DNA from: Promethearchaeota archaeon | GTDB lineage: Archaea > Asgardarchaeota > Lokiarchaeia > Sigyniarchaeales > SOKP01 | NCBI GenBank assembly: GCA_016839765.1 | Contig: JAEOTP010000061.1 | Span: 1-54,797, forward strand | Direction: 5' to 3' | Length of the DNA stretch: 54,797 nt | Shown here: positions 1 through 54,797 of the stretch, in pieces | How the letters are laid out: every line of letters begins with the position of its first letter | How positions within the stretch are numbered: position 1 is the stretch's first letter | Position numbers and translations under genes: made by a program | Notes under the pieces: generated by a model | The model's input: only the letters and a program-made list of their open reading frames with translations | Told to the model about the DNA's origin: nothing | Databases searched by the model: none

Positions 1-1
1 G

Positions 2-1552
2 GAGACTAAAGAGAAAGAAGCTCGAATGCATAATATCAATGCTATGATGGCGATTACAGAAACTGTGCGTTCTACATTAGGTCCAAAGGGAATGAATAAG
101 ATGTTAGTGGATGGTATGGGTGATATAACCATTACTAATGATGGAGCAGAAATTTTAAAAAATCTTGATATTGAAAATGTCGCAGCCAATATGATGGTCA
201 ATATAGCAAAAGCAATTGATGAAAAAATAGGAGATGGAACCACTACAGCGGTTATTTTTTCTGCTACTTTATTAAATAATGCTTTAGATTTAATAGAACA
301 AAATGTTCATCCAAAACCCATTACACATGGCTATAAATTAGCAGCTGATAAGGCTCTTTCAATTTTAAGTCAAATTGCAGATGATATATCTATTGATGAT
401 GAAGTTCTTCTTAAAAATATAGCTAAAACTGCCATGAATTCAAAAGATGTGGTTGGATTAAAAGACTTTTTTGCAGATTTAGCCCTGAAAGCAATAAATC
501 ATATCAAAGATGAGGAAGGCACAACTTTCCCAAAAGTTAGCAACGTAAAAATTGTAAAAGCACCTGGAAAATCCCTTAAAGATTCAGAATTAATAAATGG
601 GGTTTATATCCAGAAAGAAAAAGTCAATTCTGCTATGCCAAATATAATCAAAAATGCAAAAATTGCTGTTATAAGAAGAAAACTTGATGTAGTTAAAACG
701 GAATTTGATGCTCAAATAAGAATTTCCAATCCTGCTGATATTCAGAAATTTTTAAACCAAGAGGAAAAAATATTAACAGATTACTTGAATATATTCAAAG
801 AATTAGGAGTAAACATTATTATTAACAGCCAAGATATTTCTGATAAATTTGGAGCTTACCTAGCAAGAGAAGGAATAGCAGCAATAAAAAATTTAGGCGA
901 AGATGATTTAAAATCAGTATTAAAAGCAACTGGAGCTAAAAGAATAGATGATTTACCTTCACTAACAGAAGCAGATTTAGGTTATGCTGAGACTATTAAA
1001 TTTGAAAAGTTGGATAAAGATGACTACACATTACTAGCTGGTTGTAAGAATCCAAAATCAGTTTCAATCTTATTGAAAGGAGGTTTAGAAAAAATATTAA
1101 GCACAGCAGAAATAACCTTACATGATGTTTTATCAGTTATTGCCAAAACAATAGATACTAAAAAGATTGTAGCTGGTGGTGGGGCTATTTATATCGAATT
1201 AGCAAAGAGATTAAGAGAGTATGCTAATGAAGTTAGTGGGAAAGAACAACTAGCTATCACAGCGTTCGCCTTAGCCCTTGAAGAGATTCCTAAAACATTA
1301 ATCAGAAATGCTGGCTTAGATGAGATTGAAAAAATGACCGAATTAAGAGCAGCGCATAAAACAGATAATGATAAATGGATTGGAATAGACACGATTTCAA
1401 ATACTATAGCAGATAACTTTAAAAAAGGCATTATTGAACCTGCTGCGTTGATAGAACATGTTTTAAAGTCTGGAAGTGAATTGGCAAATTTAATATTAAG
1501 AGTTGACAGAATTATCAGCGCTAAAGGATCAAAACTTCCTGGATTAGATTAA
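2..1552 (+). CDS. Group II chaperonin (thermosome/CCT-like subunit), 5'-partial
   Basis: LGPKGMNKMLVD, ITNDGAEIL, GDGTTT nucleotide-binding motif, VAGGGA, helical protrusion KTEFDAQIRISNP; frame is open back to the window edge (ETKEKEARMH), so the true start is probably upstream. Confidence 0.95.
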   Translation, partial: ETKEKEARMHNINAMMAITETVRSTLGPKGMNKMLVDGMGDITITNDGAEILKNLDIENVAANMMVNIAKAIDEKIGDGTTTAVIFSATLLNNALDLIEQNVHPKPITHGYKLAADKALSILSQIADDISIDDEVLLKNIAKTAMNSKDVVGLKDFFADLALKAINHIKDEEGTTFPKVSNVKIVKAPGKSLKDSELINGVYIQKEKVNSAMPNIIKNAKIAVIRRKLDVVKTEFDAQIRISNPADIQKFLNQEEKILTDYLNIFKELGVNIIINSQDISDKFGAYLAREGIAAIKNLGEDDLKSVLKATGAKRIDDLPSLTEADLGYAETIKFEKLDKDDYTLLAGCKNPKSVSILLKGGLEKILSTAEITLHDVLSVIAKTIDTKKIVAGGGAIYIELAKRLREYANEVSGKEQLAITAFALALEEIPKTLIRNAGLDEIEKMTELRAAHKTDNDKWIGIDTISNTIADNFKKGIIEPAALIEHVLKSGSELANLILRVDRIISAKGSKLPGLD

Positions 1553-1817
1553 ATTTTATTTTTTTCCTTTTTTTAAATTAAAAATATTTTAAAAATTTTC
1601 ACTGTTTAATAAAAACGTCTTCACTGATTAGCTTTTTAAAATGAAATTATCATATATAAGCTACTTCAAATATAAAAAATTTAATCAATTTGTTAAAATG
1701 GGTAAATCTTACCACACGAGAGTTAAAAATCGTTCAAATTATAAAACTTTTTAATCATCCTTCTTTTCTTTAAGCATATTCTAGGAAATGATTTAAAAAA
1801 AATTTCAATTGTTTAAT

Positions 1818-3725
1818 ATGGACAATATTAAAACTTTTAAGAAACACTTAGAAAAAAAAATCATAACTAAAGTTGATCTTGAAAAACTGTATGCTCTAAA
1901 CAATAATCATATCTTTAGGATTATAAATGAATTCGTTGATTTATGTAAACCAAGTAAGGTTACAATTATTTCAGATTCAAAAGAAGATATTGAATATGTA
2001 AGACGTAAAGCTATAAAGATTGGCGAAGAGAGTGAATTAGCTTTAGAAGGACACACGGTCCACTACGATGGTTTTTTTACAATATCTAATCATGATCAAG
2101 CCAGAGATAAAGAAAATACACAAGTTTTAGTGTCTAAGGAACAACAAGGTATTTATCCCTGGATTAATACAATGGAACGAGAAAAGGGATTAAAGGAAAT
2201 CTTTGAAATCATGGATGGAGCTATGAAAGGTCATGAATGTTTAGTTCGATTTTTTAGTTTAGGTCCTAAAAATTCTGAATTTTCTATACTAGCTCTTCAA
2301 TTAACAGACAGTTTTTATGTTGGGCATTCCGAAGATTTACTCTATAGAGAAGGCTATGAAGAATTTAAAAGATTGAATGGCTCTGATAATTTCTTTTATT
2401 TTATACATTCTTCAGGAGAATTGATGGGAGACCCTCCAGTTACAAAAAATCTTGAAAAACGGCGAATTTATGTGGATTTAAAAGGTGGCAGAGTTTTATC
2501 AGTAAATAATCAATATGCGGGGAATTCTCTCGGTCTTAAGAAGTTGGCATTAAGATTAGGGATATTTAAGGCAAATAATGAGGATTGGCTAACAGAACAC
2601 TATTTTATTATGGGACTTCATCCAAAAGGTAAAGATCGAATAACTTACGCCTGTGGTGCTTACCCAAGCGCATGTGGAAAGACTTCTACAGCAATGCTTC
2701 CAGGACAAACAATTGTAGGAGATGATATTGCCTATATTAGAAAATGGGATGATGGTTACTGTCATGGAGTAAATATTGAACATGGAATTTTTGGCATTAT
2801 CAAAGATGTTAACTTAAATGATGATCCGGAAATCTTTAAGGCACTTACTACTCCTAGAGAAACAATTTTCTCAAATGTATTGATTAAAAACGGTACTCCT
2901 TATTGGTTAGGTGATGGAAGAGTACCTCAAGAGGAAGGCTTTAATTTTTCTGGAGAGTGGTATAAAGGTAAAAAAGATGAAAATGGGGTAGAGATCCCAT
3001 TTGCACATCCCAATGCTCGTTATACTATAAGGATTAGCGAACTTCTTAATGCTGATCCAATGTTAAATGAACCCAATGGTGTACCTGTCCATTTAATTTT
3101 TTATGGAGGTAGGGATTCAGATAATATGCCTCCTGTTCTTGAAAGTTTTGATTGGGAGCATGGAGTTTTCCTTGGTGCTTCAATCGAATCTGAAACGACT
3201 TCAGCAACCATCGGGCAAGAAGGTGTAAGAAAGATGCAACCTATGGCTAATTTAGATTTTTTAGTAGTTCCATTGGGAAAATATCTAGAAAATCATCAAA
3301 GATTTGGACAATCTTTAGATTTTCCTCCTAAAGTTTTCGCAACAAATTATTTTTTAAAAAGTAAAGATGGAGAATATTTGAATGGAATTTTAGATAAGTT
3401 AGTATGGGTTATGTGGGCAGAATTACGTGTTCATAGTGATGTTAATGCAATTGAAACTCCAATTGGTTATATCCCAAAATACAAAGATTTAGAATTATTA
3501 TTTAAGAGATATCTTGATAAAAATTATACTAAAGATGATTATGTAGAACAATTTTCAATACGAGTGAAAAAATTAATAGAAAAGCTTGATAGAGTAGAAG
3601 AGATGTATAGAAAGGAGAAAAATATGCCTAAATTCTTCTGGGATATTTTAAATGAACAAAGAGAAAAACTCAATAACATAGGAAAGGAAAAGGGAGAAAT
3701 TATATCACCATTGGATTTATCCTAA
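1818..3725 (+). CDS. pckG: Phosphoenolpyruvate carboxykinase (GTP)
   Basis: YAGNSLGLKKLALR, P-loop AYPSACGKTSTAM, VGDDIAY, AHPNARY, YGGRD motifs; ATG 1818 preferred over TTG 1809. Confidence 0.95.
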   Translation: MDNIKTFKKHLEKKIITKVDLEKLYALNNNHIFRIINEFVDLCKPSKVTIISDSKEDIEYVRRKAIKIGEESELALEGHTVHYDGFFTISNHDQARDKENTQVLVSKEQQGIYPWINTMEREKGLKEIFEIMDGAMKGHECLVRFFSLGPKNSEFSILALQLTDSFYVGHSEDLLYREGYEEFKRLNGSDNFFYFIHSSGELMGDPPVTKNLEKRRIYVDLKGGRVLSVNNQYAGNSLGLKKLALRLGIFKANNEDWLTEHYFIMGLHPKGKDRITYACGAYPSACGKTSTAMLPGQTIVGDDIAYIRKWDDGYCHGVNIEHGIFGIIKDVNLNDDPEIFKALTTPRETIFSNVLIKNGTPYWLGDGRVPQEEGFNFSGEWYKGKKDENGVEIPFAHPNARYTIRISELLNADPMLNEPNGVPVHLIFYGGRDSDNMPPVLESFDWEHGVFLGASIESETTSATIGQEGVRKMQPMANLDFLVVPLGKYLENHQRFGQSLDFPPKVFATNYFLKSKDGEYLNGILDKLVWVMWAELRVHSDVNAIETPIGYIPKYKDLELLFKRYLDKNYTKDDYVEQFSIRVKKLIEKLDRVEEMYRKEKNMPKFFWDILNEQREKLNNIGKEKGEIISPLDLS

Positions 3726-3803
3726 AAATTATCTTAAATTTTTAACAAAATTTTTATTTGTTCAATTTGATTAACTTTTATTAAAAATGTTAAGTGGATT
3801 AAA

Positions 3804-4427
3804 ATGGGTGCAAATGGAATAACATATACCACAGCAGAATTTAATACCATAATAACTATGTTAGGATGTTTATGTGCTACTGTTCAATTAGCATCAGGAT
3901 GGTATGCTGCGTTTAAGAAGAAAAAGATAGGAATGTTAAAAACTAACGATATACTATTTCGGGCTCATAGAGCCTTTGGAGGTTTTGCTACGACATTATA
4001 TTTTCTTGGATTGTTTGCAGGATTAACAGGATTTATAGGTGCACTTATTTTTAATATTCCTCCTTTTGAAGGTGGCGATCCAAGTTTTATTATTCATGTT
4101 TGGCCAAGTTTTGCTGTAATGATTGTAATTATTACAAAAACTTATTTATCATATTTTAAGAAGTCATCAATTTATAAGAAAGGTAAATGGTTAGGTATTG
4201 CTACTTTTATTGCTTGGGCTTTTACTTGGATAAGTTCCGCATTTTCTTATTATTTAAGGACACTACCATCAAATCCTCAACATCCTCCTCCCACTTACTT
4301 GCTACCATTTGAATTATCATGGTTGCAAATTTTAATGCCCTTTCTAATAGGTTTAATTATTGGTTATCTCATAATACGATCTGCAAATATACTAGAGAAA
4401 AAAAAAGCAACTAAAACGGCAAAATGA
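3804..4427 (+). CDS. Integral membrane protein, possibly a cytochrome b-like heme protein (DUF6529-like)
   Basis: About 5 hydrophobic helices with His at helix starts (RAHRAFG, FIIHVWP); family assignment is by resemblance only. Confidence 0.55.
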   Translation: MGANGITYTTAEFNTIITMLGCLCATVQLASGWYAAFKKKKIGMLKTNDILFRAHRAFGGFATTLYFLGLFAGLTGFIGALIFNIPPFEGGDPSFIIHVWPSFAVMIVIITKTYLSYFKKSSIYKKGKWLGIATFIAWAFTWISSAFSYYLRTLPSNPQHPPPTYLLPFELSWLQILMPFLIGLIIGYLIIRSANILEKKKATKTAK

Positions 4428-5108
4428 TTAAATCAAAAGCTTTAATCCCTCTTTTACTTTAAAAGTTCGATTAGCTCGATCTAATTCAATAAATCTTTTA
4501 ATTTCAAGATTATTTAAAAAATCTCTCATCTCAATTGTATTTTTCTTCAATTTTTCGGTTAAACCTTCAATATTGTTCTCATAGGTACGAAGAATTTCTA
4601 TTAATGATGAATAATTTTCATATATCTGATTAACAAGCTGCTTTAAAACATTGTCAAGATTCTCTCCAGTTCTAGTACTAGTAGGAAAAATTACAGTATC
4701 TTCTGGTAAATAATTTTGGGCGCGAACCACTTCAGAGTGTCTCGCTCCTGCGATATCTTGTTTGTTTGCTAAAAATATTATTGGTATATCTTGACTAATA
4801 GCTTTTCTTATAGAATTTAGAATTATAATACCATCTTCATCTTTCTCAGGATGAGCAGCGTCGAAAATAAAAATAACACCATCAGTTCCCCGTAAAACTA
4901 CATCTCTCATCACATTAAATCTTAATAAACCAGGGGTTCCAAAAAGAAACACATCAAAACCATTTAATGTTACAGAACCTAAATCCATCCCTACAGTATA
5001 TAATTTATTATCTCGTGCTTTCGCTTCAATGTTTAATGCATTCTCGTCAAAGTGTTTAATAAACGACGATTTTCCACATTGTAATGGTCCTGATACAACG
5101 ATCTTCAT
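4428..5108 (-). CDS. Small GTPase (MglA/Arf-Ras-like) with C-terminal helical/winged-helix-like extension
   Basis: G1 GPLQCGKSS, G2 TVGMDLG, G3 LFGTPGL, G4 NKQD, G5 TSTR; about 60-aa C-terminal extension. Confidence 0.9.
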   Translation of the reverse strand: MKIVVSGPLQCGKSSFIKHFDENALNIEAKARDNKLYTVGMDLGSVTLNGFDVFLFGTPGLLRFNVMRDVVLRGTDGVIFIFDAAHPEKDEDGIIILNSIRKAISQDIPIIFLANKQDIAGARHSEVVRAQNYLPEDTVIFPTSTRTGENLDNVLKQLVNQIYENYSSLIEILRTYENNIEGLTEKLKKNTIEMRDFLNNLEIKRFIELDRANRTFKVKEGLKLLI

Positions 5109-5419
5109 TTTGTCGGACTAAACTTCTCTAATATAGTTTATTATTGTTTTATTAACTTTTTTTGTTTTATTATTTCGATTAATATATAGATAATATGAGT
5201 CTGTTTAAATTTATCATATAATCATTAATTTGTAATTTTGAAGGGATCCCTAACTAAGATTTACTAAACTAATTATTGTTTTATTTTTTATATTACTTAG
5301 ATAATAAGGTTTACCTTTAATGGCAATTTGTGCTACTTCTCAACCATTAACAGGGATTTAAAATTAAAGATTTAGATAGGATTAAATAATAGTATGGAAT
5401 AATATTAAATTAATTCAAG

Positions 5420-5435
5420 AAAAGCAATTGCTTTT
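5420..5435. promoter_or_regulatory. Perfect 16-bp palindrome AAAAGCAATTGCTTTT upstream of pepD, candidate operator
   Basis: Exact inverted repeat ending 17 bp before the GTG start. Confidence 0.3.
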
Positions 5436-5452
5436 TTTACGGTGCAAATGAA

Positions 5453-6982
5453 GTGGAAAATTTAGCAAAATTAGGTAATCCACCAGAATTCTGGGATTAT
5501 TTTTACCAAATATCTAGAATCCCAAGGTGTACAGAAAATGAAGCCCAAATAAGGGAGTTTATAAGGAAAGAAGCTGAAAAGTTCGGATTTCCTGTGGAAA
5601 TTGATCAAGTAAAAAATATCGTGGTAAAAATTCCATCAAAAGTGCAAAACTCAGATAGACAATTAAAAATAATACTACAATGCCACATGGATATGGTATG
5701 TAATAAGATTGAGGGAGTGCAACATGATTTTTCGAAAGATCCATTAAAATTGAAAATTATAGATGAAGATGACGAAAAGTGGTTAACTGCGGAAGGTACA
5801 ACTCTGGGAGCAGATAATGGTGTAGGTATTGCGTATCAACTATCAATAATGAAAAAAGTGTATAATGGAGAGCTGAATTTTGCTCCTTTAGGATTAGATT
5901 TGTTATTTACAGTAGATGAGGAAGGGAAAGGCACAGGAATACTTCAATTAGATACTAATTTAATTAGCGGAGATTATTTAATAAATCTTGATGCAGAAGA
6001 TGATAATGAGATTTTAATAGGATCTGCTGGGCTTATCCATAATATAATTGATATAAAAATAAAAAGAAAACCTTTAAAAGGTATTGAAACTGAAATTACC
6101 CCGGTTAAAATTGCCCTAGGAGGGTTAATAGGTGGACATTCAGGAGGGGATATTAATAAAGGGCGTGCTAATGCGATAAAACTTCTCTCACAGATATTAT
6201 GGAAACTGAATAAGGAATTCAAAATTTATGTTAATTCTTTAAACGGAGGGACTCATCAAAATGCTATACCTAGAGAATCTCAAGCAGTAATTTATATTGA
6301 AAAGAGCAACTTTTCTAAATTGAATTCTTTTATTCAAGATATTTTTCCCTACATAAAAGATTCGTTCGATGGAATTGAAAAAAATATTAAAATTTCTATT
6401 CAAAAATTACCTGATTATTCAGATTATTCTAGTCTTGAAGAAAACTTTCAGAAAAGATTACTAAATTTTTTATATATTGTACCAGATGGACTGATTTCAA
6501 TGCATCCAAAAATTAAAGACTTAGTTCAGACTTCTACTAATTTAGGAACACTAACTACAGAAGAAAATCAAATAATCTTCCAAATCTTACTAAGAAGTTC
6601 TTCTGAATATGAAAAACATGTGAACAATGAAATAATTTTTATTATTTTAAACATGATGAAATTGGAATTTAATATGTTATTTGATTTAGATTATCCATGT
6701 TGGTCTCCAAATTTTAATTTAAAATTTTTGAATTTAGTACGAGATGTATATCAGAAATTATTTAATATTGATGTTAAAATCAACGCAACGCACGGAACTT
6801 GTGAATGTAATTCTTTTGTGAAATATTACCCTAATATGGAAATGGTAGCCATTGGACCTACAATCAAAGATGCTCATTCTCCAAATGAGCGGCTAAAAAT
6901 TAGCAGTGTTGAAAAAATTTGGAAACTCTTAATAAGTTTACTCAACAACTTAAAAGGAACTAAAATGGAGTTGATAGATTAG
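5453..6982 (+). CDS. pepD: M20C aminoacyl-histidine dipeptidase (PepD-like)
   Basis: LQCHMDMV, TTLGADNG, VDEE, INLDAE, GGHSGGDI..GRANA, HSPNERL. Confidence 0.9.
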   Translation: MENLAKLGNPPEFWDYFYQISRIPRCTENEAQIREFIRKEAEKFGFPVEIDQVKNIVVKIPSKVQNSDRQLKIILQCHMDMVCNKIEGVQHDFSKDPLKLKIIDEDDEKWLTAEGTTLGADNGVGIAYQLSIMKKVYNGELNFAPLGLDLLFTVDEEGKGTGILQLDTNLISGDYLINLDAEDDNEILIGSAGLIHNIIDIKIKRKPLKGIETEITPVKIALGGLIGGHSGGDINKGRANAIKLLSQILWKLNKEFKIYVNSLNGGTHQNAIPRESQAVIYIEKSNFSKLNSFIQDIFPYIKDSFDGIEKNIKISIQKLPDYSDYSSLEENFQKRLLNFLYIVPDGLISMHPKIKDLVQTSTNLGTLTTEENQIIFQILLRSSSEYEKHVNNEIIFIILNMMKLEFNMLFDLDYPCWSPNFNLKFLNLVRDVYQKLFNIDVKINATHGTCECNSFVKYYPNMEMVAIGPTIKDAHSPNERLKISSVEKIWKLLISLLNNLKGTKMELID

Positions 6983-6983
6983 T

Positions 6984-7622
6984 TTGCCAGTTTCCTATAT
7001 TTATAAAAAGATGATTCGTGATAAGATTAAAAAACTTACGAAACCAGTTACATTAAAGGTATTTACCTCGTCAAATAATCCCCAAGAATCTGTATATATG
7101 ATGGATACGTTGGATATTTATCAAAAAAATTCTAATGGAATGCTGAAAATCGAAGAGTATAACTTAGAATCTAATTCTGAATTTGCTAAAAAGTATGATA
7201 TCCAACGAGCACCTGCGATTTTACTGATGAATAATCAAGGTATAGAAATTATACGTTATTTAGCGGTACCCATGGCTGCGGAAATCCAACCATTTATACA
7301 GGCATTAATGGTATTTACTGGAACACCTAATTATTATGAAGCTATTATAAAGCAAAGCCTAAGTAAAATGGATCCTCTAGTTATTCAGGTATTGATTACG
7401 GATTCTTGTGCTTATTGTCCTACTATTTTATCAATCTGCAGTCAGTTCGCTTTAGCATCAGAAGGTAAAATAAGGACGGTTATAATAGATATTATGGCAC
7501 ATCCTGATATTGGTGAGCAATATAATGTATCAACTGTTCCATATTTAATCATTAATGAAAAAAAAAAGCTAAAAGGCACTATTACTGCAGAGGAGCTTTT
7601 AAAAGAACTACTAGAGTGCTAG
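6984..7622 (+). CDS. Two-domain thioredoxin-fold protein disulfide oxidoreductase (PDO/AhpF-NTD-like) with one CxxC
   Basis: Two Trx units with cis-Pro motifs (QRAP, STVP); C-terminal CAYC present, N-terminal CxxC replaced by PQES. Confidence 0.8.
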   Translation: MPVSYIYKKMIRDKIKKLTKPVTLKVFTSSNNPQESVYMMDTLDIYQKNSNGMLKIEEYNLESNSEFAKKYDIQRAPAILLMNNQGIEIIRYLAVPMAAEIQPFIQALMVFTGTPNYYEAIIKQSLSKMDPLVIQVLITDSCAYCPTILSICSQFALASEGKIRTVIIDIMAHPDIGEQYNVSTVPYLIINEKKKLKGTITAEELLKELLEC

Positions 7623-7791
7623 TTTGAAATGAACTTTTCTTTTTAACAAAAAATCATCAAAAATTTAGAATTTTTTTATTTTGAAAATTTAGTGAAAATT
7701 TATTTTTCTTCTCATTGAAATTTTCTAACATAGAGGTCTGGTCGTTTAATTTAACTTTTTTTAATTGAAAAGATTACTAAAATCAATCAAT

Positions 7792-7809
7792 AATTCCGAA
7801 TTCGGTATT
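7792..7809. promoter_or_regulatory. Palindrome (core CCGAATTCGG) upstream of the hdr-met operon, candidate operator
   Basis: AATTCCGAATTCGGTATT near-perfect inverted repeat in an AT-rich intergenic region; related half-site TTTCGGA near 7832. Confidence 0.3.
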
Positions 7810-8028
7810 TTTTAACCTAATAATTTTTTAATTTCGGATAAAAAATAACAGAAAAAAAACGATTATGGAAATATTTATATAGACGCATGTTATAATAAGT
7901 AAATTATAAAGAAATTAGTTTATTATTTAAACAATTATTTTCAAAAAGGAGCGAAGATTTTAGAAAAACAACGAAATATAATAAAAAAAAAAGGAAATAT
8001 GCAAAAAAATGATCAAAATTGATGAAAA

Positions 8029-11000
8029 ATGGCAAGTAGCAGTATAATGGTTATTGGTGGTGGAATTTCAGGGATAGAAGCAAGTCTTACATTGGCTGAA
8101 CAAGGATATAAAGTAATTCTTGTAGAGAAGACATCTTCTGTTGGCGGTCGAATGGCGCAGCTAGATAAAACTTTTCCGACATTAGATTGTTCGATATGTA
8201 TTCTAGCACCAAAAATGGTTGAAGTATCTCGTCATCCAAACGTTGAACTTTTAGCATATTCTGAAGTGCAAGAAGTAAATGGAGAAGCTGGAAATTTCAA
8301 TGTTAAAGTACTCAAAAAAGCTCGATATGTTGATTGGGATATATGTACAGGATGTGCAGCCTGTCAAGAGAAATGTCCTATGAAAAAAATACCTAGTGAA
8401 TTTGAGGAAGGGATGGGCAATCGTACAGCGATTTACATTCCCTTTCCGCAAGCAGTTCCAAGAAAAGCTGTTATAGATGCTGAAAAATGTCTGTACCTAA
8501 CAAAGGGAGCTTGTCAATTATGTGAAAAAGAATGTGAGGCAGGAGCAATTAATTTCGACATGAAAGACGAAGTAGTTGAGTACAATGTTGCATCAATCAT
8601 TACAGCGACAGGATATGATCAAATAGATCCTGCTATTTTAGATCGATATCATTTTGGTGAATATCCTAACGTTATTACTGCTATGCAGTATGAACGTTTA
8701 CTGAGTGCCTCTGGTCCTACTGGTGGAGAATTATTACGTCCATCAGATAAGGAACATGCTCATAATATAGCATTTGTTGCTTGTGTAGGATCTAGAAATG
8801 AGGATATATGTGCGTATTGTTCTAAATTTTGCTGTATGTACATGGCAAAAGAGGGGGTAGTAACACGAGAACACGCTCCAGACACAGATGTTACTATCTA
8901 TTTTAATGATATTAGAGTAATTGGCAAAAATCAAGAAGAATTCATAGAAAGAGCTAAAGATGAATATAATTTACATTATCATCATGGAATTCCTGGAGAT
9001 GTTCGAGAAAATCCAGAGAATCATAATTTATATGTAAAAGCGGCTAATTTAGATACTGGTGAAGTAGAGACAAAAGAATTTGACCTTATTGTGCTTGCTA
9101 ACGCTGTAACCCCTAGAAAAGATGCTGAAAAATTAGCAGAAATTCTGGGTATTGAAAGGAATGAGTTAGGATTTTTTAAAACGAAAGATTCTACGGAAGA
9201 TTTAAAATCTACTAAGAATGGTGTGTATGTAACTGGTTCTTGTCAATCTCCTGACGATATAGCAAATTCAGTAGCAAAAGCTGGAGGTGCTGCTGCTTTA
9301 GCCGCTTCTCACGCAATCCCTCTAAGTGAAGAAGAAACTAAAGTAGAGTTGCCACCATTAATACCAATAAATCCTGGAGATGAGCCCCGTGTTGGAGTAT
9401 TTATTTGTAGGTGTGGTATTAATATTGCAGGCTATATGGATGTACCTAATTTAGTAGAATATGCTAAAACGTTACCAAATGTAGTTTATTCCATGGAAAA
9501 TAAGTATAGTTGCTCTCAGTTAACTCAAGATATCATAAAAGAAAAAATTGAAGAACTTAATTTAAATCGAGTGGTAGTTGCAGCATGTACTCCTAGGACT
9601 CATGAACCACTTTTCCAAAAAACAATACGAGAAGCTGGATTAAATGAATATCTCTTTAATTTTGTAAGTATTCGCGAATTAGATTCTTGGGTCCATATGA
9701 AAGATAATGAAAGAGCAACTGATAAAGCAAAGGATTTAATAAGAATGGGAGTTGCTAGAGTAATTCGTCAGAGACCTGAATACAAAATTAAGGGGAGCGT
9801 AGTTCCAGAAGCCTTAGTAGTAGGTGGGGGAATTACAGGAATTAGTGCTGCAATGGAGATTGCAAATAAAGGATTTAAGGTTCATGTTATTGAAAAAGAA
9901 GATAAATTAGGAGGACAATTGAATCAAATATACAAAATTAACTTTGATCGAATTGATTCTAAAGAGTATCTTGAGGAACACTTGAAGGAATTTAACAAAC
10001 AAAAAAATATTATCATATATTTAAATTCTGAAGTTGCAGATGTAAAAGGCTCTATAGGCGATTTTAAAGTAAAGATAAAAACTAACGCAGAAGCAAAAAC
10101 TACTGACTTGAATGTAGGTGTGATTATAGCCGCGACTGGCGCCTATGAATATAAGCCTGAAGGCTGGTACCATTATGGTGAAGAAGGAATGAACGATAAA
10201 ATTATGACCCAATTAGAATTATCAGAGAAACTTAGAAATAATAAATTAAAAGATGGTGAGACTCTCGTTTTTATTCATTGTGTGGGTTCACGTCAGCCAG
10301 AAGGAGGAAATGGAGTAAGATATTGCTCTCTTATATGTTGTTCTGAATCGATTAGACATGCATTATATGTGAAAGAGACATACCCGAATTCAAATATTTA
10401 TGTACTATATAGGGATATACGGGTAGGAACTGATGAGGAATATTATTATTGGAAAGCGCGCGAAAGCGTCAATTATATACGATTCAATGAATACCCTACT
10501 GTAAATATTGCAAATGGAAAACTAAAGGTAAAAGTCCAGGACATTTTAACTCAAATTGATCTTACAATAGATGCAGATACAGTTGTTCTTTCTACGCCAT
10601 TAATTCCTCATAATACTCAAAAACTAGGTGAAATGATTAAATGTGCTAGAGATCAAAATGGATATTTCTTAGAGGCTCATATAAAGTTAAGGCCCGTTGA
10701 TTTTGCCACAGATGGAATTTACTTAGCAGGTACATGTCACAGTCCTAAAGGGATATCCGATTCAATTTCTCAAGGCAGAGGAGCGGCAGCTCACGCCTTA
10801 ATCCCTCTCATTTCTGGAGAGGTTGAAAATGAACCTTTAGTTTCAGTAGTTAATCCTGCATTATGCCTAGCATGCCAAAAATGTGAGGAAGTTTGTAACT
10901 TTGGAGCAATCGGTGTTAACTTTGATAAAGCAATTTTAGTTTCTGAATCCAATCCTTTATTATGTAAAGGATGTGGAGACTGTGCTGCTGCATGTCCAGC

Positions 11001-11526
11001 AGGTGCTATTACTATGAGTCATTTTGCAGATGAACAGATATATCCTATGATTAGCGAGGCTGTTCGAGGAGATTTTGTCGATGAAAGACCTCGTATTGTG
11101 GCATTCTTATGCAATTGGTGTAGTTATGCTGGAGCAGATACATGTGGTGTAAGTCGTTTCCAATATCCAACCAACATTAGACCTATAAGAGTAATGTGTA
11201 CAGGACGGATACCAAAACACTTCATCTTGCAGGCATTCTTAGAAGGTGCGGATGGTGTATTAGTAGGTGGATGCCATATTGGTGACTGCCATTATTTAGA
11301 AGGTAATTATGATATGCAAACGCGTTATAATGAACTTCATGAAATAATTGAAAAAGTAGGGATTAATCCTGATCGCTATAGGCTTGAATGGGTGTCTGCA
11401 AGTGAAGGTAAACGTTTCTCAGAGATAGTAACCGAATTTGTAAATAGGGTGAAACAACTTGGGCCATTAGCCAAAATTGGTGATAAGATTGAACCAAAAA
11501 AAGAAAAAGTGAAGGAGGAAGCATAA
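8029..11526 (+). CDS. hdrA: Heterodisulfide reductase subunit A-like flavoprotein: two tandem HdrA modules fused to a C-terminal MvhD domain
   Basis: Two GGGxxG FAD motifs, [25 protein letters not shown], inserted 2x[4Fe-4S], CSKFCC and CSLICC, internal HdrA N-domain [9 protein letters not shown], C-terminal ferredoxin, then MvhD [13 protein letters not shown]...RVMCTGR...GCHIGDCHY. Confidence 0.95.
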   Translation: [1165 protein letters not shown]

Positions 11527-11529
11527 AAA

Positions 11530-12063
11530 ATGTCTGAAATGATAAAGAAAAATGTAAATGATCTAGATTTAAACTTCCGTTATGAGATAGCTAAAAAAAT
11601 TGGTGCTAAATCGCTTTTAAAATGTATCCAATGTGGAGTATGTAGTTCTGGTTGTACTGTAACAGAATATGTCGATTTACAACCACATAGAGTAGTTGCA
11701 TCATGTCTTCTAGGTTTGAAAGAAGAAGTATTATCCAGTAAAGCAATTTGGACTTGTTCGTTATGCCATAGATGCACTGAAAGATGCCCAAAAAATGTAG
11801 ATTATTCTTTCATTTTAGCATTATTGCGAAATATGGCAGCAAGAGAGGGGAAAATTCCAAAGGAATATTCAAGCACAGTTGAAGTTATTTATGATAATGG
11901 ATTTGTAGTACCTTATACAGAAGGAATGAAGAAAAATATCGATAGAAGGCGAGAAAGAATGGGATTACCAGAAATTGTCCCCCCCAATCTTGATGATATA
12001 AGGTTTATAATAAACGAAACAGGATTAGGCGATCTTATAATAAAAAAGGAGGATGATAAATAA
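11530..12063 (+). CDS. hdrC: Heterodisulfide reductase subunit C
   Basis: CIQCGVCSSGC and CSLCHRCTERCP ferredoxin motifs; position between hdrA and hdrB. Confidence 0.92.
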   Translation: MSEMIKKNVNDLDLNFRYEIAKKIGAKSLLKCIQCGVCSSGCTVTEYVDLQPHRVVASCLLGLKEEVLSSKAIWTCSLCHRCTERCPKNVDYSFILALLRNMAAREGKIPKEYSSTVEVIYDNGFVVPYTEGMKKNIDRRRERMGLPEIVPPNLDDIRFIINETGLGDLIIKKEDDK

Positions 12064-12960
12064 ATGACGAAAAAAGGAAATAAATTCTCACTTTTCTTAG
12101 GATGTACAATACCACTAAAAATGCCCCAGCTAGAGAAAGCATTTAGAGATGTAGCAAGTATTTTAGGTGTTGAACTGAAAGAAATGGAGGGTGTTAGTTG
12201 CTGTCCAGAGCCAGTATCATTACAATCATTAAACATTGATACCTGGTTAACTTTAGGAGCAAGAAATCTTGCAATTGCTGAAAAGATGGGATTAGATGTT
12301 TTAACAATTTGTTCAGGATGTTATGAAACTTTAAAAACTGTGAGTGTTCTTCTGGGAGAGGATCCCGAGCATCTGAAGAAAATTAATGAAATCTTAAAGA
12401 AAATAAACTATGAATATACTGGAAAGATAACTGTTTACCATTTTGTAGAAATACTCACTCAACCAGAATGGCTTGAAAAAATGAAAAGCTTAACGATTAA
12501 ACCCCTTGATGATTTAAATCTTGCTGTGCATTATGGGTGCCATTTAATTCGACCTAGTAAAATAATGCGATTTGATCATCCAGAAAAACCCGAAAAAATT
12601 GACCTTATTCTTCAAACTCTTGGCGCAAAAACCATCGATTTTGCCAACAAATTAGAATGTTGTGGTTATTGTGCCCGTCTACAGGAAGAAATTGGCGAGA
12701 AACTTGTTGAAGATAAAATGACAGAATTATGTGAACTTGAAGAAGAAGTTGATGCCTTAATTGCAGTGTGTCCAGCTTGTGTAACCCAATATGACAGAAA
12801 AGAAAAGATAATTGCTCGTAGGACTGGAAAAGAATTAAATATCCCAGTATTATACCTACCTGAAATAATGGCAATTGCGTTAGGTGTAGCTTTAGAAGAC
12901 CTTAATCTTTCTACTAGAAGTGTGAAGCCTAATAAGTTGATTGAAAAATTAACAACCTAA
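12064..12960 (+). CDS. hdrB: Heterodisulfide reductase subunit B
   Basis: Two CCG domains: FLGC...SCCP...CSGC and HYGCH...ECCG...CPAC. Confidence 0.93.
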   Translation: MTKKGNKFSLFLGCTIPLKMPQLEKAFRDVASILGVELKEMEGVSCCPEPVSLQSLNIDTWLTLGARNLAIAEKMGLDVLTICSGCYETLKTVSVLLGEDPEHLKKINEILKKINYEYTGKITVYHFVEILTQPEWLEKMKSLTIKPLDDLNLAVHYGCHLIRPSKIMRFDHPEKPEKIDLILQTLGAKTIDFANKLECCGYCARLQEEIGEKLVEDKMTELCELEEEVDALIAVCPACVTQYDRKEKIIARRTGKELNIPVLYLPEIMAIALGVALEDLNLSTRSVKPNKLIEKLTT

Positions 12961-13046
12961 ATATGAGAGCTTTTTTGATATGTAAAATAAAGTGAAAATA
13001 TTTATGAAAATCTAAAAAGAAAAGAAAAAATTTGGAGTTTTGAAAA

Positions 13047-13745
13047 ATGATTATAACCCAATTAAAAGATATTGAAGAAATTTATGGATACATAGAACCA
13101 TACAACAAAATCCTCATAGCAGGCTGCGATGGATGCTGTCAACCACCCAGAAGTGTGAATGAGGCAAAATTGCTCGGACAACTCTTAGAACTAAAAGCAA
13201 GAACTAAGGGAAAAGATCTAAAGTGGAAAGCCATTACTGTTTTAAGACAATGTGATGATAGAATTGCTGCGACAACAGTAAGGCCTTTAGTAGAAGATTA
13301 TGAAGCGATTCTAACATTAGCTTGCGGATTAGGTGTTGTTATGATGAATAAAGTTTTACCGCAGAAATTAACCTTCCCAACTCAAAATAGTATGTTTGGG
13401 GGTGCACAGAGTAATGGAGAAAATAACTTTATTGAGCTATGTGAAACATGTGGAGATTGTATCATTGGAGAAACTGGCGGTGTATGTCCCCGTGCAGGTT
13501 GCGCTAAACATTTAAGTAACGGACCTTGCGGAGGGATGGTTGATGGCATGTGTGAAGTAAGAGGATATACTGTACCATGTGCATGGGTTGAAATTTGGAA
13601 GAGATTAAAGGAATTCAATAGATTAGATTTGTTTAAAAAATATAGAGGCCCAAGGGATTACAGAACTTCTACAAGTCCAGGATATTTGGAGGTTTATAAA
13701 GAATATACGAATATAGAAGAAGAAAAAGAGGAGGTGAAGGGCTAA
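13047..13745 (+). CDS. metV: Methylene-THF reductase Fe-S subunit MetV (copy 1)
   Basis: GCDGC, RQCD, LACGLG and C-terminal CETCGDC...GGVCP...CAKHLSNGPCGG...CEV...CAW; directly upstream of metF. Confidence 0.9.
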   Translation: MIITQLKDIEEIYGYIEPYNKILIAGCDGCCQPPRSVNEAKLLGQLLELKARTKGKDLKWKAITVLRQCDDRIAATTVRPLVEDYEAILTLACGLGVVMMNKVLPQKLTFPTQNSMFGGAQSNGENNFIELCETCGDCIIGETGGVCPRAGCAKHLSNGPCGGMVDGMCEVRGYTVPCAWVEIWKRLKEFNRLDLFKKYRGPRDYRTSTSPGYLEVYKEYTNIEEEKEEVKG

Positions 13746-14684
13746 ATGGGAAAAAGACCAGCATATAGTAATTTATGTAAAGCAATTGAGGCAGGAAAAT
13801 TTGTCATCACAGGAGAGCTTGAACCGAAAAAGATTTTAGATCTAAGTGAAATTCTGCATGGTGCTGAAGAAATGAAGAAGACCGGTAAAATTGTTGCCGC
13901 AAATGTTACTGATGGTCCACAAGGAGATGCCTACATGTGTTCATTAGTACCAAGCTACCTGGTACAAGAAAAAGTAGGTCTTGAGGCAGTTTGGCAAGTC
14001 ACTGTAAGAGATCGTAATCGAGTGGCACTCTTCGGAGATATTATTGCTGGAGCAGTTTTAGGCTTGAAGAATATCCTAACTCTCACAGGAGATCATACAG
14101 CGCTTGGAGATCACAAAAAAGGGAGACCTGTTTATGATATAGATAGTACTCAGTTTTGTGAAATGCTTTCGATTATGATTGATGAAGGAACTGATTATGA
14201 AGGAAATAAACTTGAGGGTGGAAAGATTGAAATGAATTATGGATGTGTTGCTAACCCAAACAGTAACCCACGTGAACCAGAGATCCTTAAAGTTGGCCGT
14301 AAAGTAGAACAAAATGTTGACTTTATTCAAACACAAACAGCATTTGATATTGATGAAGCTAAGGATTTTCTTAAAGATCTGGAGCAATTCAATGTTCCAG
14401 TGCTTTTAGGAATCTTTCCTCTGAAATCTTATGGAATTGCTTGGTATTTTGATAATTATATACCTGGGGTTTCAGTTCCAAAAGACCTTCTTAAAGCACT
14501 TAAGAAAGCAGAAAAGGATAATAAGGGTAATAAACCAGCTAAATATGCGGCACTCGATAAGATAAATATTGAATTCTTTGAACCATTTATCAAGGAGATC
14601 AAGAAAAGTACTAAAGCAGCGGGTATTCATTGCATGGCTGTTGAATATGAAAGATTATTCGATCCATTATTAAAAGATTTCTAG
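13746..14684 (+). CDS. metF: Methylene-THF reductase flavoprotein MetF (copy 1)
   Basis: TGELEPKK, ANVTD, QVTVRDRNR, LTGDH, FIQTQ, GIHCM motifs of the MTHFR barrel. Confidence 0.9.
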   Translation: MGKRPAYSNLCKAIEAGKFVITGELEPKKILDLSEILHGAEEMKKTGKIVAANVTDGPQGDAYMCSLVPSYLVQEKVGLEAVWQVTVRDRNRVALFGDIIAGAVLGLKNILTLTGDHTALGDHKKGRPVYDIDSTQFCEMLSIMIDEGTDYEGNKLEGGKIEMNYGCVANPNSNPREPEILKVGRKVEQNVDFIQTQTAFDIDEAKDFLKDLEQFNVPVLLGIFPLKSYGIAWYFDNYIPGVSVPKDLLKALKKAEKDNKGNKPAKYAALDKINIEFFEPFIKEIKKSTKAAGIHCMAVEYERLFDPLLKDF

Positions 14685-14785
14685 GAATGGGTGAATCTAC
14701 AATATAAAATCAATTTTTTTATAATTAACACGTATATTTTTTTTGAAAAATAAGTTAAGAAGGAATAATATATAATAGAAAATGA

Positions 14786-15238
14786 TTGAATATGAAAAAT
14801 TTAGATGAAAAGGATAAAAGAATATTGGAAATGCTAATTGAAGATTCTAGAAGACCTTATCATGAAATTGGAACGGAAGTTGAACTCTCAGAATCAACTG
14901 TTCGTAAAAGAGTAATACGATTGCAAGAAGATGGTGTAATAGAGAAATTTACTATTAAGGTTTGCAGAGAAGAAGAGCGTTGCATATATGCATTTATAAC
15001 CTTGCTACCTAAAAATCAGTCTGAAATAAAAGAATTAATAAGAGAAACCCAGATATTACCTCAATGCGAGGAAGTATATTTTTTAGCGGGAGAATGTGGA
15101 ATTTTAGTAAAAGTCAATGTCCCAGAAATAACAGAACTTGACGCTTTTATAGAAAATTTTCGGGGTAGAAGTGATGTTAAAAGTGTTGAAAGAGTTTGTG
15201 TTGTATTGAAAAATATTAAAGAGCTTGAGAAATCTTAA
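14786..15238 (+). CDS. Lrp/AsnC family transcriptional regulator
   Basis: LDEKDKRILEML..DSR.PY.EIG..V.LSESTVRKRV.RL...GVIEKFT HTH plus RAM domain; start may be ATG 14792. Confidence 0.92.
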   Translation: MNMKNLDEKDKRILEMLIEDSRRPYHEIGTEVELSESTVRKRVIRLQEDGVIEKFTIKVCREEERCIYAFITLLPKNQSEIKELIRETQILPQCEEVYFLAGECGILVKVNVPEITELDAFIENFRGRSDVKSVERVCVVLKNIKELEKS

Positions 15239-15504
15239 AGATTTAGTAATTCCAAATAGTATTATCCTATTAAAAAACCTCGAATTTTTAATTGAAATTA
15301 TTCCTGGTTCTATTTATTATGGTATCATTTGATTAATTTGAAATTTCAGATAACCAATTTCTACGATAATAATTTTAAAATTAATTAAGTAAACTATATA
15401 TTCGATATCAATAATTTTTTCAAATATAAAAATCAAAATAAAAAAAAAATCTCTAGTCTTAATAAGTAATAATCTCTACGAATTTGGTTTAAAAGGTGGT
15501 TGAC

Positions 15505-16620
15505 ATGAAGGATTTACATGATTCTAAGAGGAACTATTATTTCCAAGTAGACCTCTTAAAAGCTATAATAATAATTTTTGTTATTTCTGAGCATGCGCTA
15601 GTTAGACTTCCGACAGAAATAAGAGAAGCGATGGCTGTTTATTTGTGGCAAAGACTTTCAATCCCCTTTTTTGTGGTTATTTTGGGATTTAATATGGGTT
15701 TGTCCTTTAAAAGAACCGGAAAATCATCTTTAAAAGAACTTTATTCATGGCATTATTTCAAGAAAAAATTTTGGAGATATGTTTTTCCTTATCTCATATT
15801 ATATGTCATATCGACAATTGCTGGTTTAATAATCTATGGTTCGTTTGAAAACATTGTTTTAAATCAATTATACCCTATTATGGACGAAAGACATCTTTAC
15901 ATGGGTATTACTCCTTTTTGGGGGCCAGGAGTATGGTTTATTCCTTTTCTTTTCCAAACAATATTATTAATGCCAATTATTTATAAAGGATTCTCCGGAA
16001 GAACTAACTGGGCTTTATTCACCCTGACTTTATGTATTCTCATTAATTTTATTACTAGTCTATTTATGTTTTCCTTTGCGATGGATTGGCATACCATGGT
16101 TTTCTATTATATGACTATATTTATGTATATTGGTGGTATTGGATTGGGAATGTGGTTTTCTAGAAATCATAAACTATTTAGTTTGCATAATTTATTTATG
16201 TGGATTGTGTTTCCGTTATGTGCCTACTATATATATCTTTTTCAATTCCATGATTATGAAATTGAGTATTTGAGAAGTGATTATAACATTATTTTTTATA
16301 CCTATGCAGCTTTCCTATTTCTAATTGTAATGTTAATCTTTCCAAGTAATCCAAAGAATAAATTCGCGAAAGGCATAGCGTGGATTGGCAAGTCATCATA
16401 TCATATTCTCTTAGTACAAATTTTCTATTTCGGCTTAATGAAAGCGTTCACTGGAAACTTTGCATGTATTCTTCCAGACCCGTATCAAACCTCTGATCTA
16501 ATATTCTGTATATTTTATGATATCATTGCCATAATCATATGTGTTGTTATTGGCGTATTATGGTGTTTTACAGAAACAAAAATTAGAAACTATCGACTAA
16601 GTAGAAAACAAGCTAAATGA
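15505..16620 (+). CDS. Acyltransferase-3 family membrane O-acyltransferase
   Basis: QVDLLKA..IIFVISEH, IPFFVVILG, GVWFI, IGKSSYHILLVQ; about 10 TM helices; AGGTGG RBS before ATG 15505. Confidence 0.85.
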   Translation: MKDLHDSKRNYYFQVDLLKAIIIIFVISEHALVRLPTEIREAMAVYLWQRLSIPFFVVILGFNMGLSFKRTGKSSLKELYSWHYFKKKFWRYVFPYLILYVISTIAGLIIYGSFENIVLNQLYPIMDERHLYMGITPFWGPGVWFIPFLFQTILLMPIIYKGFSGRTNWALFTLTLCILINFITSLFMFSFAMDWHTMVFYYMTIFMYIGGIGLGMWFSRNHKLFSLHNLFMWIVFPLCAYYIYLFQFHDYEIEYLRSDYNIIFYTYAAFLFLIVMLIFPSNPKNKFAKGIAWIGKSSYHILLVQIFYFGLMKAFTGNFACILPDPYQTSDLIFCIFYDIIAIIICVVIGVLWCFTETKIRNYRLSRKQAK

Positions 16621-16659
16621 TTAAGAATTAGGCAAACTTGAAAAATTTTCAAATTCAGT

Positions 16660-17682
16660 TTAACTCTTATAATAAAATTTTCCATCTTTTTCAATTTTTT
16701 GAACTTTTCCCTCATTTTCCAGATAAATCAAATGTCCTAACACTTCACTTAATGCCATATATAAATTAATTTCATCTAAATCTTTCCCAAAATGTATCTG
16801 TGAGATTTCTAATGGTGTTTTTGGTATATTTTTAATTACTCTTGATATCTCTGATAATCTATTCTTGTGATGTTCCTTTATCGCTAAAATTCGTTCGTGA
16901 GGGTTAAAAATAATTTCTTGGTGAGCTGGAAAAATGATTTCTGCGTTTAACTCATCAATTCGATCTAATGATTTTAGATAATGATGTAAAATATTGGCGA
17001 AATTATAGCCTGCATACTTTTCAGACAAAGTAGTAGGTACAATAAAATTGCCAATATGAGGAGTTATCCGAGAGAGGATATGATCACCAGAAAAAAGATA
17101 CTTTTTTTCCTTGTTAAAAATACATATATGACCAAAACTATGACCCGGTGTCCAAATAATCTCTAAATCATTTAATATTGTATCACCATCATGCACAATC
17201 ATATCAGGTTTTTGATATCGCAAGTATCTTGGCCAGAATGTAAAGAATTGCACAATTCTTTTTCCATCATCAGCATTAAGTCCATATTTTATCATCAGAT
17301 TAGCGACTTTCTTAGCTTGTTGTTTCAATTCTCCAAGATTTTCATCATCAGTTTCCCATTGTAGAATTTGATGTGTGATATCATTCATTATTATCTTAAT
17401 ATTCTTATTTTTTCGCTTAAGAGTTCTCACCAATCCAATATGATCTAAATGCATATGTGTAATTAAGCAATAATCTATATCCTGAATACTATAGCCAAGA
17501 TCATTAAGAGTTGAGAAGAAAATTTTACTCCAATTTCCCATATTCAGTCCAGAATCTATGAGGACCTTCTGATCATCAATCTCAAAAAGGTAAAGACATA
17601 CAAATTTGACGGCAAAGGGAACATCGATCCTTATTTGGTATACATCTTGTATTTGACTTACCTTAGATTTAAAATTGTACAA
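16660..17682 (-). CDS. MBL-fold metallo-hydrolase with C-terminal winged helix
   Basis: THMHLDHIG, TPGHSFGH, FSGDH, FPAH metal-binding motifs. Confidence 0.92.
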   Translation of the reverse strand: MYNFKSKVSQIQDVYQIRIDVPFAVKFVCLYLFEIDDQKVLIDSGLNMGNWSKIFFSTLNDLGYSIQDIDYCLITHMHLDHIGLVRTLKRKNKNIKIIMNDITHQILQWETDDENLGELKQQAKKVANLMIKYGLNADDGKRIVQFFTFWPRYLRYQKPDMIVHDGDTILNDLEIIWTPGHSFGHICIFNKEKKYLFSGDHILSRITPHIGNFIVPTTLSEKYAGYNFANILHHYLKSLDRIDELNAEIIFPAHQEIIFNPHERILAIKEHHKNRLSEISRVIKNIPKTPLEISQIHFGKDLDEINLYMALSEVLGHLIYLENEGKVQKIEKDGKFYYKS

Positions 17683-17825
17683 TCTATACGCCTGAATGTT
17701 TTATATAATTTTTAATAAGAAAAAGCTACAAAATTTTTTTATTTTCCGAAAAATAAATTAGATTTGGTTTCTATAGAAAAAAAAGTATAAGAATATGATA
17801 TTTGAAAGTATTTTATTAAACTAAT

Positions 17826-18530
17826 TTAGGTTTTTAAACCGTAATACATAAGCCAAAAGCTGCTTGAAAATCCAATTCTCACGAATATCACCCATATATC
17901 TGGTTCAAATAATCCTTCTATTAACCCAAAAACACAGAAAAATATTGAACCCATAGATAACAGAAAAAATTTAGTTTTTAAAATACCACTTGATTGAAAA
18001 CTTTTGACTAAAAATCCAATTCCAAGCAAAACTATTATGGTAAGTAGAAAGATTGCCATTAGAATACCTGCTATAGAAAAAGTTTGTACGCTATAATTAA
18101 TTAGAAGTTGTCCTGGAGAAGGCGGGTCTTGAAATTTAAATGCACTAAACGGATCTATAAAAATTAAAATTTCGAATATTATGCTCAGAATTATAAAGAT
18201 TATTACAACATACCACTTTGCTTTGGGTATTAAAAGTTCCGCACCAATATATATTGCTGTGATGATTGCAGGGGCAAGCCATATATAACTCAAAATTCCA
18301 ACAATCCCGGAAGTATTATCCATATTAATTGTTGTTATTAGCACAAATAAAAAGTCTATAAATACTCCTAAAAACGTCAATCCTGCAAAAAGATTTGCCA
18401 AACCTAAATAGTTTAAAATCTTAGCATTAGTTTTTCTTGCTTTGTATATAAAAAATAAACCAAAAACTATGCCAAAGATAACTACTCCAGATGCAGTAAT
18501 CCCATCAATCCATCCCAATGGATCAAGCAA
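17826..18530 (-). CDS. Seven-TM membrane protein of unknown function
   Basis: About 7 hydrophobic segments; AGGTGA RBS before a TTG start. Confidence 0.7.
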   Translation of the reverse strand: MLDPLGWIDGITASGVVIFGIVFGLFFIYKARKTNAKILNYLGLANLFAGLTFLGVFIDFLFVLITTINMDNTSGIVGILSYIWLAPAIITAIYIGAELLIPKAKWYVVIIFIILSIIFEILIFIDPFSAFKFQDPPSPGQLLINYSVQTFSIAGILMAIFLLTIIVLLGIGFLVKSFQSSGILKTKFFLLSMGSIFFCVFGLIEGLFEPDIWVIFVRIGFSSSFWLMYYGLKT

Positions 18531-18697
18531 ACCATTCTCACCTTATGATATAGTGATCATTTATTTATTCAATTATGTAAATTAAAAATGTTAATAATAT
18601 TAAACTCAACCCAGTTTATAAATAAATAGATTACAATATATTGAAGTATTAACATTAAAATATTTATTTAATCAGCCCATAAGGTTATCGATAAGTA

Positions 18698-19312
18698 GTG
18701 TTTGAATTAGAAAATCTTATCAGACTTTCAAAAGAATATATTGAACCAGCAAGTATGGTTTTATCGAGAGCCTTTTTTAATGACCCTATAGTTTGCTGGC
18801 AAATTCCTGATGAGTCTAAAAGAAAAGCCAAACTTCATTATATTTGGAAGATGATTTTGAAAATTTGGATAAAATTAGGAGAAGTATATACCACATCAGA
18901 AAATTTGGAAGGAATTGCTGTATGGCATCCTCCAGAAATGGTAAATATCTCTTATCGGAAATACATTTTAAATGGTGGTTTTATTCTTCCTTTTAGATTT
19001 GGAATTAAATCTACAAAAAAATTAATGTATGTCCAAGATGTGAATGTATCAATGCGTAATCATCTTATCAAAACTCCACACTGGTATTTGGGACCAATAG
19101 GTGTTGACCCAAAATATCAAGGGAAAGGTTTTGCAAGCAAGTTAATAAAACCCATGCTAAAACGTATCTTTTGGGAAAATCTGCCTATTTTGTTAGAAAC
19201 AAATTCTAGAAAAAATGTTTATATTTATGAACATTTTGGATTTGATGTATTTGAAGAAATTATCATTCCAAAAACGAATTTTATTAGTTGGATTATGATA
19301 AAAAGTGATTAA
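18698..19312 (+). CDS. GNAT family N-acetyltransferase
   Basis: AF.NDP, WYLGPIGVDPKYQGKGFAS (motif A), LET...N...YEHFGF. Confidence 0.92.
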   Translation: MFELENLIRLSKEYIEPASMVLSRAFFNDPIVCWQIPDESKRKAKLHYIWKMILKIWIKLGEVYTTSENLEGIAVWHPPEMVNISYRKYILNGGFILPFRFGIKSTKKLMYVQDVNVSMRNHLIKTPHWYLGPIGVDPKYQGKGFASKLIKPMLKRIFWENLPILLETNSRKNVYIYEHFGFDVFEEIIIPKTNFISWIMIKSD

Positions 19313-19416
19313 AGGAGGTAATAGAGCCCTATTACTTTTGATCTTGTTTTTCATCATGTTCAAAAAAAAGAGCCTTAAATCTGTTAATATAAAAAAATAA
19401 AAAATAAATTTTTAAA

Positions 19417-20202
19417 TTAAAATTTAGTTTTCTTCTGGAATAAAATGATACCAATGACTATAAAAGCGAGGGTAAAAGCACAGATAATTAAAAGTCCACC
19501 CCATATCGGTATTGGAATTGGTTCAGCAGTTCCTGTCGGGCCAAATAATGAACTACTATACAAAGGATCAAGTAATCCATCTCCCAATACCGTTATTTGA
19601 AGATAAATTTGCTTAGCCCAGTAAGGAGGAGTGAAAAACACAATAGAACTTTCAAATGGCCATAAGCTTCCTGAAAGAAATAAAATCGGCATGTAATAGA
19701 ATAATGCGATTGCGTTTGCAATTTCGGGAGTTTTTGCCAATCCTGAGATAATAATACCAATTCCAACAGATGAAATACCGAATAAAACCGCAATGAAGAA
19801 ACCGATAAATAATTCAAAGATGCCTTTATATTCGATTTGGAGCACACCATATCCAAGTATGAACATGATGAGAATCTGAAGCGAAATCATAAAAGTTTCA
19901 GACAACAGAGCTCCTAAAAATAGATTTTTTCTTCCTGTGGGCATTGTATCTAATCGTTCAAGCATGCCAGATGTTTTATCTACAGCAAATGATATAGCTG
20001 CACTTGTTGTACCTGCTGCTGTTGTATATATTACCATTCCCGGAAAACTATATTGAAATATGTCACGACCAAGAAAAAAGTAAAACATTAATGTAAACAT
20101 AACTGCAAAGCCTAGAGTAAAAACCATGTATTGCCAATGACGTAACTTATCTTTAATATTTTTGATCGATATTTGGATAGCATTATTTTCTAAAAAGTTC
20201 AT
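19417..20202 (-). CDS. ABC-2 type exporter permease
   Basis: Six TM helices, FPGM, SGMLERL.TMP, LSGSLWP; directly downstream of the ABC ATPase. Confidence 0.9.
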   Translation of the reverse strand: MNFLENNAIQISIKNIKDKLRHWQYMVFTLGFAVMFTLMFYFFLGRDIFQYSFPGMVIYTTAAGTTSAAISFAVDKTSGMLERLDTMPTGRKNLFLGALLSETFMISLQILIMFILGYGVLQIEYKGIFELFIGFFIAVLFGISSVGIGIIISGLAKTPEIANAIALFYYMPILFLSGSLWPFESSIVFFTPPYWAKQIYLQITVLGDGLLDPLYSSSLFGPTGTAEPIPIPIWGGLLIICAFTLAFIVIGIILFQKKTKF

Positions 20203-20203
20203 T

Positions 20204-21175
20204 TTAATCTCTCATCCTCCTTCCTGTTAAATTTAGAAATACATCCTCAAGTGAGTTTTGCCTAAACTTCATGTTTTCAACCTCATCAATGTTGTCAATA
20301 AGCCCTTGTTGTAACAGTTTCACAAGGTTTTTTAAGCCACCCTTGAAAGATATTAACAAAGTTTGTCTTTCTTTCCTGTGAATTTCACTCGAATTTACAA
20401 CAAAAGGTATGTTTTGTATATTAGTTTTTACTACTTCAAGGTCTTCCTGTTCAAGGAATGATATTTCTAACACATTATCGCTTCCATACTTCTCTTTTAA
20501 TTCAGTAGGAGTTCCTTGAGCGATTATCTTCCCGTGGTCTATTATTGCGACCCGATCGCTTAAAGAATCAGCCTCAATCATGTCATGTGTCATGAGAATA
20601 ATTGTTATATCCTTATTTTTTAAATCACGGATAAAATCCCAAACAAGACGCCTTGCTTGAGGATCAAGCCCTGCTGTAGGCTCATCAAGAAATAAAATAT
20701 CGGGGTCAAATACTAGAGCCATTACGAGATTTAAACGGCGTTGCATACCTCCTGAAAAATGTTTAGACCAGTCTTTTCTTCCAGCTATTCCAAATTCTTT
20801 TAATAATTCTTTAGCTTTCTCTTTTGCTTCTTTACGAGGTATTCCATGCATACTTGCTACAAATTCAACATTTTCTTCTGCTCTTAGAACTTCATAAATT
20901 GTAATCTCTTGTGGACACACACCAATTAGTTTAACAATTTCTTTCTTTCCACTTAAAATACTATTTCCTTTGATTATTGCATCACCAGAGGTGGGAGTTA
21001 AAATAGTTGTAAGCATTCGAACGAGTGTGGTTTTCCCAGCACCATTAGGCCCAAGAATGCTAAAAAGTTCTCCTCTTTTTATTTTCAAGGATACTCCATC
21101 TACTGCCTTGACTTCTTTAAAATGTTTTTCAAGTTCTTTAACTTCAATAATAACAGAATCATTAATAGTGCTCAT
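20204..21175 (-). CDS. ABC exporter ATP-binding protein (DrrA-like)
   Basis: GPNGAGKTT, FSGGMQRR signature, LFLDEPTAGLD, C-terminal SLEDVFLNLTG. Confidence 0.95.
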   Translation of the reverse strand: MSTINDSVIIEVKELEKHFKEVKAVDGVSLKIKRGELFSILGPNGAGKTTLVRMLTTILTPTSGDAIIKGNSILSGKKEIVKLIGVCPQEITIYEVLRAEENVEFVASMHGIPRKEAKEKAKELLKEFGIAGRKDWSKHFSGGMQRRLNLVMALVFDPDILFLDEPTAGLDPQARRLVWDFIRDLKNKDITIILMTHDMIEADSLSDRVAIIDHGKIIAQGTPTELKEKYGSDNVLEISFLEQEDLEVVKTNIQNIPFVVNSSEIHRKERQTLLISFKGGLKNLVKLLQQGLIDNIDEVENMKFRQNSLEDVFLNLTGRRMRD

Positions 21176-21333
21176 AATATCAAAATCACATTAAAAATAA
21201 TTTTTATTATACTATAAATATAAAAAATATTTAAATTATTAACAATCTTGTTAAAAGTATATGCAAAATCTTCGAAGAATAACGGCTTTTTTATCTTAAT
21301 ATATTGAATAAAAGTAAAAGAAAACTAATTTTG

Positions 21334-21618
21334 TTAATCCTGTTGTTTATCTTTTTCAAAAAAAAGAGATTTTTTCATATCAAACTCAAGCTCTCGTAAT
21401 TTTCGTTTTATTTCTGTGGGATTATAATCTTTTTTCAGCATATCAATAATAGTTTCCTTTAAATTTTCTAAATTATCGACTGCACACTGATAAAAAATAT
21501 TATTTTCATCCATACTCATACTTAAAATATCATATAACCCTGTGAGGGCATCCCTTATTTTTTCATAATATTCCCATGCTCTATCTAAATCAGATTCCTT
21601 ATTAGTGTCAGTCATCAT
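21334..21618 (-). CDS. Small helical hypothetical protein
   Basis: 94-aa charged ORF filling the intergenic space; no recognisable motif. Confidence 0.65.
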   Translation of the reverse strand: MMTDTNKESDLDRAWEYYEKIRDALTGLYDILSMSMDENNIFYQCAVDNLENLKETIIDMLKKDYNPTEIKRKLRELEFDMKKSLFFEKDKQQD

Positions 21619-21781
21619 CGCTAAATTAAAAGTTTGTTAAATAAAAAAATGCAATACAATTTATAACATTTCTCTAATTAATTTAAAAGAATTGTATTAG
21701 TTATATCTTTTAGATTAGAGGACGAATAAATTAACATTTAATTAAATTGAATAAAATAAGAAGGTTAAAAAAATTTTAATC

Positions 21782-22114
21782 CTACAAAAGTGCTTTTATT
21801 TCCTTAGAAAAATCTCCGGCTTCAGCATTCTCAAGAATTTTGAAAACTTCTTCCGCATTAACCCTTAATGCTCCATCTAAGAGTTTCTCAAAACCAATTC
21901 GCGTGTTTAATCTTTCAGTTTTTTGTAAATGGAATATAACTCTTCCTAATTCATTTTTTAAGACGCCACCTTCGGCGTTTAAACAAACATCTAAAAGATA
22001 AGGAGCTACTTCCTCAATAACTTCTATGTCAACATTGCTTGCTAATTGATAAACCTTTTCTATTTGTTCATCAGTTAAAGTTAAAACTTCTACTTTTAAT
22101 TTGATTACTTCCAT
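21782..22114 (-). CDS. Small helical hypothetical protein
   Basis: 110-aa ORF with GTGAG RBS and protein-like composition. Confidence 0.7.
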   Translation of the reverse strand: MEVIKLKVEVLTLTDEQIEKVYQLASNVDIEVIEEVAPYLLDVCLNAEGGVLKNELGRVIFHLQKTERLNTRIGFEKLLDGALRVNAEEVFKILENAEAGDFSKEIKALL

Positions 22115-22616
22115 TTTTTTTTCTCACTTTTTTTAATATTATTTTTTTATTACTAACTAACGTAAGAATAAATTCATATTTAAATGTATTGGGGTTTTTT
22201 CCGTTTCCCTTTTTACGAGATCAGGCGAAATGTTAAAAATCTAACCATTTCAGGAATGATTTTGACAGAATCCGGAATCCATACAATTCATGGTGAAAGA
22301 GTCAATTTTTCATGGTTATTTATTCTTCAAAGTATTTTCTCCTTACTTTTTTAGGAATTTTTTTGACCAATTCCTGACTAATTTAAAAAGAGGGGTAAGA
22401 AATGGGTCTTTCTTAAACAATAAAAAGTTATGAAAAAATGATCGAAATTCCACAAATCTTTGCTTTTTTTTTCTTAACTGAAAAATTTTTTATTGAAACT
22501 TATTTCCTTTTTGATCAAATTTTACTTTTTAAATCATTATTGGAATTGATCATTATTGTATTTGGTACTTTTTTGAAGTTATATTTTTGATTTCAAAAAA
22601 AAGTAGATAATTTACA

Positions 22617-23729
22617 TTACTTATTTTTAAATTTCAAAACATCATGTAATTTAATTTTCATAGATAACCTATAACTTAAGATGTTTATAGTAGCTTTTAA
22701 TGAGGCTTTTGAACCTAATTTATGGTACATTATTCTAAATAAAAACCCACATAAAGCAGTTCCAATAACCCAAATAATTAAAATCTCGATATAGTTAAAT
22801 TGTCCAGGGAAAAGAAAATATAGTAGATAGTGAGATAAATAGATAGTAAATGAGTAAAATGAAAAATAATATAATAGCTTATAACTTTTAGTAGTTTTAA
22901 ATACTTCAAATATCTCAATCGCAATAAATATTGAAAAAACAATTAAAATTAAACCCCAAGAATAAGCTAATGATGATAAAGTGCCTAAAATTAAAAAATT
23001 TGGAAATTGAAAGAAAATCCCAAACATTAATATACACGTTCCAATGATTAAAGACGGTAAAATGAATCTTTTTTTAAACATATATCTTCTTTTTACTTGA
23101 TCCTCTATAATATTAAACTCGAATAGAAAATCGCCTAATACAGTTCCTAAAAGAAAAATCCCAAAGTAAGTTAGAATAATGTATTGATCTGTAGGATTAT
23201 ACAATATATGAAATGAGAAACCAAAAAAATTAGATTGTCCTTCATAAGGCAATAATAATTCCAATAGTACCATGTTTATGGCAAATATAAGAATACTTAC
23301 AACTATTCTAATATATTTAGACATTTTTAAGAAAGGCCAAGCTAATATAAGCGAAAATCCTACGGTTTGTAGAACATACCACGTCCAAATATCTGCTATA
23401 TCACCGCTCCAAATTAATATGAAAAGAGTGTTATAAAGAAAACCTATAAGTAAAATTATTATGGCTCTAATGAGATATACCTTTCTAACGGTTAATAGAT
23501 TAAAATCCTTTGAATTATTACTTTTAATTAAACTGTTTTTATAAGCTAAAGCAGTACTAATTCCTGAAACAAATAGGAATCCTGTAGCACCAACCGATTC
23601 GAGAAAAGCAAACATCCAATCTTTAAACCAGTAACTATCAAAACTAATCCACCATTCTAATATATGCCCAAATATCATAACCCACATGCAAGCGCCACGA
23701 ATAGTATCAATACTACGTATTCTTCTCAT
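22617..23729 (-). CDS. DUF1624/HGSNAT-like transmembrane acyltransferase
   Basis: RIRSIDTIRG...MIFGH, FLFVSGIS, W.VLQTVG, YSFTIYLSH; about 10 TM helices. Confidence 0.85.
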   Translation of the reverse strand: MRRIRSIDTIRGACMWVMIFGHILEWWISFDSYWFKDWMFAFLESVGATGFLFVSGISTALAYKNSLIKSNNSKDFNLLTVRKVYLIRAIIILLIGFLYNTLFILIWSGDIADIWTWYVLQTVGFSLILAWPFLKMSKYIRIVVSILIFAINMVLLELLLPYEGQSNFFGFSFHILYNPTDQYIILTYFGIFLLGTVLGDFLFEFNIIEDQVKRRYMFKKRFILPSLIIGTCILMFGIFFQFPNFLILGTLSSLAYSWGLILIVFSIFIAIEIFEVFKTTKSYKLLYYFSFYSFTIYLSHYLLYFLFPGQFNYIEILIIWVIGTALCGFLFRIMYHKLGSKASLKATINILSYRLSMKIKLHDVLKFKNK

Positions 23730-23849
23730 TTAAATAAGACTCCCTAATTTCTTGTATTTAAATAATTCTATCAACTAAAATTAATTATTATTTTAATACA
23801 AAATTAGATATAAAATTTTTTAAATTTCGAACACCAATGGAATCCAGAT

Positions 23850-24431
23850 ATGGTAATTGACAAAACTGGGCGTCTTCATATTGTCTATTATAGTGAAGAA
23901 GGAGGTAATTACAAACCTTATTACCGGACCGTTAATTTTACTGGTTCCAACCGAAATGAAACGGAATTTTCTGATCAGATTGCAATAGCAGATAGAGATA
24001 CTAGTAGTGCATTCTTTAGACCGGGAGAATATTTTGCTATTCAACTCGATAATAATGGTATTCCTCATGTAGCTTGGTCTGATGGAAGAGATAATGAAAT
24101 GGATATATATTATGCCCATGGACTTACAGAAATACCACCATCATTCAATATTGTATTGCTTATTGTGATTATAGCTATTATCAGCACAATTTCCTTGGTA
24201 ACAATTTTTTATATTAGACATAGACGTAAGCTACAACCTATAACAGATAAAGTAGATAAAACAATGAAAGAGCGGAGAAAAGCATACAGGAAGACTTTTT
24301 TGTACTTCTGTGAAACTTCTAAGAAATTTAGCCATACGTTCACAGAATTTTGTGAAAATTGCGGAGGTAAAGCTAGTTTGAGAAAAGCAACGAAAAACGA
24401 TTATGAGAAGTATATGCCAGAGCTAAAATAA
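23850..24431 (+). CDS. Probably 5'-truncated membrane-anchored beta-propeller (sialidase/BNR-like) protein with a cytoplasmic Zn-ribbon-like tail
   Basis: Propeller-like blades (QWNPD)MVIDKTGRLHIVYY and GEYFAIQLDNNGIPHVAWSDGR, one TM helix, tail CETS...CENCG; no signal peptide. Confidence 0.55.
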   Translation: MVIDKTGRLHIVYYSEEGGNYKPYYRTVNFTGSNRNETEFSDQIAIADRDTSSAFFRPGEYFAIQLDNNGIPHVAWSDGRDNEMDIYYAHGLTEIPPSFNIVLLIVIIAIISTISLVTIFYIRHRRKLQPITDKVDKTMKERRKAYRKTFLYFCETSKKFSHTFTEFCENCGGKASLRKATKNDYEKYMPELK

Positions 24432-24721
24432 TTGATGGATTCAAATTTTTTTATGTTCACTTATAAAATATGATAATTGTGTGATTCAATTAGATATATT
24501 CTATTACTGATTTCATTCGTTGAAATTTATGAATTTATACAAAAAGGAACAAATAAAAGAAAAATGAAAAAAATTTGTCATAATTACAACTATTTTTATC
24601 TTAAAAAATTTTTGTTTCTAACTAAAAAGTTTAAAAAATAATAATTAAATTTTAATAAATTTATTAATTTCAATATTTAAGGTATTATTTAATCAAAATT
24701 ACTAAAAAGAGTATAATTATA

Positions 24722-25393
24722 ATGGTTGTAATAACAACTAAAAAACCAGATGAAGAAGTATTCGAAGCACTTCAGAATTATAAAGTTAAAAAATTAACTG
24801 TTGTTTCTTGTGGAACTTGTGCTGCGTTATGCCAAACTGGGGGAACTGAAGGCGCAGAAGAATGGAGGAAAAAATTAGAGGAAAAAGGGTATGAAATAGA
24901 AGCTGTGATAGTCTCAGAAGATGTATGTGATAATAGAGTAATGAAAAAAGATTTACGAAAAATCGATGATGAAGTAAGAGCATCTGACGCAATTTTAACT
25001 CTTAGTTGTGGACTTGGAGTCCAATCAATCGTAGAAGTTATTCAAGATAAATATCCAAAAAAACCAGTTCTAGTCTCTAATAATACAAAATTTATTGGAA
25101 TGACGGAGAGAATTGGACGATTTTATTTGCGATGCCGAGCATGTGGTGATTGCCTTTTAAATTATACTGGTGGTATATGTCCTATTGCCACATGTGCTAA
25201 AGGTCTCATGAATGGCCCCTGTGGTGGTATGGTTGATGGTAAATGTGAAGTGGATAATTATGAAAGGGATTGTGGCTGGATTTTGATTTTCAATCGACTA
25301 AAAGCAATTGGTAGACTTGATTTATTTAGTATGTTGCGTGATGCTCGAGACTGGTCTGAAAGTGGTCATCAACAAGAGGTTATATTTAGATAG
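24722..25393 (+). CDS. metV: MetV (copy 2)
   Basis: SCGTCAALCQTGG, LSCGLGVQ, CRACGDC...GGICP...CAKGLMNGPCGG...CEV...CGW. Confidence 0.9.
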   Translation: MVVITTKKPDEEVFEALQNYKVKKLTVVSCGTCAALCQTGGTEGAEEWRKKLEEKGYEIEAVIVSEDVCDNRVMKKDLRKIDDEVRASDAILTLSCGLGVQSIVEVIQDKYPKKPVLVSNNTKFIGMTERIGRFYLRCRACGDCLLNYTGGICPIATCAKGLMNGPCGGMVDGKCEVDNYERDCGWILIFNRLKAIGRLDLFSMLRDARDWSESGHQQEVIFR

Positions 25394-25406
25394 GAGGTAG
25401 AAAAAA

Positions 25407-26339
25407 ATGGAAGGAAATCATGCTTATTCAAAATTAGGAGAAGCCCTTGTAAAGGGTGATTTTATATTAACAGGGGAACTTGAACCAGAAAAGACATGTG
25501 ATCTCTCTCATACTATCCAAGAAGCGAAAGAAATGGCTCCTTACGTTGTTGCAGCTAACGTAACTGATAGTCCACTTGGTATTGTTACTATTAACAGTAT
25601 GGCGGCATCACACATTATTCAGAGGGAAGCAGATTTAGAAGTCATTTGGCAATTAACGGTAAGGGATGTTAATAAACTTGGAATTGCTGGGATGATAATG
25701 GGAGGTCATGCTTTAGGATTACGTAATGTCCTTTCACTCACTGGAGATCACACAGCATTGGGAGATATGCCTGAAAGCAAACCTGTTTTTGATTTGGACT
25801 CTGCAACATTAGTAAAACTTGTTAGAGAAATGGTAGATACTGGTAAGATCAATGGACATGAAATTGAACACCCTCCAAAATTTCACGTAGGTTGTGCTGG
25901 GAATCCAAATGCAGAGCCCATGGAAGCAGAAATCCTAAAAATTGGCCGTAAAGCTGAAGCTGGTGCCGAATTTTTACAAACCCAAGTAGTATATGATTTA
26001 GAGCGAACAATTGAATTCTTAACAGAAATTAAAAAATATAAAGTACCTGTTCTTTTAGGAATATTTCCTATGAAGAGCTACGGAATAGCTAAAGGTTTCG
26101 ATACCTTTGTACCCGGCGTGAGTGTTCCAAAAGATATTTTGGCTAAATGGAAAGGGATTAAGACCGAATATAAGACCGATAAAAAGATGCAAAAAGAAGC
26201 CTATGATCAAGCCAATTATGAATTCTTTAAACCCTTTATTAGAGAGCTAAGAAAAAAGAATTTACTTAGCGGGGTTCATTGCATGGCTGTTCACTACCCC
26301 AGAGTTTTTCCAAAACTCATGGAAATCATCCAAACCTAA
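25407..26339 (+). CDS. metF: MetF (copy 2)
   Basis: TGELEPEK, ANVTDSP, QLTVRD, LTGDH, FLQTQ, GVHCM; GGAGGT RBS. Confidence 0.9.
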   Translation: MEGNHAYSKLGEALVKGDFILTGELEPEKTCDLSHTIQEAKEMAPYVVAANVTDSPLGIVTINSMAASHIIQREADLEVIWQLTVRDVNKLGIAGMIMGGHALGLRNVLSLTGDHTALGDMPESKPVFDLDSATLVKLVREMVDTGKINGHEIEHPPKFHVGCAGNPNAEPMEAEILKIGRKAEAGAEFLQTQVVYDLERTIEFLTEIKKYKVPVLLGIFPMKSYGIAKGFDTFVPGVSVPKDILAKWKGIKTEYKTDKKMQKEAYDQANYEFFKPFIRELRKKNLLSGVHCMAVHYPRVFPKLMEIIQT

Positions 26340-26910
26340 ATCAAGCTCCCTTCTTTTTACTTTTTTTCAATAAAGATTCAATTTATCAAATCCTACCTAG
26401 TTTTGAAAGTGTAAATTTACGCCCTCTGAATTTATATAAATAAAATCTATTTGAAGTAATATCTAAACTATTTAAAGAAATAAAAAAAATTACTCTGCTA
26501 AGGATTCTAACAAAATAAATGATTCAAAAGTTATTTCACGTAAATTTCTTTATTTTAACTCATGTGCAACATTTTTCTTAAAAATCAAGATCTTTCAGCA
26601 GACCCAAAGTTACCAACTTACTGTTCAAAAAGTGAATTTTATATTTTCACAGATCCTTCTCTCCATTTATCGCCACTTTTCCTGTGAATGAAATTTGAAG
26701 GTTTTTTCACAAATGTTGTACAATAAATCATATCTGAATTAATATGATTTAATTGCTCAATGCAATTCTGTTTAAGAAAGTAACACTTGGAGAGAAATCA
26801 AATGAGATTGTATTATACCATTCATCTTCATAGCTTTTATATTTCAGTTTTATATTCTTCTAATATTCCTTTAAAATATTACTATAAACTTTAAAAGTCA
26901 TATAATTAAA

Positions 26911-28452
26911 ATGGAATGTATGGAGACATATGATTTAGTTGTAATTGGCAGTGGAGCTGGTCTTAATGTTATTAATACTGGACTTCAATTGGGCCTTAAA
27001 TGCGCCCTTGTTGAGGATACTAAGCTTGGTGCTACCTGTTTGACACGTGGGTGTATACCTTCAAAAGTATTAGTTTATCCAGCCGATGTAATTCGAGAAG
27101 CTCAAAATGCAAAAAAGGTGGGCATTGATGTCAACATAGGAAATATAAATTGGGAATTAATTTCAAAGCGCATGTGGTCTCAAATTGATGAGAGTAATGA
27201 AATGGAAAAAGGGCTATCTCAAGTTCCAAATCTGACGCTTTATCGAGGAGTGGGTGAATTTATTGGAGAGTATGAAATGGAAGTAAAAACTCACGTTGGT
27301 GAGCAAAGTCTTGGGAGATTTAAGGGAGATAAATTCGTTTTAGCTTCTGGGGCACGTTCATTCATTCCACCCATTAAAGGATTAAATGAAGTTGACTATA
27401 TCACAAACGAGTCTTTTTTTGAAGATAGATTTCCAGATAAACCTTGGAAAAGTCTAATTATTATAGGAGGTGGAGTGATTGCTGCTGAATTTGCTCATAT
27501 TTTTTCTGCCGTAGGAACAGAAGTAACAATCATTGAAATGCTTCCACATTTGGTTGCAACCGAGGAGCCTGAAATTAGTAAATTTTTAGAGCAAAATTTT
27601 AAGAAATATATGAATGTATTAGTAAATCATAAAGCTATTGAAATAAAATCTAAAAAGAATCTTAAAATTGTAATTGCAGAGAATTTGAAAACTGGCGAGA
27701 AGGTAGAAGTAAAAGCTGATGAGATTTTCATAGCTACTGGTCGAAAATCAAATGCAGATCGTCTAAAAGTTGAAAATACAGGAGTTGAAGTTGACAATAG
27801 TGAGTGGATAAAAACGAATCATTATTTAGAAACAACCAAGGAAAACATATGGTGTATTGGTGATGCAAATGGATTATATCAATTTAGACATAAAGCCAAT
27901 TATGAATCAGAAATTTGTACAAATAATATTTTTGGACCCCCAGAAAATAAGCAATCAGTTGATTATTCTGCCGTACCATGGGCTATTTTTACGTACCCCC
28001 AAATAGGACATGTAGGAATGACTGAAGCTGAAGCTATCGAAAAAGGTTATGAAATATTTGTAGCTTTAAAAAATTATTCAAGCGTGGCAAAAGGTTTTGC
28101 CATGGGTTTTAATCAAAAGGATGATGATGATGGTTTTGTTAAATTAATCGTGGACAAATCTTATAGAATTTTAGGAGCACATGTTGTTGGATCCCATGCG
28201 GCAGTCTTAGTTCAACCATTTGTGTATTTAATGAACTCAGGATTTACATGTATATTACCGGAATTTTCTGAAAAAACAGATGTACCAAAATTGGAACGCG
28301 CATGCCCAGAAGGTGGTTCATTCATGCCGATTTATAAATCTATGATAATTCATCCCTCATTAAATGAAGTTACAGGATGGGCAATTGGTTCTCTACGACC
28401 AGTTAATATAAAAATGGAGCACCAACACCATGATCATAATCATGAAGAATAA
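26911..28452 (+). CDS. Class-I pyridine nucleotide-disulfide oxidoreductase (dihydrolipoamide dehydrogenase/mycothione reductase-like)
   Basis: GSGAG FAD motif, redox CLTRGC, GGGVIAAE nucleotide motif, IGDA, C-terminal HPSLNE; His-rich tail. Confidence 0.9.
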   Translation: MECMETYDLVVIGSGAGLNVINTGLQLGLKCALVEDTKLGATCLTRGCIPSKVLVYPADVIREAQNAKKVGIDVNIGNINWELISKRMWSQIDESNEMEKGLSQVPNLTLYRGVGEFIGEYEMEVKTHVGEQSLGRFKGDKFVLASGARSFIPPIKGLNEVDYITNESFFEDRFPDKPWKSLIIIGGGVIAAEFAHIFSAVGTEVTIIEMLPHLVATEEPEISKFLEQNFKKYMNVLVNHKAIEIKSKKNLKIVIAENLKTGEKVEVKADEIFIATGRKSNADRLKVENTGVEVDNSEWIKTNHYLETTKENIWCIGDANGLYQFRHKANYESEICTNNIFGPPENKQSVDYSAVPWAIFTYPQIGHVGMTEAEAIEKGYEIFVALKNYSSVAKGFAMGFNQKDDDDGFVKLIVDKSYRILGAHVVGSHAAVLVQPFVYLMNSGFTCILPEFSEKTDVPKLERACPEGGSFMPIYKSMIIHPSLNEVTGWAIGSLRPVNIKMEHQHHDHNHEE

Positions 28453-28529
28453 TTTTTTTTTAAATTCTATTTATTATTAATTGAAAAATCATTATATTTT
28501 TAGATATTTTAATCTAATATTAAGATTAG

Positions 28530-30386
28530 ATGGTTTTAAAAAGTAATATTAATTTAAAGAACAATTCAATAGGTCAAATTTTTACACCAGAATATATCGC
28601 TGAATTCATGGTAAAAAACTTTGTTAAACTAATAAAAGATAATAATTTTTTTAAAAATAAACAGCAGAGTTTATCTAATTTAAGAATTCTAGAACCCTCT
28701 GCTGGTAGAGGGGTATTTTTAAAGTTCCTAATTGAAAACAAATTCTCAGATATAACAGCCTATGAAATGGATATTAATTTGAAGCATAAATTAATGAAAT
28801 CTTATCCAACAGTAAAATTTGAATTTGATAATTTTCTTGGATCTGATTTAAATGATTCATATGATATAATAATAGGTAATCCACCATACTTAGGACAAAA
28901 TTATAATGCTGAAATTTTTCAAAATTATGTGAAAAAGTATCCTATATGTGCTAAATACTTTGTTGGTAATATGGATTTATTTTACTTTTTTATCCATTTA
29001 GGGATTTTAAAACTCAATCCAGGGGGACTCCTTTCATTTATTACAACAAACTATTGGGTTACAAAATCTGACAAAACTGGAATAAAGTTACTGAAACCAC
29101 ATATTCTAGATGATTGTTATTTTATTCAGTATATCGATTTAAGGAAATTAAAAATATTTAAAGATGCTACTGGTCAGCATAATTGTATTTTTATTCTAAG
29201 GAAGAAAACAGATCAGGAGAAGCTACGATCTGTAAATAAACCTATTCAAGTAATTCAGATTACTAAGAATAGAAATTCAAACCATATTGATGAAAAGTTC
29301 AATACTATGATCTTTAAACAGGTATTATTAAGAAATGATAATAGAAATATAAGAAAATATAGATCTGCTATAACAAATAATGATTTGAAACCAGATAGAA
29401 GTTGGAACTTATTATATCCGGTGGAAATAAAGGAGATTGTTGATAATATTGAAAAAAAATGTGTCGTTAACAGTAAAATCTCTTATCTCAAGGATAAATT
29501 TATTGTTCGTAACGGTTTAATTTTCATAAAAGATGACATTTTCATTCTAAATGAAGGAAAAAATCTTAAAATAAAAAAACAAGATGTATACATAAAAATT
29601 AATAAAATTTTTATGAAAATTACAGATGCTGAGAAGCAAAGACTTAAGAAAATTTATAAAAGTAAATCAATAAAGTCTTACGGTTATATTGAAGGAGAAC
29701 ATATCGGATTTGCTATATATTTTAATAAAAATGAATTTGATGGCGCGAATATAGAGGAAAGAAATCGATTTTTTGAAGAAAAATATCCAAATCTAATTCA
29801 ATATCTAAAACAATATAAAACAGAATTAAGAAATATTTTAGTTAATGCAAAAGAAAATCCAAATGATTATTTTTTTCCAAGAAGAGGGACGTTTATTCGA
29901 AGTAATGAAAAAAAATCCAATGAAAGCTTAATCGATCTTGAACCTTTTTATGAAAGTGATAAAAAGATCTTTTTTAAGTATATCTCTAATGATAATATTT
30001 TCGGATATTCAAATTCTTCATATTTTGCTACATCTGATACATATTTCTTATGGCCAAGATTAAGCCAAAAATCTATTGATTACACATTTATGTTAGCGTA
30101 TTTGAATTCTAAATTAGTCCGTTTTTTATTTAACGCAAAGAATATTCGGTTAAAGAGAAGTAAGACAAAATTGGAAGATGATTTGCCCATCCCTTTTATA
30201 GAAAACTTTATATCAGAAATAGATCGTGAAAAAATTTCTTTAATCAAAAAATTAACAAACCAATTAATTCAATCCAGCGGGAAAAGAAAAGGAATTCAGG
30301 GAAGAATTGATGAATTGATTTTCGATTTATTTAGGATAAAAGAAAAAGAGATTAATCTCTTATCTAACTTCTTTTATGATTTTTAA
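28530..30386 (+). CDS. Gamma-class N6-adenine DNA methyltransferase (TaqI/Eco57I-M-like), apparently orphan
   Basis: GQIFTP, motif I ILEPSAGRGVF, motif IV IIGNPPY, C-terminal TRD with AYLNSKL. Confidence 0.9.
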   Translation: MVLKSNINLKNNSIGQIFTPEYIAEFMVKNFVKLIKDNNFFKNKQQSLSNLRILEPSAGRGVFLKFLIENKFSDITAYEMDINLKHKLMKSYPTVKFEFDNFLGSDLNDSYDIIIGNPPYLGQNYNAEIFQNYVKKYPICAKYFVGNMDLFYFFIHLGILKLNPGGLLSFITTNYWVTKSDKTGIKLLKPHILDDCYFIQYIDLRKLKIFKDATGQHNCIFILRKKTDQEKLRSVNKPIQVIQITKNRNSNHIDEKFNTMIFKQVLLRNDNRNIRKYRSAITNNDLKPDRSWNLLYPVEIKEIVDNIEKKCVVNSKISYLKDKFIVRNGLIFIKDDIFILNEGKNLKIKKQDVYIKINKIFMKITDAEKQRLKKIYKSKSIKSYGYIEGEHIGFAIYFNKNEFDGANIEERNRFFEEKYPNLIQYLKQYKTELRNILVNAKENPNDYFFPRRGTFIRSNEKKSNESLIDLEPFYESDKKIFFKYISNDNIFGYSNSSYFATSDTYFLWPRLSQKSIDYTFMLAYLNSKLVRFLFNAKNIRLKRSKTKLEDDLPIPFIENFISEIDREKISLIKKLTNQLIQSSGKRKGIQGRIDELIFDLFRIKEKEINLLSNFFYDF

Positions 30387-30400
30387 TTGATTTGATAAAG

Positions 30401-31048
30401 TTATTTGAGCAAATCCAAAGCTTTTTTAACAGCTAAAGGAGCTGTAAGGGCCCATCCATCAGCACCCTGTTGATAGGCTATATTTTCTGAAACAGGCCCC
30501 CCACCGGCCATAATTTTCACGCCTTTTGCTTGCAACTTTTTTTCTTTAGCTAAATTAACGATTTTTCCGATTTCAGGAAACATTGAGCTTAACATTGCTG
30601 AAATTAAGATAAGATTCGCATTATTTTTCTCTGCCTCTTCAATAAATTTCTCAGCGGGAACATCAAAGCCCAGATCAATAACTTCGAAACCTTCAGCTTC
30701 AAATAGGTATTTCACCATGTTCTTGCCAAGATCATGAACATCTCCTCTCACTACGCCAAGAACAACTGTGCCTTTACTATTTGCCTTGGCTTTTTCTGGA
30801 TCTATTTTTGATTTTAAAATATTAGCACCCGCATAAAAAACATCTGAGGCTATGATCATGTCTGTTATAAAAACAGTGTCTTCATATTGATCCGCGATTT
30901 CTTTTAAGCCCAGATATAAACCTTCCTTTATTGCTTTTAATGGATCAATTCCTGCCCCTATTGCTGTCTTAGCAGCTTCTATAGCGCCCTCTTCATCAAA
31001 ATTTAGAACACTTTCCTTAAGCATATTTAAAATTTCTTCATCTGACAT
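30401..31048 (-). CDS. Methyltransferase cognate corrinoid protein (MtaC/MtsB-like)
   Basis: Four-helix cap plus GDVHDLGKN (DxHxxG), DLG.DVP, ISAML, AGGGPV; GGAGG RBS before ATG 31048. Confidence 0.92.
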   Translation of the reverse strand: MSDEEILNMLKESVLNFDEEGAIEAAKTAIGAGIDPLKAIKEGLYLGLKEIADQYEDTVFITDMIIASDVFYAGANILKSKIDPEKAKANSKGTVVLGVVRGDVHDLGKNMVKYLFEAEGFEVIDLGFDVPAEKFIEEAEKNNANLILISAMLSSMFPEIGKIVNLAKEKKLQAKGVKIMAGGGPVSENIAYQQGADGWALTAPLAVKKALDLLK

Positions 31049-31052
31049 GCTT

Positions 31053-32180
31053 TTAGCCTCCTTCTTCTCCTTCATAATTTGCTCCCTTGCCAGCTTGAAA
31101 ATCTTTACCATATGTCCTAGCTGCTTTCACAACAGCCATCGCATTATATAAAGTTGCATAGGGAGGATATTCACATGATGCTCCAAGAATATAACCAGCA
31201 GGCGACTTTCCGAAAACTTCAAGTTGTCTTTTACATTCTGCTATAACTTCATGAGGAAATGCCCATGCAAGTAATGAAACGCTTAAAAATCCTAAGAAAA
31301 TTAACTTCTTTCCATATTTTTCAACCATTTCCTGTTCAGTTTTTACACCATCGGGTAAGAATGCATTTTGTATGAGAACTGGTCGAAGATGTTCAATTAA
31401 GAGATCAAAATAGGGACCTCGACCACAAGTATGAACCATATAAAAAGCTCTTTTTTTTCTAACAAAATTGGCAATCTTCTTTTGATAGGGCATATCCAAT
31501 TCTAACCACATTTCCTTGCTCATGAGTTCTCTCTCAGCTAAAACGACAGGAACCATTATTGTTCGAGCTCCTGCCTCAATCTGTTTTTCAATATATTCTA
31601 TTTGAATATCAGTAACAATATCTTGTGCTTCATGAAGCTTGTCTTTATGGTACGTGAAATCTCGCACAAGCTCATTAACATTACGAAGCCGGCTTATTAA
31701 TCCTAATGGTCCTATTGTCATTCCCCCTATCATTAAATCAGGTAATTCCTCTTTTATAGTTTTAACAACTTTTATTTGATTTTTCATCCTATCAGCATGG
31801 GACCAATCGAATAATTTATCTATGTTTTTATAATCATCTGGAGATTTAAGAACTGGATTATAAGGATCTGGATAAGCGGCGTTGTCTGGTGGATATATGA
31901 TTTTTGCCCCAAAACCTTGAGCCTCAACACAAAGATCTGGCATTGCTGTAATACCATCATAACCAAAAAGCTGTTGAGCTTCTATTTGGCATCTTAAGAA
32001 TAAATCCGGTTTTGTAGCATATTCTCCATAGTTTAACCTTCTAAGTTGAGCTGCTGCTGCTGAAACAAATGGAAAGCACGGAACTCTATCAAGTTTCTTT
32101 CGTAATAAAAGACCCGTTATCCTTTCCATTGGTGTCATATATTCTTCGCATTCTTTTGGCATTTTTTCTGCTTTTGACAT
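31053..32180 (-). CDS. MtaA/CmuA (UroD-superfamily) methylcobamide:thiol methyltransferase
   Basis: MTPMER, DR.PCFP, DLCVEAQGFGA, Zn ligands HTCG and ASCE; co-transcribed with the corrinoid gene. Confidence 0.85.
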   Translation of the reverse strand: MSKAEKMPKECEEYMTPMERITGLLLRKKLDRVPCFPFVSAAAAQLRRLNYGEYATKPDLFLRCQIEAQQLFGYDGITAMPDLCVEAQGFGAKIIYPPDNAAYPDPYNPVLKSPDDYKNIDKLFDWSHADRMKNQIKVVKTIKEELPDLMIGGMTIGPLGLISRLRNVNELVRDFTYHKDKLHEAQDIVTDIQIEYIEKQIEAGARTIMVPVVLAERELMSKEMWLELDMPYQKKIANFVRKKRAFYMVHTCGRGPYFDLLIEHLRPVLIQNAFLPDGVKTEQEMVEKYGKKLIFLGFLSVSLLAWAFPHEVIAECKRQLEVFGKSPAGYILGASCEYPPYATLYNAMAVVKAARTYGKDFQAGKGANYEGEEGG

Positions 32181-32409
32181 AATATTCACTTCTTTCTAAA
32201 ATCAGTTTAAATAAAATAATGGAATGCCGTATTTTTAAAACTTTCACCTATTTATAGTGCTAAAAAATATGTGATGTAAAAGAACAATTTTATGATTCAA
32301 ATTGAAAGATCTTAAAGTTTTACAAAAAGAAATCAAAAGAATAATATACAATTGAGAAATTTTCTTTTTTAATTTATTCACTTCTTAACTAAAAAGGTGG
32401 TTAATTCAA

Positions 32410-33474
32410 TTGAGTGCCTTTCCTAAGTTTGATGATGTAGGTAGTTTTCCGTTACCTGAAAATATTACTAATGAAAGTTTCAATAGATTTTATTGGATAG
32501 CCTATAAAGCCTTTGCGAATAAAGAGAATATTTTTACCAACAAAGGAATTCAAATACATTTAATTGAACCAATGCTTAATTCTTTCAAATTAAAATTAAA
32601 GGCTGGAGTTGAAGTTATAAACTACCCTCAACATATAGATATGTACACACAATTCTTACAACCTATAGCAGACTTTGAAATTGAGCCCAATTTGATCGAT
32701 CCAAATAAAGCCTATATCCCTGAAGTCTTTATAATAGAAAACTTCGCCAAGCAATATTATGAAGAAACGGGTGGATGCTTACAAATTAAGGTATGTGTTA
32801 CTGGACCTATTGATTTATACATTAAGCGCTTCAAATTTTCTCTCTATCCAGATATGGTAATGAATTTTGCAAAATCTATAAATTCAATTTTAAAAAACTC
32901 TGTAATGTATACCAAATATATAAATACATCAATTATTTCTATTGATGAACCTTCATTTGGTTATGTTGATATTGTGAACATAACTGAAGAAGATTTAATT
33001 AAAATATATAATAAATCTTTGGAGGGTATTAAGAATAATAATAACACTACTCAAATGCATATCCACACTCTTAATAGGGCTGACATTCCCCTTAAAACTA
33101 AATACTTCGATGTCATAACTTGTGAATATGCTGCTAATAAATCTAACAAAATCTCAGAAAAACTCTTAGAGCAATACGATAAATTTATTAGAGTTGGTAT
33201 AACCAGAACAAATATTGACCATATTATCGCAGAAGCGATAGATAATGGCGCTAAATGGGATGAGTTAAACACAATCAATGGTATGATAAGTTTAATTGAT
33301 TCAAAAGAGAAAATTAAAAAAAACCTTTTAGATGCGATACAGCTCTATGGGGATCGATTAAAATTTATTGGACCAGATTGCGGATTGGGAGGTTGGCGTA
33401 TTCCTGAAGTAGCGTTTGAATTATTACTCCGAACTAAAGAAGTCATTGAAGAAGTTAAAAAAGATAAAAATTGA
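32410..33474 (+). CDS. Core (single-barrel) methionine synthase, MesC-like
   Basis: FDDVGSFPLP, VTGP, SIDEPS, MHIH, CEY, GPDCGLGG of the MetE catalytic barrel; no folate-binding N-terminal barrel. Confidence 0.75.
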   Translation: MSAFPKFDDVGSFPLPENITNESFNRFYWIAYKAFANKENIFTNKGIQIHLIEPMLNSFKLKLKAGVEVINYPQHIDMYTQFLQPIADFEIEPNLIDPNKAYIPEVFIIENFAKQYYEETGGCLQIKVCVTGPIDLYIKRFKFSLYPDMVMNFAKSINSILKNSVMYTKYINTSIISIDEPSFGYVDIVNITEEDLIKIYNKSLEGIKNNNNTTQMHIHTLNRADIPLKTKYFDVITCEYAANKSNKISEKLLEQYDKFIRVGITRTNIDHIIAEAIDNGAKWDELNTINGMISLIDSKEKIKKNLLDAIQLYGDRLKFIGPDCGLGGWRIPEVAFELLLRTKEVIEEVKKDKN

Positions 33475-33596
33475 GATTTAAATTTTTTGCCATAAAATCT
33501 AAATTTTGAATGGTTTATTATTAACTAAATTTTTACATTGGATTCATAAAATTGATTTTTAAAGCGGGAACTCTTATTTTTTAAAATCGATAGATA

Positions 33597-33628
33597 TTTA
33601 TATTTTAAGTGACATCTATTAATTGTCA
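33597..33628 (+). promoter_or_regulatory. TATA box plus TGACA-N9-TGTCA inverted repeat (candidate heat-shock repressor operator)
   Basis: TTTATATT at 33597-33604, TGACA 33610-33614 and TGTCA 33624-33628, upstream of hsp20. Confidence 0.5.
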
Positions 33629-33664
33629 AGCAAGAATTTACACAAATTTTTATATGGTGATTTT

Positions 33665-34282
33665 ATGTCTGATGATTATGATGATATTGATGATTTTTTT
33701 GAGAAGATTAAGGAAAATTTTGGTTTAAATTGGGATAACTTCGATGTGGATTTCTTTTTTCTACCTGGACCAAGTTTAAATCAAACAAAAAATCCTATGG
33801 ACAAGAAAGGTAAAGCCTTTAAGGTTACTTACCATTTTGAACCAGGTATGGACAAACCTGAAATAAGGATTGAAGGAGATTTTGATCAAAACAAACTTCA
33901 AGATTATTTAAAAAGACTAAATTTATCTAAATATTCTAATTTTCATCAATTACCAAAAACAGCTAAAGTTAAAGAGATTAATGCCAAAGAACTCCAAATA
34001 GAACCCACGAAAAACTATAATAAAATTAAAATCTTAGAACCTTATTCAGAATTAATTGAATATAAAGATTTTATAGAAATCGTTATAGAAGTACCGGGGG
34101 TTGAGAAAGGTCACTTTTTACTGAGTCTTAGCGAAGATGGAAGAAATTTAAAAATTAATGCCGAAAGCCAAATACGCAGATTCTCAAAAGAGATTAATTT
34201 ACCATTTAAATGTACCATGGATAATTATAGTTTAGATATTAATAATGGTATTGCAATTTTAAAAATAAATAAAAAAAATTAG
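33665..34282 (+). CDS. hsp20: Hsp20/alpha-crystallin small heat-shock protein with archaeal N-terminal extension
   Basis: EPYSEL...IEVPGVEK...INAE..RRFSKEINLP...NNGI..LKI; GGTGA RBS before ATG 33665. Confidence 0.88.
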   Translation: MSDDYDDIDDFFEKIKENFGLNWDNFDVDFFFLPGPSLNQTKNPMDKKGKAFKVTYHFEPGMDKPEIRIEGDFDQNKLQDYLKRLNLSKYSNFHQLPKTAKVKEINAKELQIEPTKNYNKIKILEPYSELIEYKDFIEIVIEVPGVEKGHFLLSLSEDGRNLKINAESQIRRFSKEINLPFKCTMDNYSLDINNGIAILKINKKN

Positions 34283-34350
34283 TAAAATCTAAATAATCAA
34301 TTTAATATATATGAAAAAAGAATTAAATATGTTAATAGAGGTTTTTAATA

Positions 34351-36690
34351 ATGAGTAGTAGTTTAACGGGAGAGAATAAAAGAAACTCTGTGGAAGTAAG
34401 AGTAAAAGATGCGTTAAAGGAGGATGTGGGCAAAGGATTTATAAGAATAGATGCAGATATTGTAAAAGAAATGAGCATTCATCCTGGGGATGTTATAGAA
34501 ATTATCCATCCGTCATCAAATAAACGTACAGCTGCTTTATTTTGGAGTGATTATAAAGAAGATAAAGGTACAAAAATAATAAGGATTGATTCTTCGATAA
34601 GAAGAAATATAAATGCTTCTATTGATGATTTTGTAAGAATTTCTAAAATAGAAGCTAGTATAGCCGAAAGGGTTACCTTTGCAGGCTTAGAAGAAGCTAT
34701 CATTTTACGAAATGCTCAACAATTGGCAAATATATTAGAAAATAGAGTCATTACTAAAGGAGATATCCTTAGTTTTTATGCTATGGGTAGTAGAGTGAAT
34801 TTAGTAGTTATTGATTTTACACCAAAATCAGAGGCTGTAAGAATTGATGATCAAACTAAAATTCTTTTATCGCCTAAAAGCCATAAGGAACTTGAAGAAT
34901 TAGAGAGAACTAGGGTAACTTACGAGGATATTGGAGGGTTAGAAGAAGAAATTCAGAGAATTCGAGAAATGATTGAATTGCCATTAAAACATCCTGAGTT
35001 ATTTAAAAGAATAGGTATTGAACCTCCTAAAGGAGTGTTATTGCATGGACCTCCTGGTACGGGAAAAACATTATTAGCGCGAGCAGTAGCTTATGAGACT
35101 GACGCTCATTTTATAACTATTAGCGGACCTGAAATAATGAGCAAGTTTTATGGTCAAAGTGAGGAAAATCTAAGAAAAAAGTTTGAAGAAGCTAAAGAAA
35201 TGGCTCCTTCTATAATATTTATTGATGAGTTAGATTCTATTGCTCCAAAAAGAGGTGAGGTCACTGGAGAGGTAGAAAGAAGAGTTGTAGCCCAATTGTT
35301 ATCATTGCTAGATGGATTGGAAAGAAGAGGTGAAATAATTGTAATTGGAGCAACTAATAGAGTTAATGATATTGATCCTGCATTGAGGAGACCGGGAAGA
35401 TTTGATCGAGAAATTGTGATTGGAGTCCCCGATACTGATGGTAGACATGAGATATTGTTGATACATACACGTGGAATGCCTTTAAATGGAGATGTCGATT
35501 TAAAATTAATAGCAGAGAGAACTCATGGATTTGTAGGAGCAGATGTAGAAGCATTATGTAAAGAATCAGCAATGTTATCTATTAGAGAAATTTTGCCTAA
35601 ATTTGATTTTGACAAACCTATTCCTATGGAAATATTAGAACAACTTCAAATAAGAATGGAAAATTTTCTCCATGCTTTAAATAGTATTGAACCATCTGCT
35701 CTGAGAGAAGTTTTGATACAACAACCTAAAGAAACCTGGGATGATGTCGGAGGATTAGAAGATGCTAAACAACAATTAAGAGAAGTAATAGAGTGGCCCT
35801 TGAAATTTCCAGAATTATATAAACATCTAAATTCAAAACCTCCGAATGGAATACTATTATTTGGACCACCTGGTACGGGAAAAACATTATTAGCGAAGGC
35901 TTTAGCTCATGAAAGTGAAGTAAATTTTATATCTGTAAAAGGACCTGAATTCTTATCAAAATGGGTAGGAGAAAGTGAAAAAGCAGTTAGAGAAACATTT
36001 AGAAAAGCTAGATCAGCGGCACCCTGTATCATCTTTTTTGATGAAGTCGATGCGATTGCTGGAATGAGAGGAAGATTTGCAAGTTCCGAAGTAACAGAAC
36101 AAGTTGTATCTCAATTATTAACTGAAATGGATGGAATGGAAGATCTAAAAGAAGTTATTTTGCTGGCGGCAACTAATCGGCCTGAGCTTCTAGATCCCGC
36201 ATTATTACGTTCAGGTAGATTTGGGAGACATATTGAAATTCCAATGCCAGATTTAGAAACTCGTAAGGAAATATTCAAAATACATTTAAAAAACAAACCT
36301 CTAGCGGATAACGTTAATATAGATAAATTAGCAGAGGAATTGGATGGATATACAGGAGCTGATATTCAAGCTATATGTGAAGAGACAACTTTGTTAACAA
36401 TAAGGAACGCTGTGCCCTCAATTAATGAGAAAAAGCAAAAAATTCAAGAATATAACAATCAATTAGAACAATTAAAAAATGAGCAATCAACAAGTAGCAT
36501 AGTAAGTTTGAAAAATGAAATTGAAGATTTGGAAGGCAAAATTGGAGTACTTCAATCTCAATTGGTTGATAATATAGCCCTATCAAATGATGATTTTGAT
36601 CAAGCAATAGCGAAAATTCTTAAAGGTGCAGATAGAGCAAAAAGAGCACATGATAGTTATGCTAAAGAAGCTGAGGATATGTATAGATAA
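34351..36690 (+). CDS. cdc48: Cdc48/p97/VAT AAA+ ATPase
   Basis: N domain, two GPPGTGKT modules with [18 protein letters not shown]-terminal HbYX (MYR). Confidence 0.97.
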
Positions 36691-36726
36691 TTTTTTATAT
36701 TAATAATATCAAAAGGTGAGATAAAT

Positions 36727-37554
36727 ATAGAAATTGAGGAAGAGGATGAAAAGTTTCAAATTATAAGTTTAGATTCTTTGTTAGAAATATTAGGTAATCC
36801 TACAAGAAGAGCAATATTAACAAAACTAGCAAAAGTTCCACATTCTGCCCCTGAATTAGCAAGTTCATTAGGGATCTCAAGACAAGCAGTTCACAGTCAA
36901 TTATCTCTCCTTCAAAGTAACAACATCATTGAAGCTATTGAATCAGCTGAAACTAGAGGAGATAAATATAGAGTAAAAAGTAATATTTCAGTTAATATCG
37001 ATATAACTCCTGATTATTATAATATTAAATATAATACTAGTACGCCTGATAGTGAATCAGAGATGGTTGAATTTAAGGATATGAGTTGGTCAATTAATTA
37101 TTCCAAAATTAAGACTCCTAATAATAAGATTAAATATTTAGGAGATGAGATGAGGAAAGTTGAGAAAAGTATAGTCGATTTAGAAAATAAAAGAAAAGTA
37201 TTTCTTACTCAGAAAAAATGCTTAATATTAGAAATAAAAAATCTGATGCATGGTCAATTTAAGGAGAAATTAGAAACAATGCTAAGAAGTAAATATGAAG
37301 ATATTAAAGATAAAAATTTAAGAGCAAGTTTAAATCTAACTGAAGAAATTCTAACTACCATGTTCTTTAAACCAGAGCGATATTTTAAAGGATTTCGTAT
37401 TGATGTATTGATGGATGATTTATTTTTCTCAGATATGGATAAATATGAACGTAATAGGCGATTTGGTTCACTCTACAGACCATTATTAGAAGATTTATCA
37501 CGAATGATGGGTTTTTTACGTGAGGATGAGGATGATTGGTTTTTAGATTTTTAA
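36727..37554 (+). CDS. ArsR-type wHTH/coiled-coil regulator, Phr/HSR1-like heat-shock repressor
   Basis: ILGNPTRRAIL..LA..P..APELASSLGISRQAV.SQL, then a coiled coil; third gene of the hsp20-cdc48 operon; start inferred at ATA 36727 after GGTGAG (TTG 36778 is the alternative). Confidence 0.8.
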   Translation: MEIEEEDEKFQIISLDSLLEILGNPTRRAILTKLAKVPHSAPELASSLGISRQAVHSQLSLLQSNNIIEAIESAETRGDKYRVKSNISVNIDITPDYYNIKYNTSTPDSESEMVEFKDMSWSINYSKIKTPNNKIKYLGDEMRKVEKSIVDLENKRKVFLTQKKCLILEIKNLMHGQFKEKLETMLRSKYEDIKDKNLRASLNLTEEILTTMFFKPERYFKGFRIDVLMDDLFFSDMDKYERNRRFGSLYRPLLEDLSRMMGFLREDEDDWFLDF

Positions 37555-37586
37555 AGTATTTTTATATTAAATAAATGAGGTATTTT

Positions 37587-38093
37587 ATGGAAATCCAAGA
37601 ATTTAAAAAACAAATACCTGAAATTTTTGAAAAAGTTAAAACAGATGTCAGAAAAATTTTAAAACGTCATAGAGCGGGGTTAAGCCTTGGTTTAGTAGAA
37701 GGGGGTTTTTTAGAAGAAGAAGGTTTTATAGGTTTTATAGGTGGTGCGCACTTTTATCCCGGCCATGTAATTGTGATGACTAAATCTCCGTTAAAAATGA
37801 TCCTAGAGTCACAACCTTATGAAATTATATGGGCTTATACATATCATATCCTTCTACATGAATATATTCACTCATTGGATATAATTAATGAATATCAGTG
37901 CAGAGAAATTACTCTAAAAGTAACTGAAGAAGTTTTTAAGGACGTTAACCATCCCGCTATGATTCTTGCCAAGAATGGAATTGGAGCTTTTTTTCCTAAC
38001 TTAAGACCAACTGACGTCCCTCCAGAAATACGGCCTGAAGATATTGAATATGTGCATGGATTTGATAGGGAAAGCCAAACTTATTTTTCTTAA
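37587..38093 (+). CDS. Small zincin-like (HExxH) protein
   Basis: ILLHEYIHSL; GAGGT RBS before ATG 37587. Confidence 0.7.
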   Translation: MEIQEFKKQIPEIFEKVKTDVRKILKRHRAGLSLGLVEGGFLEEEGFIGFIGGAHFYPGHVIVMTKSPLKMILESQPYEIIWAYTYHILLHEYIHSLDIINEYQCREITLKVTEEVFKDVNHPAMILAKNGIGAFFPNLRPTDVPPEIRPEDIEYVHGFDRESQTYFS

Positions 38094-38189
38094 CCTCCTT
38101 TTTTTCAATATTAAGAAGTTAAAATTATTTAATCAGCATAATTTAGATTAATTAGAATATTAATCAACTGAATAAATGGTAGAATTAAA

Positions 38190-39257
38190 ATTTCGAATGC
38201 TTCAGAAAAAGAGGACATAGAAAGTCAAGAAGAGACCATTGAAAAAAATCTTGAAATTGTACCCAATCAGTTAATTCTTAATTGGAAATATAAAGATGTT
38301 AATAAAAAACTTACTTATGATATTAAAAAATGCATAGGTTGTAGTTTATGTAAATTAGTGTGTCCTGTGGATGCAATAGAATTAGGACCAATTCCTGAAA
38401 TTGCCCAAAATATTTTAGATGACTCCAATCCTAAACTTTTCATTGATCATGAGAAATGTTGTTATTGTATGTTATGTGTAATAGTGTGTCCTACTGATGC
38501 ATTTCATGAAAATATTGAACCCGAAGGTCAAATATCTTTAGATGAATTTCCCTCGATAGGAAAATTTTATCTAATTGATATGGATAAATGCATTGAAGAT
38601 AAAAATAATGAAATATGCAAATTATGCCTAAGCGTTCGTGACAGGAATGCTATAAAGGAATATTTTCAGATTGAAAAAGATTGTCCTACTAAATGTTTTC
38701 ATATAAAATCTCCAATCCAAGGAGAAGTAATTATTAAAAAAAATATGCTTCATAAATGCGATCCACAGGGTTGCAAAGCTTGTGTTAATATTTGCCCTAC
38801 CGAATCTTTTTTTATACCAGAAAGAGCTGAAGATGTTATGAAGTATGGGAAAATAGCCTGTAATGAAGATGATTGCTTTTATTGCGGAGCATGTGTAAAT
38901 TCCTGCCCCGATGATTTGATTATTATAAATAGAAAAGAGATTGAAATAAAAGATCCCAAGAAAAAAGGAAATTACCCATGGATTCAAGGATGGATTAATA
39001 ATATTAAAGACATATTGAGAAGAAGATTAATTGAAGGAAAAGAACAGATTGAAATCCCTATTATTGAGGAAGAAATTAAGAAAGTAAAAGAAAAAGTCGA
39101 AGAAGAGATTCCTCAATTATCAAAAAAAGATAGAGAAAAACTAGCAGAATTAAATAGTAAAATTCAAGAATTTCTTAAATCTTCGAAAATTAGATATTGG
39201 ATTAAAGATAAAAAAATAGATAAAATTATACAAGAATTGAAAAAATTTTTAAAGTAA
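38190..39257 (+). CDS. Polyferredoxin (FwdF/MvhB-like multi-[4Fe-4S] protein)
   Basis: CIGCSLC...CP (upstream of the GTG call), CCYCMLC...CP, C...C..C...CP, CFYCGAC...CP; start inferred at ATT 38190. Confidence 0.85.
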   Translation: MSNASEKEDIESQEETIEKNLEIVPNQLILNWKYKDVNKKLTYDIKKCIGCSLCKLVCPVDAIELGPIPEIAQNILDDSNPKLFIDHEKCCYCMLCVIVCPTDAFHENIEPEGQISLDEFPSIGKFYLIDMDKCIEDKNNEICKLCLSVRDRNAIKEYFQIEKDCPTKCFHIKSPIQGEVIIKKNMLHKCDPQGCKACVNICPTESFFIPERAEDVMKYGKIACNEDDCFYCGACVNSCPDDLIIINRKEIEIKDPKKKGNYPWIQGWINNIKDILRRRLIEGKEQIEIPIIEEEIKKVKEKVEEEIPQLSKKDREKLAELNSKIQEFLKSSKIRYWIKDKKIDKIIQELKKFLK

Positions 39258-39400
39258 ATATAACATTCTTTACAAAAAAGTAAAACCCAAAAGACGATTA
39301 AAAATTGTTTTTTGAAAAATTCAATGATTAGCATTCTAAGAAAATAACTCGTATTTTATTAATTATTGGTGTTAGCTTCTTTATAATTATCATTCCTTTA

Positions 39401-39856
39401 ATGATAGTATTTTATGAATTATCAAATTATCCAGTAAGTTTCTTTGAAAGTCAACTCTCATTTAGTAGTGCAGTAATTAAATCTCATTTTAGTATTATGA
39501 ATGCTGAGGAATTAAATTATTATTTCATCTGGGTAATAGTTGATTATGGATTCATGCTAGGATTTGGCATCATATATTTTAGCCTGGATTTAATTATAGC
39601 TAGAAAATTTAATGAAAGTTCGAGGTGGAGAAAATCAGGATATATAGGTGTTTTTTTTGGAATATTATATTTTTGTTGTGATGCTATTGAAAATATCTTT
39701 ATTTTTTCAATGCTTAATGATCCTTTAGGTTTTCCTGACATATTAGCTATAACTCATTCTTGGATTGCTTTAGTGAAATTCATTTTTAACTTTTCTTCTG
39801 GTTTTTGGGTAATTGCTGCGTTAATTATACTATTTTTTAGAAGAAAATCAAAATGA
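39401..39856 (+). CDS. Membrane protein, probably N-terminally truncated by an in-frame TAG at 39329
   Basis: QLSFS, DYGFM, CDAIEN..I..ML, ALVKF membrane motifs; an additional TM helix is encoded in frame upstream of the ATG. Confidence 0.6.
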   Translation: MIVFYELSNYPVSFFESQLSFSSAVIKSHFSIMNAEELNYYFIWVIVDYGFMLGFGIIYFSLDLIIARKFNESSRWRKSGYIGVFFGILYFCCDAIENIFIFSMLNDPLGFPDILAITHSWIALVKFIFNFSSGFWVIAALIILFFRRKSK

Positions 39857-39940
39857 AGATTCTAAAATGAAATGAAATAAAGGAAAGAAGTAAAAGTATT
39901 TTCTTAGTTTATAATATAAGAATGAATAAAAAGAAGAAAA

Positions 39941-40726
39941 CTAATAAGAAAAAACTCTATTCGAAATAATTAATGAAACTATACTAGGTATAAACATTAA
40001 GGGAAAAACAATGAAAAATAAATTTAATGAAATAGCTATAGAAGGATTTAAAGAAAATAAAATAAAAATAAAAGGAAGAAATAACCAAAATATAAACAAT
40101 TTCCATTTAGTTTCTAAATGTGAGAAGGGTTTAAATAATAAATTGAAATTTCTGGAAATCAAGTAATAAAAAAAAATTAGGGCTAAAAATCCAGGGATTA
40201 AAAACACCCAATTAGAAATGTTGGTGTAAATTGTTATTAATCTAATATCACCGAAATTTAAAAGACTTCCAACTAATAGATAACCTGTTGAGTTCATAAA
40301 CGCCCAAAATCCATACCAGAATAAAATATGAAGTGCAGTGTATGCTATGCTTGACTTTATTGTCCTTTTTCTTACCACGTAATATATAGCAATATTACAA
40401 GAAATAGCAGCTATAAGACAAGCAAGGATACCTCCACCCGCCATTAATGCTCTTGAAATGTTACTTGCTCCCATAGGAAAAGAAACAAATGCAAACCCAA
40501 ATTCTAATGGCCAAATCCAAGATACGTAATAATTTATTGGCTGACCTCCAACCAAAATACCTATCCCACAATGACCTAGGAACTCATGCGTCCATTCTGA
40601 TACAAACTTCATGAGAAAGGAGATAGGAAATATGCTTATAATTAAAAATAATAGCGTTCTCCGTTTTGAATTACCAGAATTAAACCATAAAACATCTAAA
40701 CCTTTAGATTCCAAAATAATACACAC
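39941..40726 (-). CDS. Multi-TM membrane protein with a metalloprotease-like HExxGH motif (M50-like)
   Basis: WTHEFLGH inside a hydrophobic segment, AGG, and FGD as possible third ligand. Confidence 0.6.
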   Translation of the reverse strand: MCIILESKGLDVLWFNSGNSKRRTLLFLIISIFPISFLMKFVSEWTHEFLGHCGIGILVGGQPINYYVSWIWPLEFGFAFVSFPMGASNISRALMAGGGILACLIAAISCNIAIYYVVRKRTIKSSIAYTALHILFWYGFWAFMNSTGYLLVGSLLNFGDIRLITIYTNISNWVFLIPGFLALIFFYYLISRNFNLLFKPFSHLETKWKLFIFWLFLPFIFILFSLNPSIAISLNLFFIVFPLMFIPSIVSLIISNRVFSY

Positions 40727-40930
40727 TAATAATTTTATACTTACTAAATTGTATAATAAATAGAAGGTTTAAAAACCTTTAATACATCTTTTTTGGATAA
40801 AAACACAATTATAATGGGATAGTTATGATTTATTTGCTGATTTTCTGGAAAATAGTTATTGTTTATATATTTTACACTAGAAATATGTCAAATCAATTGA
40901 TTTTATATTAATCATTAGATATGAGTAACA

Positions 40931-41218
40931 ATGATTCTAAAATTAAAGACAAAATCTAACAGAAAGACAAATCAAAATCAAATCTTTATCTGGATACAAA
41001 GACATAAGGATTTTAAGAAAGACATTCAACAAATATTACAATTCTTTAAGGATCAAATTGTGGTCTCTAAAAAAAGAAAATTATTACCTTATTATAGGAT
41101 AACTTCTGATAACCCCGCTATCCTATTATCTCTTTTCTCAACAATACAAGATTTAATCCCTGAAATTTATTTCAAAGTGGAAAATTCAGTAGAAATTGAA
41201 GAATCCGTAAATTATTAA
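40931..41218 (+). CDS. Hypothetical protein
   Basis: 95-aa ORF with ATG and GAG RBS-like element. Confidence 0.6.
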   Translation: MILKLKTKSNRKTNQNQIFIWIQRHKDFKKDIQQILQFFKDQIVVSKKRKLLPYYRITSDNPAILLSLFSTIQDLIPEIYFKVENSVEIEESVNY

Positions 41219-41242
41219 ATTAATTTCTTGACTTGTAAAATA

Positions 41243-41343
41243 TGGGAGGAGGGGGATTTGAACCCCCGGCCCCTTGGTCCCAAACCAAGATTTACGCCGT
41301 AGAAGAACCTCTACAGAATCATACCAGGCTAGACCACCCTCCC
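41243..41343 (-). tRNA. tRNA-Pro(UGG) with a 27-nt intron at non-canonical position 25/26
   Basis: Acceptor GGGAGGG/TCCTCCC-A, anticodon arm CTTGG-TTTGGGA-CCAAG, T-arm GGGGG-TTCAAAT-CCCCC; intron 41291-41317 flanked by a bulge-helix-bulge; CCA not encoded. Confidence 0.95.
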
Positions 41344-41542
41344 ATTAAGAAACTGGTCTCAAATTTCAAAGAGAATATTTAATTTATCTCTTATTTTGAA
41401 GATAAAATAAAAGTTAAATAACTTCTCTTATTCATAGGTTGGTATAGATATGAAAAATTAATTAAATAAAAAAATTTTTCCGTTAATCATTGAATTTTAT
41501 ATCAGTTTTATTTTCAATTTTAAAATATTAATCATATTCAAG

Positions 41543-42100
41543 ATGAAAAAAAGAATTTTATTACTAAAAATTGGTCAAGTTGATAAGATAATTCTAGTAA
41601 ATTTGAAGAAAAATTTAGAATGGGTATTTAAGGATTTTCAAATAAAAGTTAGAATACTACCTAAAGAACTTGATTTAAACAATTCTTATTATCATCCAGA
41701 AAAAAGAAAATATAATGCAGATCGAATTATTGAAGGGATGAACGAATATCTATTAGATTATGATTTTTTTCGGGTTTTAGGAATAGTGAAGGAAGATATT
41801 TATTCAGGAACTTATAATTTCATATTTGGATGCGCTGAGAGAATAATTGCTAAAATCGCCTTAATTTCAGTGATTCGATTGAACGAAATTTTTTATAATA
41901 GAACTAAAGATAATTCTCTTTTTGAAAAAAGAATCTTAAGAGAAGCAATACATGAACTTGGTCATACTTTTGGTTTATTCCATTGTCAAGATTATTGCGT
42001 TATGAAATTTTCTAATAGTTTAATGGAAGCTGATAATAAACCAATTAGATTTTGTAAAAATTGCTTAAAAAAAGTGGAAGTATTTCTTAGTAAAACTTAA
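41543..42100 (+). CDS. amzA: Archaemetzincin (M54 peptidase)
   Basis: HELGHTFGLFHC...CVM.FSNS...FC..C signature; NFIFG. Confidence 0.93.
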   Translation: MKKRILLLKIGQVDKIILVNLKKNLEWVFKDFQIKVRILPKELDLNNSYYHPEKRKYNADRIIEGMNEYLLDYDFFRVLGIVKEDIYSGTYNFIFGCAERIIAKIALISVIRLNEIFYNRTKDNSLFEKRILREAIHELGHTFGLFHCQDYCVMKFSNSLMEADNKPIRFCKNCLKKVEVFLSKT

Positions 42101-42105
42101 TAAAA

Positions 42106-43110
42106 TCAACCATATCTATTCTTAAACTTGTCATACAAGGATTCACTAACTTTTAGAATATATTTATGATTCTTTACTAGTTTTCTTAATTCAAAAGGTA
42201 TATTTTCTAACCCAAAATAGGCTCCTGCTAAACTTCCTCCTATAGCACCAACAGTATCACTATCTCCACCTGCAGTTGCCAATTCAAAGATACATTCTTC
42301 GAATGAATCTAATCTGTGTAAAAATATGAAGATTGCGCAAGCAACTGTACTCATAGTATAGGGATGGACAAATGCTTTCCCAAAGTATTGTTCAATAAAA
42401 TAGGGAGACTTAACACCGATTTGTGAAAACTTAATCAATCCCGCATCAACTGAAATATTCAAATTCTTTTTCACTTTACGAAGGATCTCAATAAATTCTT
42501 CCCAAATATCATCTTGAGAATTAGAAATTGAAGAAATAATTACATCAAAGAACTCGTCAATAGAAAATCCTGTATTTGGGGATTTTTTTATTAAATAAGC
42601 GATAGCTCTCGCCATCACTATTGCTCCTGCTGAAGCTGCAGGGTGAGAATGAGTAATTATGCTAGATTTTAATGCGACAGTTTTTAATGCCTTTAAATTA
42701 TTACAATAAAACAAACCCACAGGAGATATTCTCATTGCTGTACCGTTTCCGCCAGAATTAGAGGCTGCTTTTTGCCAAGGAATTCCATATCTTAATTTAT
42801 GAATTGAAATCAGACATCCATACCCCGGACCAATAGGTGGGTCATCTAACCATTTTATATACTCTCTAATTAAATTATCCAAATTAAACCCCGAGCTTTG
42901 AATGAGCGCCTCAGCAGTGTGTAACGTTAATTGAGTGTCATCTGTATAAGTATTGAATAACTTCTTATGACTTTTAATAAATTCTTTAAAATCAGTAAAA
43001 TAAGAATAAATATCTTCTCGTAAAACCCCTTCAAAAGGATGCCCTAATGTATCACCTATAGCAACTCCAAATAGAGTCCCTGAGAATTTATCTAAATAAT
43101 CATTTGGCAT
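42106..43110 (-). CDS. ADP-ribosylglycohydrolase (DraG/ARH family)
   Basis: GVAIGDTLG, YTDDTQ, GNGTAMRISP, ITHSH, GGDSDTVGAIGG. Confidence 0.93.
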   Translation of the reverse strand: MPNDYLDKFSGTLFGVAIGDTLGHPFEGVLREDIYSYFTDFKEFIKSHKKLFNTYTDDTQLTLHTAEALIQSSGFNLDNLIREYIKWLDDPPIGPGYGCLISIHKLRYGIPWQKAASNSGGNGTAMRISPVGLFYCNNLKALKTVALKSSIITHSHPAASAGAIVMARAIAYLIKKSPNTGFSIDEFFDVIISSISNSQDDIWEEFIEILRKVKKNLNISVDAGLIKFSQIGVKSPYFIEQYFGKAFVHPYTMSTVACAIFIFLHRLDSFEECIFELATAGGDSDTVGAIGGSLAGAYFGLENIPFELRKLVKNHKYILKVSESLYDKFKNRYG

Positions 43111-43151
43111 TACGTTTTAAAAGGGTATAATGAGTATTTAATTTTGTTGGT

Positions 43152-43520
43152 TTATGCTAAATTCTTATAGATCTTTTTAATTTCAGTTATTAAATCAGTA
43201 ACACTATAAGGTTTATCTAAAAAACTTCTCGCTCCAATAGAAAGAGCTTCTTGCTTGATGCTATTATCAGCACTCGTGAAAATAATTTTTGATTTGTCAT
43301 TAATTTTTAAGATTTGTTTTGTTGCTTCAATTCCATTCTTAATTGGCATTCGATAGTCCATTAAAACAATATCCGGCTTTTTTGGAAATGAATTAAATAA
43401 TGAAACTGCCTCTTGTCCATTTTTTGCTTCCCCTATCACTCGATATCCAGACATTCCTAATACTTTTTTAAATAGCAATCTAAGTGATTGATCATCCTCA
43501 ACGATAAAAACTGAAGCTAT
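43152..43520 (-). CDS. Single-domain (CheY-like) response regulator
   Basis: VFIVEDD acidic pocket (upstream of the TTG call), phosphoacceptor LMDYRMP, TSA, KP; start inferred at ATA 43520. Confidence 0.92.
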   Translation of the reverse strand: MASVFIVEDDQSLRLLFKKVLGMSGYRVIGEAKNGQEAVSLFNSFPKKPDIVLMDYRMPIKNGIEATKQILKINDKSKIIFTSADNSIKQEALSIGARSFLDKPYSVTDLITEIKKIYKNLA

Positions 43521-43525
43521 TTTGT

Positions 43526-45796
43526 TTACACCTCTGGAATTAATACAACAAAATTACTTCCTTTTGAATAGTCTCCTTTAACTTTATCCTCGACCCATAT
43601 TTTTCCTTTATAAGTTGTTAAAATTTTTCTTACAAGTGATAATCCAATCCCCATTCCACTAACGGTTCTATCTACATTATCTACTCTCTGAAATATGCTC
43701 CCTTTATTAGTATCAGGTATTCCAATTCCGCTGTCTTCAAATTCAAATTTAACAAATTTTAAGCCATCTTTTTGAAGTTTTGAAACTTTGATCTTTACGT
43801 CAACAGGATAATTTTGAGTATACTTTACAGCATTGATTAAAATATTTTCAAAAACATCTATTAGAAGCTCATTTGCTTGAACTGTTATTGTTTTATAAGG
43901 GTTTTCAATATCTAAATTGATTTTTTTATCTTGGAGACTTTTTAATAAAAAATCTATTGATTGATTCAATACTTCAATGGCTTCTATGGGTTGGGTGGAA
44001 ATTTTTACTTCTTCCAATCTTGACAATTTTCGGGTATTTGAGATTAAATTAGCCGCCCTACCAACCTGTTGTTTAGATATTTTTAACATTTGTTTTAATT
44101 CATTTAAATCTTTCTCTTCCTCCATATAAAGGAGACATAATTCAACAGAAGATAAGATGTTTTGAAGAATGTTGTTTATATCATGGGCAATTAAGTCCTT
44201 ATAAAAATTAGATCTATTAAAAGCTTCCCGATATTTTTTTTCAGACTTTTTTAATTGCTTTTCAGCATTCATTTGTTCTGTAATGTCTATTGACATTATG
44301 AAGTCGGCTGGTCTTCCTTTATAATTAATTGTTTTTGAAAAACTTTCAAGCCATCTAAGTTCTCCATCTTTCCTTATTATGCGATACTTATATTGTTCAA
44401 TTACACCTTTTTCTCCAATCTCTTTTTTTCTAGCTTGGTCCAGAACAAAATCTCTATCATCAGGATGTATGAGCTTAACAAATTCATACGGTTTCCAATT
44501 TTTTATTTCTTCGGGTGAATATCCATTAACTTTTGGTACTCTTTCATTAAAATATTTAAAAATGCCATCTTGTATGATATAAATACTCATAAATGATTGT
44601 TCGGCAATTGTCCTGAACTTTTCCTCTGATTCTTTTAAGGCCTCTTCTGCCTTCTTGCGTTCAGTTATATCAGTAAAAGTCACGGCAAAATAACCCTTCT
44701 TAGGAGAATATCCTGAAACTTTATACCAACGATCAAATACCTCTGAATAATCCTCAACTGTTATTGGAATTCCTGTTAATCCAACATTTCCAAATTTGCC
44801 AATCCAATCTGCAGAATCATTCTCTGTTCCTGGAATTGCTTCAGTTACAATCTTTCCAATTAGATCTTCTTTTTTTATACCTGTAAGTCTTTCAAAAGCA
44901 GGATTCACTTCAATATATCTATAATCAACTGGTTTATTGTTATCATCAACAATGACCTCATGAAGAGCAAATCCTGCGTTCATATTTTCAAACAAAGAAC
45001 GATATTTTTCTTCAGATTTTTTTAATTTTTGTTCGGCAATTTTCCTTTTCGTAATATCACGAACAAGACCATAAAAACCAACCTTATTTCCTTTAGAATC
45101 GTATAATAAATCAATTGTTCCTTCAAAATAGATTAATTTATTCTTTTTTGTTATTACTTTAGCAACTCCTGTTGGAGGACGGGGAATCCCTGTTTTATAA
45201 ACTTGGTTGAACATATTGAACAAAACTTCGGATGACATTGTATCGTATAGTAAGCGAAAATTCTTTCCTATTAATTCTTCCTTTGAATATCCCATTATTT
45301 TACAATACTCAACATTGGCATAAACAAAATTTCCCATAAGGTCAGTTTCAAAATATCCTTCCATCATATTTTCGAGAATGTTTCGATATTTCACTTCAGA
45401 TTCTTTTAATTTTTGCTCAGCTACTTTTCTTTCAGTTATATCCCGAGTAATTTCCACTACTCCACTAATTTTGTTTTTATCATCAAAAACAGGATATCCC
45501 TCAACAAACCATAGCCTTCCATCTGGAGTAATCATTTCCTTAGAGTTTAATTCTCCAAATTTAAGTGCTTTTAATACTGGACATTCTTCGCACGGTTCGT
45601 TTCGCTCTTGCCATAAGTTATAGCAATTTTTTCCAATTAATTGTTCAGGAGTTAAATTAAGTGAATCAGCCGCAGTTTTATTTGCCCAAATAATTTTGAA
45701 GTCTTTATCATAATAAACAATATGTTCAGAAATGGTTTCTAAAACGTTTTTATAAATATATTCTAATCGTTTTGATAAGGGTTCTCTTTCTGTCAA
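43526..45796 (-). CDS. Cytoplasmic sensor histidine kinase with four PAS/PAC domains
   Basis: Repeated DITE/DITK PAC ends, H-box AHDINN, N-box NILINAVKY, DSGIGI, GMGIGL; no TM helix. Confidence 0.95.
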   Translation of the reverse strand: MTEREPLSKRLEYIYKNVLETISEHIVYYDKDFKIIWANKTAADSLNLTPEQLIGKNCYNLWQERNEPCEECPVLKALKFGELNSKEMITPDGRLWFVEGYPVFDDKNKISGVVEITRDITERKVAEQKLKESEVKYRNILENMMEGYFETDLMGNFVYANVEYCKIMGYSKEELIGKNFRLLYDTMSSEVLFNMFNQVYKTGIPRPPTGVAKVITKKNKLIYFEGTIDLLYDSKGNKVGFYGLVRDITKRKIAEQKLKKSEEKYRSLFENMNAGFALHEVIVDDNNKPVDYRYIEVNPAFERLTGIKKEDLIGKIVTEAIPGTENDSADWIGKFGNVGLTGIPITVEDYSEVFDRWYKVSGYSPKKGYFAVTFTDITERKKAEEALKESEEKFRTIAEQSFMSIYIIQDGIFKYFNERVPKVNGYSPEEIKNWKPYEFVKLIHPDDRDFVLDQARKKEIGEKGVIEQYKYRIIRKDGELRWLESFSKTINYKGRPADFIMSIDITEQMNAEKQLKKSEKKYREAFNRSNFYKDLIAHDINNILQNILSSVELCLLYMEEEKDLNELKQMLKISKQQVGRAANLISNTRKLSRLEEVKISTQPIEAIEVLNQSIDFLLKSLQDKKINLDIENPYKTITVQANELLIDVFENILINAVKYTQNYPVDVKIKVSKLQKDGLKFVKFEFEDSGIGIPDTNKGSIFQRVDNVDRTVSGMGIGLSLVRKILTTYKGKIWVEDKVKGDYSKGSNFVVLIPEV

Positions 45797-46009
45797 TATA
45801 CCCGAATCTGCTAAAAATTTATTATATTATAAAATTTATTTACTTTTCATATAAACCAATAAAAAAATTTGTATTTAATATTATTTTTAACCAAAAAGGT
45901 GCAGTTAAATAAGTTTTTTTTCAAATTGAATTATTTTCAACAATACTTATATAAATTTGTTAACAATATTTATTTTAATCAAATACTATATTGAGTTTGA
46001 TAATTAAAT

Positions 46010-46909
46010 ATGTTTAATTTAGAAAAATTAAGAAATTCCATAACTGCATTAATTACTCCTTTTAATGAAGATTATACTATTGATCAAGATAAATATCGAG
46101 AATTTATACGTTTCCAAATAGAAAATGAATGTCAACTATTAACTATGGGCACAACGGGAGAATCTGCAACCCTTTCCCATGAGGAACATCATATCGCAAT
46201 GGATATTGCAATTGATGAGGCTAAAAAAAGTGGAAAGAACCCATTTGTCTTAGCAGGTACTGGAAGCAATTCAACAAAAGAAGCAATCTCTCTTTGCCAA
46301 TATGCTGAAAAAGCAGGCGCTGATGGTTGCTTAGTTGTTGTACCTTATTATAATAAACCAGCACAACATTCATTAATTGATCATTTTTCAGCAGTCGCGG
46401 ACTCAGTTTCTTTACCTATTATTTTATATAACGTTCCCAGTCGTACCGGGCGCAATTTAGAACCAGAAACTGTATCTAAATTAGCATATTCGAAAGATAA
46501 TATTGTTGGTATTAAGTGTGCAAGCGGAAATATTGATCAAATAACGAAAGTTATCAAAACTACACCAGAAGATTTTATTGTTCTTAGTGGTGATGACGGA
46601 ATGACATATCATATAATGGCACTTGGAGGCAAAGGTGTAATAAGTGTAGCTTCTAATATCATACCTGCTCAATTAGTGGAATTCACTAACTTTATGTTAA
46701 ATGGAGAATGGGATAAGGCTCGCAATAAACAATTAGAATTGTTTGATTTATTTAAAGTTTTATTTATCGAAACAAATCCCGGACCTGTTAAATATGCTGC
46801 AGATTTAATGGGTTTAATGGATAGTAGAATGAGATTACCACTAACACCACCATTAAAAGAGAACCAGAAAAAAATTAAACAAGTCTTAAAAGATCTAAAT
46901 ATAATTTAA
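46010..46909 (+). CDS. dapA: 4-hydroxy-tetrahydrodipicolinate synthase
   Basis: ALITPF, GTTGES, GTGSNST, PYYNKP, LYNVPSRTG, Schiff-base GIK, SGDD, ETNPGPVK. Confidence 0.95.
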   Translation: MFNLEKLRNSITALITPFNEDYTIDQDKYREFIRFQIENECQLLTMGTTGESATLSHEEHHIAMDIAIDEAKKSGKNPFVLAGTGSNSTKEAISLCQYAEKAGADGCLVVVPYYNKPAQHSLIDHFSAVADSVSLPIILYNVPSRTGRNLEPETVSKLAYSKDNIVGIKCASGNIDQITKVIKTTPEDFIVLSGDDGMTYHIMALGGKGVISVASNIIPAQLVEFTNFMLNGEWDKARNKQLELFDLFKVLFIETNPGPVKYAADLMGLMDSRMRLPLTPPLKENQKKIKQVLKDLNII

Positions 46910-46935
46910 GAAAATTATAGTTGGAGGGTACATAT

Positions 46936-47757
46936 TTGATTAAATTACTAGTTCTGGGACCCACTGGGGTTATGGGAAAATTAATTAGTGAATTAGCTCT
47001 GAAAGACGATGAGATAGATATTGTTGCAGCTTGTGATATCATTAATCTTGGTGATAAACTTGAATCTATTGTAGCTGTAAAAGATTCCAAGAATATCATA
47101 ATTACTGATGTAAATAACCTACAAAAAGTAATTGATCAAACCAAACCTGAAGTAGCAGTTGATTTTACTGTAGCTGCAGCAACAGAAAAAAATTGTCTAA
47201 TTTGTGCAAAGAATGGAATTCGTTGTGTAATTGGAACAACTGCATTATCCCAAGAATTTCTTAACGAATTTGAAAATTTGGTGAAGAATTATCAAGTTCC
47301 TTCGGTTATTTCTCCAAACATGGCGACAGGCGTAAATATTTTATTCAAAACGGCATCAACTTTAACTAATTATTTAAATGATTGGGACATAGAGGTAATA
47401 GAGGCACATCATCATAGAAAAATTGATGCTCCAAGTGGAACAGCTTTAAAAATAGGCCAAATTATAAGTAATAGTTTGGGTTCTGATTTTGAGCAAATCG
47501 TAAAATTTGGTCGAAATCGCGGTCCTAATAAGAGATTGATTGGCGGAAAAAATGAATTAGGTTTTCACTCAATACGAGCTGGAGATATCGTGGGGGATCA
47601 TATTATTTTGTATGCTGGACCTGGCGAAAGAATTGAACTCAAGCATCAAGCACATAGTAGATATTGCTTTGCTGAGGGAGCTATCAAAGCAATAAAATTC
47701 ATAACACAGGTTAAGGAAGCTAAAATTTATAGCACAAGTGAAGTATTAGGATTTTGA
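46936..47757 (+). CDS. dapB: 4-hydroxy-tetrahydrodipicolinate reductase
   Basis: G.TG.MG, VDFT, IGTT, SPNMATGVN, EAHH..KIDAPSGTA, RAGDIVGDH; GGAGGG RBS before TTG 46936. Confidence 0.95.
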   Translation: MIKLLVLGPTGVMGKLISELALKDDEIDIVAACDIINLGDKLESIVAVKDSKNIIITDVNNLQKVIDQTKPEVAVDFTVAAATEKNCLICAKNGIRCVIGTTALSQEFLNEFENLVKNYQVPSVISPNMATGVNILFKTASTLTNYLNDWDIEVIEAHHHRKIDAPSGTALKIGQIISNSLGSDFEQIVKFGRNRGPNKRLIGGKNELGFHSIRAGDIVGDHIILYAGPGERIELKHQAHSRYCFAEGAIKAIKFITQVKEAKIYSTSEVLGF

Positions 47758-47990
47758 AGATAACTTTATGAATCGATTTCATTATAAAGAGAGATAAAAT
47801 TATAAAACTTTTCAGAGCAGATCAGTTTTTTCATCAATCTGAATAGCTAGATTTCATAACGCCAACTCTTCATCTAAATAATTAAAGGGTATCCTGTCCT
47901 TAATCATTCCTTATTTTATAATTCTATCTCATAATAATAAAGATTAATGCAATTTTTAACTTTTCTCATAAACATTCGTTAATTTAAGTA

Positions 47991-49313
47991 TCACTTCAAG
48001 TGATCTGGGATGATTTGGTTTTTTAATAAATCTTCAAAGGTTTCAGCTTCTCGAATTTTAAAAGGTTGACCATTACTAATTAAAATTTCAGCTGGACGGG
48101 GTCTAGAATTATAGTTACTGCTCATTGCATAACCATATGCTCCAGTATCAAGGATGGTAAGATAATCTCCTTCTTTTAATTCAGGTAATTCTCTTTCTTT
48201 TCCGAGAATATCTCCAGATTCGCAAATAGGTCCAGCTATATCATATTTTAACATTTTTTTTCCCCTTATCTTATTACATGCCATAATATGATGATAAGCT
48301 CCATACATAGTAGGCCGAATCAAAATATTAAATCCCGCATCTACTCCTGCAAATAATTTATATCCGTTATCCTTAATCGTATTTATCTGAGTTAGCAATA
48401 CACATGATTCAGCAACTAAAAACCTTCCCGGTTCTATTTTAAAAACCGGTTCCCCTAAGTTTTCAACATATATTAATTTTTTAAAAGGTTTTACTACAAT
48501 CTCTTTATATTTTTCAAGATCTAAGGGTTTCTCATTAGCATGATAAGGTATTCCTAAACCTCCTCCGAAATCTATAAATTCAAAATTAATCTTTAGGGAG
48601 CTTGCTAATTTCTTAATTATAGAAAAATACTTCTCAGCTGCTTTTTCAAAATTATATGGGTTATTAATTCCAGAACCAATATGTTGATGAATACCAAATC
48701 TCTCAAAGCCAAAATGTTTAGCTCTTTTGTAGGCTTCTACTACTTGGTGTTCTAAAATCCCAAACTTGACTTCCTTTCCGGCAGTGATATCATGAATATG
48801 ATGTCCTGCTCCAAACTCAGGATTTATTCTAAATGAGATAGTTTTTTTTTCTTTCCCTAAACTTTTATAAATTTTCACCAATCGGTCCAATTGACTAATA
48901 CTATCCAAATTAATTAAAACATCATTCTTAACAGCAAATTCGAAATCATTATCAGTAAACATATTTCCAGTATAAATAATTCTTTCAGGTGCGATTCCTG
49001 CTTTAAAACAAGTATAAATTTCACCTTGAGAAGTGCAATCAAAAAAAGCTCCCTCTGTATTTAAAATTTTTAAAATGGAAATGTTTGAGTTCGCTTTAAC
49101 TGCATAGTGTATATGATTTTTCTTATATTCTGAATTGAGAACTTTTTTTAGAGTTCTATATTTTTCTCGAATTATTTGTTCACTTATAACATAAATAGGA
49201 GTACCGTATTTTTTCGAAAGTTCTATTATGCTTACATCATTAAAAAATAGATTTCCATCTCGATATTCTAAGCCCTTATAATTTAACCAATCTATGTTTT
49301 CCATCAAAACCAT
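47991..49313 (-). CDS. lysA: Diaminopimelate decarboxylase
   Basis: YAVKAN PLP lysine, KFGI, HIGS, DFGGGLG, EPGR, GPICESGD, GAYG..MSSNYN.RPRP. Confidence 0.96.
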   Translation of the reverse strand: MVLMENIDWLNYKGLEYRDGNLFFNDVSIIELSKKYGTPIYVISEQIIREKYRTLKKVLNSEYKKNHIHYAVKANSNISILKILNTEGAFFDCTSQGEIYTCFKAGIAPERIIYTGNMFTDNDFEFAVKNDVLINLDSISQLDRLVKIYKSLGKEKKTISFRINPEFGAGHHIHDITAGKEVKFGILEHQVVEAYKRAKHFGFERFGIHQHIGSGINNPYNFEKAAEKYFSIIKKLASSLKINFEFIDFGGGLGIPYHANEKPLDLEKYKEIVVKPFKKLIYVENLGEPVFKIEPGRFLVAESCVLLTQINTIKDNGYKLFAGVDAGFNILIRPTMYGAYHHIMACNKIRGKKMLKYDIAGPICESGDILGKERELPELKEGDYLTILDTGAYGYAMSSNYNSRPRPAEILISNGQPFKIREAETFEDLLKNQIIPDHLK

Positions 49314-49344
49314 CTAATTATTTTACTAAATAAATTTAAATACA

Positions 49345-50217
49345 TTAAAATTCAATTTTTTCAATGAATCCCTTAAAAACTTTAACAATTGGACCTTCCA
49401 TAAAGACATTTTTGCCATTATAAGTAATAATTAAATCACCCCCATCATTGTGAACTGTCACTGGTACATTTTTATCAAATAATCCCAACATCGTACCTGC
49501 CACTACAGCAGCACATGTTCCAGTACCACATGAAAGAGTAATACCTGCTCCTCTTTCAAAAACTCTTAATCTTGCTTCTCTCTTTGAAAGAACTTTTACA
49601 AATTCAACATTGGTTTTATTCGGGAAATGTTCATTAGATTCTATAGCAGCACCATATTTATTTAAATCATTATCGCTAATAACATTTTGAGTAAAAATTA
49701 CAGCATGCGGATTTCCCATAGAAACAGCTGTGAAATTAAATATTTTATCTAAAATTACGATTTGCTCATTTACACATCTATCAACAATATCATCTAATTC
49801 GACCGGAATGCTTTCACAATCTAATATTGGAGAACCCATATCCACTTTAACAGAAATTACTTTATTACCTTCTACCTTTAATTTATTAATGATTATACCC
49901 TTAGGCGTTTCAATTTTTATAGCTTCATTTTTTAAAATATCATTTTCATAAATATACTTTGAAAAACATCTAATACCATTACCACACATCTCCGCTTCTG
50001 AACCATCTGGATTAAACATCCTCATTCTTATATCTGCCTTTTCTGAATCGCATACAAATAATAAGCCATCGGCTCCAACGGAAAAATGAGGTTGACATAA
50101 TAATTTAGCTAAATCCGCTTTCTTGTCATCAGGTATTTTCCATTTGAGGTTATTTATCACAACATAATCATTTCCGAGTCCATGCTGTTTTTCAAAATCT
50201 AAATTTTCAAGAATCAT
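49345..50217 (-). CDS. dapF: Diaminopimelate epimerase
   Basis: HGLGND, GADG, NPDGSEAEMCGNGIRC, MGNPH, NVEF, ERGAGITLSCGTG. Confidence 0.96.
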   Translation of the reverse strand: MILENLDFEKQHGLGNDYVVINNLKWKIPDDKKADLAKLLCQPHFSVGADGLLFVCDSEKADIRMRMFNPDGSEAEMCGNGIRCFSKYIYENDILKNEAIKIETPKGIIINKLKVEGNKVISVKVDMGSPILDCESIPVELDDIVDRCVNEQIVILDKIFNFTAVSMGNPHAVIFTQNVISDNDLNKYGAAIESNEHFPNKTNVEFVKVLSKREARLRVFERGAGITLSCGTGTCAAVVAGTMLGLFDKNVPVTVHNDGGDLIITYNGKNVFMEGPIVKVFKGFIEKIEF

Positions 50218-50401
50218 TTTTATTTATTTATAATGAATAATTTCAACTTTTATATGTCTTACTTCAAATAATAATAAGATTAAAGCTTCACTGAAAAAAA
50301 TTTCTCTTTTGGGTTATCATTAAAATAGTTTCTGAAAAACCTAAATAAAGCTTCATATTATTTTATTATATTCAATTTGAAATATCTTTAATATTACCAT
50401 T

Positions 50402-50911
50402 ATGAAAAAGAAAATTCTTATTTTACCATTATTAGCTCTTTTATTGTTTATTTGGGCGCCTTCAGTACAAGGATATGAATACTCTGATAATATTAATGAA
50501 GGTATTTCCGTTTATTATCTAACAGCTCTGGATGTGGGAGAGAGTATTGAAGTAAATGTAACCCACTTAGGGGATGGTAATTTTAATTTTACGCTCTTCC
50601 TTTTTGATGAACGACCTTTAGAGTCATATGTTAATTTCGATAAAACCCTTAACAAAGAAATCTTTAACGTTGCTATTAATTATAATTTAGATGATAACCC
50701 TTATCTATATTTTAACGCTTCTGAATCCAAAATTTACTATTTTCAGCTTATATTGCTTGATAATGGTCCAGATACATTTTTAGTTTATAGTGATAAGGAA
50801 TTAACTCGGTATTACCTCCCTATAATTCCAGGATATAACTTGCTTTTATTGGGTCTTATGATTCCTTTAGTTTCTGGATTATTAGTGCTCAAATGTAAGA
50901 AGAAACTTTAA
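50402..50911 (+). CDS. Secreted surface protein with a C-terminal IPGY-TM-basic sorting signal (Loki-CTERM/PGF-CTERM-like)
   Basis: Signal peptide MKKKILILPLLALLL..., C-terminus IPGY + hydrophobic helix + KCKKKL. Confidence 0.75.
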   Translation: MKKKILILPLLALLLFIWAPSVQGYEYSDNINEGISVYYLTALDVGESIEVNVTHLGDGNFNFTLFLFDERPLESYVNFDKTLNKEIFNVAINYNLDDNPYLYFNASESKIYYFQLILLDNGPDTFLVYSDKELTRYYLPIIPGYNLLLLGLMIPLVSGLLVLKCKKKL

Positions 50912-50927
50912 AATAAATGTACTTTTT

Positions 50928-50960
50928 TAATCGAATAATAAATAATCGAATAATAAATAA
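50928..50960. repeat. Tandem 15-bp duplication TAATCGAATAATAAA x2
   Basis: Exact copies at 50928-50942 and 50943-50957 between convergent genes. Confidence 0.7.
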
Positions 50961-50990
50961 ATTATATATTCCTCAACTTTTTAATTAATT

Positions 50991-53392
50991 TCATTCCGAA
51001 AAAATTAGTGTAAAGGTATCCTTTAATTTGCTATAAAATTCGTTTTCTATTAAGCGATATTTCATTAATGCTTGAATATCTGATATCTCAAATTCTAACT
51101 CGCTTGGTAGATTAGTTTCTTTTAAATAGATAGCAATGAATTTTTTTTTCTTTTTCAGTGCAAAACTAATCTCTTTTCTTACCATCTCTGAGACGATGAT
51201 TTGAGGAGTTATAAAAACTAGAAATACGCGACTTCGCTCTAAATTTTGAACAATTGATTTTTTCCAGTTTTCACTGATGGGAATTCCTTCATCATACCAA
51301 ATATTTATACCGTTTTTATTAAGATAGTCAATTATCGGATAAACTTGAAGTCTGTCTGTGTGAGAATAACTGACAAAAACAAACGGTTCCTCCCCTTTAT
51401 ATGCCTTAAATGGCATCTGAAATTGCTGAGGATCCGAAAGAAAACTTTCAGAAATTAATTCCTCAAGAGAAGCCGTCTCATTTACTTTTATCTCTATATT
51501 CTTTTTTCCTGCATCTTTTAGTATTTTCATAATATTAGGATCTTTTCTAACTGTTTCAGAAAAGTGGATTAATTTCTGCCGAGCGCTATAGGACTGCCCT
51601 TGGAAAATATAACAAATGGAAAAAGAATCGACTGGTGTTATAAGCACTGTGTGTTGACCGAATTTCACTCGATCAAATGATTCAGAAAGAATCTGGTCGC
51701 AAAATGTATTGCATGAGGATAGAAATTCACTAAAATAGGTGCTATCAATTGTTAAATCAGCAGTAAACGGATTAGATAATAAAATTTTCCCATCTTTTGA
51801 CATAACAGTAAGCAGTACTGGCTGCTCAGCTTCCAATTTGGGGGATTTCACTAATCTCTTTTTTACCATCCTCTCCATTTGTTCATTTAAGCGTGATAAT
51901 TCTATACGTTCAGCCAAGGATGCTTTCGATTCTTTTAAATTCTCCCAGATTTCTAGTTGTTTAAGTAATTCATCATGCTCATTTGAGATTTTAATTACTA
52001 GCAATTTAATTCCATATCTTTCAGCAATCTGCTGGCCTTGAGTAAATAATCGTCGAGCTTCTTTCAAATCCAACGATAACAAAGCCAACTTTGCTTGTAA
52101 AAGGTAAGTTTCTCCAATAAGCCAATACGAATGCGATTTTTCAGCAAGTTCTAACAGTTGACCAAGGAATTGGTTTAACTCATCCAACACAATTAGGTCA
52201 TTAGTCATGCGTAACTCAGTTAGGAGCAATTCACATAAATTAATTAATGCTGTATACCTAACATCATGAGTTAAATTCTCATTTTCAAGGAGTTGTATTA
52301 ATATTTCTTCAGCTTTACCTCGATCGCGAGCTCTAAGACTTGTTTTCAATAATAGAGCCTTATCAAGAAGATGCATTAAATCCATTTCCTTGTTTTTTAA
52401 TTGACTGTTCAATCGCTCCAAATTGTTAAGACTTTGCTGCGCTCGCTCAAGATATCCCCTTTCAATTAATATTTGAATTAAAAAGTCGTGGTTATTAGCT
52501 AGGTTTCTTAAAGCTCCTAAACCACGGTTTAGTCCCATAGCTTGTTCTATACACTCTAACGCACGATCCAAATCTCCGTTGTTTTTATAATCAATAGATA
52601 AATTGTTAAGAATATCTGCCATACCATATTTATTGTCAAGTTCCTTGAAAAGTTCTAAACCTTGTTCATTAGTTTTTATAGAACGATCTGCTTCCCCTAG
52701 AGAACTAGTTATAAGCGCCATAACCTGAAAACTAGATGCGATGTAATATTTTTTACGACTTTCTCTAGCAAGAGATACACTTCGCTCGGAATATTTTAAG
52801 GCACGATCCATTTCACCTTTAAAAATCAATAGATTCCATGCCATCTGATCAAGAGATTCGGAAATTTCATGTCGAATCCCCAATTCTTCTCGCATTACTA
52901 AGCTGTGCTCCAAATGTTTTAATGCCAGATCTGCGTCATCTGGATCTCTTCTGTAATTGTAAAAATATCCTTTTATAAAAGCTAAATAAGCTTCTCTTTG
53001 CTTGTAGGCTCTTTTTAATTCATGTGGAATTGTTTTTATTAATTCTTCTCCATGCTTAATCAAATAAAAAGCCTTATCAAATTTATTAAGCCTTACTAAT
53101 GTATGCGTCATTATAAGTAAGTTGTCGACTATAAAGAGATTATTTTCCCGTTCTCTGCTTTCTTTATACATGGGTTCAGTATGTTTAATAAGCTCTTTGA
53201 GCTTCCCTTGCCAAAAAAAAATTTGACATTGAAGTAAATGACAGGATGCTTTATCATGATGGTTGAGCCCTTCCTTCTGCTCGAAATTATTCAAGAGTGT
53301 GAGAGCCTCATCGAGTTTACCTTCATCAATGAGTTTTTCTGCTCGAATTACTTCTTCAGGGTTTTTTTTTCTATTAATTGTTCTTCGTCCAT
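50991..53392 (-). CDS. TPR-repeat protein with a longin-like domain and C-terminal TIR domain; 5' end frameshifted at an A9 tract
   Basis: Multiple TPRs, alpha/beta segment EQPVLL...ICYIFQGQSY, TIR FVFVSYSH.D...IWYD...EMVRKEI; ATG 53392 is one base out of frame with the long ORF. Confidence 0.85.
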
Positions 53393-53814
53393 ATTTAGTA
53401 TATACCTTTGTTATTCATCGTAAGAGAGATAAGATAAATTATGGCTTAGCTATTTCTTTTTTGATTTTTCTCCAATTTCAACTATTTTTTCTTTTTCCTT
53501 ATATGGTTTTGCAGGTTTTAAATAATCATTTGGAACATCGCACACCTAACATGCGTTTTTTAAATTAATCTCTTGTTTTTAGAATATATAGTAATAATAT
53601 TATTAGGTGATTTATAAATCATGTATGACGAAAATCGTCGCTGTTAAATTTAAATCCTTTTTCCTTTTTCGTAATTTCAATCTCATTTCTTGTCTGAGAA
53701 TTAACAAAAACCATGTAATACGTTGATCCTTGATCGATTTCCATCACATAATTTTAAATTCAATTCATCAATCCCCTAACTATCAAATTATACAGAAAAT
53801 TAAAGTGAGATAAA

Positions 53815-54797
53815 ATTTCATTTGAAGAGATTAGTAAAAAATTTGCGGAATTAATGAAAGAGACAGAAGAAATCGAACTGAAAGATGTAGAGCTATTTGC
53901 TGAATATTTAGAGTTCCAAATGCTCCCAAGTCTCGTCCAAGCAGCCGCTCAAGCAGCTCTTCCAGGCATCGGGAAAGCTGAATGGACAGCAACTAAATTT
54001 TCTCTTGATGTTTCTTATCCGGGAACAATCCAAACGGTTGAATTTGTACGATCAAATGGTAAAAAGGCAATGATTGGAGGAGAAATGGTACCTCCTTTCT
54101 ATAATTTCCTTGGACTCGATAAAAGAAATCCTCTACCTCCACTTGTTACTTACGATGTATTTGATATGGGAGATAAAATGATACTTCCAAAACCCATTAA
54201 GCTAGAATATAAGGATGTTTTAGGACATCCTGCTGAATGGGCTAAATTTGCTGTTGATAAATTTGGAGCAGAATGTGTGACTTTTCACTCTCTGGGAATT
54301 GATCCTGGAACTCTTGATTGGCCAGTTTCAAAATCGAAAGAATTTTTTGAAGATATACTACAAGCGGTTGATGTGCCAGTAATCATTGGTTGTTCTGGAA
54401 ATAAAAAGAAAGATGTAGAAATGTTTAAAATACTTGCTGAGGTTTCTGAAGCGGAAGTTTTAATGCTTTCAGCGGCGGATAAGGCGACCTGGGAGGAAAT
54501 AATCCCCTTGGCTGTTAAATATGATCACAATTGTTTACTTTGGACAAGTTTGGATTTAAATAATCAAATCAAGATGAATAAAGATGCAATAGAATTAGGA
54601 TTACCAAGGAACCGAATAGTAATGGACCCAACCTGCGCCACTTTGGGCTATGGGCTTGAATATAGTTTCAGTATTTATCAAAGAATGCGAATTGCAGGTC
54701 TATTAGGTGAAGAAGATTTAGCTTATCCGATTAGTGGAGGTACAACAAATGCCTGGGGTGCTCGTGAGGCATGGATGAGCGAAAAGCAAGCACCTGA
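53815..54797 (+). CDS. cdhD: CO dehydrogenase/acetyl-CoA synthase delta subunit (small corrinoid Fe-S subunit), 3'-partial
   Basis: Not in the ORF track because it runs off the window; translation gives IGGE..PPFY.F, LQAVDVPVIIGCSGN..KD, IVMDPT..LGYGLEYS, NAWGAREAWM; start ATT 53815 or ATG 53854. Confidence 0.92.
   Translation, partial: MSFEEISKKFAELMKETEEIELKDVELFAEYLEFQMLPSLVQAAAQAALPGIGKAEWTATKFSLDVSYPGTIQTVEFVRSNGKKAMIGGEMVPPFYNFLGLDKRNPLPPLVTYDVFDMGDKMILPKPIKLEYKDVLGHPAEWAKFAVDKFGAECVTFHSLGIDPGTLDWPVSKSKEFFEDILQAVDVPVIIGCSGNKKKDVEMFKILAEVSEAEVLMLSAADKATWEEIIPLAVKYDHNCLLWTSLDLNNQIKMNKDAIELGLPRNRIVMDPTCATLGYGLEYSFSIYQRMRIAGLLGEEDLAYPISGGTTNAWGAREAWMSEKQAP

Follow-up and report, generated by a model that had tools for sequence, protein, structure and literature searches.

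Probable use of ATT, ATA and ATC as routine start codons behind strong SD sequences in a family of Asgard archaea

The window, a stretch of 54,797 nt from a sediment-dwelling Promethearchaeota archaeon (contig JAEOTP010000061.1), carries four genes for which the original prediction proposed initiation at ATA or ATT behind a ribosome-binding site (RBS). All four layouts of RBS, spacer and ATA/ATT codon were found where predicted. The first gene (36727..37554, + strand) encodes a regulator of 275 aa that starts at ATA, supported by orthologues and a start-model posterior of 0.97, and its SD GGTGAG (36715..36720, +) matches the 16S 3' tail GATCACCTCCT, located on contig C56. Its first NTG is a TTG at codon 18 and its first ATG lies at codon 113. 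The protein is of the ArsR/HTH_20 type, and the proposed label 'Phr-like' corresponds to only a weak Phr match (46 bits for a cut-off of 320). A FwdF-like polyferredoxin of 355 aa (38190..39257, +) starts at ATT behind the SD GGTAGA (38178..38183, +), a G-rich SD-like word that is retained in orthologues, with an in-frame TGA upstream at 38169; the start was ATT, ATC or ATA in all 30 loci of the genus. Here the first NTG, GTG at codon 57, lies past Cys48, Cys51 and Cys54 of the first 4Fe-4S motif. A stand-alone receiver domain of 122 aa (43152..43520, −) starts at ATA downstream of GAGGTG (43529..43534, −), with its PF00072 match beginning at residue 4, and initiation at its first NTG, a TTG at codon 15, would drop beta-1 and the EDD acidic pocket. 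In these two genes the conserved N-terminal motifs are thus out of reach of any NTG start, as had been proposed. Finally, cdhD, encoding the ACDS delta subunit (53815..54797, +), starts at ATT, matches TIGR00381 over its cut-off from residue 9 and has its first ATG at codon 14. Its SD GTGAG (53805..53809, +) contains an in-frame TGA (53806-08), and the reading frame is incomplete because the contig ends inside the gene.

In the following, ATH (AUH in mRNA) denotes ATT, ATA or ATC (AUU, AUA or AUC). In-frame stops lie 1-12 codons 5' of the ATH starts, and no in-frame NTG occurs between the upstream stop and the ATA/ATT codon at any of the four sites. Contigs from three other samples, which belong to the study that probably also supplied the window genome, cover 36500-36828, 36799-38420 and 53139-54100 (sample X3), 37422-38420 (X4) and 43308-43853 (X2); they showed 0-1 differences over the sites, with all start codons unchanged. 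The start model described below picked all four sites unaided (posteriors 0.97, 0.78, 0.82 and 0.74), so they exceed chance. TTG starts had been proposed to be frequent as well, and were called by the model for an MBL-fold hydrolase (16660..17682, −), a membrane protein (17826..18530, −; posterior 0.99), a methionine synthase-like protein (32410..33474, +; ATG in one relative), a PAS histidine kinase (43526..45796, −; posterior 0.78) and dapB (46936..47757, +; TIGR00036 match from residue 1), with a further TTG start at 40714. That of the protein disulfide oxidoreductase (6984..7622, +) is only probable, with a posterior of 0.49 and ATG in the same column of a relative. Separately, ATT 53378 (−) may be a fifth ATH site in the window (posterior 0.70, weak SD).

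We modelled starts across the genome, allowing all 61 codons and seeding the model with ATG only. The model returned ATG, TTG, ATT, ATA, GTG, ATC and CTG, and nearly nothing besides. Among SD-led genes, modelled starts were ATG (66%), TTG (15%), ATT (6.3%), ATA (4.5%), GTG (4.0%) and ATC (1.5%), which places the ATH share well above that of non-cognate codons (at most 0.2% each) and bears out an enrichment genome-wide. The ATH start habit depends on the SD: in the class without SD, 92% of starts were ATG and ATH was nearly absent. ATH starts account for about 8% of the 2674 genes (about 1 in 12), or about 200 expected genes, that of RNA polymerase subunit Rpo10 included; about 100 (102) are confident calls, at least two of which are false and represent selenocysteine read-through. 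The spacing between SD and start peaked at 6-7 nt for ATH calls, equal to that of ATG, and their median SD strength was −7.8 versus −2.9 kcal/mol, a comparison that is partly circular. The distance from ATH to the next NTG had a median of 25 codons and reached at least 40 in 31 of the 102 confident calls. A simple count of in-frame versus out-of-frame SDs gave a weak signal for ATT (P=3.5e-5) and none for ATA (P=0.28), because the many internal Ile codons dilute the signal. When conditioned on ATG in a relative, ATH starts were inseparable from internal Met in this noisy comparison (shadow ORFs, one-codon offsets).

With the same model, ATH shares of 12.3% and 8.0% were obtained for the genomes G018 and G105, against 0-2% in controls of similar GC. 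These were 200 kb from each of two single-contig genomes of the sister family (G044, 2.0%; G055, 0.1%) and Clostridium pSOL1 (1.0%), with only about 150 genes each. As free EM on single contigs was unstable (ATH 0.4-21%), the SD parameters were kept constant when the sister family was modelled. From these shares, the ATH start habit looks family-specific. The roughly 8% of genes, together with the orthologue columns, support the relaxed start-codon selection proposed for 'this lineage', in the narrower form of a habit that would hold in the family and for SD-led genes, whereas the sister family stays at 0-2%.

Orthologue alignments bore out the expectation that ATA or ATT shares a column with ATG or TTG at the regulator and at cdhD, and showed ATH throughout at the polyferredoxin. 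At the regulator, the start column holds ATA in four genomes and ATG or TTG in 26 relatives. For cdhD, orthologue starts were gathered by tblastn, with related loci taken with 150-nt flanks; the column holds ATT (61), ATG (7) and ATA (5), with six switches between ATH and ATG on the tree, and nearly all orthologues have an in-frame stop 1-8 codons 5' of the start. Exchanges in these two columns occur only among start-type codons, and receiver homologues have ATG, ATA, TTG, ATT, ATC and ACG at the start. When the testable model-called ATH sites were aligned to the relative G018, 20 of 21 matched ATH (15) or ATG (5), compared with a baseline of 1.4% of internal Ile codons aligning to ATG (P ~9e-6). 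Segments from ATH to the first NTG had an amino acid identity of 73%, against 75% in the gene body and 21% in upstream DNA, and differences at positions 1/2/3 were 0.22/0.13/0.45, 0.20/0.11/0.45 and 0.52/0.53/0.51, respectively. Judged by these substitution patterns, the N-termini added by ATH starts evolve as coding sequence and are conserved like gene bodies. The predicted truncation by gene callers is seen in the window, where database calls cover 258 of the 275 aa of the regulator and 299 of the 355 aa of the polyferredoxin, the latter without the three Cys, but it does not extend to every caller: the 355-aa NCBI record MFX0180779.1 already starts at ATT.

Most likely, as the model and the alignments suggest, about 1 in 12 genes in the genome and the family begin at ATT, ATA or ATC behind a strong SD. 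We favour, with a probability of roughly 0.6, the reading that the ATH sites are true primary starts, used through SD-anchored initiation, a lax check of the third base and feedback by aIF1. The SD would pair with the 16S tail and bring AUU, AUA or AUC, or more rarely CUG or ACG, into the P site, where the normal initiator tRNA (CAU) would pair with the first two bases and the mismatch at the third would be tolerated; the protein made from an AUH start is predicted to begin with Met. This would entail initiation at ATH sites in vivo and a P-site proofreading that is laxer in the family than in the sister family, with aIF1, itself made from an AUU start, setting the level of the feedback in the manner of bacterial IF3. 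That AUU, AUA and AUC serve as routine SD-dependent starts for about 200 genes, core metabolic and transcription genes among them, with output tied to aIF1, is a more tentative proposal, which we rate somewhat below even odds.

The aIF1 gene has an ATH start in all 20 copies of the family. Bacterial infC is autoregulated via its AUU, and in vitro the aIF1 of S. solfataricus selects against AUU (PMC4705826). The AUU start of aIF1 suggests that feedback like that of IF3 and eIF1 may exist also in archaea. In other Asgard archaea, aIF1 starts with ATA, CTG, GTG, TTG or ATG, and near-cognate aIF1 starts occur also in lineages where a genome-wide ATH excess is unseen or untested, so feedback alone does not account for the family difference. 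A search for lesions found an initiator tRNA canonical in its outward features, G-C pairs included, a normal C-terminal Arg on uS9, KsgA, a conserved loop 1 of aIF1, aIF2-beta and two aIF1A; of the 16S, the assembly yielded only the 3' end. At this outward level, neither aIF1 nor KsgA is missing, and the Arg of uS9 and the hallmarks of the initiator tRNA are in place. The inspection of aIF1 and aIF2 suggested with the original prediction turned up the start codon of the aIF1 gene, and not an altered loop 1 or a missing aIF2-beta.

The starts could also be real under ordinary stringency, each AUH being maintained by selection because it limits the output of its gene or couples it to the level of aIF1, as many cases of the infC/pcnB/ccpN type. 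We consider this less likely, though it can coexist with lax checking. The cdhD start column shows four Ile-codon changes versus 14-28 at 13 internal Ile columns, and ATT was retained in 10 of 11 pairs versus 62% internally (P ~0.04), both in its favour; furthermore, S. aureus AUA and AUU starts yield about 10-30% of AUG, with extended SDs (PMC13009471). However, the genome-wide ATT:ATA:ATC ratio at starts (109:78:27) resembles that of Ile codons inside genes (56:36:14 per 1000), as expected from drift, and ATH starts toggle repeatedly to ATG, occur on genes of probably high expression (cdhD, Rpo10) and are few in the sister family.

It is improbable that ribosomes start at the next NTG or enter the frame from upstream through coupling, read-through or frameshifting, with the Ile codons internal or untranslated. 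Coupling is possible at the receiver, since the kinase stop (43528-26, −) falls in the spacer between SD and ATA, with the receiver 5 nt behind it, but not at cdhD, where the upstream gene is divergent. Two genome-wide calls did turn out to be selenocysteine read-through, and cdhD and the regulator would lose only 13-17 residues by starting downstream. The polyferredoxin, however, would be left without three Cys ligands, the ATH-to-NTG extensions evolve as coding, orthologues have ATG in the ATH column, and the close upstream in-frame stops argue against read-through. More improbable still is a reassignment of AUA to Met as in mitochondria, or editing of the mRNA to AUG. In favour of a reassignment, a search of 91 genomes of the order yielded no TiaS, and there is a tRNA whose anticodon is TAT, but internal ATA aligns to Ile in 69% and to Met in 2%; by this measure the meaning of AUA inside genes is unchanged. 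Moreover, ATT is the commonest ATH start, ATC, CTG and ACG occur too, and no single edit covers all of them. We also rejected TiaS absence as the cause of ATH starts, as it is order-wide and includes the sister family, which has no ATH excess. Assembly errors or gene decay, conceivable for a MAG, are refuted by identical letters in other samples and intact frames in dozens of separately assembled genomes.

AUH starts are rare in prokaryotes, with two confirmed in E. coli (10.1101/063800). Bacterial infC (IF3), E. coli pcnB and S. aureus cvfC1, ccpN and citZ likewise have AUU or AUA behind a strong SD (PMC4705826, PMC13009471, 10.1101/063800), and in infC, as in aIF1 here, the start belongs to the fidelity factor's own gene. 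Genes of the infC/pcnB type, however, number two to four per genome and use IF3; here about 200 are expected, about 100 were called with confidence, and the machinery is archaeal, with aIF1 and aIF2. In the autoregulation of eIF1 (PMC4705826), a homologous factor has a weak start responsive to its own level, but this is an AUG in poor context during scanning, where the Asgard starts are non-AUG codons positioned by their SD. Mitochondria (PMC11775629) share routine AUH starts in an A+T-rich genome with the Asgard family, yet have leaderless mRNAs and internal AUA as Met, where the family is SD-led and reads AUA as Ile. The atubA gene of Kariarchaeaceae (PMC13394414) also combines an RBS, ATT and a truncated database protein, but is a single gene, called rare, from another Asgard class and without a genome-wide claim. 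Ribo-seq of Haloferax volcanii (PMC7261190) showed near-cognate initiation in an archaeon, at about 30% of 160 alternative sites; these were set aside by the authors, whereas the sites here would be primary starts of conserved genes. Our literature search, with subscription papers outside its coverage, found atubA as the only single-gene Asgard case and no genome-wide report.

The alternative initiators of NCBI table 11 (ATT, ATC, ATA and CTG) are listed as rare exceptions. The same codons were found here, where ATT and ATA are each at least as frequent as GTG. To our knowledge, AUH starts on about 8% of the genes of a free-living lineage would, if true, be the highest rate outside organelles. 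Database proteins of the family would often be truncated, with consequences for the assignment of domains, for structure prediction and for expression in other hosts. Since the two sister-family genomes, apparently of cultured strains, have 0-2% ATH, N-terminal proteomics in cultured Lokiarchaeia may miss the habit; with the same GC and SD motif, the sister family offers a natural pair for tracing the determinants of start-codon stringency. The eukaryotic relatives of Asgard archaea evolved strict AUG selection. If the proposed mechanism is true, the archaeal group nearest to eukaryotes would include a family with a stringency feedback that bridges the loops of IF3 and eIF1.

At all four window sites the predicted layout, a ribosome-binding site (SD), a spacer and an in-frame ATA or ATT, was found as described: in the ArsR/HTH regulator (ATA at 36727, plus strand), the polyferredoxin (ATT at 38190, plus), the receiver (ATA at 43520, minus) and cdhD, the ACDS delta subunit gene (ATT at 53815, plus). 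Each has an in-frame stop 2–12 codons upstream, with no NTG codon (ATG, GTG or TTG) in between. If translation began at the first NTG instead, the proteins would be shorter by 17, 56, 14 and 13 residues, respectively, and two of them would, as had been claimed, lack N-terminal motifs: the polyferredoxin would lose three Cys of its first 4Fe-4S motif, the receiver its first strand and acidic pocket. Sequence error can be dismissed, as contigs of other samples agree at all four start codons. The claim that gene callers truncate such proteins held in part: a public protein collection lists short versions of 258 and 299 amino acids for the window contig, but a few NCBI records of relatives begin at ATT.

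We modelled starts throughout the genome (G000, a MAG of 3.32 Mb, 96% complete, GC 29.7%, with the window as its contig C40; the best-matching sequence sets for the window were marine sediment metagenomes) by an EM fit with terms for coding signal, SD matrix, spacing and a free frequency for each of the 61 codons, seeded with ATG only. The SD class comprised 64% of 2674 genes, and its start frequencies supported, genome-wide, the relaxed selection proposed for this lineage: ATG 0.664, TTG 0.149, ATT 0.063, ATA 0.045, GTG 0.040 and ATC 0.015, followed by CTG (0.006), ACG and AAG (0.003) and, at no more than 0.002 each, the remaining codons. In the no-SD class, ATG accounted for 92% of starts. 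Weighted by posterior, the model's support per call, ATH (ATT, ATA or ATC) opened 8.0% of genes (approx. 213), with 102 calls above 0.8, and all four window sites were chosen unaided. A TPR-TIR protein in the window (frame 50991-53414, minus), with a paralog of 84% identity on contig C63, has a possible ATT start at 53378 (posterior 0.70, weak SD). Since the 16S 3' tail terminates in GATCACCTCCT, GGTGA-type words are true SD sequences. Reviews describe SD as rare in Lokiarchaea (PMC7531240, PMC12993045), in contrast to the approximately 64–72% of genes that the model assigned to the SD-led class in G000 and the sister-family genome G044, a loose class, with -4 kcal/mol attained in 32% of ATG genes.

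With fixed SD parameters, ATH made up 12.3% of the SD class in G018, a genome of the same genus, and 8.0% in G105, from a different genus of the family, against 2.0% in G044 and 0.1% in G055, both of the sister family (GC 30–33%, same SD consensus). Clostridium pSOL1 (GC 31%), fitted freely, gave 1.0%, while 39 of 40 G000 subsamples of control size gave at least 3.8%. These composition-matched controls point to an ATH habit limited to the family.

Alignments, used as had been suggested to see whether ATH lines up with ATG, supported the calls. Among 21 calls made from G000 only and viewed in G018, 15 were ATH, five ATG and one off by a codon, with no Val or Leu codon; internal Ile codons changed to ATG in 1.4% of cases and to GTH, TTA or CTH in 15%, and the chance of at least five ATG is P ~9e-6. 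The regulator starts at ATA in four genomes and at ATG or TTG in the other 26, mostly in the same column. The 73 cdhD loci, aligned from residue 1, have ATT (61), ATG (7) or ATA (5); codons for Val or Leu are absent, and a FastTree tree shows six switches between ATH and ATG. Another cdhD-like copy (C64:1-858, 88% identical) and a fragment (C45:10188-10310), both at contig ends, may reflect a paralog, strain mixture or contamination. The polyferredoxin has ATT, ATC or ATA in 30/30 genus loci amid variable flanking residues. Receiver homologs, a mixture of orthologs and paralogs, carry ATG, ATA, TTG, ATT, ATC or ACG in the start column, plus TTA, TTT and TTA in three odd cases (L109, L111 and L112) where close homologs, including the paralog on C67 of G000, start with TTG and share the SD; candidate explanations are starts with two mismatches, a start that has shifted, or decay. 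An Rpo10-like RNA polymerase subunit gene (C51, ~94400, minus) starts with ATT, and with ATA in G018. Segments from ATH to the first NTG evolve like gene body and differ from upstream DNA. Internal ATA aligns as Ile, so the genetic code is unchanged, and the lineage's ATH use is a different thing from the mitochondrial code. Two ATH calls were false: in HdrA-like genes (C33:15296 and C59:56032, plus) the N-terminus runs on through an in-frame TGA, the U of a C-R-U-G-V-N-I motif, where selenocysteine read-through imitates an SD and ATT start. On these comparisons we regard the pattern as real, and true initiation at ATH codons as very probable. An ATT start has been published for a single Asgard gene (PMC13394414), near-cognate alternative sites are described in Haloferax (PMC7261190), and the open literature yielded no genome-wide report.

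The aIF1 gene (C91:35178-35528, minus) itself starts with ATT, behind an in-frame stop and an SD-like word. This ATT lies six codons ahead of the zinc knuckle, and the first NTG 34 codons past its first Cys. The 20 family copies examined start with ATT (15), ATA (3) or ATC (2); other Asgard use ATG, GTG, TTG, ATA or CTG (G044 TTG, G055 ATG). Family aIF1 proteins score among the lowest in the phylum against Pfam, and three genomes (G007, G114 and G178) hold two copies. The suggested inspection of aIF1 and aIF2 found loop 1 of aIF1 (RKWGR) kept and aIF2-beta present. The initiator tRNA (C91:11313-11450; A1-U72, three G-C pairs, CAU), ~1.1 kb upstream of aIF2-beta, has introns in the anticodon loop and T arm; many G000 tRNAs hold introns missed by ARAGORN. 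The C-terminal Arg of uS9 is present, as are KsgA and two aIF1A paralogs (C47:4912 and C63:901), these and aIF2-beta all ATG-started. With all of these in place and outwardly normal, no simple loss that would account for the trait was seen among them. TiaS (PF08489) was found in 0/91 genomes of the order and in 73/121 phylum genomes, with no match in five other Asgard families either. Because TiaS was not found and G000 has a tRNA gene, split by an intron, whose anticodon is TAT (C34:6686-6837, minus), tRNA-Ile(UAU), rare in prokaryotes (PMC8879553), probably decodes AUA.

We favour lax start selection with feedback, at a probability of roughly 0.6 on sequence evidence. Archaeal aIF1, which has a fidelity role (PMC6237735), rejects AUU in vitro, while IF3 controls itself via AUU and eIF1 via poor context (PMC4705826). 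The infC/pcnB and S. aureus cases (PMC13009471) work alike; here the scale is about fifty times larger and the factors are archaeal. ATH codons could instead be weak starts kept by selection under ordinary stringency, which we consider less likely: the ATT:ATA:ATC ratio at starts mirrors internal Ile usage, although ATT tends to be retained at cdhD (4 changes in the start column versus 14–28 at internal Ile columns) and in pairs (P ~0.04), so that some sites are probably tuned, against pure drift. Under lax selection with feedback, the SD would set the register and the initiator tRNA would pair with the AU of the start codon, the third-base mismatch clearing a check laxer than that of the sister family. 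AUU-started aIF1 would settle at a level still admitting AUU, and ATG would then be free to drift to ATH where the SD is strong.

Follow-up and report, generated by a model that had tools for sequence, protein, structure and literature searches.

A TPR–longin–TIR gene family of Promethearchaeota as the candidate sensor-and-signal half of a Thoeris-like pathway, with a probable orphan copy beside cdhD

Introduction

Does a protein that places a TIR domain behind a helical-repeat arm and a trafficking-type fold act alone, or does it signal to a second protein? The question is raised by a gene on the minus strand of the window, i.e., the whole stretch of 54,797 nucleotides analysed here, which comes from a Promethearchaeota archaeon of the Lokiarchaeia. 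An earlier note had proposed a sensor, adaptor and effector in one chain, comparable in its logic to SARM1 or NLR receptors. According to the reading preferred here, which is given a probability of about 55%, the proteins would supply both sensing and signal production in a Thoeris-like pathway of one family of Promethearchaeota (Lokiarchaeia), the window's copy being an orphan.

Domain architecture

The long frame of the gene extends from 53414 to 50994 on the minus strand (807 codons, P0001), and the TPR–longin–TIR order is borne out by Pfam, structure modelling and fold searches. Pfam recognizes TPR_12 (E 1e-11), TPR_MalT and TIR_2 (E 5.7e-18) in the gene product, and the full model (pLDDT 86) consists of a helical solenoid, a mixed domain and a TIR domain. 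The solenoid, announced as about 490 residues long, comprises about 500 in the model (51861–53360, minus strand); it is variable, and is the probable sensor arm. It superposes on the solenoids of APC, Rap, NprR and LGN, the Z scores of 24–26 with the peptide binders Rap, NprR and LGN reflecting a likeness of fold, not of ligand.

The middle domain is left nameless by sequence searches alone, since hmmsearch against the PDB returned nothing below E 0.69 and Pfam, over 59 members, only Fuz_longin_1 (E 0.05) in two of them; a fold search was thus needed. Folded alone (pLDDT 78), the domain shows a beta-beta-alpha-beta-beta-beta-alpha-alpha-alpha topology, with five strands and three helices. Among 48,161 chains, its best match is the VAMP7 longin (Z 12.5, rmsd 3.4, 122 aligned residues), followed by AP and COPI subunits, TRAPP and Sec22; the top 24 structural matches are all longins, and Foldseek is concordant. 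The longin fold suspected earlier is therefore supported by topology and Z score, its size being about 128 residues (51824–51441, minus strand) rather than 110. A roadblock identity is disfavoured by lower scores (Z 8–9 versus 11–12.5 for longins) and by the presence of the third helix. Prediction of a longin homodimer gave a score of 0.26, which speaks neither for nor against such a dimer. The model and Pfam show helical repeats, longin and TIR alone, with no STAND P-loop NTPase, and neither ARM nor SAM domains are present according to Pfam and to fold searches of the arm and middle domain.

The TIR domain (50994–51413, minus strand) belongs to a PFxAYxGD clade according to Pfam and the homologue alignment. 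The SYSH, WYD and VRKEI motifs singled out from the sequence could be located at 51371, 51299 and 51182, respectively.

The partner gene in relatives

In relatives, TPR–longin–TIR genes form arrays of one to four, directly followed by a gene of RelA/SpoT–TPR–SLOG type. The representative partner (P0270, L033:12435-14441) is a protein of 669 residues made of a RelA_SpoT domain, in which all the synthetase motifs are kept, TPR-S-like repeats and a C-terminal SLOG-type domain. The Pfam LSDAT SLOG family is matched weakly by 17 of 17 partner C-termini (best E 6e-6), most of them below the Pfam cut-off, and weak TRPM2 matches are also observed. The sole PADLOC match of the partner is to PDC-S33, in the N-terminal region identified as RelA_SpoT, and none of the known Thoeris effector types (SIR2-SLOG, TM-Macro, caspase, ThsF-L) is recognized. 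Among the 21 loci of the TIR-side search with a visible 3' end, the partner lies directly 3' in 11 and is absent from that position in 10. The family-level mark of Thoeris, a TIR gene beside a predicted reader gene, is thus observed in 11 of the 21 loci, and the earlier remark that no partner defence gene is adjacent stands for the window and fails for the family. The partner was not found in five of the 11 fusion-bearing genomes searched, some of which are 94–98% complete.

The association also holds from the partner side. Where the partner gene occurs without a TPR–longin–TIR gene, another TIR or a DUF4062 gene adjoins it or lies at most two genes away in 11 of 13 assessable loci, these alternative TIR genes carrying NosD-membrane, WD40, helical or other N-terminal parts. 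Such adjacency would be expected by chance in about 1% of cases (seven TIR genes in about 3,000), although the counts overstate the linkage because the genomes, and thus the loci, are kin. SLATT genes are found in two loci and a HEPN-MNT pair inside two arrays; most neighbours of the family have housekeeping functions and do not make up classical defence islands.

RyR domains are appended to some partner homologues (within P0271–P0326), and a longin-like domain (hhalign 59%) forms the C-terminus of some others, from a sister genus. A GC-rich and probably bacterial locus (L069) aligns an RyR gene, a TIR-WD40 gene, a RelA/SpoT–TPR–SLOG gene and a TrkA_N gene in one row.

A possible sequence of events can be drawn from this arrangement. 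A viral or stress ligand would bind in the TPR groove, and the TPR–longin–TIR proteins would then cluster. The clustered TIR domains would cut NAD+ and make a cyclic ADP-ribose isomer, which the SLOG domain of the partner would bind, switching on the alarmone synthetase. Alarmone synthesis would halt growth, with a presumed antiviral role. At about half of the family loci, the context favours such signalling to a separate SLOG effector over a one-protein killer of the SARM1/NLR kind: the sensor–adaptor–TIR logic proposed earlier is retained, and the one-protein action is not, for the half of loci with a separate SLOG partner gene. A broader version, held more tentatively and at somewhat less than even odds, would be a receptor-array immune system in one family of Asgard archaea, in which numerous recombining TPR–longin–TIR sensors, together with TIR receptors of membrane and other types, feed a single cyclic-ADPR-type signal to a SLOG-gated RelA/SpoT enzyme, with the longin chassis as a scaffold.

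The TIR active site and the search for a reader

The VRKEI glutamate (E748 of P0001; 51171–51173, minus strand) is kept in 120 of 121 homologues and aligns, as had been anticipated, with the catalytic glutamates of AbTir (E208), BtTir and Cat1. The AbTir E208A variant is inactive, and an aromatic ring at the AbTir W204 position is required for ADPR cyclization (bioRxiv 10.1101/2022.05.07.491051). This position, four residues before the glutamate (Glu-4), is a tyrosine in 107 of the 121 homologues. In the window's copy it is a methionine (51183–51185, minus strand), and the aromatic residue associated with cyclization is thus lacking. Tyrosine is found there in 26 of 27 partner-adjacent TIR domains but in only four of eight from genomes where no partner was found; the other four, including the window's, have Met, Thr or Asn and lie on separate branches. 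This pattern hints, from the alignment, that the window's copy is an orphan that drains NAD+ alone or is decaying.

The genome itself, 96% complete, yielded no RelA/SpoT or LSDAT gene. It contains six further TIR genes (on contigs C65, C18, C86, C1, C84 and C30), with no SLOG reader found, and two SIR2-TPR proteins (C79:23384-26281 and C6:80483-84574). A TPR-S match was considered as a possible reader and rejected, as it corresponds to a SIR2-TPR protein. The STALD search has no bearing on this genome, no match having been obtained in any control genome either.

These observations are the main arguments for a one-component NADase, in which the ligand-clustered TIR would drain NAD+ without a second protein, as in SARM1 or Avs. 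The lack of a detected reader in a nearly complete genome, the methionine where cyclizing enzymes keep an aromatic residue, the SIR2-TPR proteins of the same genome and the purifying selection on the TIR (see below) are all consistent with it. However, the Met-type TIR also occurs in a partner-linked array (L033), Tyr-type TIRs are also found in partner-less genomes, neither a SAM nor a STAND domain is available for assembly, and the majority Tyr type stands before a SLOG reader. As an account of the family, one-component action is thus rather unlikely, although the window's copy and other partner-less members may work in this way.

Arm exchange on a conserved longin–TIR end

The same genome carries, on contig C63 (L001:10377-12350), a TPR–longin paralogue devoid of TIR. 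Compared with the window's gene, it shows 89% DNA identity over the arm and 34% protein identity over the longin, dS being as low as 0.15 for the N-terminal arm but reaching 1.45 for the longin. A CGAAnTTCG motif of this paralogue is absent from the window. In the longin tree, the TIR-bearing genes form a single clade (100/99), whereas a tree built from the final 180 residues of the helical part scatters them, with at least seven changes needed, and places the window's gene with two TIR-less genes. A single TIR clade on the helical tree is rejected (AU p 1e-6), and no correlation is seen between the pairwise identities of the arm and those of the TIR (Spearman about 0). Taken together, the trees, the AU test and the uncorrelated identities indicate that arms have been exchanged on a conserved longin–TIR end, the direction being left aside as both trees are unrooted. 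The trees, the dN/dS ratios and pairs within arrays were relied upon because the region used in the search (330–789) accounts in part for the higher C-terminal identity seen in the first homologues. Judged by these comparisons, the window's gene is a recent chimera, with an arm sister to the TIR-less C63 paralogue and a longin–TIR end from another clade; the C63 gene itself is a possible exchange partner. The dN/dS ratio is 0.02–0.18 for the TIR and 0.3–0.75 in most TPR comparisons, rarely exceeding 1, and the TIR of the window's gene is still under purifying selection.

In one homologue (P0056), the TIR changes mid-domain to the sequence type of another family, which suggests recombination inside the TIR. 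That second family (L008, L009 and L011) combines the same PFxAYxGD-type TIR with a different N-terminus bearing a Cys/His (SWIM-like) motif, and is situated between pyrK and an Elp3-like gene.

Distribution of the chassis and of its outputs

All homologues with names are from Asgard archaea, mostly labelled Promethearchaeota. The longin profile is matched by 1,159 representatives; of the best 150, 136 stop after the longin, nine carry a TIR and five have other tails, such as a RING-like finger, a membrane segment or a nitrilase. The tails of P0223, P0176, P0247, P0262 and P0260 are a RING-like finger, a hydrophobic multi-helix region or a kinase-like plus nitrilase region. Since 136 of these 150 lack any C-terminal output, the TPR–longin chassis must have a TIR-independent role. 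The longin is most likely a structural hinge of a chassis on which different outputs have been fused. The TIR fusion, surveyed among the paralogues as the earlier note had advised, was found in eight of 42 congeners and, among 301 genomes drawn from the phylum, in this one family alone.

The chassis without TIR also brings forward a cell-internal role in nutrient or stress signalling, in which the TPR arm would sense peptides or protein partners like Rap, NprR or LGN and the longin would bind a small GTPase, the response being produced by TIR and alarmone synthetase together. TIR-less TPR–longin genes occur almost throughout the order, often in tandem, the arm superposes on the peptide binders named above, and Asgard longins occur fused to two-component signalling domains (bioRxiv 10.1101/2020.10.19.343400). 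Near the family, small-GTPase motifs number 16 in 488 kb, compared with 39 in 3.3 Mb for the whole genome, a modest excess of about 2.8 times. No such gene or motif was found within the window, however, and none is conserved beside the TIR form, and the engagement of small GTPases by the longin, as put forward earlier, is not supported. The shared helical folds reveal no function, and the patchy presence of the fusion among congeners, the arm shuffling, the tandem expansion and the SLATT and HEPN-MNT neighbours are typical of conflict systems. Internal signalling is therefore regarded as improbable, and an immune-type role has gained support from the arrays, the shuffled arms and the partner genes; the window's copy itself is frameshifted at its 5' end, and no cognate reader was found in its genome.

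The window's copy: insertion, frameshift and fate

The gene lies in a lineage-specific insertion (about 50930–53615) between a conserved 169-aa ORF and cdhD, and no signal-reader gene stands beside it. In the 16 congeners where both flanks are visible, the ORF is directly beside cdhD in 11 and separated from it by other inserts in five, none of the 16 having the window's gene at this site. A contig of another study joins across the insertion. The insertion is marked by neither terminal repeats nor a transposase; a weak AT-rich inverted pair is all that was seen there. Just 3' of the stop codon and close to the insertion's left edge lies a 15-nt tandem repeat (50923–50958). The 169-aa ORF (50402–50911) has hydrophobic ends and no Pfam match. 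In most congeners it is a single-copy gene flanked by dapF and cdhD, followed by a gap that accommodates different inserts. The segment 53625–53900 matches C64:773-1049 at 82%, where the region upstream of cdhD and the beginning of that gene occur a second time.

The interval 53392–50991, previously taken as a single reading frame, is 2402 nt long, and the frame opened by its natural ATG (53390–53392, minus strand) differs from that of the remainder of the gene and closes with TAA after 14 codons. An A9 run (53362–53370, minus strand) is one base short of the A10 that would keep the frame. A similar N-terminus is in frame in the homologue P0019 and in the paralogue L015. The A9 run appears without a gap in contigs of three runs (X1, X2 and X4), all from one study; a 95%-identical relative in a contig of a second study (X5) has one extra A, which restores the ATG frame, and a paralogue of another genome is likewise one base longer. 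The 5' frameshift is thus probably real in the sampled population. An assembly error is unlikely given the agreement of three runs, although these belong to one study, which may be the source of the assembly. A dedicated phase-variation switch is unsupported, as runs of at least nine A are common in the genome, whose long ORFs (2.2 Mb) contain 217 of them. The A9 run is compatible with an A-AAA-AAA slip site, and slippage, either transcriptional or -1 ribosomal, would be required to make the full-length protein; otherwise, the product would start at ATT 53381 or at TTG 53294, shortened by one helix. The latter, the first standard start in the long frame, is the one chosen by the ORF caller (767 aa). 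No RNA dataset was among those listed as carrying the sequence.

Could the gene simply be a young pseudogene, whatever the function of the family? The frameshift carried by the sampled population, the solitary insertion into a genome in which no reader was found, and substitutions at several conserved TIR positions (e.g., C728S and F760I) speak for it, whereas the remaining 789 codons are open, slippage or the in-frame ATT and TTG starts may rescue expression, a relative has an intact frame, and intact relatives carry the Met-type TIR as well. Decay into a pseudogene thus deserves to be taken seriously while being the less probable outcome. The window's copy is probably an orphan of the family pathway, either a plain NADase or decaying, and, if active, would most likely just consume NAD+. 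It is in any case a poor representative of its family.

Comparison with known systems and significance

Type I Thoeris associates the TIR protein ThsB with the SIR2-SLOG protein ThsA, and type III several TIR proteins with a SLOG effector (bioRxiv 10.64898/2025.12.03.692087). The family resembles both in placing a catalytic-Glu TIR beside a SLOG-containing reader, with several TIR genes per reader. It differs in its sensors, of 790 residues with TPR and longin parts where ThsB is small, and in its partner, whose SLOG belongs to the LSDAT (TRPM-like) clade and whose output is a RelA/SpoT synthetase; the window's copy also differs in having no reader. No RelA/SpoT effector is present in the text and supplements of that Thoeris survey (bioRxiv 10.64898/2025.12.03.692087).

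SARM1 and C. elegans TIR-1 share the succession of a helical-repeat arm, a middle domain and a C-terminal TIR (TIR match E 0.011), but with ARM instead of TPR and SAM instead of longin, with no evidence of homology outside the TIR; the archaeal family is also multi-copy, with shuffled arms. Plant TIR-NLRs and bacterial Avs/TIR-STAND-TPR proteins are comparable by their variable repeat sensors, tandem arrays with sequence exchange and conserved TIR, but here the STAND NTPase is lacking and the TIR stands at the C-terminus. The full three-helix longin fold (Z 11–12.5) is common to the family, to eukaryotic longins (VAMP7, AP sigma/mu, TRAPP, Mon1-Ccz1) and to Asgard longin/roadblock proteins, whereas the family's longin has only about 10% identity to known ones and no Pfam longin match of note, and is fused between TPR and TIR.

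Nucleotide-based conflict systems combining TIR with SLOG, TPR-S and SLATT are said to have been predicted by Burroughs and colleagues of the Aravind laboratory in 2015 and 2020, reportedly with TIR beside LSDAT SLOG, TPR-S and SLATT domains as in the present loci; the papers defining these domains may anticipate the TIR–SLOG–RelA link. We know of no longin-bearing Asgard sensor. No paper combining Asgard, TIR and longin came up in the literature searched, and the passages found in two Asgard defence surveys do not mention TPR or longin-type TIR sensors. An Asgard virus is described with a Tad2-like sponge whose target is not known (PMC13700489).

The family is thus judged to be a variant of TIR–SLOG signalling, new in its sensor architecture and in its predicted effector, and real at the family level. 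If the proposed pathway is true, TIR signalling would be tied to an alarmone second messenger in archaea, as a new type in the closest archaeal relatives of eukaryotes, for which few descriptions of Thoeris-type systems exist. It would also mean that NLR-like diversification is achieved through swapped arms in proteins lacking a STAND domain, and that a eukaryotic-signature longin domain is employed outside trafficking, in a two-gene system that is directly testable in E. coli and in vitro.
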